NCBI GenBank assembly: GCA_024137785.1
Contig: JAHRHZ010000282.1
Span: 62,001 to 126,000, forward strand
Reading direction: 5' to 3'
DNA length: 64,000 nucleotides
DNA from: Ginglymostoma cirratum
Taxonomy: Eukaryota
The notes beneath the pieces were generated by a model that saw only the letters and a program-made list of their open reading frames with translations, was not told the origin of the DNA and made no database searches. Below, piece by piece: positions 1 through 64,000 of this stretch (positions within the stretch are counted from its first letter, which is position 1; the number at the start of each line of letters is the position of its first letter). A program made the position numbers and the translations under genes.

Positions 1-787
1 CGGGATTACATTCAATTTGATCTCTGTGCCAAACGCTGTTTATAAATGAACAAATTTATTTTGTTCCTGAAATAACTGCACAGCGGCCGATATCCCGTCA
101 CCAAGTGATCCTTCATTTACATATGCAGACTACACTGGCTGAGGCCAGCCAGCTTGGAGTCAGTCCCCTGAAATTAGAAAATTCAGAGCCTCCTGTTTAT
201 ACCAATTGCCCAGGGCTCCCTGACTAGCCCAAGTTAATAAGCCCAACCATCGATCTCATAGTCAATGATATCCACCTGTCTCCAAACGCTACGGTTCTTT
301 CAGCAAAAATAAGAAAGAACTGCGGATGCTCGAAATCTGAAACAAAAGCAGGAATAGCTGGAGAAACTCAGCAAGTCTTGCAGCAACTGTGAAGCGAAAA
401 CTGAGTTAACTTTACAGGTCCCATAAACCTTCTTCAGAACTTTGGTCCTTTCTCACAACAGCCATGATATGTAGGGGATTGAAAATAGCAATTACTGCAG
501 ATGCTGAAGTCAGACACAACAGTGTGGAGTTAATGGAACTTCTCTGATGCTGCCTGACCTGTCGTGTTCCTCCAGATCGACACTGTGTTGACAAAGTAGT
601 TTGAAACTACTTGGTTCAATCGAAGAACAAAGGATCTTGAAGCTCATTGGCTGTCATCTGATGTGTTTGTCAACAATGAACCAATGAGTAGAGATCCGGA
701 AATTACTCAACCTGTTTCCAACACTTGTTGAAACTCATGTTATCTTCGGCCAGTTCTGCTCACTTTCATCGTGATCTCTCTGCAAAC

Positions 788-839
788 ATGTCACCTGGAG
801 CTCTATGTTTACTTCTCACAGTATCAGCTCTCCTAATCG
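788..839 (+). CDS. Leader exon of intact TCR alpha/delta V segment (V1)
   Basis: ATG at 788 reads MSPGALCLLLTVSALLI+G, a hydrophobic signal peptide; phase-1 donor G|gtagg at 839/840. Confidence 0.9.
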
Positions 840-1285
840 GTAGGTTGAAAAGTTATTTATTTCCATGCTTCAACTCTTTGCCGTGAATTACATTTATTCA
901 AGCAGTTCGCGCAACCTGGAGGCAGCAATACATCCTCCCCAGACAAAAACTAACTTGATATGAACATGTCCCAACAATGATCAGAGTTTGGGAGAAATTA
1001 GCAAATGTACTTGAGTGGACAGTGGAAGAGTTAGGCTGGACATTCAGACAGGACTGAGGCCAAAGAGATTATTCAACCGAGGGGAGAATTTTAAATCCAC
1101 CAACAGTTTACAGCTTTCCCTTTAAGTTTCAGGAAATGAAATTGGAAAGGACCTCCTCATAATGGATTGTAGTTCAACTTCCTCGATTTATTTCTCATGT
1201 TAGTGATGAAAGTTAGTGGACTGATTCTGAGCGATAGAATGTTGAAGTGTGTTATTCAATTTTCTGAAACTCTCCGCTCTTACAG

Positions 1286-1589
1286 GTCTTTGTCGTGGAG
1301 ATTCTGTCTCACAAACAGCGGCTGCAATTGCAGTGAATGAGGCTGACGATGTCCTGTTGTCCTGTAATTACAATACAACAAACAGCAACCCTTCCCTGTT
1401 CTGGTACCGTCAACATTCCAGGGGGTCCATGCATTTTCTACTGTATAAAAACCGATATAGTGAGAAACAAGCGAGTTTTCTAAATGACCGGCTTTCCTTG
1501 GATTTTGATCATGTGAAACGCACTATCCAGGTGAGAGTGTTAAAAGCAGAACTATCAGACTCCGCAGTGTATTTCTGCGCACTGAACCC
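1286..1589 (+). CDS. Intact TCR alpha/delta V exon (TRAV/TRDV-type, V1)
   Basis: Acceptor ttacag|GT is in frame with the leader; LCRGDSVSQ..LSCNY..LFWYRQ..DSAVYFCALN retains both Cys and the Trp, with no stops; followed by a 23-RSS. Confidence 0.95.
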
Positions 1590-1628
1590 CACAGACACTC
1601 AGAACTGAGCTGACCCTGTACAAAAACT
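1590..1628 (+). other. 23-bp-spacer recombination signal sequence of V1
   Basis: CACAGAC (1590-1596) + 23 nt + ACAAAAACT (1620-1628). Confidence 0.93.
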
Positions 1629-2589
1629 TTACGGGCGCCACTGATCACGATACTACGTCAGGCAAACAGTGAGGTAGGAATGGATCTGAAGTGGTTCCCG
1701 AATTCACGGTGACGTTTTGCACTTCCAATTCGGGCACAAAGCCTTAATCATTAGAAATCTATTCTTGAAATAAACTAATGCCACCAGTTTCGTGAATAGA
1801 AAACAAATTATTTACTTTGTGTCTTTCATGATGTTCCAAATTACAGCAATGAAGTACGATCAAAAATTCAGCAACTGGTTTTGATCCAGCAAAATCCTCC
1901 AGTCATATAGAGGACTGGGTTTGAGAGACAATAACGTGGCGCAGGATGCTAATAATGAAACACTGGAGCAAACTGAATATTATCAAGAACATTGTAGTTT
2001 CTTGCTCCTCTCCCTCACGTTACAGTTCCAGAATGAGAAGTGAGAGATGCACAGGTCCAGAATAATGCAGACTTGCTCGAAAATATTAGTAAGGAAGTGG
2101 GATGTAATTCAGACCTGAAAAACGCACACAAATAATTAAAAACATTTTATAGAGGCTGATTAATGAGTCAGGTCCGCCAGTGAAAGCATCAATCACTTGA
2201 GTCTTTTGCTGTTAGGCTGAACGGAAATGTACATTTTTCATCACAGGTATAAATTTGTTCATTCTTTGCCAGCAATTCAGATCTGGACATTTAAGTTGTG
2301 CATAGACCAGTGGGTTCCTTTTTTCCTTCTGGCGACATTTGAGAGAAACCGTCTCCTATTTTGATCGTGAGTCACAAAAGAGATATACCTGACTCTGGGT
2401 GTTCAAATACAGTGAAACCTGTTTCTGCAGATAACAGGATGCACGTGGGACTTGGCATCCCTCAGGAGATAATGCATTCTGCACAGTCAGAATGCCACTT
2501 TCATTGTAAAACATGTTAAAGCCTTTGATCGGGATCACACATGTGAGGCAACATTTTGAGAAGTGCACTGTCTTGAGAGTTTATGGTAG

Positions 2590-3233
2590 GCAGAGTCATA
2601 GATCAATCCCTATAGTGTGGAAATAGGCCCTTCGGACCAAGCTGTCCACAGCGACCTTTGGACTCCACACAAACAGTCACCTGGGGCTGGAATCGAACGC
2701 GGGTCTCTGGTACTGTGAGGCTGCAGTGCTAACCACTGAGCCACAGTGCTGCCCAACACAACGTCAACAACACTCCCTGCATATCTGATCCATGCTCAGT
2801 GCTCACTGAAGTCTTCTTGTAAATAATGCAGCCCCTCCACTGTCCACAACTGTCGCTCCAGCCTCTGAATCAAAGGGTCATGGTTTCAAATCCCACCCTA
2901 GAGACTTGGATCTCCAGATCACTTAGAATCCCTACAGTGTGGAAGCAGGCCCGTTGGCCCAACAAGTCCACACCGAACCTCGAAGTATCCCAACCACACC
3001 CGCCCCCTTGTAACCCACATAATCTACACACCCCTGAACACTACAGGCAACTTAGCATGGCCAATCCACCTAACCTTCACATTTTTGGATTGTGGGAGGA
3101 AACCGGAGCAAACCCACGCAGATCCAGAGAGATTGTGCGAACTCCACACAGACAGTCACCCGAGGCTGTAATTGAACCTGGGTCCCTGGCGCTGTGAGGT
3201 AGCAGTGCTAACCACTGAACCCCCGTGCCGCCC
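2590..3233 (-). mobile_element. Two tRNA-derived shark SINE copies (HE1-like), about 2590-2755 and 2920-3233
   Basis: Reverse complement of GGCACGG..GGTTAGCACTGC..CTCACAGCGCCAGGGACCCaGGTTCAAT (pol III A/B-box head) plus TGGCCATGCTAAGTTGCC body; the same family recurs elsewhere in the window. Confidence 0.75.
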
Positions 3234-4731
3234 TAAATGATTAATTGGAGTGCTCAGCCTAAGTCTCAGTGCGCCAATGTACGTGATTCACTGCAGTTTC
3301 TGACAGCTGAGTGCCACCAGCACCAATAATGTCATGACTTACTTTTGAATAATTTAAGTGAAAATGACCCAAGTGACATTCGGTCAACGAACAGTACAGC
3401 ACAGAAGCACAGAACGTCGGCCCACCATGTCTCAACTGACTACATTGCCCTTATGAACGAATTCTATTACCTACTCACAGTCCACATCCTTTATTCCTTG
3501 CCGATTCGTGCACATGCTAAACGCATATTAAACATTGTTTGCATATTTGCTACTACCCCCTTCACTGTTAGTACATGCTTGAGACCTAGCACTCTCTGTG
3601 TAAAGTAAAGTGACTCGCATATCTCCTTTAAACTTTTCTCCTCTCACTTTAGACCTATGCCCCTTCGTATTTGACATTTGCTGCCGGGGAAAATGTTTCC
3701 GAATATTTACGCTTTCATGCCTGTCATAATTTTATATATTTTTATCAAGTCGTCTCTCACATCTGACACTAATGCGAAAGTAATCTGGGTATATGCAAGC
3801 TCTCCTTCTCGTTGATACACTCCGACCAACGCAACATCCTGGTAAATACCTTTCTGCACCGTTTCCTATTGTGTGGCGACCAGTGTTGCACACAGCCAGT
3901 GTTGTTGCCACTGAGAGGTCGCAGAATGCAATTTTCGTGATTAATCTATCACTGTCGCAGTGTCATATTTAAACATCAATTGCAGAAAGCAATGAACCCA
4001 GTTTATATTCCCATCTTTTTTCCTGGACTCCATACAAAGCGTTATTTCGCGCACATCAGTCATCCTCAGCACAACAAAAGGACGGATCTCATAGCATACA
4101 ATTAGATTCTGAAAACTGACAACTCATTGCAATATGTTGTGGTTAAAAAGAGTCCTATTCTTTCTGCTTTAAAATAAGGCTGCACGATCTTCATCTGTTC
4201 CTTTGAACATCTTTCCATTCAATTTTTTTTCAGAACACTGTTGTGACTCTGGAATATTAGAGACACCATTCTCTCCCATTGAACTCTGATGGTGAGGACA
4301 TAACGATACTACATGCGTTCCCGTTGCAAGAACGTACTAACCTATTTTCCATCCCAAACACTACCGCAAGTTATTTATTTTGTATTCTGCCCTTTGGACG
4401 TTGCCCGATGGTGATGAAAATGTTTTTCATAATTGTACCATGCTCAACGCTGCTGGAGTTATTCTCTCCACTTAACTTAAACTTCGTACATTGAAGGCAT
4501 TTGGAATGCCGAACAGTTATAAAGATTACCAAGAAACAATCACTCAGAGAATCTAAGTGCACATAGTTAACGGCTACAGCAGGTATGTCTGCATTAAAGC
4601 AGAGCACAATTTACTGTTCGAAATTAGTTGAACCTCTCGAGACGCAGACGTTGAATAAATGAGTGAAGTTTCAATTGGAACACAGAGCTCAGGTGAGGGC
4701 TTTCGAGAAGTCTATCAGTTTGTTGCAAGAG

Positions 4732-4801
4732 ATGTGTGGCCCAGCAAATGGCCCATTCTGTGCCATTTATTATCCAACTCTTGCTGTTATTGGTGTCCCT
4801 G
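4732..4801 (+). CDS. GPR139/142-like GPCR first coding exon (open; no partner exon 2 found nearby)
   Basis: 70 nt, MCGPANGPFCAIYYPTLAVIGVP+G|gtaagt; same length, phase and motif as exon 1 at 50850-50919. Confidence 0.8.
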
Positions 4802-5029
4802 GTAAGTAACAGGTTCCAAATATTCATTTTTAAGTGCAACAAAATCTTTCTGGTCAATATCAGGATTTGTGTGATATTCCCAGTTGAAGGAACCTCGGCC
4901 CAAGTTCATACATAGACATGCAAAATTTTAAGTTATACTGAATGGCACCCATTTGCAAGACGCAAGATTATATCTAACCTGTGAAGGAGAAAGCAGAGTT
5001 GACGTTTCGGGTCCGGTGACCCTTCCTCA

Positions 5030-5350
5030 GAACGGTGCTCAGTGGTTAGCACTGCTGCCTCACAGCGCCAGGGAGCCACGTTCAATTCCATTATCGGGCG
5101 ACTGTCTGTGCAGAGTTTGCACATCCTCCACATGTCCGCTTGAGTTTCCTCCAGGTGTTCTGCTTTCCCCCCACAGTCCAAATGATGTGCAGGTTAGGTG
5201 GACTGGCTGAGCTAAATTGCACGTTGTGTTCAGGGGTCTGTAGATTAGGTGGTTTATACGGGGATGGGTCTGGGTGCGCTGCTCCAAGGTTTGTTGTAGA
5301 CTTGTTGGGCCGAAGGTCCTGTTTCCACACTGGAGGGATTCAATGATTTG
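5030..5350 (+). mobile_element. tRNA-derived SINE (HE1-like)
   Basis: GGTGCTCAGTGGTTAGCACTGCTGCCTCACAGCGCCAGGGA head, CCACAGTCCAAA.GATGTGCAGGTTAGG body, CCTGTTTCCACACT tail. Confidence 0.78.
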
Positions 5351-6208
5351 GTGTAAGAATTACCCATCAAAACGTTTAGCAACATTTGAGAGAGAACAAA
5401 GAATCAATGTCAAAACATCAGAATTCCACTGGATGGCGCTGCAGCAGATTGGCTGTGACCACAATTGACAGAACTGTCAGCTTTGCCATGTGCCAGCTGA
5501 CATCTGGCCACTGCAGAAAATAACTTTATGTCACTTTTCACTTTAAATGATGATATAGTTCAGGGCAGCAACTCTACATAAAATGTTCGTGGTTTTGCAA
5601 AGGAGAGGGCATCGAAGATAGGAACTGTTTTGAATGATAGCATTCATGTTGCAAATGTTATTGTCAACAAGTATTTGTATTTGGATTCCTCATAAATGTT
5701 GCATTTATCAAAATTGAACATCAACAAAGCCAGACCGTAAAAGCAGCAACAAGATAGGTTAGGCACTGAGAAACGTTCCATCTACACTTTACTATCAGAA
5801 TCTGCTATGTACAATCGAGGAATAAAACAAAAAAAAACCTCCTTTCTCAAATGCTCGTTTCTAAAGTCAATATGCATTGATTAATAACAAAATGCATCTT
5901 TCCCTGAGCTCTCGAATGAAAAAGAGGCTCAGAACGTGGAACTCGAACCTGCTGCAGGATAAATTCCAGAATAACTTTGCGAACAAAGATTTACAGACAA
6001 TTATAGCTCCGGCAAAATACAGATATTTTGTACTGGTAAGGACTGATTACGTACAAAATTGTGAAAGAAAAATTCGCTGTTGTAATGAATTATAAATCTT
6101 CAACTTGTCCATATTTTACGTATTTTGTTAAGTTTTAAAAGGTTTTACTTGCCTTGCTTTCGATTCAGCAGTCCACTATTATCGTCTCTTCAGTCGTCGG
6201 ACCGAGTC

Positions 6209-6530
6209 AGTTCTTGTACAGCTTCATATTCTTTTTCTTAATCACTGTGTCTCAATGCACCTTAATACACCGCAGTGTCTGCGAACTGGGCTATGTTAAC
6301 AGTGAGCGTGGTGGAGCTTTACTCACCATCAACAGATACTTTAAACCTTCCTTCAATTCTTTCATCCTTGAATGTGGAGACAAGGCACTCAGGAGCTTGA
6401 TTAATGAACTGTCTGTATCAAAGCACGTAGTCCATCGACCCAATGGCAGCGCTGTACTGGAGCGAAATGGCTTGCCCGAAAATTCCCTGATAAATAGATG
6501 TCGGAAATGTTTCAGAGTGACAACTGGTAG
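6209..6530 (-). pseudogene. TCR V pseudogene (Vb) with RSS
   Basis: Acceptor ttgcag|; reads TSCHSETFPTSIYQGIFGQAISLQYSAAIGSMDYVL*YRQFINQAPECLVSTFKDERIEGRFKVSVDGE*SSTTLTVNIAQFADTAVY*GALR; three stops, both canonical Cys lost; CACAGTG (6249-6243) + 25 nt + ACAAGAACT (6217-6209). Confidence 0.87.
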
Positions 6531-6619
6531 CTGCAAGACACGAACAGCAGTGAACTAAATTAACATAATGATTCATTAATAAGAATTAAATAAAGTGAGT
6601 GTTAAATAAGCATATCTGC

Positions 6620-6658
6620 CGATCGATCGATCGGTCTATCTATCTATCTATCTATCTC
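6620..6658. repeat. (GATC)n/(TCTA)n microsatellite
   Basis: cgatcgatcgatcggtctatctatctatctatctatc. Confidence 0.8.
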
Positions 6659-6886
6659 TTCAGTCTTTAGCATATCTCTTTGCCGCGTCATGCGAGCAGC
6701 AAAGACATTTTTGTCTCCGTTATTTAACTTTAAATGTAATACAACAGAATAGAGAACATCAACTGAAGATCTTTTCCACACTTTGTCTGAAGTAATAATG
6801 AAAAAGATTTGATCACTTCATCCCGATGGATGCTTCAGGAACAGGAAGTATGAATTTGGAATGTCCCTGCTATTTGTAACACTTAC

Positions 6887-6936
6887 CGTTTGGAATAAAG
6901 TTAAATGTGCCAACAGAGATATGGCACTGCTAACAT
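6887..6936 (-). pseudogene. Degenerate candidate leader exon for Vb
   Basis: ATG at 6936, hydrophobic AISLLAHLTLF in a shifted frame, donor gtaagt at 6886-6881. Confidence 0.45.
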
Positions 6937-7379
6937 ATTGAACAACGGGATTCACACTTCATCTCACTGTGTCTGCTTTGCACAGTAGTACATTCCGCCG
7001 TTCCCGATCACGGTGCCATCTATTGAGATGATGTTGGACTTCTTCGATCTGTCAAAAGCAGCGTGTATTGGCCTATTGACTTATTGCCCTGGCATATGGA
7101 GCCAATATATGTGGCAGCAACTGTCTGTGATTGTCTGTACCAGGCCACCATGTCGAAAGTACCAAGGGAGAGCTGACAGTCCAGTTCAACCCGGTCACCA
7201 TCTCTAGACGTTACCTGATCTATCTGTGTGCTTTAATTCCCCCACTGGACAGCTGTAATGAAAGAAACGTCACTCAAACTCCAGGAGATATTACAGGATT
7301 GGTAAAACAAGACGTCTGGTTAGAAAAATAAACTCACAAAACATCAAGCACATCAGAGTTCCAACTTGAAAAAGGTCAT
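6933..7379 (-). pseudogene. TCR V pseudogene (Va): leader 7379-7338, V exon 7252-6972, 23-RSS 6971-6933
   Basis: Frameshifted leader MTFFKL..LMCLMF|gtgagt; V exon VQWGN*STQIDQVTSRDGDRVELDCQLSLGTFDMVAWYRQSQTVAATYIGSI..(frameshift)..AAFDRSKKSNIISIDGTVIGNGGMYYCAKQ; CACAGTG + 23 nt + TCAATATGT. Confidence 0.87.
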
Positions 7380-8339
7380 TGCAGGTCTTTCTGTTCATGA
7401 CAATGAAAATGGAGAGGAGGCAAATCAATCATGCTGTGATATCTAGACCAGGACGCGCTGCTGAGACCAAGACTCTCAATGGTGGTGATGGAGAAGCAGA
7501 CGGGAGAATTTTAAATTCTCGTGGTACAGAGAGACTCTGACTGGCGGGCTTATCAATAGCGAATAATTATGGGACATTGTCACTATACGTCATTCAGCGT
7601 CATACTCCGATGTGGAGCCTTTGAAACAAGAAAGAAAAAACTCTCTCTTTCTCCATCTCTCCCCCGTCTCTCTTTCTGTTTGTCTCCTCTCTATTTCACT
7701 TACACTGTGTGATAGCCGATTCAATTCTACATGAAGAAATGATATTCGTCATATTTCCAACTGAAATACTCATCGCCATATTGGAATTATTGAATTTGAT
7801 ATAATTTCTGTCTTTTTCCGAAAATTCTGCCGGAGAATCCCTGAAAACTTTCATTACTTTAACTTTAGTTGTGTGCCGGCTGTATGTTCCCTTTCCTAAC
7901 TTATCCAGTCCATATTTGGCTTGCTTTCCCTACGGTTTTGGTTATTATTAATTCATCCGACTTAAAGAAATAGAAAGAGCAATTATAGATGGACTTTTAG
8001 CTCGTAATTTAAGCGTAAACTCCACAATTGCATTCATGCCACCCGCTGGTGGAGTTGGTCGAGTCTGTCAAACTGTGTATTCAGTTTATTATTATTTGTA
8101 TTGTGCTCATTGCTAAACAATTTACTGCAGAGTGGATGCATATTTCATTGAGAAATTCACCTATGAGGAAAAGAGATCGAGGTAATAAAAGAGAGAGACA
8201 AAGAGGCACTGAGAAAGTCAAAGAAATAATCAGAGGATGTTAAAGTTTTCAGTTTTTTTAATTGTTGTGGAGCTGTCATTTGTTCTGACAGAGCAGTCAA
8301 TTCTGCCTCTGGGAGGCACCTCTCAGTAAACCAGAGACC

Positions 8340-8706
8340 ATGTGCTGCACATTGTATTTACTGATAGAAATGATGTCGCTAAGTGGTGAGTGTGCTTTAA
8401 ATATCTGGCGTGTCTTCTAGGGGTTATATTTACACTATAACTGCTGAGACATCGTGCATGCATGTCTCAGGCACGAGTTTCAACGACTCTCTGCCACAAA
8501 ACCCATCTGATTTAACTGCGTGGGAGGGAGAGAGCTTAAAAATAGACTGTCCTTAGTCGATGATTACGCTGCCGGAGCCTATCCTGATACGTTCAGTGTT
8601 GCCTGGAAACTCTGAGATATTTACTGAAGATAAGCAGTGTTGACGATGAATTCACATCTCCAGAATTACAAGACAGTTGCCAAGCAATTGTTCAGCTTCC
8701 ACAGTG
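8340..8706 (+). pseudogene. 3'-truncated TCR V pseudogene (Vc): leader 8340-8385, V exon from 8471
   Basis: Leader MCCTLYLLIEMMSLS+G|gtgagt; acceptor ctcag|; TSFNDSLPQNPSDLTAWEGESLKIDCP*..(frameshift)..*YVQCCLETLRYLLKISSVDDEFTSPELQD; no DxAxYYC; CACAGTG at 8700-8706 without a correctly spaced nonamer. Confidence 0.75.
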
Positions 8707-10649
8707 AGTCTGAGGAACTTTCCTAAAAAATCATAGAAAAGAACAAGACTCAACAGAAATAGTCGAGGAGCACTTGCAAATTGACATCCATTGATTTTAT
8801 TTATCACTTGTAATTAACAGATTTTCATAAATCCATTCGACTACTTTCAATGACCATTGACTGTTATTGTATTTTCTGTGCCTTCCAAACATATTATGCT
8901 GCAATATCCCAACTTCACTGAAAGTTTTGGGACACTTTGACACCATCCTTTCCACAGCGTTTAGTTGATCAGATTCAGTCGCTGTATCAGAAACTGTTCA
9001 TGCAGAATGAGCAGATTTTGCAAGGGAATGAGTGTGATAACAGAAAGAAAATCAATGTGCAGATTATCTTCAGTGATCACTGATCTTCAATAATGTACCC
9101 GCATTAGTGGAACGTTCCATTTCATGGTTAACAGTCCTAATTTTTCTGAAGACAATAAGCAAATGAAGAGTTCAGCTCCACTCACCTTCACCCTGTTCTC
9201 TAGCCTCAGGATGCCAATTGCAATCCTACTCATCACCTTGCCATTCAAGGGCAGTGAGCTCCCCACTGAAGATTTGCCGACCCTGAGAGGTACAGGTGTT
9301 TAATAGAGAATTTCTTGAGATATGGTAGCTAGTTATTCAATGTGGAAATGAGAGCCAGTATTCTCAAGCCCGGTTCTGTGATGGGTTGGTCAGGCTGAAT
9401 GAATGCTGCACGTCATTTTCACACTTGCTTTGGGAAGCAGACGTGTGATTTATCATGTCGTTGTACAAAATCCAATTCATCCAACCCTCCTATTTCAAAC
9501 AATGCTAATTGCTCCATGAATGGGATCAGTGACAATCGACAAAATGTAATAATGCCATTTCCAATTCAAGATGAAAACGAAAACTGTTGCATCGAAATTC
9601 TCAGTATCTAGGATGAGTGTGAATCAGGCTGCCATCCGTAAGCTTTCTTTTCGCAGTCAATGAAGATCGGAATATTATCACGACTTTGCTGATTTCACTT
9701 ACCTAAAACCAATTTAAATTGACTGCCATGTCTGAATGATTAAAATACAAAGAAGGGCAAAATGAAGTTTCAGTTTAAAGTTGATATTATTTCTGTGTTC
9801 ATATTTATCTGGAGTGACGTATACCATGAAAGGAATAATAACAAGCAAAATGAGGCATAATTATTTAACAAAATATGATAGAAACTTGTGAATTCAGAGA
9901 TTTTGCAGGCAAAGATTATTTTCCGAATAGTATGAGAAAAGGGAGCTTCATCTTCGTCTTTGTCTATTCACTGCAGAAGGTCCAGCTTCGTTAACATCAA
10001 TGATGCGTACCAGGCCAGAAATCCACCCGAGATACATGAATAATCTGACTTCATGATCTGAGGTTTGCTCTCGGAAAGTGGGAACTTGAATTTAGTTCAT
10101 CAGGTATCATCTGGAATTAGCACTAGTATTTGAAGGGAATATCGGATTGCGATAAAATCAATTTGATTTAAAATATTGTGCTGGGAAAGAAATCTGTTGT
10201 TCTCTCTAATTTATTTTGGACTTCAAACCATCAAGTACAAGGTTAACTGTAAGTTTCCTTCTAAATTTGCCTTTTTATTGAAGCAGCGATTAAGATCTGT
10301 TACTGAAACAGAACACAGCAGTTCAATGTTGATTGATAATTGCAAAATTCCCACATTTCAACAGTTTATTCCAATTATTCTTTTGCTTAGTTTGAGTGTT
10401 TTCCTTTGAACCTCCAACTTCCAATAAATGAAATCGTATTATATAGTAACGACTTTGATTAAAAACAAAATGCTTTCAGTTGCTCAGAAGATTTATGTGT
10501 CATATTTTCTCTGCAAAAGACAATTTCCTGCTGTTGCACCATGTGACATAAAGTTGCACACACCAGAAATGCAGCAGCAATACGAAGGAGCTGGACAGAC
10601 TCTGGTCCATCTCCACATTGCAGAATGTGGAGTGGAAGACTGGAAGCAG

Positions 10650-11230
10650 ACGGAGAAACGCCATGATTGGGAAGTGAAGAGAAATGGAGGCTCACATGAC
10701 GTGGAAAAAGCAAAAGCAAAAATAAAAGATAAACAGAAGGACAGAGATTCGACAAAAAATTGTAGTGTGAAACAATGGGAAACATAAAAGCTGAACCAAA
10801 CAGAAAGGGAAGTGGAGAGAGGGAGAGGAAAAAAATCACAAATGCAAATATGAAAGCAAAAGGACGAGGAAAGAGTGAAAGAAAGAGTAGAGTATAATCT
10901 GAAATAGAAATAGTGAGATATATAAAACTGAGAGAGAGCAATTGGTGGAGAGAGAGAGTTAAAAAAGAACAAAACAGAGTTATAGAGGCATAAAGCGCCG
11001 TGGAGAGAAAGAGACCGGCATAAATACTTTGATAGTAAAGGTTAAGGAGAAAGAAACACGGAGAGAATGAGTACAGAAGTAGAGAAAGGAAAATAAAAGA
11101 GGATGTTGATGGAAAAACAGATGGACAACCGTGAAGTAGAGTACAAAGGGAATGTAGCATTCAAGGGGAGAGAATGGGGAAAACACACAAATCAAAGGAG
11201 ATTGAGAGTGACTGACAGAAAGTCATTGCG
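10650..11230 (+). repeat. Purine (GA)-rich low-complexity tract, continuing at about 13850-14290 beyond the CR1 insertion
   Basis: Strong A/G bias; produces spurious F/L/S-rich minus-strand ORFs. Confidence 0.75.
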
Positions 11231-11238
11231 AGAAGCAG

Positions 11239-13848
11239 AACATAAGAACAAGGAGCAGGAGTAGGCCGTCCGGCCCTTCGAGCCTGCTCCACCATTCAAT
11301 AAGATCACGGCTGATCTTTTCGTGGACTCAGATCCACTTACCCGCGCTCTCACCGAATCCCTTAATTCCTTTATTGTTCAAAAAATATCTACCTTAGCTC
11401 TAAAAACGTTTACTGAAGTAGCGTCAACTACTTCACTGGGCAAGGAATTCCATAGATTAACAACCCCCTGGGTGAAGAAGTTCCTTCTCAATTCAGTCCT
11501 AAATCTGCTCCCGCTAATCTTGAGGCTATGCCCTCTTGTCTGAGCTTCACCTGCCAGTGGAAACATCCTCTCTACTTCTATTTTATCTATTCCCTTCATA
11601 ATTTTATATGTTTCTATAAGATCCCCCCTCAATCTTCTGAATTCCAATGAATATAATCCCAATCTACTCAGTCTCTCCTCATAAGCCAACCCCCTCAACT
11701 CCGGAATCAACCTAGTGAGCCTCCTCTGCACCCACTCCAGTGCCAGCACATCCTTTCTCAAGTAAGGACACCAAAACTGCACACAGTATCCAGGTGTGGC
11801 CTCACTGGCACCTTGTACAGCTGCGACATAACCTCTTTGCTTTTAAACTCAATCGCTTTCGCAATGAAGGACAAAATTCCATTTGTCTTCCGTATTACTT
11901 GTTGTATTGCAGACCAACCTTCTGTGATTCATGCACAAGGGCACCCAAGTCCCTCGGCACAGCAGCATGTTGCAACTTTTTACCATTCAAGTAATAATGC
12001 TTTTTACTATTACTCATACCAAAACGTGTGACTTCACATTTATTTACATTGTATTCCATCTGCTAGACCTTTGCCCACTCAATCAATGTATCTATGTTCC
12101 TCTGCAAAGTTTCACAGTCCCCTGCACGCTTTGCTCTGCCACTCATCTTAGTGTCATCTGCAAACTTTGACACCCTACACGTGGTCCCCAACTCCAAATC
12201 ATCGATATAAATTGTAAATAATTGCGGTCCCAGCACCAATCTCTGAGGCACACCACTAATCACTGATTGCCAGCCAGAATAGCACTCATTTATCCCCACT
12301 CTTTGCTTCCTATTAGTCAACCAATCCTCTATCCATGCTGATACTTTACCCTTAACGCCAAGCATCCTTATCTTATGCAGCAGCCTCTTGTGCGGCATCT
12401 TGTCGAAGTCCTTTTGGAAATCTAGGTACACCACATCCACTGGGTCCCCATTGTTCACCTTGCTCGTAATGTCTTCACAGAATTCCAAAAGCATGACCTG
12501 CCCTTCATGAACCCATGCTGCGTCTGCCCAACGGGACAATTTCTGTACATATGCCTTGCTAGTTCTTCCTTAATAATAGACTCAAACATCTTCCCCACTA
12601 CAGACGTTAAGCTAATCGATCTATAATTTCTCATCTTTTGTCTACCTCTCTTTTTAAGCAGTGGCGTCACATTTGCTGTTTTCCAATCTGCTGGGACTGC
12701 CCCAGAGTCTCGTGAATTTTGGAAAATTACAGCCAGTGCACCTGTTATTTCTCCCGCCATCTCTTTTAGTACTCTGGGATGCATTCCATCAGGACAGGAG
12801 ACTTATCAATCCTTAGCTCCATTAGCTTGCATAACACTACCTCTTCCGGAATAATGATTGTTTCCAGGTCCTCACCTACCTTCGTCTCTTTGTCAATTAC
12901 TGGCATGTTATTAGTTTCCTCCACTGTGAAGACCGATACAATATACCTGTTCGATGCCTCAGCCATTTCATCATATCCCATAACTCAATTCCCCTTCTCA
13001 TACTCTAAAGGGCCAAAGTTTACTTTCGCCACTGTTTTTCGTTTTATATATTTATAGAAACTTTTGCTATCTGTCTTTATATTCTGTGCTAGTTTTTTCT
13101 CATGTTCTATCTTACGTTTCTTTATAGCTCTTTTTGTGGCTTTCTGTCGACCTTTAAAGTTTTCCCAATCTTCTAGTTTCATGCTGTTTTTGGCCACTTT
13201 GTATGCCTTCTCTTTCAATTTGATAGCCTCCCTTATTTCCTTAGACACTCATGGAAGATTACCCCTCTTTTCACTGGAATATATTTTTGCTGACCACTTT
13301 GAAAAATTTCTTTGAAAGTCCTCCACTGCTCGTCAACTGTCCCACCATAAAATCATTGTTTCCAGTCTACTTTAGCCAAGTCCTCCCTCATTCTATTGTA
13401 GTACTCCTTATTCAAGCACAGGACCCTGGTACTGGATGTTATCTTCACACTCTCCGTCTGTATTCTAAATTCAACTATACTGCGATCACTCCTTCCAAGA
13501 GGATTCTTAACTATGAGGTCATTAATTATTCCTGTCTCATTACACAGGACCAGATCTAGGATAGCTTGCTACCTCGTCGGTTCCATTACATACTGTTCAA
13601 GAAAAATATCACGGATACACTCAACGAACTCCTCCTCGAGGCTACCCTGACCGAGCTGGTTCCACCAATCTGCATGTAGATTAAAATCCCCCATGATAAT
13701 TGCCGTACCATTTTTACAGGTATTAGTTATTTCTTTGTTTATTGCCCGCCCCAATGTGCTGTTATTATCTGGTGGCCTATAGACAACGCTTAACAGTGAC
13801 TTTTTCCTCTTAGAATTTCTAATTTCCACCCAAATGGTTTCAACCTCA
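11239..13848 (-). mobile_element. 5'-truncated CR1-clade LINE (ORF2 endonuclease-RT, frameshifted)
   Basis: ORF fragments IIMGDFN, DWKTANVTPL, VYLDFQKDFDK, GVPQRLVLGP, KFADDTK, QRRLTRLIP, TRGHSLKI; AACATAAG-type 3' tail at about 11239. Confidence 0.95.
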
Positions 13849-14735
13849 ATAGAAACATATAGAGAGAGACAGAGGTAGAGAGAGAGAGAGACAAAAAGAA
13901 AGACAAAGATCGAGAGAGAAGAACAAAACAAAACTTGAAGGTGAGAGAAGCATTAAATCGAATTTAAGGAGATAGTGAAACAACACTATGGATAAACATT
14001 GAGAGAAAAGTTGTGATAAATATGGCTGTGGAAATAAGGAGGCCAAATGGAGTAAGGGAGAGGGAACCCAAAAAGAGATCATGAAGATGAAGTAAAGGAG
14101 AGGTACGGATTGAGAGAAACAGACAGAAACGAAATGGAAGCTGAAATCAGACAAACATGAATAGGGAGAGTATAAATGAAATGAAACTATCTGCAAATGG
14201 AGAGAAATACAATTGAAATAACATAATGATTAGGAGTGAAAGGGAATAAAAGGAGAAGGATCGAGTGAAAAAAGAGCAGACTTGTCTACGAAACAAGAAG
14301 CAGTCTGAATCTATCTCAAGAGAAAATATTGGAATGGCTCCACATATAATTCGTTGGTTTGGGAAAATAATTTCAGCATCGTTATGAAATAAAAGCTGTG
14401 CCAGCCATGCTTTCTGTCTTGCACGTTTTAGGACAGATGCAAGAATGAAAAGGAAGGGCTAATTTCCCCCGTGTCAGAATCTGTTTCAATATCACTCCGT
14501 TCACCATCCCTTTGTTGACGGCATGAATTGCAAAATATTGGAATTTTGAGCTGGCAGGCTTTTGTGCAAAACAATGGATTTTTCACTTTGATTGGATGTT
14601 GCCTTGTGTCTTTGCCCAGAACAAAGCAATCGTCGGAGACACCAATTTCAGTACTTCATTTCATCTCTTCACCAAAAACCACTTCAACCGGAATTCTCAA
14701 GTTCTCTTCAAATCTGTTACCATTTCCCCTGAAAC

Positions 14736-15598
14736 ATTTTGGAACTTAGTTTTTACTTTATTGCTACCACTGCAGCTCTCTTAACTGGTAAGTTGAAAAG
14801 ATATTTATCACTGTCAGTCGCAAACATCGCATTTATTACATTTGACACAGAATTATCCATATCTTGATCTGAAAAGAAAAGATTTGGATCCTTCCTGAAT
14901 TTGTCCATAAAACAAATGGCATGCATCAGCTGTAACGTTTTGCTGAATGGTTCATGGACCGAGCCCAGCACATTGAATTTAATGTTTTATTTGATATAGA
15001 CCAGCCGTATTCACGGAACAACATTCCCTCACATCACACTAATCCCCTTAGGGAATAGAGCACCATAGGAAACACTGAAAGTACGTTAAATCAAATAAAA
15101 TTACATGTCAAAGAGCATTTTAACCTTAATATGTTTCTGTATAATTTTCTAATTTAGTTCAAAATTAAGTGTCACGATTGTTGAATTGATTCGGACAGAG
15201 AAAACCACAGTGAAATATCAAGATTTAAATTAATATCTCTTTGGGCTTTTGCAGGGCAATGTCGCAGAGACTGTTTCACAGACACTGGCTGAAACCTCAG
15301 TAATTGGAGGAGATGATGTTCAATTATTCTGTAATTACACAGTTTCAAAGAACAATTTGCCTTACCTGTTCTGGTACCATCAATATTCAAGTGGATTCAT
15401 AGAGTTTTTGGCTCGTCAGAACAGCTTTAGAAGGAAAGCAGAAGAATTTGCATCAAATCGTTTTTCAGTGAAACTCAATGAATCCAGCCAAACTGTGCCG
15501 CTTAACGTTACTAAATCACAGCTGACAGACTCCGCCGTGTATTACTGTGCACTGAGCCCCACAGAGACACAGGATTGGAGTGAACCTGTACAAAAGCT
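14736..15598 (+). pseudogene. TCR alpha/delta V (V2) with defective leader; V domain and 23-RSS intact
   Basis: Leader homologue 14736-14787 starts aaacATT (V1 has aaacATG); canonical acceptor 15254/15255 is out of phase (2-nt loss versus V1); ETVSQ..FCNY..LFWYHQ..DSAVYYCALS is open; CACAGAG (15560-15566) + 23 nt + ACAAAAGCT (15590-15598). Confidence 0.88.
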
Positions 15599-15974
15599 GT
15601 CAGACTGCCGAGCAACCTGTCAGCGGATGGGCGAACTGAGACTTTGACAGCAGTTTCGTCAGCAGTGAGACTCCATGCATTCGAATTCTAGTAAATATAT
15701 TCAGTGAAAATGCATTAATATGCATTTATATATTCCTACCTTTATCAAGTAACAAAATATGCAGGTTCAGTGACCAAAGAAGAAATGAGGAGCGAAGTGC
15801 TATTTATGCAAGTAAACGCAGGAGGAAAACATACTCACAGGCTGGGTCTCTCTGCGAAGTGACAACTGGCACCAGTTAAATTGATATGAAATTAAAATAA
15901 ATGGATGTGAACGAGATTAATGGATGTTGTTGTTTATTTGGCAGATCAAATTGGCAGAAAAAAGAAACCTGCAA

Positions 15975-16265
15975 TCTGGTGGCAAAGTGGCTGCCTCACA
16001 TGACCAGGGAGTTAGGTTTAATTACACCCTTAAAAGAACGTTTTTGTGGAGTTTACACATTCCCCTCGGGTCTCGTGAGTTTCTTCCTTGTGCTGCAGTT
16101 TCCTCGCACAGTTAAAAATGTGCAAGATCGGTGGATTGTTCATGAGCAAATGTAGGGTTACAGGGATAGTGTAGGTGGGTCTGGGTGAGATGCCCTTTGA
16201 AAGGGCAGTGTGGACACAATGGGCCGAATGGCCTGTTTCCACACTGTAGGGGTTCTGTGATTCAG
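15975..16265 (+). mobile_element. Degenerate HE1-like SINE
   Basis: GCTGCCTCACA..GATGCCCTTTG..GGGCCGAATGGCCTGTTTCCACACTGTAGGG, similar to the other copies. Confidence 0.6.
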
Positions 16266-16659
16266 TGTATTTGAAATTCAATAAGATGCAGCGTTTCGTT
16301 GAACTCAGATGCAGGCATAAAAGCATGTACAGACATGGAGCATCAGGTTCACACCAATGCCTGGGCACACGGGGAAAATGAATGTAGACTTCATATTTGC
16401 ATAAAGCCTTAAGTCTGCTCTCTTCAGAATTCTCAAAACTCTGCTTGTGCTTTTTGTAAACTGTTTTATATTTTTCAGGTTAGATTTTTAAAAAGATATT
16501 CAATCAACTTTCTGGTTCAGCAGAAAAACCATGTAGAATACATTGGTCAGCTTCTATGAACATTTTGTTACATTATGTTCACAAAGAACTCGATGTTACA
16601 AGTACAGATGCAAACTTTCCCATCCGTCACACTTGGATTTTACAACATTCTGGATAGGC

Positions 16660-17060
16660 TCGTACTCAGGGTGAGGGGTGGTATCACATCGAAGCATTTG
16701 AAATCATATTGGGAATGGGTGGCGTGATGATGGAAGAATGCGCCCGATATTGTGGAAGTCCAGAACTAGGGGTCACAGTCTAAGAATAAGGGGTAAGCCA
16801 TTCAGGACTGAGATGAGGAAGAACTGTGTGAACTCATGTGAACTGTGGAATTGTCTAACTCAGGAAGCTGTTGGGGCCTGTTCCTTAGATATATTTTCGA
16901 GGGAGCTGGACATGGCCTTTGTGACCAATGGGTTCAAGAGGCTTGGAGAGAAAGTGGGAGTCTGATACTGAAATTGCATGACCAGCCATCATTATATTGA
17001 ATGGTGTTGCAGACTCCAACTGCCTACTCTGATAATTATTTTCTATGTTTCTACGTTTCT
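16660..17060 (+). mobile_element. CR1 LINE 3' fragment
   Basis: SRTRGHSLRIRGKPFRTEMRKN, the CR1 ORF2 C-terminal motif, followed by a TTCTATGT-type tail. Confidence 0.8.
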
Positions 17061-17504
17061 ATTTTCAAGCAGCATAAATTGCTGCCAAGTTTCGTAGGTC
17101 CAGGCTTCTTTACACTTTGTCCCCAATCCGTTAACTATTATAACGGAGTTTCTGTGCCAGGCTCCGTCTGGTTTATGTCATTTTGCCTCTTAGCCCACAG
17201 TCTTACATCGTGTTGTCAGACAGCCACAGCTCACTGCTGGTGAAATTCCCTTCTCCTTTCGAAGTATCCAGAAATGCAAAAAATGGATCGCCAACACCCT
17301 CTGCTTTCAAAAATTCTCCACACGATGGGATGCAGATCAAGAATGTGAGAGATTCTCCTCTATCCTAACGGTACAGTAGTAAGGAATAAAAAGCAGCAGA
17401 TGTCGAATAGTTGAAGTGAAAACCAGTCTGCACAAGTAACACCTGCAGGAATTTAGATGTGCCAAAGTCTGTGATTTAGTGTTATATTTGACAATCAATG
17501 TAAC

Positions 17505-20500
17505 AGACCATAAGACCATAAGACCATAAGACATAGGAGTGGAAGTAAGGCCATTCGGCCCATCGAGTCCACTCCGCCATTTAATCATGGCTGATGGGCA
17601 TTTCAACTCCACTTACCCGCACTCTCCCCGTAGCCCTTGATTCCTTGCGAGATCAAGAATTTATCAATCTCTGCCTTGAAGGCATTCAACATCCCGGCCT
17701 CCACTGCGTTCTGTGGCAATGAATTCCATAGGCCCACCACTCTCTGGCTGAAGAAATGTCTCCTTATTTCCGTTCTCAATTGACCCCCTCTAATTCTAAG
17801 GCTGTGCCCACGGGTCCTAGTATCCCCACCTAACGGAAACAACTTCCCAGCGTCCACCCTTTCTAAGCCATGCATTATCTTGTAAGTTTCTATTAGATCT
17901 CCCCTCAACCTTCTAAACTCTAATGAATACAATCTCAGGATCCTCAGCCGTTCATCGTATGTTAGGCCTACCATTCCAGGGATCATCCGTGTGAATCTCC
18001 GCTGGACACGCTCCAGTGCCAGTGTGTCCTTCCTGAGGTGTGGGGCCCAAAATTGGACACAGTATTCTAAATGGGGCCTAACTAGAGCTTTATAAAGTCT
18101 CAGAAGCACATCTCTGCTTTTATATTCACTCCCTCTTGAGATAAATGACAACATTGCATTCTCTTTCTTAATCACGGACTCAACCTGCAAGTTAACCTTT
18201 AGAGAATCCTAGACGAGCACTCCCAGATCCCTTTGTACTTCGGCTTTATGAATTTTCTCACCGTTCAGAAAATAGTCCATGCCTGTATTCTTTTTTCCAA
18301 GGTGCAAGACCTCGCATTTACTCACGTTGAATTTCATCAGCCATTTCCTGGACCACTCTCCTGAACTGTCTGAATCATTCTGCAGCCTCCCCGCCTCCTC
18401 CGTTCTACCTGCCTGTCCACCCAACTTCGTATCATCGGCAAACTTCGCCAGAATGCCCCCAGTCCCTTCATCCAGATGATTAATATATAAAGTGAACAGC
18501 TGTGGCCCCAACACTGAACCCTGCGGGACACTGCTTGTCACCGGTTGCCATTCCGAAAAAGAGCCTTTTATCCCAACTCTCTGCCTTCTGTCAGACAGCC
18601 AATCCTCCATGCCAGTAATTCACCTCGAACACCAATGGCCCTCACCTTACTCAGCAGCCTCCCGTGAGGCACCTTATCAAAGGCCTTTTGGAAGTCTAGA
18701 CAGATAACATCCACTGGGTTTCCCTGGTCTAACCTACCTGTTACCTCTTTAAAGAATGCTAACAGGTTTGTCAGACACGACCTCCCTTTACTAAATCCAT
18801 GCTGACTTGTTCTAATCCGACCCTGCACTTCCAAGAATTTAGAAATCTCATCCTTAACGATAGATTCTAGAATTTTACCAACAACCGAGGTTAGGCTAAT
18901 CAGCCTATAATTTTCCATCTTTTGTCTTGATCCTTTCTTAAACAAGAAGGTTACAACAGCGATTTTCCAATCATCTGGGACTTCCCCTGACTCCAGTGAC
19001 TTTTGAAAGATCACAAACAACGCCTCCGCTATTTCCTCAGCCACCTCCCTCAGAACTCTAGGATGTAGCCCATCGGGGCCAGGAGATTGATCAATTTTTA
19101 GACCATTTAGCTTTTCTACCACTTTCTCTTTTGTAATGCCTACCATACTCAACTCTGCCCCCTGACTCTCCTTAATTGTTGGGATATTACTCATGTCTTC
19201 CACTGTGAAGACTGACGCAAAATACTTATTAAGTTGTTCAGCTATTTCCTTATCTCCCATCACTAGCCTTCCAGCATCAATTTGGAGTGGCCCAATGTCT
19301 ACTTTTGCCTCTCGTTTGTTTCTTATGTATTGAAAGAAACTTTTACTATCATTTCTAATATTACTGGCTAGCCTACCTTCGTATTTGATCCTCTCCTTCC
19401 TTATTTCTCTCTTTGTTATCCTCTGTTTGTTCTTGTACCCTTCCCAATCTTCTGATTTCCCAGTGCTCTTGGCCACTATATAGTCTGTCTCTTCTTCTTT
19501 GATACATTTCTTGACTTCCTTTGTCAGCCATGGCTGTCTAATCCTCCCCCGGATAATCTTTCTTTTCTTTGGGATGAATCTCTGTATTGTGTCCTTAATT
19601 ACACCCAGAAACTCCTGCCATTGTTGCTCTCCTGTCTTCCCCGCTGGGCTCTGCTTCCAGTCGATTTTCGTCAGTTCCTCTCTCATGCCCCTGTAATTAC
19701 CTTTATTTAACTGTAACACCATTACATCCGATTTTTCCTTCTCGCTTTCAAACCGCAGACTGAACTCTACCATATTATGATCGCTGCCTCCTAAGTGTTC
19801 CCTTACTTTAAGGTCTTTTATAAAGTCTGGCTCATTACATAGCACTAAGTCCAGAACAGCCTGCTCCCTTGTGGGCTCCATCACAAGCTGTTCCAAAAAG
19901 CCATCCTGTAGGCATTCCATTAATTCCCTTTCTTTGGATCCACCGGCAATATTATTCACGCAGTCCACCTGCATATTGAAGTCCCCCATGATCACCGTGA
20001 CATTGTCTTTCTGACATGCCCTATTTATTTCCCGGTGCGTCTTGTACCCCTGGTCCTGACCACTGTTAGGCGGTCTGTACATAACTCCCATTATGGTTTT
20101 TTTTCCCTTTGTGGTTCCTCAACTCCACGCACACAGACTCCACATCATCTGACCCTATGTCATTCAGTGCTATTGATTTGATTTCATTCTTAATTAAAAA
20201 GGCAACGCCACACCCTCTGCCCACCTCCCTGTCTTTTCGATAAGTTGTAAATCCTTGGATATTTAACTGCCAGTCCTGAACTCCCTGCGACCACGTCTCT
20301 GTGATGCCTACCACATCATAATCGTTCAAGATGATTTGCGCCATTAATTCATCTACTTTGTTACGAAAACTGCGAGCATTTAGGTAAAGTGCCTTAATGC
20401 TAACTTTCTTATCATTATTAGAAATATTGGAAATCATAAGATGTCCTAAGTTATCCTTCCTTTTTGCTGCATTCCTAGTCTGCCTCGAGCTTAAACCCAC

Positions 20501-20600
20501 CTGCTCACATGCTATCATACTGCTTATCTTTCCATTTAACTCCATACACCCTGTCGCTTTCCCTCCCCCCCGACTCAGAAGTTTAAAGTCCTACTGACCA
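17505..20600 (-). mobile_element. CR1-clade LINE with near-complete ORF2 (APE endonuclease + RT) and several frameshifts
   Basis: LYLNARS..GITETW, MGDFN, GSDHN, LDFQKAFDKVPH, VPQGSVLGP, KFADDTK, LVRPHLEYCVQFW; (AGACCATA)3 tail at 17505-17528. Confidence 0.96.
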
Positions 20601-21381
20601 CCTTACAGACAACGTTACAAATCTAGGAAGAGCATAATTTAAAGGACAAGATGTCAGTGCCACTTGCAAATGAGAGTTATCACAGTTTGTCGAACTTACA
20701 TTTTTAGGCAGTTGCAGCAGTGATGTATGTGTAAATAGTAATAGCCAATATGTCATGTTTTCAGAGCTGATCGTGGGTTTGAACAGAAGGAGACGAAGAC
20801 GCAAAGTCTCAGCTCAGAATTTAGATAAGGAGTCAAACCCAGTCGTGGTTCATGGTTGGCAGTGTCCAAAGGTGACACCCAATCAACTTCCAGCATTTTT
20901 GGCCCACAGTCCATGAGGTCTGAACAAGGAGCAGTGTCTGACCTGAACTTGTACTCATTACAATTGACTGCACCAAGTAACTTTTCTCAGAACTATCCCC
21001 ACTGACCTTATTATCGAATCATCTATCATAATTAGTCTTAAATAAAGTCAGGTGCCGAGGATCGACAACTCTCCGAGGTACAGGACTTTACTAAGACATG
21101 TATGTCACTCATTTTTCATCGTTTAACAGATCCAATCTTTGAGATGGGGCAATGATTGGTAATATTTAATGTTGCTCTGAAGGTGGTGCTGGACATTATC
21201 CGTTACTTTACCATGAGGAATACTGATATAAGGAGGGACTTCTAATGGAATGACACACATTCAGTACCAATGAAAGCGATCATTCGGGCAAGATATCGGC
21301 AATGTGAGGTTTTGGAGATATTAACAATTCACGATTCAGGTCTCAGATCTGATTTGATGAGAAAAGCTGAGAGTTCCTATT

Positions 21382-21709
21382 GCTGTTTGTACATACGGAC
21401 TGTGCCTGTGGTATTCCAACACGCAGTGATGCCGTAGAGTCAGGACATGAGATCCATCAATACTTAAAGGAACCGTTTCATTGTCTTGGTCCAAGTAAAC
21501 CGGTCAGAGAAATCTGGAGATATCTTTCCCCTGACTCGAGCCATATCTCTTTAGTAAATATCTTGGAGTTTTGCGACAAGAGTGAATGCACCAAAAGAGA
21601 ATTTCGGCAGCATATTTTGTAATGTAATTACAGTTTAGTGTTACAGCCATTCCTTCCTCAATCATTAATACTGCCAGCTCTTGGGAGACTAAATGTCGCC
21701 GATTCGTTC
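21382..21709 (-). pseudogene. TCR V pseudogene (Vd)
   Basis: Acceptor ttaaag|; TNRRHLVSQELAVLMIEEGMAVTLNCNYITKYAAEILFWCIHSCRKTPRYLLKRYGSSQG..(frameshifts)..SPDFSDRF..LDQDNETVPLSIDG..HCVLEY; CACAGGC (21410-21404) + 13 nt + ACAAACAGC (21390-21382). Confidence 0.85.
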
Positions 21710-23268
21710 CTTTAAGATCACGTAGAATGTGCGAAAAAATGCTTGTGAATGTATCCTGAGAATCATATGCTTGTGGCTTTTGTTCAAATCACCGAACAGC
21801 ATGATCTTCATTGCCAGTAAAACATGGAGAATGCACATGGTTACTGATTCAGTTGCAAATAGTTCATTAAATTTTTTTTGGTACATCTAGTGTTCAGTTG
21901 AGGTTCCAGCTCTGATCAGATGCAAGTTACAATTATTTGGAAAAAGTATCAGCGTTTCTCTGGGCTACGATTGGCCAGTCTCCCTGAGCTGGCATCAAAA
22001 GTGCACCAATGACTATTCCCTGATATGCAAAAGCGGCTGGTGTTGTCCAATCCCATTCCTCTGTGTCCAGCTGCTTTTCTTACCCTTTCCATTCTTTGAT
22101 TCTTTTTATTTTAATACTGTCACTTCCTTACTTAAACATGCTTTCCATTGTTTTCAATACTTTTCGATATTGAAAATGTATGTTTTAATGTCTAATTTAG
22201 GTGCAGCAATAAATGCCAGAAAATTCCCTAATTTTAAATCCACGTGGAATACCATTCAAGTTACGCACATCATCAATTCTTACCGTGTGAAATCACACAC
22301 CGATGTTGAGTTGTCACACATTTCTAAACCGCGATTTTTTTAAAAAAAAAATCTTTCATGCAATGTGGGTACCACTGACGAGCCATGATCTTGTTGCCTA
22401 CATATCATTTCTCTTGAACTGCGTTCCTCACTATACCATTTCTGAGGGCAGTTACTGCTAAGAAGCATACTCCTGCGCATTGGAGTCACTTGGGTTCCAG
22501 ACCAGTGAAGGAGGCATCTTCCTTCCATCAAGACATATAATTGAGCAATTCTTTTAATTTAATCTTTTAATCAATAATGGTCATCATCGTCGCCATTCCT
22601 GAGTCTATTTTTTAATTGTCGAATTATTTCGTGCACTAAAATTCCGACAGCTACCCCGGTGAGATTTGAAATAGGGAAAAACTAGTGCACCATAACACTG
22701 GGGCTCATTTTGACCCACTAAAATATTGATTCAACCAGTTTCAATTGTAATGAAGAAATTTGATGAAGCGAGGCACTTGAGGCTGCTTTTGTGATTAATT
22801 TATTTCTGAAGGTAGCCAGCTGATTGAGGTGAGCCACATCTAATACCTAAACACTGGATTCATGAACAAAACCTGTTGATATGAGGCTGACCATCCGCAA
22901 ACACTATTTAAAAATAGGAGACCAGGCATTCAAAACATGAACAAACAGGTTTTGTTTAATTTATGGATGATCACGAGTGTTTAGAGTTTTCTTCTTCCTC
23001 AAAGGCCAGTCGAAGTACAGTCTGCGAATATTTTAGAAGTTGAGATAGATCGATTCTTAATAAGCAATTAATAGAAATCTTATCGATTAGGTGAGGATAT
23101 GGGGTGATCATTTCAACTATGATCTTATCAATGACCCAGAATCATGGAGGGGCTGTAACGACTGCACTTGCTTCTGTGTCTCTATGCATTTATGTTTCCC
23201 TGTACAGATACTGAATGATTCAGTCACCAGCACTTTCTTGAACTTACCATTGATTTCGACATATTTTC

Positions 23269-23501
23269 AGTTTTTGTATGAGGTTTGAGGCATTCTAATT
23301 CACTGTGGGTCTCAGAGAGCAGTAATACACAGAGCTGTCTGTCATCTTCAAAACTTTCACAGCCAATTGAAAAATGCCTTGTACGAGATTGAGATTCCCA
23401 CTCAAATGCTGAAAGCTCGGAACCGTTTTGTTATACCCATAATGACTGACTCTGAGCAGATAATGATCGGCTTGAGATGGATACTGACAGTACCAGAACA
23501 A
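23269..23501 (-). pseudogene. 5'-truncated TCR V pseudogene (V3) with near-consensus 23-RSS
   Basis: LFWYCQYPSQADHYLLRV..LKMTDSSVYYCSLR; in-frame TAG just upstream and no recognisable FR1 or first Cys; CACAGTG (23307-23301) + 23 nt + ACAAAAACT (23277-23269). Confidence 0.88.
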
Positions 23502-24369
23502 GCCATGCTATCCGTGTATCCAAAGACATTAGTGGGATGCTATAGACTGCGCAGTAAATTGACCTCAATGGAGCTTGGTGGAGAAGGGGGAGTGGGGGCT
23601 GGACCGTGTGGTGGGGTGAGAGGAAATGTTGGGAACGTCGATTTCTGCTGAAACTTCATTCATTTTAAAATTTCTTTTCCTACGTTCTTTTTATTGGAAA
23701 TGATGGAGACAAGTTCATGATCAATATGTGGAGATGGGTGGGGCATTGTGCTGGACCTTGGGGAGGCACGATACTTGCGGCTTTGTGCAGACAAATCGTG
23801 CAGGGTGGACGAGTAGATTTCTGTGTTTGCCATGGGGCTGGGGTTGTGTCACGGGTTACTTCGTAATGTTTATGCGATACATCATAGCATGTAAAACAGG
23901 GAGCACTTTTTTCATAGAATAACTGGATCTGCAGGACAAACATAACAGAGCTTTAAATAGTCATGAAGAAAATAAAGACGGATAAAAAAGTCATCATAAA
24001 GGCTGTCCTACTTGGAAACTTAAAACTTTAATTTGAGAGAAATGGTACTGGTGAAAATTAACTGTTCAGTTGCCATCGGCTTCAAGATTAATGTAGTTTT
24101 CGAATTTTGATTAGAGCTGAACATTAAGATCAGACAGCACCCATGGAAAGTTCTCCACTCGAATCTGCAAAGCTTTTTCTCATCACGGATACTTTGCTGT
24201 TTGCTTATTGTATCTTGTGTATTACATTCTCGTGGGAGCTGATGATAATTTCTACTCGTTTGGCCAGGAACAAGTTCGAGAACATTATCATTATTATGAA
24301 CCATTATGTTATCAGAAAGTCTATAATTCAGCGAATAAAGACAGTTATCCCAGTTGTTGCATATCCTGT

Positions 24370-25190
24370 CCTACTACCTTAAGGGACCAGTGGACAAGCA
24401 CTCTTAGGTACTCAGCGCTTTCCGGTATGCTTCGGCTTATCATGTGTTTCCTTGCCTTCCTTGTCCTATCCACGTGGATTACATCACACCTATCTGGACT
24501 GAATTCGATTTGTCTTGGATCAGCCTATCTGATGATCCCATATTTATCCTGCTGTAATCTAAGACGATCTTCACCCACTATCATCATATCACGACTAATC
24601 TTCATAGCATCCACGAACTTACTGATCAATACTCTTGTCTTCAATGTTTCAATAATTTAGATGAGCCATAAATAAATGTCGCACAACACTGATCCCTGCA
24701 GAACCCTACTGAACACAGGTTTCCAGTCACAAAAAAAAAAATCCCTGACCATTGCCCTCTTCTTCCTGCGTTTCACCTAATTCAGGATACAGAAACAGCG
24801 AAGTTTGCTTAAATTACATGGACTGCTACCCTCATATCCCATGTGCTCTTATTCTTGCTATAAGTCTCTCATGCGGGAAATTAACAAAAACCTTGCTGAC
24901 GTCCAAATAGTCCATGCCAAATGCATTGTTCTCATTTGTACTCCTGGTCAGCTTTCCAAAAATTCAATCAAGTTGGTCAGTCACGAGCTCTCCTGAACAA
25001 AAGCATGTTGTCTGTTCTTCGTTATCCCTATTCCTATAAGTGCACATTACTACTACCACTTAGAATTGTTTCGAACAGGTTACCCACTCCAGCGGTTATA
25101 ATGACTGGTCTGCAGTATCTGGGTCGATCCCTTGCTTCCTTATGAAATGGTGGTAGCACATTGGCTATCCTCCAGTCCACTGGCAAAGTC
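24370..25190 (-). mobile_element. Old, degraded CR1/L2-like RT fragment
   Basis: Antisense RT-like motifs (acacctatctggactgaattcgattt, cacaacactgatccctgcagaacc, ggctatcctccagtc) resembling the younger CR1 copies. Confidence 0.55.
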
Positions 25191-26349
25191 ATCAGACAAA
25201 TCAGAGCAAACAGATAAATTCACAGGCATACCTCATATGGTCACTGACGATGTTGGCTTTTAACGATCACAAAAATGCTTATTCAATCATTGCATCATCC
25301 ATGTGATTGCATAGGACTCTGTCTATTCACTTAGAGCACAACATGTAGCCCGGTTGTATGTGTGTGTCTTTGGGTTTGTACGTCTTTCTCTCCCAGAATT
25401 TTTCTGCATCAGTGACCACCATTTCACTTTTATCGCGCCCTTCCGCTGGTTCCTCTGTGTATCATTCAGTCCCGTTCTTATCTCCTTCTGATGGCATCTC
25501 TCTTTCTTGATACGAGTTTCACCTTCATTTCCTTTTTCTGTTGAGTTGTCTGAACAGATACAGACAGGCAATCGGACTGACTTTGGTTTGAAAGATCACA
25601 ATTTAACAAAAATTAGATACAAGGGGCTCCTGTAACCTCAATTTCCCTCATCTTATGTTCAACTGCAGGTTCTGAAAGGAAATGGCAGAGCGAGAGAGAC
25701 AAACTGAGTGATTACAGGGAAATATAATTAGTGTATTTTTAACTTATGCATGCGATTACGGGCTTCTGTGGCATTTTCCCCAACCCTAAAAGTAAGTGGA
25801 AACTGCAGTGCTGTGGGTCTGGCATCACAAGTCAGCTCGAACAAACCACGTGTGGACAACAGCTTCCTTCCCGAAAGGACTTTTCGTGACAAATTCTTAG
25901 AACTCAATCCTGACATTTTTGTTAATTTCGATTTCCCTATGGAAGGAATCGAACCCACTTTCCTGGAACGTTACTGGAGTCTGTGGATTAATAGATCGGC
26001 GACAACACCACGAGGCCACCGCCTTCATTCTAGGCTCGGAGATAGGTGAATGATGTTAGAGATGCTGACAGATCAGGTTGAAATTGAGGTCAGAAATGTA
26101 GGAAATTGTATCTGTGGATCTTTATCCTCAGAGTTTGAGGGGCCACCGGGATTTTAGTTTGGAAGGGAATTAAAGGACGTGTCGTGCATGGGCAAATTGG
26201 CGGCGTACATTAAATTTGTAACAAGATAAATTGCAGGAAAATGAAAGAGAGGGGTAGAGAAATAGGGAGAATTGAGAGTAGGACTACTGGCAATTTGAAG
26301 AATTGCTTATCATAGGTGGAAGATAGTGTGTTAAAATGCTTACTCATCC

Positions 26350-27460
26350 AGTTTAATGACTGTGACCAGCACAGCAGGTGTCAAGTAAGTGAGAGTCAAC
26401 TCTTTTCCTCACGTCCTCACAAAATTTCCACCGACACATAAGGGTGAGGTGGAAGCATCTGGTATAAGACAGCATTTTATTGAAGGTGGGGCTTTGTTTT
26501 AAATTGGTACCTTCAAATATCTGACTCCTTTTCTACACAGTGGACAGCGCAGTGCAGCTACTCAGCAACTGGTTTCCCTGTGGAAGACTTCTAACAGGTA
26601 GCTGTGAAGGAAATACTGCCCACATGTCTTTTCAATTTGTCTTTTGAACATGCTCCACGCTGAAAGGGTAATTTCTTCTCTTGAATTATTTCCTCATCTC
26701 GGTGTCAAAAACTGAACAAATCCACCTTTCCGGGGGGTTAATACTTGTCAATATCGAACTAAAGTATATCCGAATGGACCGTGAAGTGGGGCACCTGCAC
26801 GTTATGGGATGTTCACTTGTGTAAATGAGCGAAACCGACAACCAGTGAAGGTCAGATATATAAATTAGTTAAAAAAGGTAAACTTTGAACAAAAATTTGG
26901 ATTATGTCGTCCTCAAATAAGTAAGAAAATTTTTTTAAAAATGACTTGATAGTGGAGGAAACTACCAATTTATCAAAGAATCCTGAAGAAGTGTCACTGA
27001 ACACAACTATCTCCCCACAGTTGTTACCAGTTCTGCTGAGTTTCTCCAGTAATTCAATTTTATTTAATAATTAATATGTTTAATTTTAAAAAAAATGAAG
27101 ATAACATAGATTACTAATGCAGAAACTGGAGCTGATGATGTTGGTACAAAGTTAAATAATCCATGTTTTATTAACAGGAGAAGGGAGTGTAAAACGCACA
27201 GAGTCAACAATCAACACCTCACATCATTGTGATCACACAGTTCAAACACTTGTACTGGTTTGCCGGTCTTCTTTAGGAGCATGTTACATTGTAGTCGTTG
27301 TGAAATTGAGACTGGGATGGATAGAATCGATAGTTCTGAAAAAGGAAAGAAAGTCAAGAAGGGTGACAATGATGAAGGAAGTCTGGAAGGAAGGAAATGA
27401 GTAAGAAATGAATGGATGGGGAAAAGTAGAAAGAAAATGATTAAGAAGGAAAGAAATGAA
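26350..27460 (+). repeat. About 1.1-kb block duplicated at about 48860-49950
   Basis: Colinear shared words: AAGTGAGAGTCAACTCT, CTTCAAATATCTGACT, CACAGTGGACAG, GACAACCAGTGA, AAACTGGAGCTGATGATGTT, GGTCTTCTTTAGGAGCATGTTACATTG. Confidence 0.85.
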
Positions 27461-27729
27461 TAAACAAATGGCAGCAGGACGTGACCAATGGGCAGTGGAA
27501 ACAGTGAGGGTGGACATAAATCACAAGTTCTCCTCTCGTCCAGCAGTAAAGAATTTCCAATTGTTCTGGAGATGCTTCAGGTATCTGTAAAGTAGGAGAA
27601 TTTGTTTTTATACCCCTTTAGTACTGGACCGTCTTTTGATCAGATTGCTGGAACGGGTGGATATAGAAGCAGTGCACACTGGGCCAGTCTGGTGGGGAAA
27701 AAAAGAACAACATGAAGGGATTTAACAAC

Positions 27730-29706
27730 CCCTCATTGCTCAAGGGATGCAACAGAATGAGGAAGAACGGGCGAGAAAGGGTAAAGATCTGAAAGAAGTA
27801 ATTGTAAGCCTGCCAAGCTGGCCAGATGCAGAAGTTAGCTTTGAGGCTTCAAATCCAGGGTATCCCATCCAAAATGAACAAACGCTTGAAGGCAAAGTAG
27901 AAAGGGACGTTTTTGATAAAGCTCAGGACACAGATCAGTCCATTGTTCAGTGATGCCGTTTCCTCCGTGTAGTGTCTAGTCTTCAGGTTCTGGTCGCAGA
28001 TGACCACAAAACAGTCGATAGTGAAGGCAACTGTCATCAGATGGAGCAATCGCCTGTGGCATAGGCCATCAAGACGCTGGATCCGCACGCAGAAGTGGTG
28101 GGCGAGACACTTTCCCGGGAGGAGATACGGCTGATTCCGTTGAGGATAATTGTGGTGGTTGTAAAATGGAAATCACTCACTGCAATCACCAACATATTGG
28201 TAGATGATGCAGCTGGAGAGACCGCACCGCCCTTGAGTTAGATGAAGATCGCCAACAAGTCGATGTGACTTATCAAAAGACATAGATATTATTGAACTCT
28301 TTCGAGCCAGCGGCTGTTGCCTCCTGCAATCTCCAGCCATCACCTTGCCACTTCCAATCTCCGCCTATTTTTAAACTATTGACAAAATTGGACATCCAGG
28401 GCAGCATAACACATCTGTTCATATGATCAGTACTGGGAATAAATATCGTTCTCTAGTCACTGAATAAATGTCAGCGGCTACTTGTCTAATTCAGAATAAA
28501 CAGAATAATGTGGTGCCCATGAACTAATTCATGCCATGCACCGGTCATCCTTCTACTCATAAACTCGCTAACGATGTCTCACCCTTTACAATCTCATCCC
28601 AGTTTTCAGAAGTTCCAGCGTCTCGCCATATCCATTCATGTAACATCCAACAACAGTTATAAATCTCATGTTAACTGCCATTCTGTCTCCCTCGTGTCCC
28701 TCACATTGCTACTTCTACCTGTGTCGTTTAATGGTTTAATGAGCAAAACTGTAATCGCTGGAAGTATCACTGCAGATGCACGACTACTGCCACCTTCTTT
28801 CAGACGTTCTTTTGATCAACCCTTTTAATAATATATCACATTCGTCCGGTATAAATTCGTTTACTAAATTGTTCTGGCTATTCACCTCTGCAGTGACGTG
28901 GCTCGGATGAAGTGCGCCTTTTCTGGTTTTTATTTAAAGATACAAATATCCAAAATGGCAAAACTTCGCAGCAAGGGAGCAAGTTAACAACAGGTTAAAA
29001 GTCTTGAATCTTCATGGGCGTCTTTTGGACTAAACTCTGATTAATTCCAAAGACCACATTAACAATGGTGCAGTCCATTGGGAACTCCAGTATATCGGAC
29101 CATGAAATGGACTGTAGATTCATGTAATCACTGACCATATGTTTGTATTACAAAACATCACGTGAGGTACTACCACAAAGTAAATCGTATTCAGACACTG
29201 CAATGAGACATGTGATAAATAGGCATTTTAGCGCAATGATAAACAATTAACCTTATAATGGATTAAAACACTCGTTTGCATATTACGGAATTGGAATGGA
29301 GCATAATCTGTGACAATATTACAGTTTAATGTTGAAGCAAAGTCATTCATCACGATTTGTAGTTCAGCGTCTAATAGGCAATGTTCCTGTAAATATACAA
29401 CATGCAGAATTCAAGAACGACTTGCCGTTCATTACACTGAAATTCTTAATAATGTTCGATTATTTGCTACAGCACAAGTAATATCCAATAACGTAATAAT
29501 TGTCTTGGAAACGGGTTGAAGTCCCTTAAAATCAAAATGTTGCATGTTGGAAAAATTCCACCGAATCGTGGAAGAGAAATAAATTTGTGGAAATACACAA
29601 ATATGACAAAAATATTCTTGAGCATCAGTGACTTACCAGAGGCAGTGTTTGCAGCAAGTATTTAATAGCAAATGACAAAGAAGACAGCAATGACTGGCGT
29701 GTGCAT
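27730..29706 (-). pseudogene. GPR139/142-like GPCR pseudogene (exon 1 29706-29637; exon 2 relic about 28266-27730)
   Basis: Exon 1 is 70 nt, MHTPVIAVFFVICY*ILAANTAS+G|gtaagt; exon 2 relic GRCGLSSCI..VIAVSDF..TVAFTIDCFVVICDQNLKTRHYTEETA..ICVLSFIKNVPFYF..DGIPW aligns to the intact copy, with frameshifts and loss after TM5. Confidence 0.88.
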
Positions 29707-32700
29707 CCTCTTTCAGTAACGACTGGCGTTGATGTCTTGGTGGATTTTTGCTCTGTGACATAATCAATTATGTCTTCATTTATTTTGAATGATTGTCTCG
29801 CGATAGACAATTAAGTTATAACATGCACCTTGCTAACATTTCGCTGAACCGAGAGATTATCTTACTGTTGCATACCCTCCAACAATGTGAATGATTGATT
29901 TTCAATTTTGGAACAGGCTCGTTTTAATTTCTTTGGTTCATCCAACTGGACAAAACATGACATTGTGACTGGATCAAGTGAACCCGCTGACGGCAGACAC
30001 TGAGCTGAATCGTGTCGCAAAACTATCTTTTCTGTTTCTGTTTTTTCTGATAGTTTTTAGTTTGAATTTTGTTTTGAGTGTCAATTTACTTCACCATATA
30101 TTTTCATTCATACATGTTTTAGTGCCTAATACGTTAACACTGCTAAAACAGTTCCATAAATTTGAACTTTTAGAATGCACAGTTAGCGAACACAGGAGGT
30201 TAATGTGGCATGGAGCATCAAATGAAAATTTTGTTCACGTTGAATCTGAAAAATCCTTCATTTTCGCAGATCAATTACAAGTGCACGAAGGCAGTTCAAG
30301 TGCTCAAGTTCCCGTTCAGAGTTTCTGGTGCAGACACAGTTGATTAATGCCAATGTTTAATATAACGAGAGAAACATCAGGTTAATGAGTGACTGGAAGA
30401 TGGCTGAAAATTAAAACGCCAAGTTCATCGACAACAAAGACATGGTCGATTCAATTCAGAAAGGTTCATACTCTAGTGCAGTAACAATTGAGATAAAGCC
30501 AATGAAAGTGTTCACAGGTGCAGAAATAACATAACTTAAAAAGAGGAATGCAATGTTGCAGGAATAATTAGGAAACCTGAAGGTGCAATATGGACCCAAA
30601 CAGATTCGAATGCAGTAAACAAGTTTTGATTGTATAATTCCATTGACACAGTCTAGGAAAAAAAAAATAAAACAGGAATGGGTTTTAATGGAAGAAGAGG
30701 CATGACGCATCTTGTTGGAAACAACAATGCGGTGTGATGTAATATCAGCGAAAACTGATAGAAATGATGTAGCGAAGTTAAGTGTGAACAATAACATAGT
30801 TATCAGAACACTAGTTGAGGCAGGGTGCATTCTCCTGGAAATAAATTGACGGACAGTTGAAGCGATGGTCAGTTATTACACAACTGTTGATAGATAGAAT
30901 GTGTCAACACTGTCGAGCCATCAACATACGAACACTGGTACAAAAGGAGATAGGGCTTGTGAAATGCTACAAAGTACCTGGGAAAGTATAATGGAAAACA
31001 AGCTTAAAAGCTTATTCAGGCAACAGGAATTAGCAAAATAATAATAAGGAATGTCAACACACGAACTAAGACAGAGCCACATCTAAACTTCAAATGATAT
31101 ACATTTGTTCCTATAGTAATCAAAATCTGTTCACAGACGAAAAAGAAGGTCACTCATGTTCCAACTTTCTATTTTTCTGCAATGCATCGTGTAGATCGTA
31201 CATTCTTCTTTTACTGAGTATCTGTCATGCAGGGAGTGAAATGTTCTGAAGGCATTGCACATCACCTGGCTGCTTTTAACGAGATGACATCTAGTTTTTT
31301 GAGTCAAATTGGAGCTTCACTCATCCAGGCAAGTGCAGATACTCCATCAGCTTGAGAAGATCAATAACCATCATACAAAAATGGCAGTGCAAGCTCGAAT
31401 TTCGAATGTTCTTCCGTGTTTCTGAATTTTACTTTCATACAAGATCAACTATGATGTACTCTTCAGCTGAAAAAAAGGGCCAGCAGCAATTAAGATCCCT
31501 CAAAAGAGCTTGAACTGGTTAGATCTATTTTGTACGGAAAACATGGAACCAGGGTGTGACTGAACAGAAATATTTTAAATGATGCATGTGTTAAGTGAAA
31601 TTAATTTGGAAAATTGTCCTTGTGCATGACTCCATGACAACGAGCCATAAATATCAAAGTTCACGAAAAAAAACAGAGAGCGATATTAAGAAGAATGCAC
31701 TCATACAAAGATACATTAGAACAGAATAGAACTACTAATATATGGAATTAGTGGAACACAGAAACGACAGAATGGAGGAAGGACTAGAGGTTTGCATGTC
31801 TCCATCTGCTAATAAATCCTTATACATAGAACGGAGAGGGCTGGTCTTGTGACAAACAAACACTGGTGCTGTAAATTTCGTTCAATTTCCTGTCCCTGTT
31901 ATGAAGCTTGTGAATGATATAAAGTTCAGAGGTCACAAGTCCCAGAGGGCACGGGAGAGAATCAGACAATGTTTTTGAGGGAATCGAAATAGTCAGAGAC
32001 GCTGAAGGGGCAGTTCCCCGCGAGTAACAGTAAAACCACAGCAGAACCTGTACAAACTGAAACCAAACAACAACTGAGAGACCTTGGGAAAAGGTCACAC
32101 GATGGCACAAACCACAAGCAGAGCAAAGAAATGACATGAAAACGGCTGTGAAAATTGGCATTAATTTGAAATCAGTAAATCTGAACAACTTGATGACTAA
32201 AATAAAAGACATAAAAGAAAGACTAATAGAACGTTTCTGAAAGCATTGCTCTGTCAAAATCATTGACCTCTGACAGTCAATGAATAATTTAAATTAATTT
32301 ATGCTTTTGGTTACATCTTCCTAACAGCAGTGAAAGAACCTCTCTGGCTTATTCTCGGAAGCAGAGTTTTTGGAATTAAAATGTCTCATTGATGTCAGAA
32401 CGTTTATTTCGAATTATCTTTAAAAAAATAAGTGAAGATTAAAATCATGAAGTCATATAACACAAAGGGATACTCTTTGAATATGAATGATCCCCCTCTA
32501 TGAAATTGGAAACCAATCCGTCCATGAATCTTTGCTCTTTCCTAATCGTCCAGCACACAGTTCCAGTTCCAATGCTCATTCAATTAGAATACGTAAGTTA
32601 TTGATAAATCCGCTCACACCAACCACCACTTTTGTAAAACGTTACATGCCATCTCTTTTACTGACTGACTTTCCATTAACGGCGTGTAAAGATCAAGCAG

Positions 32701-32885
32701 CCCACACAAGGCGCTAAGTTACATGAAAATCAACATTTTTCCTATAAATAAGACTTTACCTCTATAAACAGTCCATTGCCAAACAATAAATGCGATTTAA
32801 TCATGCAAAAGTTGACTACAAACCATCTCACGCACCCTACCCCAACCCCGGGCTCAGAGTCCAGCTTTAGAAACCTCTGCAAACA

Positions 32886-33096
32886 TGATTTTGTGCAACT
32901 CTCTCTCCGCTTTGTGTCTGTATTCCTCACCAAGTTCAGGCTATTGTACAGCTCTCACCGTGTTCTGTATCATTGTGCTGTAATCTTCCCAAGTTCAGGA
33001 TTTTGTATAGCTTTCCCCAGCTCTGTATCTCTGCCACAGTATTGGCCACCATGTTAATATTTTTGGAGAGCTCTCTCCGTGCTATGTATCTCTGTG
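32886..33096 (-). repeat. Tandem array of four RSS-like units (period about 53-60 nt) 3' of the supporting V
   Basis: Unit 33096-33058 CACAGAG-23-CCAAAAATA; unit 33035-32998 degenerate heptamer-22-ACAAAATCC; unit 32977-32939 CACAATG-23-ACAATAGCC; fourth nonamer-like ACAAAATCA at 32894-32886. Confidence 0.75.
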
Positions 33097-33404
33097 TGCT
33101 GAGCGCGGACTCCTTGCACAGTAATAAACAGCAGAATAATTCAGTTGTATTCGAGAGATCATTAACCGACTGGTTGTCGCCTCAGGATCAATAGAAGCAG
33201 AAATTCGTCCTCCAGCGGCATTTTCTTTCCTCTGCTCTCCTGAATTGTCTCTTTGAAGGAGGTATTTCAGAGCTTGTTCTGGGGACTGACAGTACCAGTA
33301 AACTCTGTACTGACAGAATCCTGAATAGTCTCAGCTTAAAGTAACGGTGTCACCTGCAGCAGAAGTTTGTCGAGGCGGCCTCTGGGACACCAGGGAATTA
33401 GAAT
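33097..33404 (-). pseudogene. NAR-TCR supporting Vdelta exon (leaderless, CDR1 Cys), inactivated
   Basis: Acceptor cccacag|AT; (D)SNSLVSQRPPRQTSAAGDTVTLS*DYSGFCQYRVYWYCQSPEQALKYLLQRDNSGEQRKENAAGGRISASIDPEATTSRLMISRIQLNYSAVYYCARSPRSA; first Cys codon is TGA (33333-33331); phase matches the upstream J donor. Confidence 0.9.
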
Positions 33405-36215
33405 CTGTGGGATGATATTCAACATCATTACTTATCCAACGTCTGTTACAGTGAGAAATTGTAAATCACCGAAATTATTCTGCTTTTGTGGAAAATCATT
33501 TTATTGACAGTCCATTTGAATCTATTCTCTTTTATCGAAATACGAATGAAGGAGGTGATAGTTTCTTTGATATATTTTGTTCTTATAATGTGCAAAATAT
33601 TGCCAAAACTCGTGGTCGACACTGATTCAACAGCGACTTTCAAATGGTTGATCGATAGCAGTGGAATCAGGCAGAAAAGTTAGAGCTTTTCTGGGGAGAA
33701 CGCAAGGACCGGGGGAACAATTGTAAAGAACTCTGGAGAAAACTGTAACCACACGAGTGGCTCAATGCTATCGTGTAAGTTCTGTGATGTATGCTATATC
33801 TCGGCGTCCATTTATTCTATTGATAGACAAGCCCGAGGCAACATCTTACACTAACCTTCAAATCTGGAGGGCATATTTTTAAATTGAAAGTTGTAAGATT
33901 TAAAATGTTCCTGTGGAACAACGTTTTCACACAGGTTGCATATAGGAATGAGCTGCCAGAGGAAGTGTTACAGATAGGTGCAGCTAAAAAAAAAAAGACA
34001 AGTAGACAAGTACATGAAGAGGAAATGTTTGGAGGGATTTGGACCAAACACAGGGAAATGGGATTACTTTAGTTTGGGAAACCTGGCCCACCTGGACCAT
34101 TTGGATGAAAGGGTGTGTTACGTGCTGTATGAGTCGATCACTTCATGATCAATTTCCATAAATAACTGTGCAAAAATAACCCAACTGTGTTGTGCCAATA
34201 TGCACAGCAAGAACCAAAATAAACGGTGTTTTTGACTAGCGCCGATTAGCTCAATATTTGTTTTGCAGTTTCCTTCTGTACAGGAGATTCTACCTGATTT
34301 TTGATCTACATTATATTTTATTTCCAAGTAAGATCACTTTCCTCCCCGTTTACTCCCAATGAGAAATATTTTGAATCAGTATCATTTCATTTCTGCTTTT
34401 CCTTTGTGCTTTTTTCTTTTCTTGCAATCGTGGTAATTTGCACCAACATCGCTCAGACATCTCTTGCTTTCAGTCTGAACTGTTTCTTGGTGGAGGTGGG
34501 GTAGGTTTGCTATTACTGATGGGATCTCCCCTCCGGATCTCCCTCAGTTTCAATTCCTTGAATCGATTTATTCTCTTCTGGGTACTCTGGCTGGAGAGTT
34601 TTGTATTTTCGTTTTGCATTGAATATTTACATTTGCATTGAATATTTATAAGTATTAGGTCATTCAGCTCCGGTGGTATGCCCGCTTCAGTCTGAAATTT
34701 AATTTACACTGTCCATCCAGTACACTACGTAGGTATATTTTCAAAACCTTCAAGACTGAATACAAAGTGCTCCAATCACTTTTGTTGCAACTTTCACATT
34801 GCACCATCTCATTTTGTGTTTTTCTCCACCTTCATGACTTGATTTGTTCTGTTGTTGAGCATGCTACATTTATGGTACATTACTCTTGGCTCCGTCTCGT
34901 TCCTATTTGCTATGTCACGATATATAAGATTTCCATGAAGTCTTGTGGTACTTCTTTCGTCATCAGAGAACGAGACTAGGCGAAAACAGTTAGGTTTTGA
35001 CACTCCGCTATTTTCTGACATACAGAATGCCACAGATTCAAGTCAATGGCTTGACTCAGTTATTCATGCATTCGCAGTTCTAATTGCTGATGTCTTAATT
35101 TCAAACTATGACCACTGTGTAGACTTTTTAACATGGATTTAATTCCACTTAATAGCTATTCCTTAACAATTGCATATGTTTAAATTAGATCACTTATCCC
35201 TCTTTGAAACTGTAAGCAAGTCAGCTCAGACGTCACAATCGCTTCACCAAGGAGAGCAACGTTATCTCAAGCGCTTGCATGATGAATAGTAGCTGCACTT
35301 GCTGCAAAACAAACCGATTTGTCCTCAAGTAAGGAGAGCAAACTTTTTCCCACCATTCCACTCCTTCCCTCCGTAGAGCTCACGAAATAAGCTGGTGAGA
35401 GGTTGTACTTTGATCGATGGCCCAGAAATTGTCATATATTCCTTTTGATGCTTTTTTACTTGCTTGTTTTAAATGAGAATTCTTTCAGTTTTCATTGGAT
35501 CGCTTCAACAGCTAAATTGCAGTTAACCGATGTCGCAAAACATCTAAATTTAAAAATAAACATACTTACAGTTTCACATCCAAGTCTGACTATGGAAAAT
35601 TAGGAATGTCATTATATTTATGAAAGCATACATATGAAAACAGTTGAAAAAATGGCCAATCGATCATTCGTCTCACTGATTCCCCAATGAGTAAAGTTCA
35701 TCTTCAGACTCAGCCGGATCTCTTATACCTATGTTTTCTTAGTGATGCATCCAAGTTTCTTGTGAGGCAAATGTTTTTGTCACCTTTTCTCGTCCGGCAC
35801 CTGATTCGGAGTTCAATCTCTGCCTGGTACAGAGCTCCACGATGCCACTGCTCTGACCGAAGTGATAGACTGAGCTACTTTGATTAACAGTTAAGTCCGA
35901 GAGTGTAGTCCAGATTGTTGTCACTGTCCACACATTGAAACGAGAATTCATCAATGGTAATGGGACCGCACTGTTGACCTATTAGAGTAGTAATGCTACA
36001 TGTGCAGTGAAACAGTCGACTCGTGGCTAGGTTTCATAGACTTATGCCTGCAAGCTTTGACTGGACTCCCGTATTCTGCAGACAATACGAACACTACAAT
36101 GTGAATGATTTCTCCGAAATTGTTTGTTTGAATTTTGTTGCAAATAAAGGGCACAAAAATAAATTGAACATTCACCCACCCAGTATATAGAAAGGCGCAG
36201 TGCATAGTCACTTAC

Positions 36216-36301
36216 CAGCTATGACATTCAGCACCGACCCGGATCCATCTACATAACGATATTATCACAGTAATTCTCTCAGAATCCCCTCGACAAAAAC
36301 C
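36216..36301 (-). other. NAR-TCR J segment (36265-36216) with its RSS (36266-36301)
   Basis: YRYVDGSGSVLNVIA+G|gtaagt (NAR-type J with D in place of F/W before GxG); on + strand CACAGTA (36266-36272) + 20 nt + ACAAAAACC (36293-36301). Confidence 0.88.
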
Positions 36302-36616
36302 AATGCTACCTTAAATAGACGAGAAATCATCATCACGCGGTTTGAATAGTAAATTTATTCTGGAGATTTAGATAAATAATTAATATCCTACGTTTCCAAG
36401 TTTCCCTTGATTCGATCTCCTCTCCTGACCTTATGGCAAACTGTGCAGCAATACGGGAGGCAGATGTCCACTTCACACAAATGGAGGAGAATCTGAAAAA
36501 AACCCAATATTTATTGCTGGAGAGAGAAAATAAATTAACCCACAATACAACAAAGGGTACTTCGCGCCTGCAATTGGCTATCGGGGCTGGAGAATTTATA
36601 TTTTATTTATACAGAG

Positions 36617-36677
36617 TAATTTCGTCGGCCCCCTTTCACTGTGTATTTCCCCAATATTACACGTTGTTACAAACCCG
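36617..36677 (-). other. Candidate NAR-TCR D segment (about 36649-36644) with two 12-type RSSs
   Basis: J-facing CACAGTG (36643-36637) + 11 nt + ACGAAATTA; V-facing, read on +, CCCAATA (36650-36656) + 12 nt + ACAAACCCG (36669-36677); lies between the NAR V and J. Confidence 0.6.
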
Positions 36678-37010
36678 TGTAAATCTTCCTCGGACTGAGT
36701 CAGATGTGTGGACGTTCCTGAAACAGCTGGACTGTCGTTCTGGATTCCAGTTGTTCGAAAAAGATCACAGCTCGTGTGTGCGTCCTTTAACTGTGGTGAG
36801 TCTTTCCTAATTTGCATTGATCTTCACTAATACTGGGAAAGACATCGCCAGGGGAACACACTTGGAACGTATGAAACTCAAGATGCTGTTGACAATTATC
36901 GAATCGCATTGTAAATTGGATTGTAGGGCAGAACTGCAAGGTACAACTATGGGAATCTCCAGGCAGATTATCTCGGTTTTCGATTTGTTTCTGTGATGAT
37001 CTCCAGTGAG

Positions 37011-37525
37011 AGATTTTGAGCGACGATTAGTCAAGTCGCATCGCTGTGTACGTAGTACTGAGCCTTGCAGTAATATGTGGCAGTGTCTTCAATTCTGATA
37101 TCCCGAATTTCCAAAGAAAATGTCTTTTATGCTTTATTCATGGACACAACAAATCTTCCACCGCCCGAGATCCGCTCCCATTCCGTCGCTTCCCGTGTTT
37201 GTCTGAAGAAACTTCCACTCTTAAAATAATGATAAAATTTACGGCTATTAAAAACACAGTTGATGCTGACAGACTGGCACTCCTTCCTGGTCACCACTAC
37301 CGGGCTCTGTGTCACTGACTGACCGAAATATCCTGGAAGTGAAACAGAGAGAGGTTCGTGGGACTTAGAAGAGACCCTCACAACGATGTTAAAACCCCAT
37401 GCTGTGACTGTGATTTGGACGTGCGCAGCCAGTAATGTAATTTTACTTCTGTACAATGTCGGTTTGTGAAATCGGTACTTACTCGGTAAACATAGACACA
37501 GGATCTACACAAGGAGTGTATCCAT
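37011..37525 (-). pseudogene. NAR-TCR V (IgNAR-like V domain): leader 37525-37483, V exon 37332-37049, RSS 37048-37011
   Basis: Leader MDTLLV*ILCLCLP|gtaagt; YFGQSVTQSPVVVTRKECQSVSINCVFNSRKFYHYFKSGSFFRQTREATEWERISGGGRFVVSMNKA*KTFSLEIRDIRIEDTATYYCKAQYYV; IgNAR-like short FR2/CDR2, extra FR1 Cys; CACAGCG + 22 nt + TCAAAATCT; two stops. Confidence 0.92.
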
Positions 37526-37662
37526 CGTTCCCGTGCTTAGAGTTGTTCGGTTGAGTGATGGGAATGGCAAACGACTCTGGGAGACTGCGTCGTGAGCTGC
37601 ATTGAACTGGTGTAGAAGGATGGAATTGACTTGCAGGTGGCAGTGTCCGTAAAGTGATTAAT

Positions 37663-37750
37663 AGGCCAATGGATTCAGGGTCTATGGACGTGCCTTGTCT
37701 GGATAAACGAGAGGTTTAAAGAGCTTACAACCTGTTGTTTTACGTCACTT
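37663..37750 (-). promoter_or_regulatory. Candidate NAR-TCR V promoter elements (CCAAT box, CRE-like AGTGACGTA)
   Basis: ggccaatgg at about 37663; tacgtcact at 37741-37749, about 220 nt upstream of the ATG; a similar tacgtca lies about 210 nt upstream of the Va ATG (7586-7592). Confidence 0.4.
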
Positions 37751-39349
37751 CATCAGTTCTATGATCTGGATGTGCAATCCCCTCCCTTATTGGCCCAATG
37801 CACAGATGTGGGGGTGGGGATGAATGTGGGGACATGTTCTATCAGGAGTCACTGCAGCCCTCCTTGGCCACGCAGGAATGAGCTGGGCGCTTGGTCCGTG
37901 TTTGCATTGGGTGAGATGTGCTGAGCAAAGAATGTGGAGGTGTGATGCTCGGAGAACCCAAAATCAACCTCCCCGACTCCACCATCCCCACCATTACATT
38001 CCTTTACTCCTTGCTACACCACGTACGCATTTTAATTCAACAGTGCTTGTGATTATTTAACGCTGAGCAGATCATCGGGACCTCGGTCAAACATCTGATC
38101 GGGAAAACTGAACCTCAAATCCAGCAGCTTCACTCTGTCTTGCAACAGACGACTGGATAGCAAGATGATATAGTCCAGTGAGAATGTTGTGGTGAAGAAA
38201 AAGAGTTTACGAGACGAACAGGCTTTCACAGACATTTAGACAAGCATTTTCTGCAACAGCCCTTCCTGACTGTTGTTATACTTTAAGGCGAGAAATATTT
38301 TACACGTTTGAATGAGATTGTTGCCTGTTCTTCTAAACTGTAAAGAAAACAATCTGAGACTCTGCTGTGTACGATCCGAACATTCCAATAATCAGTTTGT
38401 GAAGCACCTTTAATATCCATCTCTGTAATAGGGGTTAGTGCTGGTGGTGGGAAGTGTTCTTTCTGAAGGAGTCTCTCTAAGACTTTTCACTATCAAATGG
38501 TGTGTGACCTGCTGTGAATATCCCGATGTCTGCTCTTATCAGTTTTTAATGTCGCTGAGTTTTGTTCTTTTCTTTTCCTTAAACCTCTGCTATAACTTGG
38601 TCTGGGTGGAACACTGATATACAGAGGATTTTAAGTCTGTTAAAGTCAATCACTATCCAAAGCAGAAGGATTCGACTGGCGCTCTGTTAGTATCATATCA
38701 TTAAAGAAGAAGCTTTCAAGATGTCAAGTGAATGATGACGTTTTGGACCACTTCCAGCATTCACAGTGACAGAAACAGTTACTGCTCCGATTCCAACGAC
38801 TCTCCTTTGGAGTGTGTTCGACAGATGCTGCCAGAGCTGCTAAATTTCCACAACACATCGATGTCATTGTTTCAGATCTCCAATATCCGCAGCAATTTGC
38901 GCTATGGACGCACATACATGAAACATCAATTCTGGACACACTTTCAATCTTGTTATAAATATTGTACCATTGGCGACAGTGCCTCCGTCTGCATGGACCG
39001 TAAAACCTGGAATTTCCTCCGGAAGTATTTGATAACATTTTACTTTGTTTTCATCCTTGAAAACACACCTTGTAACTGACCACTTTGACCAAGATTTTGG
39101 TCATATGATTTAATTTGATGTTAATTCCTGTGAAAATCCGAAACATTTTTTACTTTAAATCTATAGTCCTTAAGTTATTGCTTTTCAGTGAGACATGACT
39201 ACTGACTGTGTGAAAGAGTCTTTACCAATGTAAATCACAAGAGGCAGACTGTTATAGCAGAGCTGGGAAAGATTGACATCTGAATCCACTGACTTGTTCT
39301 TGTTCTCTGGATCACGCATGATGTTCTCACTTTTAAAAATCCTTTATTT

Positions 39350-42300
39350 TTGAAGACAGTGTGTAAAGACCGAAATACCGTTCTGTCTGCTGGAGCCGAA
39401 CTAATTCATTAAGTTAAGAAACGTTTGAGTTTTTTTTTCTTGAAAAAGATGGTACAATGGAAAGGGCAAATAAAGTTTGCCCAGATCAGGATTTTTTTAA
39501 AGTTTATTTTACCCGTACATGTAGAAGCTTTTGGTGTCCCAGAAGGTATGCAAGATTCAGTAAATGTTTATTAACCGTAGCTTTCTCTGAAATCTCTTGT
39601 CATGTTGTTCCCTCATGGAGTGGGAAACGGCACTTAATTGTTTGGGTCTGAATTTACCTTTTTGCCAAGTGTTGTGCTTTTGTTGATACTATTATGATGG
39701 AGCCATTAATTGCTAATAGGTTCTGTATGTAGTTTTCCAATGCTTAAGTTATTCTAAATCCCCTGTTTATTTTGCTTGTATTTGAAATGTACTGTTGAAA
39801 TAAATTGTGTTTTTCTGAACGTGGCGTGACTTGACCAGTTTCCTCACATCTGGAACACACACTTCACATCTACCTTCAAAATAAGAAAAATTTAGTGTGC
39901 TGGTTACATTCTTAAATTATTTTGAGGGGGTCTGGTCTGCTGCCTAACAAACTGAAGGCTAGTCCGCTATCTCGTCCTATAATTCCAATTTTGTTTTAAG
40001 TTTGTTGGACTCAACGGCTGTGAATCGTCCGTGTTAGTGTCTTTTGTTTCGTGTGTTGAATTCGGGTGTTTCAAATATGGCGTGCTTTGTGCAGCAATGG
40101 CTTTTTTAGTCACCAAGAGTTTTCTTGGTGTGGAAGAAGTTACTTCTGGATTTCTGCTGAAAGGTGGGGAAGGCAAAACTGTTGGAATTGGAAGGCAAGC
40201 TAGAAAGGGTTTTGTCTTTGTGAGAAAAGGGGTGATAATTATAACAACAGGTCAGCATTTAAATTTGCTGGAAATGTCATCGGAATCTTTGGAAATGTCT
40301 AGAATTCAATCGCAGATGAAGTTGCTTGAACATGAAAAGGAAATGAAACACTTTGAATGACGATTAAATGCAGAAGAAAGGGAAATGGAAAGAATAGCCC
40401 TGACCGAATAAAAAAGAAAAGTAAAGAATGACCCTAGCAAAACAAATGGGAAAGGAAATATCCTTGGCAGAAGGAAAAGGAAAGGAGAGGAAGGCCCTAA
40501 GCGGTGAAAAGGAGAAATCGAGAGAAGAACAGCAGAAAGAGAAAGGGTTTGAATTTCAAAAGTTTGCAGTTAGATGGGAATGTCGACTTAAAAGTATGAA
40601 TTTAAAAAGTAGGCTTACAGATGATCGTGATGACTACCGAACCCATTGTAGCCAACAACCTGGTGGGGATCTGTTTAAATATGCCCCGTCATTGTGTACA
40701 TTTGACGATAAGGATGTCCAAGCCTTTGTAATTTCATTTGTGAAGATGGTTAAACAAATGAGTTGGCCGGTGAGCACATGGATTTTGTTGATCCAAACAA
40801 ACTTGAGAGGGAGAGCTAATGAAGTGTTTGTATTACTATCAGAGGAGGTATCTGGGGCTATGAAGAAAGCCATTTTAAGTACAAATGATCTAGTGTTAGA
40901 AGCCGACAGAAAACGTTTCAGGAATCTCAGGAGGAACCCTGGTCAAACAGAGATTGAGTTTGGAAGAATCTAACAAAGTAATTTTGTTCGGTGGATAAGG
41001 TAATTAAAATTAGAGTAAACGATAATTTTGGAGGACTTCAAAAATTCACTTCCAGAAGTAGTGAGAACTGAAGTGAAAGAGCACACAGTCAAAACTGCAA
41101 AATTAGCAACTAAAATGGCTGATGATTATAACTTGTTTCGTAATTCAAATTTTGGCTTCCGACATAAATATCAATCTGTGAGGGATAGAAATTGTGGAAA
41201 AGAGAAATCTTCACATGGTAAGAGAAATGTGAATCTCATTCAAGATAATAATGATAGTTACTCATTAGATAAAAAGGAAAACCATGAAGGCGAAAAAGAA
41301 GTTAAAAAAACTCAGGTATTTTCAGTGCAATGAAGTAGACCACATGAAGTCGCAATGTTGGTCTTTTTAGAAAAGGATGGGTGTAGGAAAACAGGATAAG
41401 CCACTCAATTTTGTTGAAGTGGTAAAGGAAAGCACAGTGGAAGCTAAAAAGTCGCATAAGAATATACATAATGATCGGAGGTTTATTGAGAAGAAAGTTC
41501 CAGAGCGTCTAAAACAATTTACTTGCAAGGGTAAGGTTGACTCGCATATGCCAGGAGAAGTAGTTAAAGAAATTACAGTTTTAAGAGATACAGGATCATG
41601 TCAACCTTTGGTGTTGAGAGATGAGGAGGTATGTAATTCAGACGGACTATTTCCAGAATAAGTGCTAATACTTGAACTCATGGTGAAACAAGAAGTGCTC
41701 CTTTATGTAAAGTGAGATTGGAATGTCCGATGAAAAGCGGAGCAGTGTTTGTTGGAGTATTGGAGAAAGTCTCGGCTCCAGGAATCCAATTTGTCGTTGG
41801 TATTGATATAGCTGTATCACAGGTAGGAACGCTGCCTACGTGATTGAAAAGCCACTGGAAAATCGGGCTCATGAGGTATTACCGAAGGTATATGCTGGGA
41901 TTTTTCCTGACTGCATGATTACAATGTCACAGAGTCACAGGTTAAAGTAGGAGGAGAAATCAAAGAATAAAGATAAGGAGGTTGAAGCAAAATTATCAGA
42001 GACCATGTTTGCTCGAATGTTTCAGGGAAAGAAAAGAACAGGTGTTCTGAGGAAGGTTCACCAGACGATAAATGTTACCTCTGATTTCTCTCCAGAGATG
42101 CTGCCAGATCTGCTGAGCTTTTGCAAAAACTTCTGTTTCTGTTGCAAGTGGAGGCTAAAGTGGGTATTTTTAGTTCAGAGAAATTAGCTGAGTTAAAACA
42201 GAAAGATGAAAAACCGAAGGCAATGTGTCAAAAAAAAGTGCACATAAGAAGAATCTGAGTGCATTCCAGAATGTTGCTATCTTAAAATTGATAACTTGAC

Positions 42301-44850
42301 GAGGAAATGGAGGCCATCACATATCTAGGCAAGTGTGACATGGGCAGACGTTCATCATGTTGTTTTACCAATGAGTTACAGAAAGGAGGTATTACCAGCA
42401 GCAAACAAAATAACAGTCGGATGTTATTTAGGGGTAAGAAAAACTCAAAACAAAATACAGAAACATTTTTACTGGGCTGGTCTCCAATCGGACATAGTTG
42501 AATTTTGACAGACATGTCATACGTGTCAGGTAATTGGAAAACCTTAGGCAGTGATAAAACCAGCAACTTTAGTATCCGTTCCAGCATGTGAGGAACCTTT
42601 TTCAAGCGTTTTAATGGATTGCATAGGACCCCGACAAGCAACAAGATGTTGGAATCAGTATTTGTTGACAATAATAGAGTATCCGCTGGAATTCCGGAGC
42701 CCATTCCAACGCACAATATCATAACTAAAAGGATTGTGGAAGAGTTATTCAAAATTTTCAGCAGAAGTGGATTACCCACAGAGAAACAATCAGGTCAAGG
42801 TGTCAAATTTTACAACAAAATTATTGAGGGAAGTTATGGATAGCTTAGAAATAAAATAATTCAAATCCACCGTGTACCATCCAGAATTGCAGCGAGCACT
42901 GGAACGGTGGCATCAAAATGTAAAAACTATGTTGAGAGCTTACAGTCAAGACTATCCAGAGGATTGGGATGCAGCAAATGAATCGGCCAAATTCAGCCCA
43001 TTTGAATTAGTTGTTGGGCATGAGGTGAAAGAACCACTGAAATTAATTATGGAGAAATTGATGAATCCGAGTTCAAAGGCTACATATTTGAGCTATATGT
43101 CAAATCTTAGAAGAACTATTAATGAGAGCAAATGAGCTGGCTCGAGAGTATTTGACAGTATCACAGAACGTGCTGACAGGAAAGCAAAAATTTGCAATTC
43201 TACTCGTGGAGATACCGTTAATCCCAGTGACAGGTGAACTTTGAAAGTTAAGGTCTGGTCAGCGTTATGAAATCGAAACGAGATTGAGTGAGGTGAACTA
43301 TTTAATAAGAACGCCAGATAGGAAAAAAAATCTCACAAACGGTGTCATGTGAATATGCTGAAAAGGTATTTTGGCAGGGAAGGAAAACAAATGCAGAATG
43401 TGTTACTGATCACAACACAGAGAGAAAAACCAAGTTCTGGGTGCTCTAGTTTCCTCCCACAATCCAAAGATGTGCTGGCTAGGTGGATTGGTCGTGGTAA
43501 ATTGCCCATCGTGTTCAGGGATGTGCTGATTAGTTGAGTTATGAGGGATGGGTCGAGGTGGGATGTCTGAGAGTCGGTGTGGAATTGTGTGCCCGAAGGG
43601 TCTGTTTCCACTCTATGGGATTCTATGATTCTGAGTTGGAGTTTCCTCAAATTAAATTAGACAATGAGGAAGTTCTGCAAAACTGGGATGAATCATTGTG
43701 TTACCTTCCAGAGGAAAATCGAAATGTCCTGAAAGACTGACACAGAGGGAGATATGTGGGTATACCAGGGAAGGAGTACTCTAATTACGCATGATGTAGA
43801 TATAAGAAACATTGTTTCCTTTGAACACTTAATTTGGCACAGGCTCAAAAAGAGATTGAACGCACACTTGAAAACAACATAATCAAAGTGAATTGCATCT
43901 AATGATGTTCACCTACAGTAATGGTCCCAAAACCAGATGCTACACAACGATTATCTGTGGACTGAGCATCTATTAGACTTATTCAACCGAATTCGGGAGG
44001 TAGACTTGGTGAAAATCCCGGCTAAGAGTGAATTCGCAAAGACCAGGTAATGTTACTGGGACATTTAATTGGAAATGGACAAATAGCCCCACGGGATGTG
44101 AAAACAAATGTTATTGGGGAGTTTACCTTTCCATGGACGAAGAAGGAAGTACTGCAATTCTTGGGACTGTGTGGTTGTTACTGGAAGTTTGTACCGAATT
44201 TTAACCGTGTCGGTGCTTGAATGACTGAATTGTTGAAGAAATGCAGGAAATTTCAGTGGATGGACGAAGGTCAGAATATATTTGATAGCACAAAAGCTGT
44301 GTTAACCACTGCCCCAGTATTGGTCACTCCTAATAATGTAAGGCTATTCAATGTGGCCATAGATGCCAGTAATGTGGGTGTCAGTGCTGTACACTTGCAA
44401 CGACGAGAAGTTAGAAAGACCTATTGGCTGCTTTTTCCGGAAAATTGATTAATCATCAATAGAAATATTCCACGATTGATAAGGAGACCTTAAGCTTGGT
44501 ATTAACGTTGCAACATTCCAACATTTACAGCAGTACAAATGTGTCTGAGACAGCTGTATGTATTAATCATAACCCATTAATGTTTCTGGGATATTAAGGA
44601 ATAAAAATTCCAGACTGTTCAGTTGGAGCTCATTACTGCAATCATTCAATTTGAAAGTTATACACGTGGCAGGGCAAGTGAAAATTATTGCTGACGCATT
44701 GTTGCAACTTTAATGAAGGAAGTCAGAGGCGTTCAGTGGCGGAAGAAAAGACGGAGTCAAATAGACTGTACTAGTGAATGTTTGCATGCTTAGAGTCAAT
44801 GAAATGTATATGTCCTTTAGTGTATCAGTAGACTAAGACTAAAGTTGTTC
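39350..44850 (+). mobile_element. Decayed Gmr1-like Ty3/Gypsy LTR retrotransposon (gag-PR-IN-RT-RNaseH order)
   Basis: Putative LTR end TAACA 39945-39949 then degenerate tRNA-Pro-like PBS 39953-39970; capsid/SCAN-like MSWPVSTWILLIQTNLRGRA..RKRFRNLRRNPGQ; protease LRDTGS (about 41580); integrase FSRSGLP..QG and YHPELQRALERWHQ (42700-43100); RT remnant MVPKPD (43921); RNase H IDASNVGVSAV (44360). Confidence 0.88.
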
Positions 44851-44867
44851 AAAAATAAAGCCAGAGA

Positions 44868-44990
44868 TAGTAGGAATTGCCGATGCTGGAGTCTGAGATA
44901 ACAAGGTGTAGAGCTGGATGAACACAGCAAGCCAGGCAGTATCAGAGAAGCGGGAAAGCTGACGTTTCGGGTCTGGACCCTTCTTCAGAA
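44868..44990 (+). repeat. Short interspersed shark repeat (related copies at about 490-595, 55530-55605 and 58470-58760)
   Basis: GATGCTGGAG..GAGATAACAAG.GTGTAGAGCTGGATGAACACAGCA..GACGTTTCGGG..ACCCTTC. Confidence 0.7.
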
Positions 44991-45501
44991 CATTCTGTGC
45001 TTCAGCTCTATGCCTGGAATTACATTTACTCGAGCAGTACTGGCGACACAGACGCAGGAACACATCCTCCCCCGATGAGAACCATCTGGATCTAAACTTG
45101 TCCCAAAACGCAGCACTGTTATGGAGGAATTAGCAAATGTTCCTGAGTGAATAACAATGTCAGAGTTCGGCTAAATATCGAGACAGGAGTGAGGCCATTG
45201 AGAAGATTTGACATGGGCCGGGCTTTTAAAATCAACGACTGCTTCCAGTTTTCCCTTCAAGTCGGGAGGTGAAATGGGAAATCACCTTGTTAGAAGAGAG
45301 TGGCCTGTACATTAGAGGAAGTTTCGTTTCATCTGTCGAAGCTCTTCCCGGTCCCAGTCACTGAGTTGTATGAAATGGATTCTTGTTTAGCTTCCCTGCC
45401 CTATTTGTTTGGTTATTGTTCAAGGTGAACGGGCTGATTCTGTGCGGTAAGAATTAATGAAATTACTTTTTTAAATTTACTATCACTCCTGTTTCTTACA
45501 G

Positions 45502-45830
45502 GACTTTGTCTTGCAGATTCTGTCTCACAAACACCGGCCATAATCGCAGTGAATGAAGGTGAAGATCGCCTGTCATTCTGTAATTACGCAGCGACAACAA
45601 GCAGTGATCCTTACCTGTTCTGGTACCGTCAGCATTCCAGCGGCTCCATGGAGTATCTCCTAAAGAGAAATCAATATATCAGGAACTCAGAGGGAATTCC
45701 AGCACGCCGGTTTTCCTCGGAGTTTGATCATGTGAACCGCACTATTCACCTGAAAGTATCGAAAACAGAACTGATAGACTCCACAGTGCGCCCCACAGAC
45801 TCTGAACTGGCTTGACCCCGTAGCAAAACT
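45502..45830 (+). pseudogene. TCR V pseudogene (V5), paralogue of V1
   Basis: LCLADSVSQTPAIIAVNEGED..FCNY..LFWYRQHSSGSMEYLL..DFDHV-like EFDHVNRTI..ELIDSTVR; the YFC motif is deleted (15 nt versus V1); CACAGAC (45794-45800) + 21 nt + AGCAAAACT; no leader found. Confidence 0.9.
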
Positions 45831-46539
45831 GACAGAGAGCCACTGAACATGACAGTACAATTAGAAAACAGTGAGACGTGGGCCAGATATGAAGTTGTTC
45901 CCGAATTCACAGTGATATCTCATGCCTCTCAGTCGAACACAAAGCTTTAATCGTTAATAATCTGTTATTAAAATAAACTAATACCATCAGTTCATTGAAT
46001 GAAAAAACAAATAATTTATTGCGTGGTTTTCGACATGTCCCAAAGTGTTTCAATGTTTCAGAGACGATGTGATGTCGCAAATGCAACAGCCAGTTCAACA
46101 CAAACAAAATCCTCCGGTTACGCAGAGAATTGCAGCGCTCAGTTTGTGAGACAATAACCTGTCATGTGATTCTAACAATGAAACACTCGTACAACTCGAA
46201 CATTGGCAAACACATTGCGGGTTATTGAGTACTGTCCCTCTACCTTCACATGTGTAGCCCCAGAATCGTGAGTGATAGATTTAGTGGTTCAGGATTCATG
46301 CAGCCTTGGTTTAAAATGTAAACGAAACTGGGAGTGAACTCACATCTGAACAACATTAACCGATTAAAGGCGTTTTGTGTTGACTGAGTCAGAACCCCGA
46401 GTGAAATACTTCTTAAAGATATTGATCTGACATCTATATGTATCTTCAACATTGAGTCTTCAATTCCCGGGTTGAAAAAGACTCCCAAATCTGGAAACGG
46501 AGCATTGGAAAGAAAGGAGTCTAGAATTTCAAATTCAAC

Positions 46540-46690
46540 TGGATTCTGGTGCCTGTCAAATCAATTGAACAACAGCTCGTCATCGCCAACACATTCTTCA
46601 AGCAAAAGGACAATTTCAAGACTTCTTGGAGACATCCATTTTCAAAATACTGGCGCATGATCGACTACCTCATAATTCGATCCCACAGAC
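46540..46690 (+). mobile_element. RTE-clade LINE endonuclease fragment
   Basis: LVIANTFFKQKDNFKTSWRHPFSKYWRMIDYLIIR, resembling the RTE/BovB APE C-terminal motif. Confidence 0.7.
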
Positions 46691-46694
46691 AAAC

Positions 46695-47020
46695 ATGTGG
46701 CTCAGTGGTTAGCAGGGCTGCTTCAAAGCACCGAGGACCCGTGTTTTGTTCCGCCTTGGCGCGACTGCCTGTGTGGAGTTCGTACATTTTCCCCCTGTCT
46801 GCGTGGGTTTCTGCTGGGTGTTCTGGCTTCGTGCCACAGACCAAAGATGTGAAAGTTAGGTGGATTGGGCATTCTAAATTGCCAATAGTGTACAGAGATG
46901 TGTCGGTTAGGTGTGTTAACCATGGAAGATCCAAGGAAAGGGGAGCAGGATGGGTCTGGATAGGATGCTCTCCTAAGCAGACTTGAATGATCTATTTCCA
47001 CACTGGCGGGATTGTATGGA
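46695..47020 (+). mobile_element. HE1-like SINE
   Basis: GTGGCTCAGTGGTTAGCA head, CCAAAGATGTG..GTTAGGTGGATTGG body, TTTCCACACTG tail. Confidence 0.72.
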
Positions 47021-48859
47021 TGAAAAGGATTTCCTTATCTCTAAAGTGATGACTGTTGCAGATGACTAATGGACAGATCACCGACTCAGTCTTCCTCTAT
47101 GTCTGTAGCTTGGTCCCAAAAAAACTTTGAAAACGAAGAAACAATTCAGAAGAATATTCAATGTGGAGGGGCGACATAGTCTCGGAATGCAAGGGTGCAG
47201 CCACTCATTCAAACTTTGTGAATAATAACATTGACTTATGTCCCATTTAAAAAAATGTTTACGCTTTCCCCTGTGAGGCCAATATGATAAACATTACATG
47301 AGAGAAACACTGTGCTGGACAGATCAAAAGTGGGCCTGGTTAGAATGCTAATCTGTGCAGTTGGACAGCACTTTCGATCGAAGATGTAGAGTTTGGCTTG
47401 AATAACTGGGAATTCTGGTGGCAAATTGATCTGAAAAAGAAGTCATGAAACGACACAGCATATCAGTAGATAATTTCTGTGCCAGCTCTTTTCAAATAAC
47501 TTGCAATTTATCCCAATTTCCTTCTGTTTCTCCAAATCTCTTATCTCTTAACATTCCAGTTATTATCCAGTAGTTGTTGAAAACCCCGACTGAAGAAAAA
47601 ATGAAAATATTGAGTCGTTTTTCCAGTCGCCATGTTTGAAAATTAACTATTACAGACACAAAAGCAAGCAGGGTTGTACTTAGGTACTTTATGCTGTTTT
47701 TGACCTTGTAAAGAACCTCTCAAAGTTGCCCTTGAATGCGTCAGTCTTGTCTCATTGTTAAGCTTGATGGATTTTGGATGTTTAAAGCAGTGTATCTGTA
47801 GCTTGTGGCTTTACTTACCTTCGCTTTTCACCTCAATTTCATCTCTAATACACTTGAAGATGTCATTGGCTGAAGAGACCGCTTGTGTCTGAATTAAATT
47901 TGCTGTTGTTCGGTGCTCCCACTCTTGTCTCACTGGCTTGATCCTCATCAGGGAATATAGCAGGAGAGGCAGGCGAAGGTCTCGTGGTATTACCGCTGGA
48001 CTGTTCATCCAGAGACCCAAATAATTTTATGGGGACCTGGGCACAAATCCTGCCATGGCAAATGGTGGAATTTGAATTGAGTTAAAAAAATGGAATTAAG
48101 AATATAATGATGACTATGAATCTATTGTCGATTGTCTGAAAAACCCAGTCCTGCTGGAACAGAGACACGCCAGGTAACTCCATCAATAAACACATTGAAT
48201 TGGACCCTGTGCACAAACCATTGAGAAACAGAGAGGGAAGTAATATCAACCACTACACAAACCGAGGGATATAAGTAACAAGCAGGACAGAACACTGATA
48301 CTTCATCGGAGGTGCACTGGAAATACTGTCTAGCAGTATGACGAAATGTTTGCACCCAAACCCATCGGCTCAGCAAACATGTCTATAACCTCAAACACGA
48401 TCACTGCTCAAGTTCAATGGTGAATCTTGAAAAACAGTGAATTTACAGACAAAAGGTGACAAGAGGAAATGCAGCATCACTCACTATTCTCTACACAAAG
48501 AAATATACATCGACAGCCGCACATCGTTAAATATTATTGGAAAGAACAGTAGGGGACTATTTGGCCCTTCATATCCTGCTTACTCTGACTATATCTCTTG
48601 TCACATACTCAATCTCAGAGCTGCCAGAGGAGGTGGTGGAAACGGGCACTTTGGCGGCATTTGAGAGGCTTCTGGATGATTAGTTGGATAGGGAGGGATA
48701 GAGGGATGTGAACCGAATAAGGTTAGAAGGTTTTTTTTAGTTTATTCAGGGCATGATGATAGGCACAGGCTTGGAGGGCTGAGGGGCCTGTTCCGATGCC
48801 ATACTTCTGCTTTGTTCTTTTTTGTTCTTTCGTTCAGTGTGTCAAAATGCACAGTGATC

Positions 48860-49950
48860 CAGATTAATGACAGTGACCAGTTCAGCGTGGGTCAATTAAG
48901 TGAGAGTCAACTCTCCTCCTCATGCCCTAAAAAAATTTCGACCGACATGTGATGGAAACGTCAGGCACAAGACAGCAGTTTATTGATGGCGGTGTTTTTA
49001 TAATGGGTATCTTCAAATATCTGACTTTCTGCACAGTGGACAGTGCAGTGCGGCTGCTCAGCATCTGGTTTGCCTGGGGAGGACTGCTAAGAGGTACTGA
49101 TGAAGGAAATACCGTTCACATTTCTTTCCAAATTGTATTTTGAACGAGGATGAATTCTTTCCTCGATTTATTTCCTCGCCAAGGTGAAATAAATTGAACA
49201 AATACAACTTAGCAGGGGCTGAAAAAAGTGTTTGTCAATGTCGACAAATAAAGTACACTCGAATGCACCATGAGGTGATCGACCCGCAGCATTAGTAATG
49301 CTCACTTGTGTATAAGCAGATCTGACAACCAGTGATCGTCAGACTTACAAATGAATTAAAAAGCGAATCTCTGACCAAAAATGCAGATTCTGCCTTCCTG
49401 AAAAATAAGTTAAAAAAAAACCACAAGCATATTAAATGAGTCAGTAGTGGAAAGAAACTAAGAATTTAATGAAGAATCTTGAAGTAGGGTCACTGGACTC
49501 CGTTTTGTCTCCACAGACGTGACCAGAGCTGCTGAGTTTCACGAGCATTTTATTTCATTTAAGAATTAATTATTTTGAAATTAAAATAACGATAAACATA
49601 AAAATAGAATTCTGATACAGAAACTGGAGCTGATGATGTTACAAAATTAAATAATCCGAGGTTTATCAACAGGAGAGTGGAGTGTAAAACACAGAACCTA
49701 CAACTAACAGCCCACTTCCTTTCAGAACAAGCTGTTCAAATCCTTCGACTGGGTTGTAGGTCTTCTTTAGGAGCATGTTACATTGCAGGGTGTTGTGAAA
49801 TAGAGACTGGGTTTGATAGCAACGAAAGGTACGAGAAGGGAAAGAAAGGCAAGAAGTGAGAGAGTGACAAAGGAAGGAAGTGAGACAGGAATGAATGGAT
49901 GGGAAAAGGTAGAAAGAATTTAATAAAGAAGTGAAGAAATGAATAAACAC
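48860..49950 (+). repeat. Second copy of the 1.1-kb block at 26350-27460
   Basis: Same colinear shared words as the first copy. Confidence 0.85.
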
Positions 49951-50849
49951 CAGCATCTATCCTCAATGAGCGACGCCATGTTATTTGGAACGTTCCTTTT
50001 GAATGTGAGGAGTCTTCATATTCCAAGAACTATAGTTATCTGCGATTATAGAGACGCAATGTATTATAGACCCATTGCAATCACTTCTCAATCGTCCGTT
50101 AATATGAAGAGACAGGACAACCAAAACGGGTACGACGATTGAACATGCACCTTTGGCATCATTCTGTCTCATATTCTAGTCATCTATACATCTGAATGAT
50201 TTCAGCTCCTTCTTGTTGAAATATATATATAATGATTCTAGTTCTCAACCATTTCTGGTTTTATATTCAAATGAATAGCTCTTTAATTATTCCAGCAGGA
50301 GACCATGGCTAATTCTATTTAAAAGAAATTATCTTTTTTTAAAAATCGCACTATTTCGAGATGTAATTACACATTTCTGCAGCAGTTAAGTCTTGAACCC
50401 GGGTTCTTGGTCCAGGGGAAGGGACATTACCACTGCGCTGGAAGTTTCAATGAAATACAAGATGAATAAGATTCCTAATTGCACAACACAATTGGGAATC
50501 TTGTTGAAATGAGAAAATATGTTTTTAGGCCAGTGACATGACCTCAGCTTAGTTTCTATCATCCATGGCTCCACCTAATGGAAGTGTAAGAACATGTTTT
50601 GTGGCGTGACATCGATATAATTTGCAGCCAGCAATTTTCTGACATGTATAATGTGGTCATCAATCTTGCCAAGGCTACAAAGTTAATGTATGAAATCATA
50701 CATTATTCGTTTTGCTCACCGAACTGTAACTAATGTGTGGATTGTGACTGAGTTCCTCTGGAGACTCTTGCCTGGTATAATTCACGGGCCCTTTGCGCCC
50801 CAGAGCGAAAGTCTTCAGCTTCAGAGAATCTAGTCGTTCCTGAAAGGAA

Positions 50850-50919
50850 ATGCATGGAGCAGCCAATGGTCTCTTCTTTGCAATTTGCTATCCCATTCTT
50901 GCAGTTATTGGTGCCCCTG
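50850..50919 (+). CDS. GPR139/142-like GPCR, coding exon 1
   Basis: MHGAANGLFFAICYPILAVIGAP+G|gtaagt; phase 1 joins CC AAT TTG at 59555 to give ..IGAPANLVTIII (TM1). Confidence 0.88.
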
Positions 50920-51549
50920 GTAAGTAATACCTCTCCGATACATCTTTATTTGCGTCTAGATTATTTTCCCTTATCTTTCAGGATAAAATTGATTTGTTTC
51001 CTAGTTAGGGACGCAGAGCTCGAAGGACCATGTGAGTGAAGTAAAAGCTGAATGAGGAGCAGATTAGGTCCACGCAGCAAGCTCGGAGTGGTGTTTTCAG
51101 GTGTAACTATACAAATGGATTACTGTTCAGATATATAACTAACAACCATCAAATAAGTCAAATAGTTTTTTATAAGGAGGGAATGACCCGATGATTAAAG
51201 ACATCTGTCAATCAGCTGAAAATAGTCGGTCTCGTTGTTGTTGATTCTTGTAGCAGGTAGCTAAACCAGTTAATGACTCATCAGGCACTATAAATAAGAA
51301 TTTTCCAAAACATCCAGTCATTAAGGGGCACTCTAACACACCTGAAGGAAGGCTACGCCAGTTGAATAATGAATTATATTCATGTGGAAATTTGATTCAT
51401 AAGTGAAAGATATGGTTTAAGTCAAGTTTATTGGAATTAGTAAAGGGTGCTAAGTATTGGGCTAATTTATCAGTGCGAATAGTAAGATTTATCACCAGTT
51501 GCATGGTGTATGAAGTTAAGGCCACGTACAATTGTTTATGTAATTAAAC

Positions 51550-54500
51550 CAAAGTAGAATGAAGTGAAGTAATAGTATGGTATTGCAGGGCAGCTCAGCA
51601 GCCTTTGGACCGTCTGGCATGTAATATGTGGGAAGACATAGTCACGTATAGCGGTTTAGATAAACACAGTTAAGGAGTGTTACAAGTTGCAGACACTCGA
51701 CTTCTAATTTTAGAGCCTAGAGTCACAATGGCACATATGTGAGTCTCAATGCACTTTGAAGACCCTTTTCGGCAAGGGAGATGCCTCACAGTCTAGAAGC
51801 ATGGAAGCAGAAAGGGAAATAATTACCCTCAGGCAGTAAAAGCCAGTAATGCACAAGCTCCTGAAGTCCCACTTGTTCAGCAAATTTTCATTTTCGATAC
51901 TGGCAAAGGTGTTGGATCCTCATATGAGTTCAGCCAAAGTCGTTACGTGTGGTTAAACTAGATAACAAGGTTCGAAGGGGAGGAGGAAGAAACAAATGAC
52001 AGGGGATTCGAGTGTTTGGAGAACAGGCGGTTCTTTCTGTGGTCATATATGATACGTTGCTAGCATGTTGTCTCCTTGGTGCCAGGTTTAAGTTCCAACA
52101 TAACTGCAGGGCATTCTTTTGGGGGATTGTGAACATCCAGAAGTTTGATCACGCAGTGACAAATGTCTCGGGCAGAATGAAGATGATATCCTGAAACCAA
52201 TATTGCAGGAACCAGGATCAAGATTGATAAAAAGGAACTCAAAATTAGCAATGTCCATATTACTCCTAATCCAAATTGCCGTTCAACATAGTAACAGGAC
52301 ACTTCGCGATTGAACACAAGTCCGGAAAGCTGGTGGAGTACAGCGAGCGTCCTGGGCAATTGTCACTGGTTCTGTGGCAGGTGGAACTTTTACACAATGT
52401 TCTTGACGTACTCTAACAGGAGACGGGTAAATATCCTCGCAGGAGTATTCATTCGTGCTGATGGGGAAGGTTCAAAGTAGATTGGGGAAAAAGGACTTAA
52501 TCCTAAGCTCGTAGTTGACTGCAGTAATTCAAAGCAAAGAAGAATAAAAGATAAATAGGAGACAAACATAGATCAAAAAGGATCAGAACACAGAATAACG
52601 GCCAAATAAAATTCAACGATCTATATCTGATTGCATGTAACATTTGAAAAAGAATTGATGTTTTGGAAGCGTACATTTAGGTAACTGGACATGATTTGAT
52701 TGTCAATTCGGAGAAGTTGCTAAGGGTGACCAGTACGGAGGACTGAATATCCAAGGTTATTGAATATACAGGAGAGATAGATAAAAAGAAAACAAAGTGA
52801 CACTTTTAGTGTGGGACGAGATCAGTAGGAGTGGACCTCAGATCGAAGGATCATGATATGGAATCAGGTTCGGTGGAAGATTATGGTCGTATTGCTAAAA
52901 TGTCAGTTGTGGAGAGCATGCCAGGATTTCTAAGTGAACTTCGATCGTCTAAATCAATAGGCTAGTACATCGCAAATGGTTAACAGCCATATAGATACAT
53001 AACAAATAAAACAAAAGCCTTTCTACATATCAACTCAGCAATGGCCGGATACAAGCACTGATTTATTCCGATCCAATCTTCCAACTGTTATTCTATAGTT
53101 GTGTACATCTAATTACCCGTGTAGAAAACGGAAAGACATTTAAAAATCTGTTTACAGGATATAGGCGTCATTGGCTGGACATATATTTACTTCGTATCCG
53201 TGGTTGCCCTGGATATGGCGGTGATGAGCTTCATTTTTCAAACCGTACGGTCCACGTGGTTTAGATAAACTCATCAATGGAGGTAGATCAGGAGTTTTCC
53301 CCAGTAACATTGAAGGAATGGACTTATAGTCCTCAGTGTGGATGATGAGAGTTTTGGTGGGGAGCTTGCATTTGGTGGTTTGCATGTGAATGTTTGATCA
53401 TTCTAGCTCCAGATAGAGGTGGTCGGAAGTTTAGAAGATTTTGTCAAAGGAGTCTTAGTGAATTTCTGCAGTTCATGTTTTGATAATCCATGCAGCTGCT
53501 TTTGAGTGTCGATTGTAGATTTGACCCATAGAATTCAGCTCTTTAGATCACATTTGCTCAAAAGCTGTAATGAGATTAACAACTGAGTGGCCTGACTTGA
53601 TATCAAACTTAGCAGCAGTGAACAGATTATTGTTGACGAGTGTTGCTTGATATCACTGTTGATGACTCCTTCACTTGCTTAACTCATGATCGAAGGTAGA
53701 CTGACAGAGCAGTAATCGGTTGGGAGGCTTTTGTCAAACATTTTTGTCAACGATGTACCTCCATAACATTTCTATATGGTTAGATAGATGCCAACGTTGT
53801 AGTTGTACTTCAAATACCTGGCTAAGGGTGCAGAACATTCTGAAGCAGAAGTTTTCAGTGCTATTGCCAGAATTTTGTTCGAATCCATTGCCTTTGCAGT
53901 ACCTAGCGTCTCAAATTTGTTTTGAAGTCACGTCGAGCTGATCAAATTAAGTGAAGTCTGGTATATTTGATACGACTGGCCTGTGGAAGAGGGCAAGATG
54001 TACGAAATCATTTACTTTGACATAAGAAAGGCACAATTTTTCTTGTAAAGTGAGAGGTTGAGAAATGTGAGCAACCCAATGTATCTTGGTGCTCTTGATT
54101 GATTCAACAATCACTAAGAGTGAGCTCCTAGATTCACAAAGTAATTAGAAAGGCAAATTTTACGTTAGCCTTCCTTGTATAGGAGTTAACATTTGTTGCA
54201 TAAGTTGCATAGAGCATTGTTCTGACCTGTACAGGAGTGTTGTGAACAGTATTGGCACCCTTATCTGAGGAGGAATGAAGATATCATAGAGGGAATGCAA
54301 TGCATGTCAACATAATAATTCCTGGGATGACAGAATTGTTTTAAAGTGTGAGACTGGGTTTGGTTCTCATTCTCGTCTCGGAGAATGATAGGTGACATGA
54401 TTGAAACATACATTTTACAGGGACCAACAGTGTGGATGCAGATAAATTGTGAAAAACTAACCTTATTTTCGTATCCAAAAAAAAATTGCATGCAAAAACT

Positions 54501-54580
54501 GTCTTAGATGCATGGCAGTATAAGGATTCATTCAATAATTGCTCGAGTCTGTGGTGCCACTTCTGGAAATACGTAATTGT
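51550..54580 (+). mobile_element. Heavily decayed CR1-like LINE remains in the GPCR intron
   Basis: Degenerate endonuclease-like stretch (about 52600-52900) and RT C-terminal-like stretch (about 54000-54560: gtattggcacccttatctgaggagga, ggtgacatgattgaaacata). Confidence 0.5.
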
Positions 54581-57500
54581 TACACCTTTGTGCATTCCCA
54601 CTTGCCAGCGCACAATATTGAAACAATGTTAGGAATAAATGTTTGAGAGTTTTAAAGATTTGAAATGTGTTACAATGATTTTCATCTACTTTATAATTTG
54701 ACTTGTGCTACTTTGTATTAAGCACTTAAATGGTATTCTGAATAATCATGTTTGAATTCATTCATGAGATGTCATTGTTGCTTGCGAAGTCAACGTGTAT
54801 GCCTAATTTTTAGCTTCGAATTCAGGAACTAGCGATTCTTTAATGCCTCAAATAATGGAATCATGGGACTCCATCACACTTCATCGAACAAATTTAATAT
54901 CGAATTACATAGGAAGCTGTTTGATCGAAAACTTTGGGGTCAACAAGTTAGAAGGGTATAAGGAATGTTCCCATTAATGAAGGAGAGACTTCCATTGAAT
55001 GAGGGATTTCTGAGATCAGAGACTCAATAGTATTAAGCCTCACCAGGGTAGCACATTGAAAAGTACATGCCACTATTCCCTTAACATCACAAATGTCAAT
55101 GATCTTATTAATTTATGCACATTTCCACAACTTGGTTGAGTTGGTTGATTTCTGTACTTCATAATGTCATAAAGCAGAGGTTGACTCCTCGGAGAACTAA
55201 AACTGTAATACACAAAGAGGAGCACCTCGCCCTCTAATACGCAAAAAGAGTGAGAAAAGTGGTGTAATCTACCTTTCAGCATCTTCTAGTTGTTAAACAA
55301 AATAAATCCTTATATGCACACTAAAACAAACAATAGCAATTTATGTACCTGAATTTAACAGTGAACAAATTAATTAAACTATTAACAAACCGAATGAATT
55401 CCTTCTAACTACTAACAAGTATCGAATAAAGCAAGATTCTGAAGGTATGCTGTTCTAATAAATATATGCCCCAATTACACAAAAAAAAACACTGGAATTT
55501 AGTCTCTCGAAATCTCTCGGTCTAGGCCCGAAACATCAGCCTTCCTGCTCCTCTGATGCTGCTTGGCCTGCTGTGTTCATCCAGCTCTACACCTTGTTAT
55601 CTCGAAATTACAGCCAGGTTACATATCTTCTGGAATGTTCCGTCCCTTCTCCGTCGATTCTTTTGTCAGGAATGTCTTCTCCGTTGATTCATCTGTCAGG
55701 AATATGAACGAGTTGTGCCGTTGGTACATTGAGATGTTGCTTTCACTAAGCCATAGCAGAGATCATGAGAGCCAATGATTCCCTCTTGACAGATGAGGGC
55801 TGTTAGCTCTGGCGAATGGCAGCTTGCTCTGGGGTCTTTGTCCAGATGTATCTTTCTTTTAATACTGTTAATAAAAAATGAATGTTTCTTACAATAGGAT
55901 TGGCCTTATGTTGTCAAAACCATCAGACTTAAATTTAATAGTTTTTTGGTATCTAATGACCTGGTTCAAATTGAAGGCTAAATTCAAAATCCTGTTGCCT
56001 CGGTTAAAAAAAAGCAGTTGCTTCACCTGCTAACTGTACGGCCTTTAGATAGAAATGTTTCAATTCAGGTGCTCTCTGTGTACTTGCAAACTTTCATGTA
56101 GCTCTCAGAGTCGTTCATTTTACATCTCTAGGCACAGAAAAAAATCGCACGATTTTTTTTAACGGGACCAGGCAATGCCTTCCCCCTAACATTTTACAAA
56201 CACCAAATTCTAACTTCCCGACTCCCAATACACAGTACTCTATCAAAATTCGCTGCAATAAGAATGACTATTACACATCAAGCGATTCTAGCTACAAGTA
56301 AACAGTTATGAACCACTGATGCAAACTGCATTTGTTAAACTATAACGTTATAAAATTCTGCCTTACCACATACAGTTAAAGATAGACCCCAAAAAAGTGG
56401 GTGTTATAGGTGGAGCAGAAGACTAAAAATGCAGGTCAATGCATTTTATCGACGGCGCCTGCTGAGATGATTCTTTTGGCATGTCAGGACGTGCTGTTCC
56501 TCAATCTTCCTTCGACAGGTAATTTCATATAGGTGATGGAGGCATAGAGCAACTGGTTCACACTAATAAAGGCTCTGACATTGGTTAAAAGCCGCAGATC
56601 CATGAACTGTTAAGGGGAAATGAACTAGCTGTTTCTTGGTTTAAGGTATTTCTAACTGCAGAGAAAAAAATGCCTCTTTGATTTCCTAACATCCACGGGC
56701 TACTGCACAAGCATTCGCACACGTTCTCATGTTCTTATAAGATGATTAGTTATCTCGCAGCCAAGAATGGAGTTGTTGGCAGGCAGAAACCCTTTGACGC
56801 TAACATCTGCTAACTACCATCTAAAGGATTCTCTGAAGCCTGCCTGTGACATCCATGACTCTGGCACTAGGGAAGAAATGTAACGTTCTGAAGTCACATT
56901 TAATGCCGCCGAATCAATATGAAATTTCCTAAAGCTATTTCTCTTTCATTCGTCCCCTTCTCCTGTGCTGTTGTTTGCCTGTAGTGTCATGGACTTGGTT
57001 GTGACATGGCTTTCCTGACAGGCCATTGTTCACCGAAGTTTCCAAAATGGAATATGATTAGGGAACAAGTTAGGTTTATGTTTTATAGGTTGAATTCAAA
57101 TCCCAATGTCAAATTGTTCATTTCAGCGTTTAACCAATAAGGCAACAAGACACAGTCTAATGTAGTAGCCCAATAAATGCTGCTCACGTTGTAAAATGTA
57201 CCTATTAAAACAGGGCAGCCGTTTTATGGGCTTTTGCAGCTCTTCCTCTCCACTTGATCTGAAGGCACAAGCCGACATTCGGTTTCAGATCTCTTTTCAA
57301 TTCCTCGAGGGCCTTGTGCTTGCAATTGGACAGCAAGATAGCTTCACTTTCAAACAACCTATGATCCTTGTCACCCAAAGTGTTGTTTATTAACTCTTTC
57401 CAAACAACCACCGTAATCAGTATGATGAGTTGTATTCTGAATGGCCGAGATTAGGTGAGGTTAATTGTTGATTGGTTTAAGGAACACAAAATCAATTCCT

Positions 57501-59554
57501 CAATATCTGTCAAGGGGAACGGGCATTGACTGATGTCACCTCCAAATGTCACATTCTGGCTGGTTCCTTGGTTCAATTATCGGTGAGTTCACACTGTTAA
57601 TTGAGTTTTAATACTGTCATTCAATGACATTTTACGATTATACAGGTTAAAGGAAAAAAAACAAAAAAGGGGAAATGCAGTCAGGACCCAATGATTAACA
57701 TCCTTGTGCCAATGTCTCAAACTGACGTAATTAGTGAGGTTCGCATTAATTCAGATGCCTACTCATCACTGACCATTTGCTCTTCTTCAGACGCATGAGT
57801 TGTATGATTTTTGAATGCTTGGAATGGGCTTTACACTGTCCTTTAGATTTTAAAGGCAAAGTTCAAACATCCAGCAGCTGAGTTTATATTGGTGTACAAT
57901 GCAGGAGAAAAGGCCCTTCAACACTTCGAGTGCGTGCTAGTTAAAAACAAACATGCAAATATCCTCATCCAATTTTCGACCACTTGGCTCATATTCTTAT
58001 ATGGCCTGGCATCGGATGTATATCTGGGACACAGGGTTTGTCCACGATTTCATACATTCTGGATGATGTAAATTGGCCATTCTTGGCCATACTTGGCCAT
58101 TCTTACCTGCTGTCAGGTAATGCTAAAAAACTACTTTGATACTTCTCCCTCATCACCAAATCATCCGTGGTAATACTTTTTACCTATTAATCACGTAATC
58201 ACGGCCAGTAAATCACGTATGTTCTTCAATTGAATAATTTATGTGCAAAGCCAGTTAAGAGTATTGCAGACCATGAAATTTGCAAGAAACATAGGGAGAG
58301 GGCCAGGGCACTAAATCAAAATGGCGTTGAATCCAATCCCTTTTTACGTTGAGATTTCTGATGAGATACTTGGTTTTCTTAATTTTCTGCTACAGTAATG
58401 AATACCGTATTCCAGCATGAATTTTAGATGTTTTACAGATAACAATCACTCTCATGCATCTGAGATAAAAGGTACTGCAGATGCTGGAGAATCCGAGATA
58501 ACAAGCGTGGGGCTGGATGAACACAGCAGGTCAAGCAGCATCATAGGAGCAGGAAAACTTGACGTTTCGGGCCTAGACCCTTCATCAGAAATGGGGGAGG
58601 GGAAGAGGGTTCTGAAATAAATAGGGAGAGAGGGGGAGGCGGATAGAGGATGGATAGAGGAGAGGATAGGTGGAGAGGAGGCAGACAAGTCGAAGAGGCG
58701 GGGATGGAGCCAGTAAAGGTGAGTGTAGGTAGGGGCGTAGGGAGGAGATAGGTCATGCATCTGTCTGTTCAATAAGACTATTTTAACTTCTTGGCAAGCT
58801 ATTGGTGCCAGGTCTAAATATGACTTTTACTCTATAATTAAACATTCCTAGTCAAATTCCCGCTTTAATCGAAATTCCAAGATATTATCTCTGTCTCTGT
58901 ATCACTTCTGTGAAGTTTCCCACTTTTTGACCGTGCAGTCTAATCTGCCTGTATAAAAATATGACCACAGAGAGCAAATGTTTCCCCTCAGCTTCGTTTG
59001 AATAGTCAGCCGCAAGGTTTGATTTAGAGACCAGAAAGCAATTTATAGACAAGACTGATTGAAGTACAATTCACATGAACAAGTATTTTCTCAATTTTTG
59101 GAACTCAAATAATTACTGATGTTTGTGCACTAGTCAGAGGTTGGTTGTGGACAAAGACTAATCAGTCGTAACAAACACAGAAGCTGCTAGAAAAGCTTAA
59201 CAGGTCTGGCAACGTCCGTGAAGAAAAAATCAGAGTTAACGTTTCAGGTCCGTGACCCTTCCTCAGAACTGATGGTGGCTAGAAAAACGTCAGGATATAT
59301 GCAGAAGGTAAGGAGAGCGAATGGGGTAGGGAGTAAACGATAGGATAAAGGATAGAGCCCAAAGAGAGAGAAGAGCAGTGGGATTGACAAAGGGGATGAT
59401 TGAGATCTGGCTTGGAGCATGAATAGCTGTTAATTGGGTCTCTTAGTGACTCACAACAAATAGTGACTAACCAGCCGTGTTTATGCACTGAATTAGATTG
59501 TAACTGATGTTCAGAGTCATTTCTGTAACATTCCTCTCTCTTGATCTCTCACAG

Positions 59555-60456
59555 CCAATTTGGTGACAATCATAATCCTTTCCCGAGGATGGTGCGGACT
59601 GTCCCGATGCGTCACTTACTACTTGTTGGTCATAGGGGTGTCTGATTTCCTTGTCATTATCACCTCTGTCATCCTCAACAGAATTGGACGTATCTACTTA
59701 AGGTATAGTGTTCTCTCAACTACACCCGGTTGCACGCTTAGTGCGGTGCTGGTTCGTTGGACTCGGGATAGCTCTGTTTGGCTGACAGTGGCGTTCACCA
59801 TTGACCGCTTTGTAGCCATCTGTTGCCAGAAACTGAAGACCAGATACTGTACTGAACAAATTGCATTGTTGGTTATAGGAACGATCTGTGTCCTGAGCTG
59901 CATCAAGAACATTCCCTTTTACTTCATCTACCAACCCTTGTACATCCAGGATAAAGTGCCCTGGTTCTGTGACGTCAAGGTCACCTTCTATACTTTGCCT
60001 GTCTGGCAGGCCTACCACTGGCTGGACCACATCTTAACCCCGTTTCTTCCATTCCTTCTCATATTGCTTCTCAATGCACTGACTGTGAGACACATCTTCG
60101 TGGCCAGCAGAGCCCGCAGGAGGCTTCGAGGTGCATCGAGTCGTGAAGACTCAGAGATGGCCAACCGCAATAAGTCCATCGTGCTGCTTTTCACCATCTC
60201 TCTCAGCTTCCTCTGCCTGTGGGTCACCTACGTCGGGCAGTTCCTCTACGTGCGGGTTGCAGGTGTGGTCTACTTCACGGGTCTGAATTTCAATGACCCA
60301 CTGTACATCTTTCAAGAGATGGCTAACATGCTCCAGTTACTCAGCTCCTGCAACAACGTCTTCATTTATGCAATATCACAGATCAGGTTTCGAAAGGAAC
60401 TGAAGAATATGCTGATGTATCCCTTTACGACGATCACTGCTTGCATTAAAGAGTAA
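59555..60456 (+). CDS. GPR139/142-like class A orphan GPCR, coding exon 2 (spliced product 323 aa)
   Basis: Acceptor ctcacag|CC; seven hydrophobic segments; VSDFLV (TM2), AFTIDRFVAICC (DRY-like), ECL2 PWFC, LTPFLPF (TM5), CLWVT (TM6), SCNNVFIY..RFRKEL (TM7/H8); 70+902=972 nt open frame. Confidence 0.93.
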
Positions 60457-63400
60457 AACAAATCTACAGTCAATGTTTCGAGTCCAGTGACTCTTCATCA
60501 CAGATGGAGGTGGAGAGTATGATTACCAGACAAGGAGAATTACTAGACACGAATGTCGACTGTACTTTCTTTCTCCAGCTGTCGCTAGACTTGCTGAATT
60601 CTTCCAGCAATTTCTGTTTTCGTTTCAGGTTTCCGGCATCCTCACTTATTAGTTTCATTATTCAAACAGAAAAGACTTCCTCCCGTTATTTCAGTTCATC
60701 AGGCTATTTCAGTGTGTAGCACGCTGTCTCGATTGTACATAAGATCCTGCACTCAAGAGAGTAAGGTCCATGCCCAGTGCAACAACTATGAGTTCCCAGC
60801 ACGGGCTCCTGTGGCACACGAAGTCTGAGGACGCACACCAACAGCAGGGTTTCTGATGGCCTCATGTTTTAGGGGTGGAAGTTAGAGATAAAGCATTAGA
60901 CCATTAAAATCGACAAGATTAACGTGAACACACAGATTAATGAGCATTTCAGTGGCAGATTAGATGTGCTGGTTTGTGAATGTGCATTGGCAAAGGGAGG
61001 GATATATCTGGTGTCAGCAATAGTGTGGAAATCTGCAGGTTATCTTGGGGTTAAATCTATGGCTGAGATTGTGAAGGGTGACTCAGTCCCACATCGTTCT
61101 TTTGGAAAGTGGCAGTAATGATGCAGAGATGGGCGTTGTCAGTGTTGTGTGAAACATTATGGTTCAGGATGATGCCACCTAAGAGGAGCGTGTAGGTGAG
61201 AAATAGAAGGAACATAAACGGATGTTTGGGGTCACCAATTTTGCCACGGCTGTGAAGGAATTGGGTAGGTAACAGTATTTTGAAGAAAAAATGGGGCCAA
61301 CTATTTTTTGCTCCAGATGAGATTTGACAATGGATGTAGAAGTGAGAGATATAGAACCAATGAGATAACTGTAAACTACATCGGTGAACATGAGTAAGTT
61401 GACTTTCAACCATTTAGAATGAATGGGTTGAGGCAGTATGGTCTGGTCTTATGTGCAAGACGAGCTCTGACAAATCGTGACAGGAAATAGAAGAGAAACT
61501 GGAGCAAAAATCAGTCCAGGTTGCAGTCAAAGAGGAATTGAGAGTCAGTTTGGACATTTTGCTATTGGAAGGGGAGGAAGTTTCATTCTAATTTAGCTCC
61601 ATTTAGGCCCTGCATGGATTCGGCCCCCTGGCAGGTTCTGTAGACAATCTATGAATAACAAATCTAAATCGTTACTGGCAGCCAGCATCTTTACAGCGCT
61701 TCATTACACTGAATACTCCTTTTTTGAAGTATCAGTTCATCTCAGTACATTGGTGAAATACATTTACTATAGTTATAGAGGCTTACACGGAGGCTATCAA
61801 GTAAAATATCTGACTGATGGCAAGTTCAATCTTAGGGCAACCAACGCAACAGGCGAAGGGTAAGTATTGAGAAGGCTGGACCTTCTTGGTAACTTCAGCC
61901 ACTGCGGGAGTTCAGCCCGCTTTGTTGGTCACACTCTGCATTTTTACAATCTTTTTCATTTGATAAATGCAAGGACAGATCTGATGAAGCTATTAGACTG
62001 AAACATACAGAAGAATTGAAGGTCTTCCATTATTGTTATTCTAGGCGATGGGGTAAAAGCAAAGATGGCTTCGTTCGTGGATGACCCCGAGCCACCAATC
62101 TTTCTGTTAAACGCCAATCGCACTGACCAATTGCACGACAGAAGCTGATGATCTCAAAGCTTGCACGATCCCCTAAAACAGGGTGTCATTGTGTTAAAGC
62201 TTCAGATTGATGCTTCCGGAATGTAAACTGTTCTCTATAAGTTTTACTTTTCCAAAATAAAGACTCGGACATTCGATGTGAAGACCTGGGAATAATTTGA
62301 TCAGACCAACTGCAGAAATACCCATGTCACCGGAGCTGTTTCTCTTCAAGTCTTTCGGTATCTTATCTGTTCACAAGTTTCCTGAAGCTGAGATGAGGTT
62401 TCAATTCCTGTCGTGTAGTAACGAGAAACCTTTCAATGCCTCAGATCAGTTACTGTCACTGAGAACACCAGAGTCAATGCCCCAATCTCTAAAAGAACGG
62501 GAAGGTGCCATGACCATCTCGGCTGTGTCGAACCACTTAGCCACCATTCTCCTCTGGTGTTGATTCATAAAGAGTTTCTAAAGTTCATAAAGATAGGGCT
62601 GGGTTTTCTGTTCTGTTCCCTTCACACTTTTCCACTTGCCAAATGACAATAAGGCCCTACAGTCTTTCCACAATTTTCAGCTTTGCATCAGGTCTAGAGG
62701 TGAGGAAATTCAGTTTTATGGAGCGTTTCCCAAGGCCGGGATTGTTTTGAAACAATAAAGAAATTGCTGGAGAAACTCAGCTTCAGTGGAGAGAGAAACA
62801 GGGCTAATGTTTCCAATACCGTATGATTTTCATTGAGAAGTAGCGTTTCCTATATGTGAACAAATGAAGCATTCCGAGAAAATGTGGTTGTGTAAGCGGG
62901 AACTTATCTCAAAAACTGCAACGGCAGGTAACACAATCACAAGGATTCGAACCTATACTAGAAATAAATTCAAACTACTTTCCGCGTGGCTTGCCTTGAC
63001 CAATCAGTCAAGAGTACCACGCTGTGTGTGCAGCAAATATTTTTCTTGGAATGATTTTGGCATGGGAGGCGAGGATTAGACTTATCCTATCCACGTCACA
63101 ACTTTGAAATTTTAATTGAGCTATACATATTGATAATAAATAGATTGGACGTGAAGAGCAAATTTACATGAACAGAGAGATGAATAATCGGGGCGTTGGG
63201 TCGAGAAAGACCTTGCATTTATAAAACGAGTTTCATCGCTACCTGAATCAAAAACTGCTCGCAGCTAAGAAAGTACTTATGAAGCAGATTCATATTTAAA
63301 CACCCACAAAAAACAACATCTTTCTCCTCGCAGACTTGCTCTGACCTGCTGAGTTTTCCCAACATTTTATGTTTGGGAATTAGTGAGAGAAATGTCTGGT

Positions 63401-64000
63401 TAGTTCGCCATTGTCCTGCAGGCTTGACATGGATTTCCAGAGCCTGAGAGTTACAAAGTTTGCATTAACAATGACTGTTCCCAGTTTGATCACACGTGGA
63501 AACTTATGTTTAAATTGTTCTGCAGAAATTATCACCTACTGGTAAATTTACTGAACTTGTCTGCAGGCCCCCCCCTAAAGGCTCTCAGGACAGTGGTTCA
63601 AATTCCAAAGGGAAAACAAACACTGGGAATGTCATTGCAGGACAGTCGCATCTGAGAGAGACAATTCGCATACTTCATGTTTCGAATCTGGAGTACTCAG
63701 TTTTTCTTCGTGTTAACACTCCAGATTTAAAAGTTGTAAGGATTTGACACACAATTAACATATTCTAATTGGAAAAATACTGTATCACTGTTCTAGATAT
63801 GCGGAGAAAACTCACTTATTTGCCCCACCAGAGACTCCAGTGAGATCGTTTGTTCTGTGTTGAATTATACCCAGGACATTATAGGACCAGTAGTCTAATC
63901 ACAGATTAAGAATTGGGCTTTAAGACAGAAATGTAGAGAAAGTTTTTTCATTTCTTTCTTCAGGATAGTGAACTTTTCGAGATCTTGTCTGCAGTGAGCT

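What the first reader, a model, noticed from the sequence alone, without database searches (positions are those of the whole stretch)
4732..60456. A GPR139-like GPCR family interleaved with TCR V segments, each copy 3-5 kb 3' of a co-oriented V
Seen: three paralogous 70-nt phase-1 first exons at 4732 (+), 29706 (-) and 50850 (+). Each lies downstream of a same-strand V RSS: V1 ends at 1628 (3.1 kb), the supporting V at 33058 (3.4 kb), V5 at 45830 (5.0 kb). V1 and V5 are paralogues with homologous flanks. Known: mammalian TCR loci carry passenger genes (olfactory receptors among TRAV, trypsinogens in TRB). Inference: a V+GPCR unit was co-amplified. Because the GPCRs sit 3' of recombining RSSs, V(D)J joining would delete or invert them clone by clone, so T cells could differ somatically in GPCR content or expression depending on the V used. 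I am not aware of this having been described, but cannot check the literature here.
Basis: partly seen in the sequence, partly recalled or inferred. Interest (0 to 1): 0.8.

Follow-up and report, generated by a model that had tools for sequence, protein, structure and literature searches.

The report
Passenger GPCR genes among shark TCR V segments
Between the T-cell-receptor V segments of this shark DNA lie one working gene, one dead gene and one stray first exon of a large shark-and-ray-only receptor family; they look like bystander genes, as smell-receptor genes do in the mammalian locus, not like parts of a V-linked unit.

Summary
The three 70-nt phase-1 first exons are real, paralogous and at the stated places (4732+, 29706-, 50850+). 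Each lies 3.1, 3.4 and 5.0 kb 3' of a co-oriented V RSS.

They are not three genes:
- Copy 3 is intact (exon 2 at 59555-60456, 323 codons). It is 95% and 92% identical to whale-shark and zebra-shark proteins.
- Copy 2 is dead: a stop in exon 1, and exon 2 broken and cut off at TM5.
- Copy 1 is a lone exon 1 with no exon 2.

No V+GPCR pair has both partners intact. V5 lacks the second cysteine and has a 21-nt spacer. The supporting V has TGA at the first cysteine.

The V1/V5 duplication is a 1.3-kb unit that ends 560 bp past the RSS. Its non-coding flanks are 68-71% identical, against 52-54% for the GPCR exon-1 flanks. Copies 2 and 3 belong to different old subfamilies. A co-amplified V+GPCR cassette is therefore not supported.

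The spacing is only nominally non-random (P 0.009-0.04, n=3, threshold post hoc).

Four RNA runs of the species gave zero depth on exon 2; their tissues are unknown.

This scan has already found the same family among TCR V segments elsewhere in this genome. Verdict: ordinary passenger genes.

The parts
861..2186 (+). V1 duplication unit. It holds the leader, the V-alpha-type V exon (1249-1589), the 23-RSS (1590-1628) and 560 bp of 3' flank. It is paralogous to 44993-46407.
   Evidence: Pfam V-set 8e-13. The best solved relatives are TCR alpha chains, E 1.8e-17. RSS read. nhmmer E 9e-154.
4732..4801 (+). GPCR copy 1: a lone first exon. It has an open frame, 23 codons plus 1 nt, and a GT donor. 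No exon 2 follows it.
   Evidence: 44 family proteins hit it. No exon-2 relic between 4.8 and 15.2 kb by tblastn with 120 proteins or by a family HMM on six frames.
15249..15598 (+). V2: an intact-looking V-alpha-type segment with a 23-RSS (15560-15598). No GPCR lies 3' of it.
21382..23504 (-). Two pseudo-V segments at 21417-21725 and 23256-23504. The second has a perfect 23-RSS at 23307-23269. No GPCR lies 3' of either.
27702..28340 (-). GPCR copy 2, exon-2 relic. It covers family positions about 21-200 only. It has a frame switch and in-frame stops, and the 3' half from TM5 onward is missing.
29637..29706 (-). GPCR copy 2, first exon, with an in-frame TAA.
33058..33390 (-). Supporting V of the NAR-TCR cassette, with its RSS (33096-33058). 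It has an in-frame TGA (33333-33331) where the first conserved cysteine should be.
44993..46407 (+). V5 duplication unit. V exon about 45471-45793; RSS-like element 45794-45830. The second conserved cysteine (YFC) is deleted, the spacer is 21 nt and the nonamer is AGCAAAACT. Probably a pseudo-V.
   Evidence: (translation ...LIDSTVRPTDSE).
50850..50919 (+). GPCR copy 3, first exon: open frame with a GT donor.
59555..60456 (+). GPCR copy 3, second exon. AG acceptor at 59553-59554. 902 nt including the stop. Together with exon 1 this makes 972 nt, that is 323 codons plus stop.
   Evidence: Pfam 7tm_1 1.2e-16. 95% identical to whale shark P0001 and 92% to zebra shark P0002. GPR139 is the only solved relative, E 4e-9.
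48836..49949 (.). A 1.1-kb dispersed repeat, also present at 26325-27466 (73% identical, same absolute orientation). It accounts for part of the longer V5-to-exon-1 distance and is not part of a shared V+GPCR unit.

Best explanation
The window is part of a shark TCR alpha/delta V array; earlier notes of this scan say the species is very likely the nurse shark. Members of a large, elasmobranch-restricted orphan GPCR family, distantly related to GPR139, lie between the V segments as passenger genes and evolve by birth and death.

The window holds one intact and conserved gene, one dead gene and one stray first exon. Their closeness to co-oriented V segments follows from two things. The array carries about one V-like segment per 9 kb. 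Old block duplications and one block inversion (about 16-38 kb) carry both gene kinds along together. It does not come from a defined V+GPCR cassette.

V(D)J deletion will remove such genes from some T-cell chromosomes. This is an unavoidable by-product, as it is for OR genes in mammalian TRA and trypsinogen genes in TRB, and most likely has no functional meaning.

Shown here: the gene anatomy, the state of each copy, the limits of homology, orthology of the intact copy, and the absence of RNA reads in four runs. Inferred: that the genes are not used in T cells, and that the family's real role lies elsewhere, perhaps in chemosensing.
For: - Copy states: searches give one intact gene, one dead gene and one lone exon 1.
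- V partner states: searches show that no pair has both partners intact.
- Homology limits: nhmmer and blastn find a V island of 1.3 kb and an exon-1 island of 250 bp. Only SINE-like pieces in differing orientations lie between them.
- Divergence: V flanks are 370/544 and 274/386 identical. GPCR exon-1 flanks are 95/179 identical, against an unrelated-DNA control of 45 +/- 4.6%. Fisher p is 4e-4.
- Tree: copy 3 groups with whale-shark and zebra-shark proteins at 100% support. The copy 2 relic lies in another starred clade.
- Family size: 1436 hits at E<=1e-5, and the best 120 are all sharks, rays or skates. In epaulette and bamboo sharks the close relatives lie on many different large scaffolds.
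- Purifying selection on the intact copy: 15/299 residue differences from the whale-shark model in exon 2. Parts of the same model that read through non-coding DNA show 12/77 differences (p 0.005).
- RNA: no RNA holder in the index. Depth is zero over 59400-60399 in X6 (polyA RNA-seq), X7, X8 and X11.
- Precedents: PMC4574546 and PMC2685407.
Against: - The spacing and orientation are nominally non-random (P 0.009 to 0.042).
- V followed by GPCR exon 1 is collinear in units 1 and 3.
- Ten of the eleven whale-shark proteins and five of the six zebra-shark proteins among the best 120 lie on the same scaffold as this gene's likely orthologue. The nearest subfamily is therefore concentrated in one region and may have expanded along with the V array on a coarser scale. 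An earlier follow-up (s1-879695) reported copies of about 50-kb blocks.
- The tissues of the RNA runs are unknown, so expression in thymus or T cells is not excluded.
Confidence: 0.75

Rival explanations
1. An ancient V+GPCR unit was duplicated as a block. The interleaving and co-orientation seen today are its remnant. Later V-only duplication or gene conversion, repeat insertions and decay erased the continuous homology.
For: - V then exon 1 is collinear in units 1 and 3, with exon-1 paralogy.
- Spacing P is 0.009-0.042.
- The stretch 46.6-60.4 kb is collinear with the whale-shark gene model, so the local arrangement is old.
- Close relatives concentrate on one scaffold in whale and zebra shark.
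Against: - There is no homology across 2186-4632 against 46407-50754 apart from independently inserted repeats.
- The neutral flanks of the two islands have significantly different divergence.
- The third pair involves an unrelated V type and a different GPCR clade.
- Three of six V-like segments have no GPCR behind them.
Confidence: 0.2
2. There is functional coupling. The GPCRs are expressed in T-lineage cells, and V(D)J joining deletes or repositions them clone by clone. T cells that use different V segments would then differ in GPCR content or expression.
For: - Location 3' of V RSSs.
- The intact copy is under purifying selection and conserved in two other sharks.
- The whale-shark automatic gene model starts 830 bp behind the V5-equivalent region, which could hint at upstream-initiated transcripts.
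Against: - No pair has both an intact V and an intact GPCR.
- Depth on exon 2 is zero in four RNA runs, and seven further RNA-type runs hold none of its words.
- Ten over-long gene models of the family contain no V-set domain.
- The family also lies outside TCR loci (scaffolds; earlier notes s1-879536 and s1-879673).
- Deletion affects any gene between V and J whatever its adjacency, and one orientation class is untouched (inference from the standard mechanism).
Confidence: 0.03

Closest known systems
Olfactory receptor genes interspersed among mammalian TRAV genes (OR10G2 and OR4E2 in human; Olfr1507-1509 in mouse)
   Same: Rhodopsin-class GPCR genes of a large multigene family lie between V segments of the TCR alpha/delta locus, in conserved synteny, with no known T-cell role (PMC4574546).
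   Different: In mammals there are only two or three OR genes, at the 5' edge of the array. Here the GPCRs belong to another family (GPR139-related) and have two exons. By earlier notes of this scan they recur over at least 660 kb of the V array, many of them as pseudogenes.
Trypsinogen genes inside the mammalian TRB locus
   Same: An unrelated multigene family is embedded in and duplicated within a TCR locus: 8 genes in human, 20 in mouse, 5 in cattle (PMC2685407). Those lying between V and D-J are lost on rearranged chromosomes (own knowledge).
   Different: They are proteases expressed in the pancreas and sit in two clusters, not singly interleaved with V segments.
Human GPR139 (structures 7vug, 7vuh, 7vui, 7vuj, 9m42)
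   Same: It is the only solved structure matched at E<=1e-5 (E 4e-9 over residues 1-280 of exon 2). It shares a DRY-type TIDR(F/Y)(V/I)A(I/V)C motif and a proline-less N-x-F-x-Y motif in TM7. RefSeq names family members 'probable GPR139'.
   Different: The similarity is distant. The shark family has hundreds of members restricted to elasmobranchs among the best hits, whereas GPR139 is a single conserved brain receptor (own knowledge). This gene is a member of a GPR139-related expansion, not an orthologue of GPR139.

Membership tests
Rhodopsin-class (class A) GPCR | Match to the 7tm_1 profile above the curated cut-off | tested here: met
   Exon 2 scores 61.4 bits against a cut-off of 30.5, E 1.2e-16, covering profile positions 17-260.
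Rhodopsin-class (class A) GPCR | Uninterrupted reading frame over all seven helices | tested here: met
   Met for copy 3 only: 70 nt plus 902 nt make 323 codons plus stop, with GT and AG splice sites. Not met for copy 2 (stops, frame switch, truncated) or copy 1 (no exon 2). The exons were searched separately; the joined protein was not built.
GPR139/GPR142 group | Closest known relative by sequence | tested here: met
   GPR139 chimeras are the only PDB sequences at E<=1e-5 (E 4e-9).
GPR139/GPR142 group | One-to-one orthology with vertebrate GPR139 | tested here: not met
   1436 relatives at E<=1e-5, and the best 120 are all elasmobranch paralogues at 53-95% identity. The match to human GPR139 is only distant. 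This is a lineage-specific expansion, not the orthologue.
Functional TCR V gene segment | V-set domain with both conserved cysteines, open frame, and a 23-RSS with a good heptamer and nonamer | tested here: met
   Met for V1 and V2. Not met for V5: no second cysteine, a 21-nt spacer and a weak nonamer. Not met for the supporting V: TGA at the first cysteine. Not met for the two minus-strand V relics, which have stops.
   Homology ends at 2186/46407 and resumes only at 4632-4884 / 50754-51005. The third unit shares no spacer homology.
   68-71% against 52-54% identity in non-coding flanks, Fisher p 4e-4.
Passenger gene of an antigen-receptor locus | An unrelated gene lying between rearranging V segments | tested here: met
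   GPCR exons lie between V-like segments at 1.2, 15.2, 21.5, 23.4, 33.2 and 45.5 kb.
Passenger gene of an antigen-receptor locus | No expression or role in lymphocytes | tested here: inconclusive
   Depth on exon 2 is zero in four RNA runs of the species and there are no RNA holders in the index. The tissues are coded and unknown.

The most novel reading that the evidence does not exclude
The TCR alpha/delta V array of elasmobranchs is a main nursery of a large, undescribed GPR139-related receptor family. At least some intact members, such as the one at 50850-60456, would be transcribed in T-lineage cells. V(D)J deletion would then make T-cell clones differ in which of these receptors they still carry.
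Probability: 0.03. Interest if true: 0.8.

Novelty: new member of a known kind. Interest (0 to 1): 0.25.

Why it matters
If the V-coupled reading were true, it would be a new way of making lymphocyte clones differ, which is why it deserved a test. The evidence here instead fits the known pattern of unrelated multigene families caught inside antigen-receptor loci.

What remains of some interest is the family itself. It has hundreds of elasmobranch-only, GPR139-related orphan receptors, and I found no paper about it. Cartilaginous fishes have the smallest known olfactory receptor repertoire of any vertebrate clade (mean 43.8 genes; PMC10869828). That point was already raised by earlier follow-ups of this scan and is not specific to this window.

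Tried and rejected
The only indirect evidence is that pieces of the whale-shark gene model P0001 map collinearly to 46657-46773, 50809-50928, 51257-51370 and 59557-60453.
- An exon 2 for copy 1: tblastn with 120 family proteins and a family HMM on all six frames found none.
- Spacer homology between the three V-to-GPCR intervals: blastn with word 9 and nhmmer found only repeats.
- The 1.1-kb repeat (26325-27466 and 48836-49949) as part of a shared unit: rejected. It lies upstream of exon 1 in copy 3 but beyond exon 2 in copy 2, and in the opposite relative orientation.
- Chimeric V-GPCR gene models: ten over-long family models showed no V-set domain.
- Splicing from exon 1 to exon 2 in reads: the two exons are 8.6 kb apart and read laying takes at most 6,000 letters here, so only exon 2 and its surroundings were laid.
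Each exon was searched on its own.
- NCBIfam gave nothing.
- The large representative-protein search was not used, because the family was already clear.
Full report
**What is there.** The window is a V-segment array of a shark TCR alpha/delta locus. Earlier notes of this scan place NAR-TCR cassettes in and around it and take the species to be very likely the nurse shark.

V-like segments found by tblastn:

| Segment | Coordinates | Strand |
|---|---|---|
| V1 | 1249-1608 | + |
| V2 | 15237-15647 | + |
| V relic | 21417-21725 | - |
| V relic | 23256-23504 | - |
| Supporting V of a NAR-TCR cassette | 33106-33390 | - |
| V5 | 45507-45806 | + |

V1 matches Pfam V-set, and its best solved relatives are TCR alpha chains (E 1.8e-17).

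The three first exons are at 4732-4801 (+), 29706-29637 (-) and 50850-50919 (+). Each is 70 nt long, is followed by GTAAGT, and leaves one base of a split codon. They align with each other, including about 130 nt upstream. Many family proteins recognise them.

- The V1 RSS (CACAGAC, 23-nt spacer, ACAAAAACT) ends at 1628.
- The supporting-V RSS ends at 33058 and is followed by more RSS copies.
- The V5 RSS-like element ends at 45830.
- The distances to the first exons are 3.1, 3.4 and 5.0 kb.
- V1 and V5 are paralogues with homologous flanks: 861-2186 matches 44993-46407.

**These are not three genes.** tblastn with 120 family proteins and a family HMM on all six frames find only two second exons.

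- *Copy 3 is intact.* The acceptor AG is at 59553-59554 and exon 2 runs from 59555 to 60456. Together, 70 + 902 nt make 323 codons and a stop. Exon 2 matches 7tm_1 (E 1.2e-16). Human GPR139 is its only solved relative (E 4e-9).
- *Copy 2 is dead.* Exon 1 has an in-frame TAA. Exon 2 (27702-28340, -) has a frame switch and stops, and ends at TM5.
- *Copy 1 is a lone first exon.* Nothing resembling exon 2 follows it before V2.

**The V partners.**

- V1 looks functional.
- V5 has lost the codons for the second conserved cysteine (…LIDSTVRPTDSE against V1 …LSDSAVYFCALNPTDTQN). Its spacer is 21 nt and its nonamer is weak.
- The supporting V has TGA at 33333-33331 where the first cysteine should be.
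- No V-GPCR pair in the window has both partners intact.
- V2, which looks functional, and the two minus-strand V relics have no GPCR behind them.

**Was a V+GPCR unit co-amplified?** Four results bear on this.

1. Between units 1 and 3, nhmmer finds two separate islands. One is the V unit (1.3 kb, E 9e-154). The other is a 250-bp island around exon 1 (E 1.3e-14). Between them, 2186-4632 against 46407-50754 share only SINE-like pieces, and these are inserted in different orientations.
2. The non-coding flanks of the V island are 68-71% identical (370/544 and 274/386). The flanks of exon 1 are only 52-54% identical (95/179), close to unrelated DNA aligned the same way (45 +/- 4.6%). The difference is significant (Fisher p 4e-4). 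The V1/V5 duplication is therefore younger than the split of GPCR copies 1 and 3, and did not include them.
3. The interval between the supporting V and copy 2 shares nothing with the other two intervals.
4. In a tree of 75 family proteins, copy 3 groups with whale-shark P0001 and zebra-shark P0002 at 100% support. The copy 2 relic lies in a different starred clade with bamboo-shark and epaulette-shark proteins. Its branch is long, so its exact place is less sure.

These are old subfamilies, not products of a recent local amplification.

**Is the spacing more than chance?** With six V RSSs in 64 kb, the probability that three random points all lie within 5018 bp 3' of a co-oriented RSS is 0.009. 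It is 0.042 if strand is taken as given by the inverted block at about 16-38 kb. With n=3, a threshold taken from the data, and non-independence through block structure, this is suggestive at most.

**A coarser kind of joint expansion remains plausible.** Ten of the eleven whale-shark proteins and five of the six zebra-shark proteins among the best 120 relatives lie on the same scaffold as this gene's likely orthologue. An earlier follow-up reported copies of about 50-kb blocks (s1-879695, not tested here). The family is not confined to that region, however. Close relatives in epaulette and bamboo sharks lie on many large scaffolds. Earlier notes place members beside an Ig minilocus and in another GPCR cluster (s1-879536, s1-879673).

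**The intact gene is conserved.** Exon 2 is 95% identical to the whale-shark model and 92% to the zebra-shark model.

- The whale-shark model's other pieces map collinearly to 46657-46773 (a repeat-derived ORF), 50809-50928 (the first exon read out of frame) and 51257-51370 (intron). The stretch 46.6-60.4 kb is therefore orthologous in the two species.
- Pieces read through non-coding DNA differ at 12/77 residues, against 15/299 in exon 2 (Fisher p 0.005). This is a rough sign of purifying selection.
- Neither automatic model uses the canonical first exon in frame. Whether this reflects real transcripts is unknown.

**Expression.** No RNA run in the index holds the exon-2 stretch, and seven RNA-type runs of the species hold none of its words. 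I laid 55000-60990 on two raw-read RNA runs (X6, polyA RNA-seq, and X7) and two contig sets (X8, X11). Depth over 59400-60399 was zero in all four. Only dispersed repeats at 55.4-55.8, 58.4-58.8 and 59.2-59.4 kb were covered. The tissues are coded, so this does not exclude expression in thymus.

A V that joins by deletion removes all DNA between its RSS and J, so any gene in that interval is lost whatever V it is next to. A V in the opposite orientation upstream of J joins by inversion of the segment that starts at its coding end, so the DNA beyond its RSS stays where it is. Whichever way J lies from this window, only one of the two orientation classes of V-GPCR pairs can lose its GPCR in this way. 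This is an inference from the standard V(D)J mechanism. The same holds for OR genes among mammalian TRAV (PMC4574546) and for trypsinogen genes in TRB, which also duplicated inside the locus (PMC2685407).

**Literature.** I found no paper that mentions GPR139 together with sharks and TCR, or with elasmobranchs. The nurse shark alpha/delta locus paper PMC12227049 does not mention GPCRs.

**Verdict.** This scan has already reported the same family among TCR V segments elsewhere in this genome, with the same conclusion.

Noticed in passing
window 33331-33333 (-), inside the NAR-TCR cassette 33058-37525: The supporting V of the cassette has an in-frame TGA where the first conserved cysteine should be (…DTVTLS*DYSGFCQYRVYWYCQ…). 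The cassette that another first-stage note calls complete is probably non-functional in this assembly.
   Followed up: partly
window 1705-1744 and 45908-45945 (+): A second RSS-like element (CACGGTG or CACAGTG, 22-nt spacer, ACACAAAGC-like nonamer) lies about 115 bp after the first heptamer behind both V1 and V5, at homologous positions. It recalls the RSS ladders noted behind supporting V-delta segments.
   Followed up: no
window 45782-45800 (+): The deletion that removed the YFC codons of V5 left a perfect CACAGTG heptamer (45782-45788) just before the original heptamer CACAGAC (45794-45800).
   Followed up: no
window 26325-27466 and 48836-49949: An unclassified 1.1-kb dispersed repeat, 73% identical between the two copies, with no long ORF. 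One copy abuts the truncated end of the dead GPCR's exon 2.
   Followed up: partly
window 46549-46986, 50809-50928, 51257-51370, 54385-54450 (+): Automatic gene models of the whale-shark and zebra-shark orthologues use non-canonical 5' exons. These map to a repeat-derived ORF 0.8 kb behind V5, to the first exon read out of frame, and to intron positions. Whether these are real alternative transcripts or model artefacts is open.
   Followed up: partly
window 11237-14200 and 17521-20545 (-): Two LINE copies with endonuclease and reverse-transcriptase ORFs (Pfam RVT_1 and Exo_endo_phos_2). One has a 507-codon open frame. They fill the space where an exon 2 of copy 1 might once have been, and the space behind V2.
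   Followed up: partly
window 55400-55800, 58400-58800, 59200-59400: SINE-like repeats in the GPCR intron are covered at very high depth in all RNA runs, by reads 95-99% alike that mostly run on into unlike sequence. These are transcripts of other copies elsewhere in the genome.
   Followed up: no

Follow-up and report, generated by a model that had tools for sequence, protein, structure and literature searches.

The analysed window (64,000 nucleotides; positions 62001-126000 of contig C282 of the Ginglymostoma cirratum assembly) carries on its minus strand a germline NAR-TCR cassette, in which a leader, an IgNAR-like V, a D, a J, an intron, a leaderless supporting V-delta, and a 23-RSS follow one another in this order. 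This copy is a real, correctly named, and ordinary cassette of a known family, and it is broken here; given its three in-frame stops and the loss of length in its J signal, it is very probably a pseudogene that arose by duplication and decay. NAR-TCR, the doubly rearranging TCR-delta of cartilaginous fish, is said to go back to Criscitiello et al. 2006.

Structure of the cassette

The identified parts are as follows (window numbering).

37483..37525, minus strand: leader exon of the NAR V (MDTLLV*ILCLCLP), with an in-frame TAG at 37507-37505 (codon 7) and the donor GTAAGT
37049..37332, minus strand: IgNAR-like NAR-TCR V exon, with an A-B loop Cys (ECQS), FFRQ replacing WYRK, and a TAA at 37129-37127 in FR3
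37011..37048, minus strand: NAR V RSS (CACAGCG, 22-nt spacer, TCAAAATCT)
36617..36686, minus strand: single D of 16 nt (36659-36644) plus its flanking RSSs, of which the 5' 12-RSS is decayed and the 3' RSS recognisable
within 36617..36686, minus strand: D 3' RSS (CACAGTG, 11-nt spacer, ACGAAATTA)
36266..36301, minus strand: NAR J RSS (GGTTTTTGT, 20-nt spacer, TACTGTG), with the spacer 3 nt short
36216..36265, minus strand: NAR J (*YRYVDGSGSVLNVIA; YVDGSGSVLNVIA), with the phase-1 donor GTAAGT and an in-frame TAA at the trimmable 5' edge
33405..36215, minus strand: J-to-supporting-V intron (2,811 nt), without a convincing private leader
33097..33404, minus strand: leaderless supporting V-delta exon, with a CDR1 Cys (SGFCQY), a TGA at 33333-33331 at the B-strand Cys position, and an acceptor in phase with the J donor
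33058..33096, minus strand: first 23-RSS of the supporting V (CACAGAG, 23-nt spacer, CCAAAAATA), with 4 mismatches to the consensus
32886..33096, minus strand: tandem row of four RSS-like units in steps of about 61 nt, with heptamers at 33096, 33035, 32977, and about 32924

The positions, part order, phases, 2.8-kb intron, and 23-RSS proposed in a first-pass annotation were borne out on the minus strand, and the junction that it predicted between the J and the supporting V is correct, a phase-1 donor facing a matching acceptor. The same annotation had called the cassette 'complete', a description that does not hold for a copy with three in-frame stops, a TAA at the J edge, and a 20-nt J spacer. 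That the cassette is hidden from the ORF track, as had been pointed out, is due in part to the in-frame stops.

Both V exons score as Pfam V-set domains (E = 3.7e-9 and 1.2e-10), and identical parts in identical order were found in all eight paralogous cassettes; the arrangement is therefore not a product of chance. The spacer of the NAR V RSS is 22 nt long in all nine NAR Vs of the genome, and the nonamer of the NAR J RSS is perfect. The supporting V shows a D-to-Y change in the DSAVYYC motif. Five ATG..GT candidates for a private leader of the exon beginning at 33404 are present in the intron; none is signal-peptide-like or convincing, and the donor of the nearest one is missing from paralogues L010 and L011. 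A strict RSS scan (3 mismatches or fewer) did not pick up the RSSs of the V, D, and J of the cassette or the first one of its supporting V. A possible second D near 36500-36440, inspected by eye, had no convincing RSS pair and was dropped.

Family assignment

In the accessible text of PMC1845163, NAR-TCR is characterised by a leader and a NAR V with an A-B loop Cys and no WYRK Trp, followed by a leaderless supporting V with a CDR1 Cys. The window V carries ECQS and has FFRQ without the Trp of WYRK, and the A-B loop Cys is present in 50 of the 52 aligned NAR V relatives. Together with the leaderless supporting V and its CDR1 Cys, these features uphold the family call of the first-pass annotation, as does the tree (25 rows, with 10 of the 52 database proteins, one per genus). 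There, the window V falls into the starred clade (95/95) with its paralogues and the models from zebra shark and epaulette shark, clustering with NAR-TCR-type Vs and separate from L128 and L129, the IgNAR Vs of the genome. Another V, L130, was considered as IgNAR-like, but it looks like a decayed NAR-TCR-type V, and the tree statistic of its group was set aside. Of the two results that the first-pass annotation named as refuting its call (grouping of the V with non-rearranging IgSF domains or with IgNAR clusters that have constant exons, or a functional private leader for the 33404 exon), neither was obtained. Judged from anatomy and descent, the cassette is a germline NAR-TCR cassette.

IgNAR clusters are laid out as V-D-D-D-J-C1..C5. 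The window cassette shares with them a V domain of the same lineage but has one D, no constant exons found nearby, and a J that splices in phase to a V-delta. The best single-domain PDB matches of the first V are shark VNARs (7spo_C, E = 7.6e-18), which would also suit an orphan IgNAR V-D-J cluster adjoining a V-delta by chance. We regard the probability of such an orphan as negligible, given the separation of the V from L128 and L129 in the tree, the presence of a supporting V downstream of all nine such Vs, and the lack of any constant-domain match to three C queries in C282:1-839,800 (less 23,630 bases of that range).

The overall plan agrees with NAR-TCR as presented in the accessible parts of PMC1845163, PMC5931798, PMC6795676, and PMC12227049, namely a leader with an IgNAR-like V, its own D and J, a leaderless supporting V-delta, a 23-RSS, and multiple cassettes. 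The window copy differs in its three in-frame stops, 20-nt J spacer, and decayed D 5' RSS. According to the available portion of PMC12227049, NARTCR V segments have already been mapped in cartilaginous fish genomes, and table S1 of that paper, which gives their coordinates, may already include the window copy. TCR-mu of marsupials and monotremes likewise has three extracellular domains, an extra N-terminal V, a supporting V, and tandem clusters, but is described in the accessible text of PMC3457774 as convergent, with VH-related domains and its own constant gene.

Probably inactivating lesions

The in-frame stops lie in the leader (TAG), the NAR V (TAA), and the supporting V (TGA). The leader stop is absent from all eight paralogues. 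At the site of the TAA, the 52 aligned database relatives mostly have E (33), Q (7), or K (5), and at the site of the TGA, 41 of 51 relatives have Cys. This B-strand Cys position is occupied by W or Y in the other 10, and judged by these relatives, loss of the Cys alone is not fatal for the supporting V, the decisive lesion being only the stop.

RAG is not known to tolerate spacers that depart from 12 or 23 nt by more than about one base. The spacer of the J RSS is 20 nt long in the window copy versus 23 nt in all eight paralogues. The D RSSs were scored with a matrix built from the 73 J 12-RSSs of the genome, against a background of 1,931 CAC sites in the window. The 3' RSS scores 9.9, above the 99th percentile of the background (2.4), whereas the 5' RSS, at -14.1, falls in the range from the background median (-20.5) to the 90th percentile (-7.6); of the 'D with two RSSs' reported earlier, the 3' signal thus stands and the 5' signal is at background level. 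Among the five intact paralogues, the D 5' RSS scores 11.6-12.3 in three, 7.7 in one, and -4.9 in L011, so that a low score is not unique to broken copies. The homologous D carries good 12-RSSs in L014, L016, and L017. Among the features of a functional gene, the cassette therefore lacks open frames in the leader, NAR V, and supporting V as well as 12/23-compatible RSSs for V-D-J joining (J spacer and D 5' RSS).

Zebra shark model P0002, the closest relative at 87 and 83% identity, is a predicted model rather than a transcript; it is open throughout, the three stop sites included, and shares the J-to-V junction. Runs X1 and X2, which together represent one sample, span all 30 bins with very deep coverage and contain 9 differences from the assembly, three of them near-fixed and some near half, which shows that other haplotypes are present in these reads. 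None of the differences falls on the stop codons; no indel is listed for this sample, and no alternative letter occurs at any of the three stops. The stops are common to the assembly and one further sample and, since the data comprise contigs and a single sample, are not thereby fixed in the species; an intact allele may exist in other animals.

It is very unlikely that the cassette is functional, with stops that were introduced in error by the assembly or belong to a null allele found only in the animal that was sequenced. Such a reading would fit the splice sites, phases, and order, which are all intact, the open zebra shark counterpart, and the short protein branch of the window V (see below), but it requires three separate substitutions and a 3-nt deletion all to be errors, and X1/X2 differ from the assembly elsewhere, yet revert no lesion. 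Recoding of the stops, by A-to-I editing to Trp or by selenocysteine at the TGA, is less credible still, to the point of being hardly conceivable. The TGA does occupy a Cys position at which 8 of 51 relatives have Trp, and A-to-G changes could turn all three stops into TGG; nevertheless, four edits in three exons would be needed, the other two sites are L/F and E/Q/K in relatives rather than W, and the 20-nt J spacer would be left unexplained. Under the pseudogene reading, translation would end at codon 7 and V-D-J joining would likely be impaired. Probably no protein is made from the window copy, and efficient recombination at its D and J signals would no longer take place. Because the cassette is broken, the J-to-supporting-V junction proposed earlier is unlikely to occur in a productive transcript.

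Paralogous cassettes and segmental duplication

In total, nine NAR V copies were identified in the genome by DNA search (eight on C282 and one on C115), and a protein search returned the same nine copies plus three distant matches. A supporting V lies downstream on the same strand in all nine, and the D and J located between the NAR V and the supporting V in the window are homologous to those of all eight paralogues. Five cassettes look intact, being open in the leader, V, J, and supporting V with a 23-nt J spacer (L011, L014, L015, L016, and L017). One is doubtful (L012, which has open frames but is missing the Cys and 7 residues), and three are broken (L010, L013, and the window copy). With five of the nine cassettes fully open, the function is carried elsewhere, and the broken copy is useful for counting the working repertoire.

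According to the scheme set out in the accessible text of PMC5931798, PMC6795676, and PMC3457774, two joinings are followed by splicing to C-delta, which gives a delta chain that has an additional V, probably an unpaired one. In the intact sister copies, RAG would join NAR V, D, and J inside the cassette through 22/12 and 12/23 signals and would separately join the 23-RSS of the supporting V to the 12-RSSs of D-delta or J-delta; splicing would then link the NAR-VDJ to V-delta-DJ-C-delta, producing a three-domain delta chain.

The window is part of a block with a second copy about 233 kb away; the two align over 119 kb at 90.6% identity. The twin cassette in the duplicated block, L010, is broken by lesions different from those of the window copy. 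Between the two, dN/dS is 1.11 at a dS of 0.093, compared with 0.48-0.57 in three other pairs tested; as immune V genes can show high dN/dS without being dead, this value is weak evidence alone. In the tree, the protein branch of the window V is short (0.058 versus 0.20 for L010), and given this short branch, selection may have continued to act on the window V over much of the period after the duplication. The nine cassettes show gain and loss by block duplication. A correct map of them is helpful, as the names given to such cassettes in automated gene models are uninformative or wrong.

Tandem RSS row behind the supporting V

In the row of RSS-like units behind the supporting V of the window, units 1 and 3 have retained CAC together with a spacer of 23 nt, and unit 2 lacks CAC. 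Elsewhere in the genome, such rows comprise 2-6 units with a period of about 61 nt, in which good and dead units often alternate. Rows were scored, in V segments having a first RSS, as the number of positions in the initial 60 nt that are identical in a later unit. By this measure, 8 of 9 supporting Vs (10 examined) reach 36-52 of 60, the exception being L010 at 26, whereas none of the 9 NAR Vs (at most 25 of 60) and none of the 30 ordinary Vs (at most 27 of 60; 37 examined, of which 7 lacked a first RSS) has a row. TRF at a score of 40 did not detect the row. The published NAR-TCR accounts do not mention it in the accessible parts of PMC1845163, PMC5931798, PMC6795676, and PMC12227049. A literature search found no description of stacked RSSs in sharks; the primary papers lay outside that search, and absence from print is not implied.

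The row is a candidate for a selected RAG-loading or two-step joining device behind supporting Vs, a tentative proposal that we consider rather improbable. With such a device, a cassette that has rearranged its NAR V-D-J would be more likely to have its supporting V joined to D-delta/J-delta as well; if a downstream unit were cut, the first RSS would still be available for another try. If true, it would help to explain the coupling of two rearrangements in one T cell; the row is the only part of the cassette that could change the understanding of the system, and only if the extra units are cut in thymocytes. A productive, longer CDR3 running through the row was also considered and rejected, as a stop codon closes the reading frame of the V ahead of the next unit with CAC in all nine cassettes.

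The row also bears on whether the window copy might be dead for coding and still active in recombination, either through RAG cutting of the 23-RSS row as a deleting or decoy element or through donation of NAR V sequence to intact copies. Units 1 and 3 and the compatible 12-RSSs on the D-delta and J segments are consistent with such activity. However, the row of the window is more worn than most intact ones, with its unit 2 devoid of CAC, its first RSS has 4 mismatches compared with 0-2 in the five intact cassettes, and no joint was seen in the reads mapped to the stretch. Recombination activity of this copy is accordingly unlikely, and a pseudogene formed by duplication and decay is the reading that we prefer.

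Locus context and transcription

RNA run X14 (about 24% read) contributed 5 reads to the stretch, all intronic, and run X15 (about 57% read) contributed none; for both runs, the tissue is unstated and there is no T-cell control, so that these counts speak neither for nor against expression of the cassette.

The cassette is surrounded by ordinary TCR Vs. Contig C115 carries D-delta, seven J-delta, C-delta, J-alpha, and C-alpha; the 12-RSSs there are compatible with the supporting V and its 23-RSS. No overlap was found between the end of C115 and the examined part of C282, and the contigs were not joined; the window cassette is probably on the same chromosome as C-delta. A genome-wide C1-set search, in which 150 of 248 candidates were scored, did not list C-delta, which was found with a C-region protein query.

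Recombination signals in the NAR-TCR cassettes

The supporting V-delta of the window cassette is followed by a tandem row of RSS-like units, and such rows also occur among the eight paralogous cassettes of the same genome (L010-L017).

32886-33096 (-), tandem row of RSS-like units behind the supporting V

Each row behind a supporting V comprises 2-6 units at a spacing of about 61 nt. Self-identity of at least 32/60 was observed in eight of the nine supporting Vs with the first RSS and in none of the NAR Vs (0/9) or ordinary Vs (0/30). CAC is absent from unit 2 but present in unit 3 in four of the five intact cassettes. In two deep sequencing runs of one sample (X1 and X2), a minority letter at window position 37019 accounts for 17-19% and brings the V RSS nonamer of the window cassette one base closer to the consensus; this letter may represent an allele or a paralogue.

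Genomic organization

The window contains other TCR-type V segments, among which both orientations are represented.

1303-1590 (+), open, with 23-RSS
15273-15560 (+), open, with 23-RSS
6973-7257 (-), broken or partial
21528-21689 (-), broken or partial
23307-23594 (-), broken or partial
45519-45788 (+), broken or partial

On the window's contig (C282), the regions at about 1-168 kb and 237-396 kb are copies of one block that was duplicated long ago. They lie 226-246 kb apart and can be aligned over 119 kb at 90.6% identity, and the duplication doubled three NAR-TCR cassettes. Decayed remnants of NAR V or supporting V segments are located elsewhere.

C282, 458-464 kb, 641 kb, 690 kb, and 725 kb
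C116, 70 kb and 432 kb

The contig bearing C-delta (C115) carries a delta/alpha array, in which the naming of segments as delta or alpha rests on their arrangement.

C115, 2.61-2.72 Mb (+), D-delta, 7 J-delta, C-delta, dozens of J-alpha, and C-alpha

One D-delta, with 12/23 signals, was found there. Four inverted V segments lie just upstream of the array, and at a distance of 1.4 Mb in the upstream direction the other strand bears one intact NAR-TCR cassette.

B-strand cysteine of supporting Vs in other sharks

Trp or Tyr occupies the usual B-strand Cys site in the supporting Vs of ten database gene models (P0023, P0024, P0032, P0039, P0044, P0045, P0037, P0042, P0017, and P0040), i.e. Trp in six Scyliorhinus and two Hemiscyllium models and Tyr in two Heterodontus models. 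The CDR1 Cys is retained in all of them. The B-strand Trp is shared by all six catshark models, where it may characterize the lineage and go with an altered disulfide.
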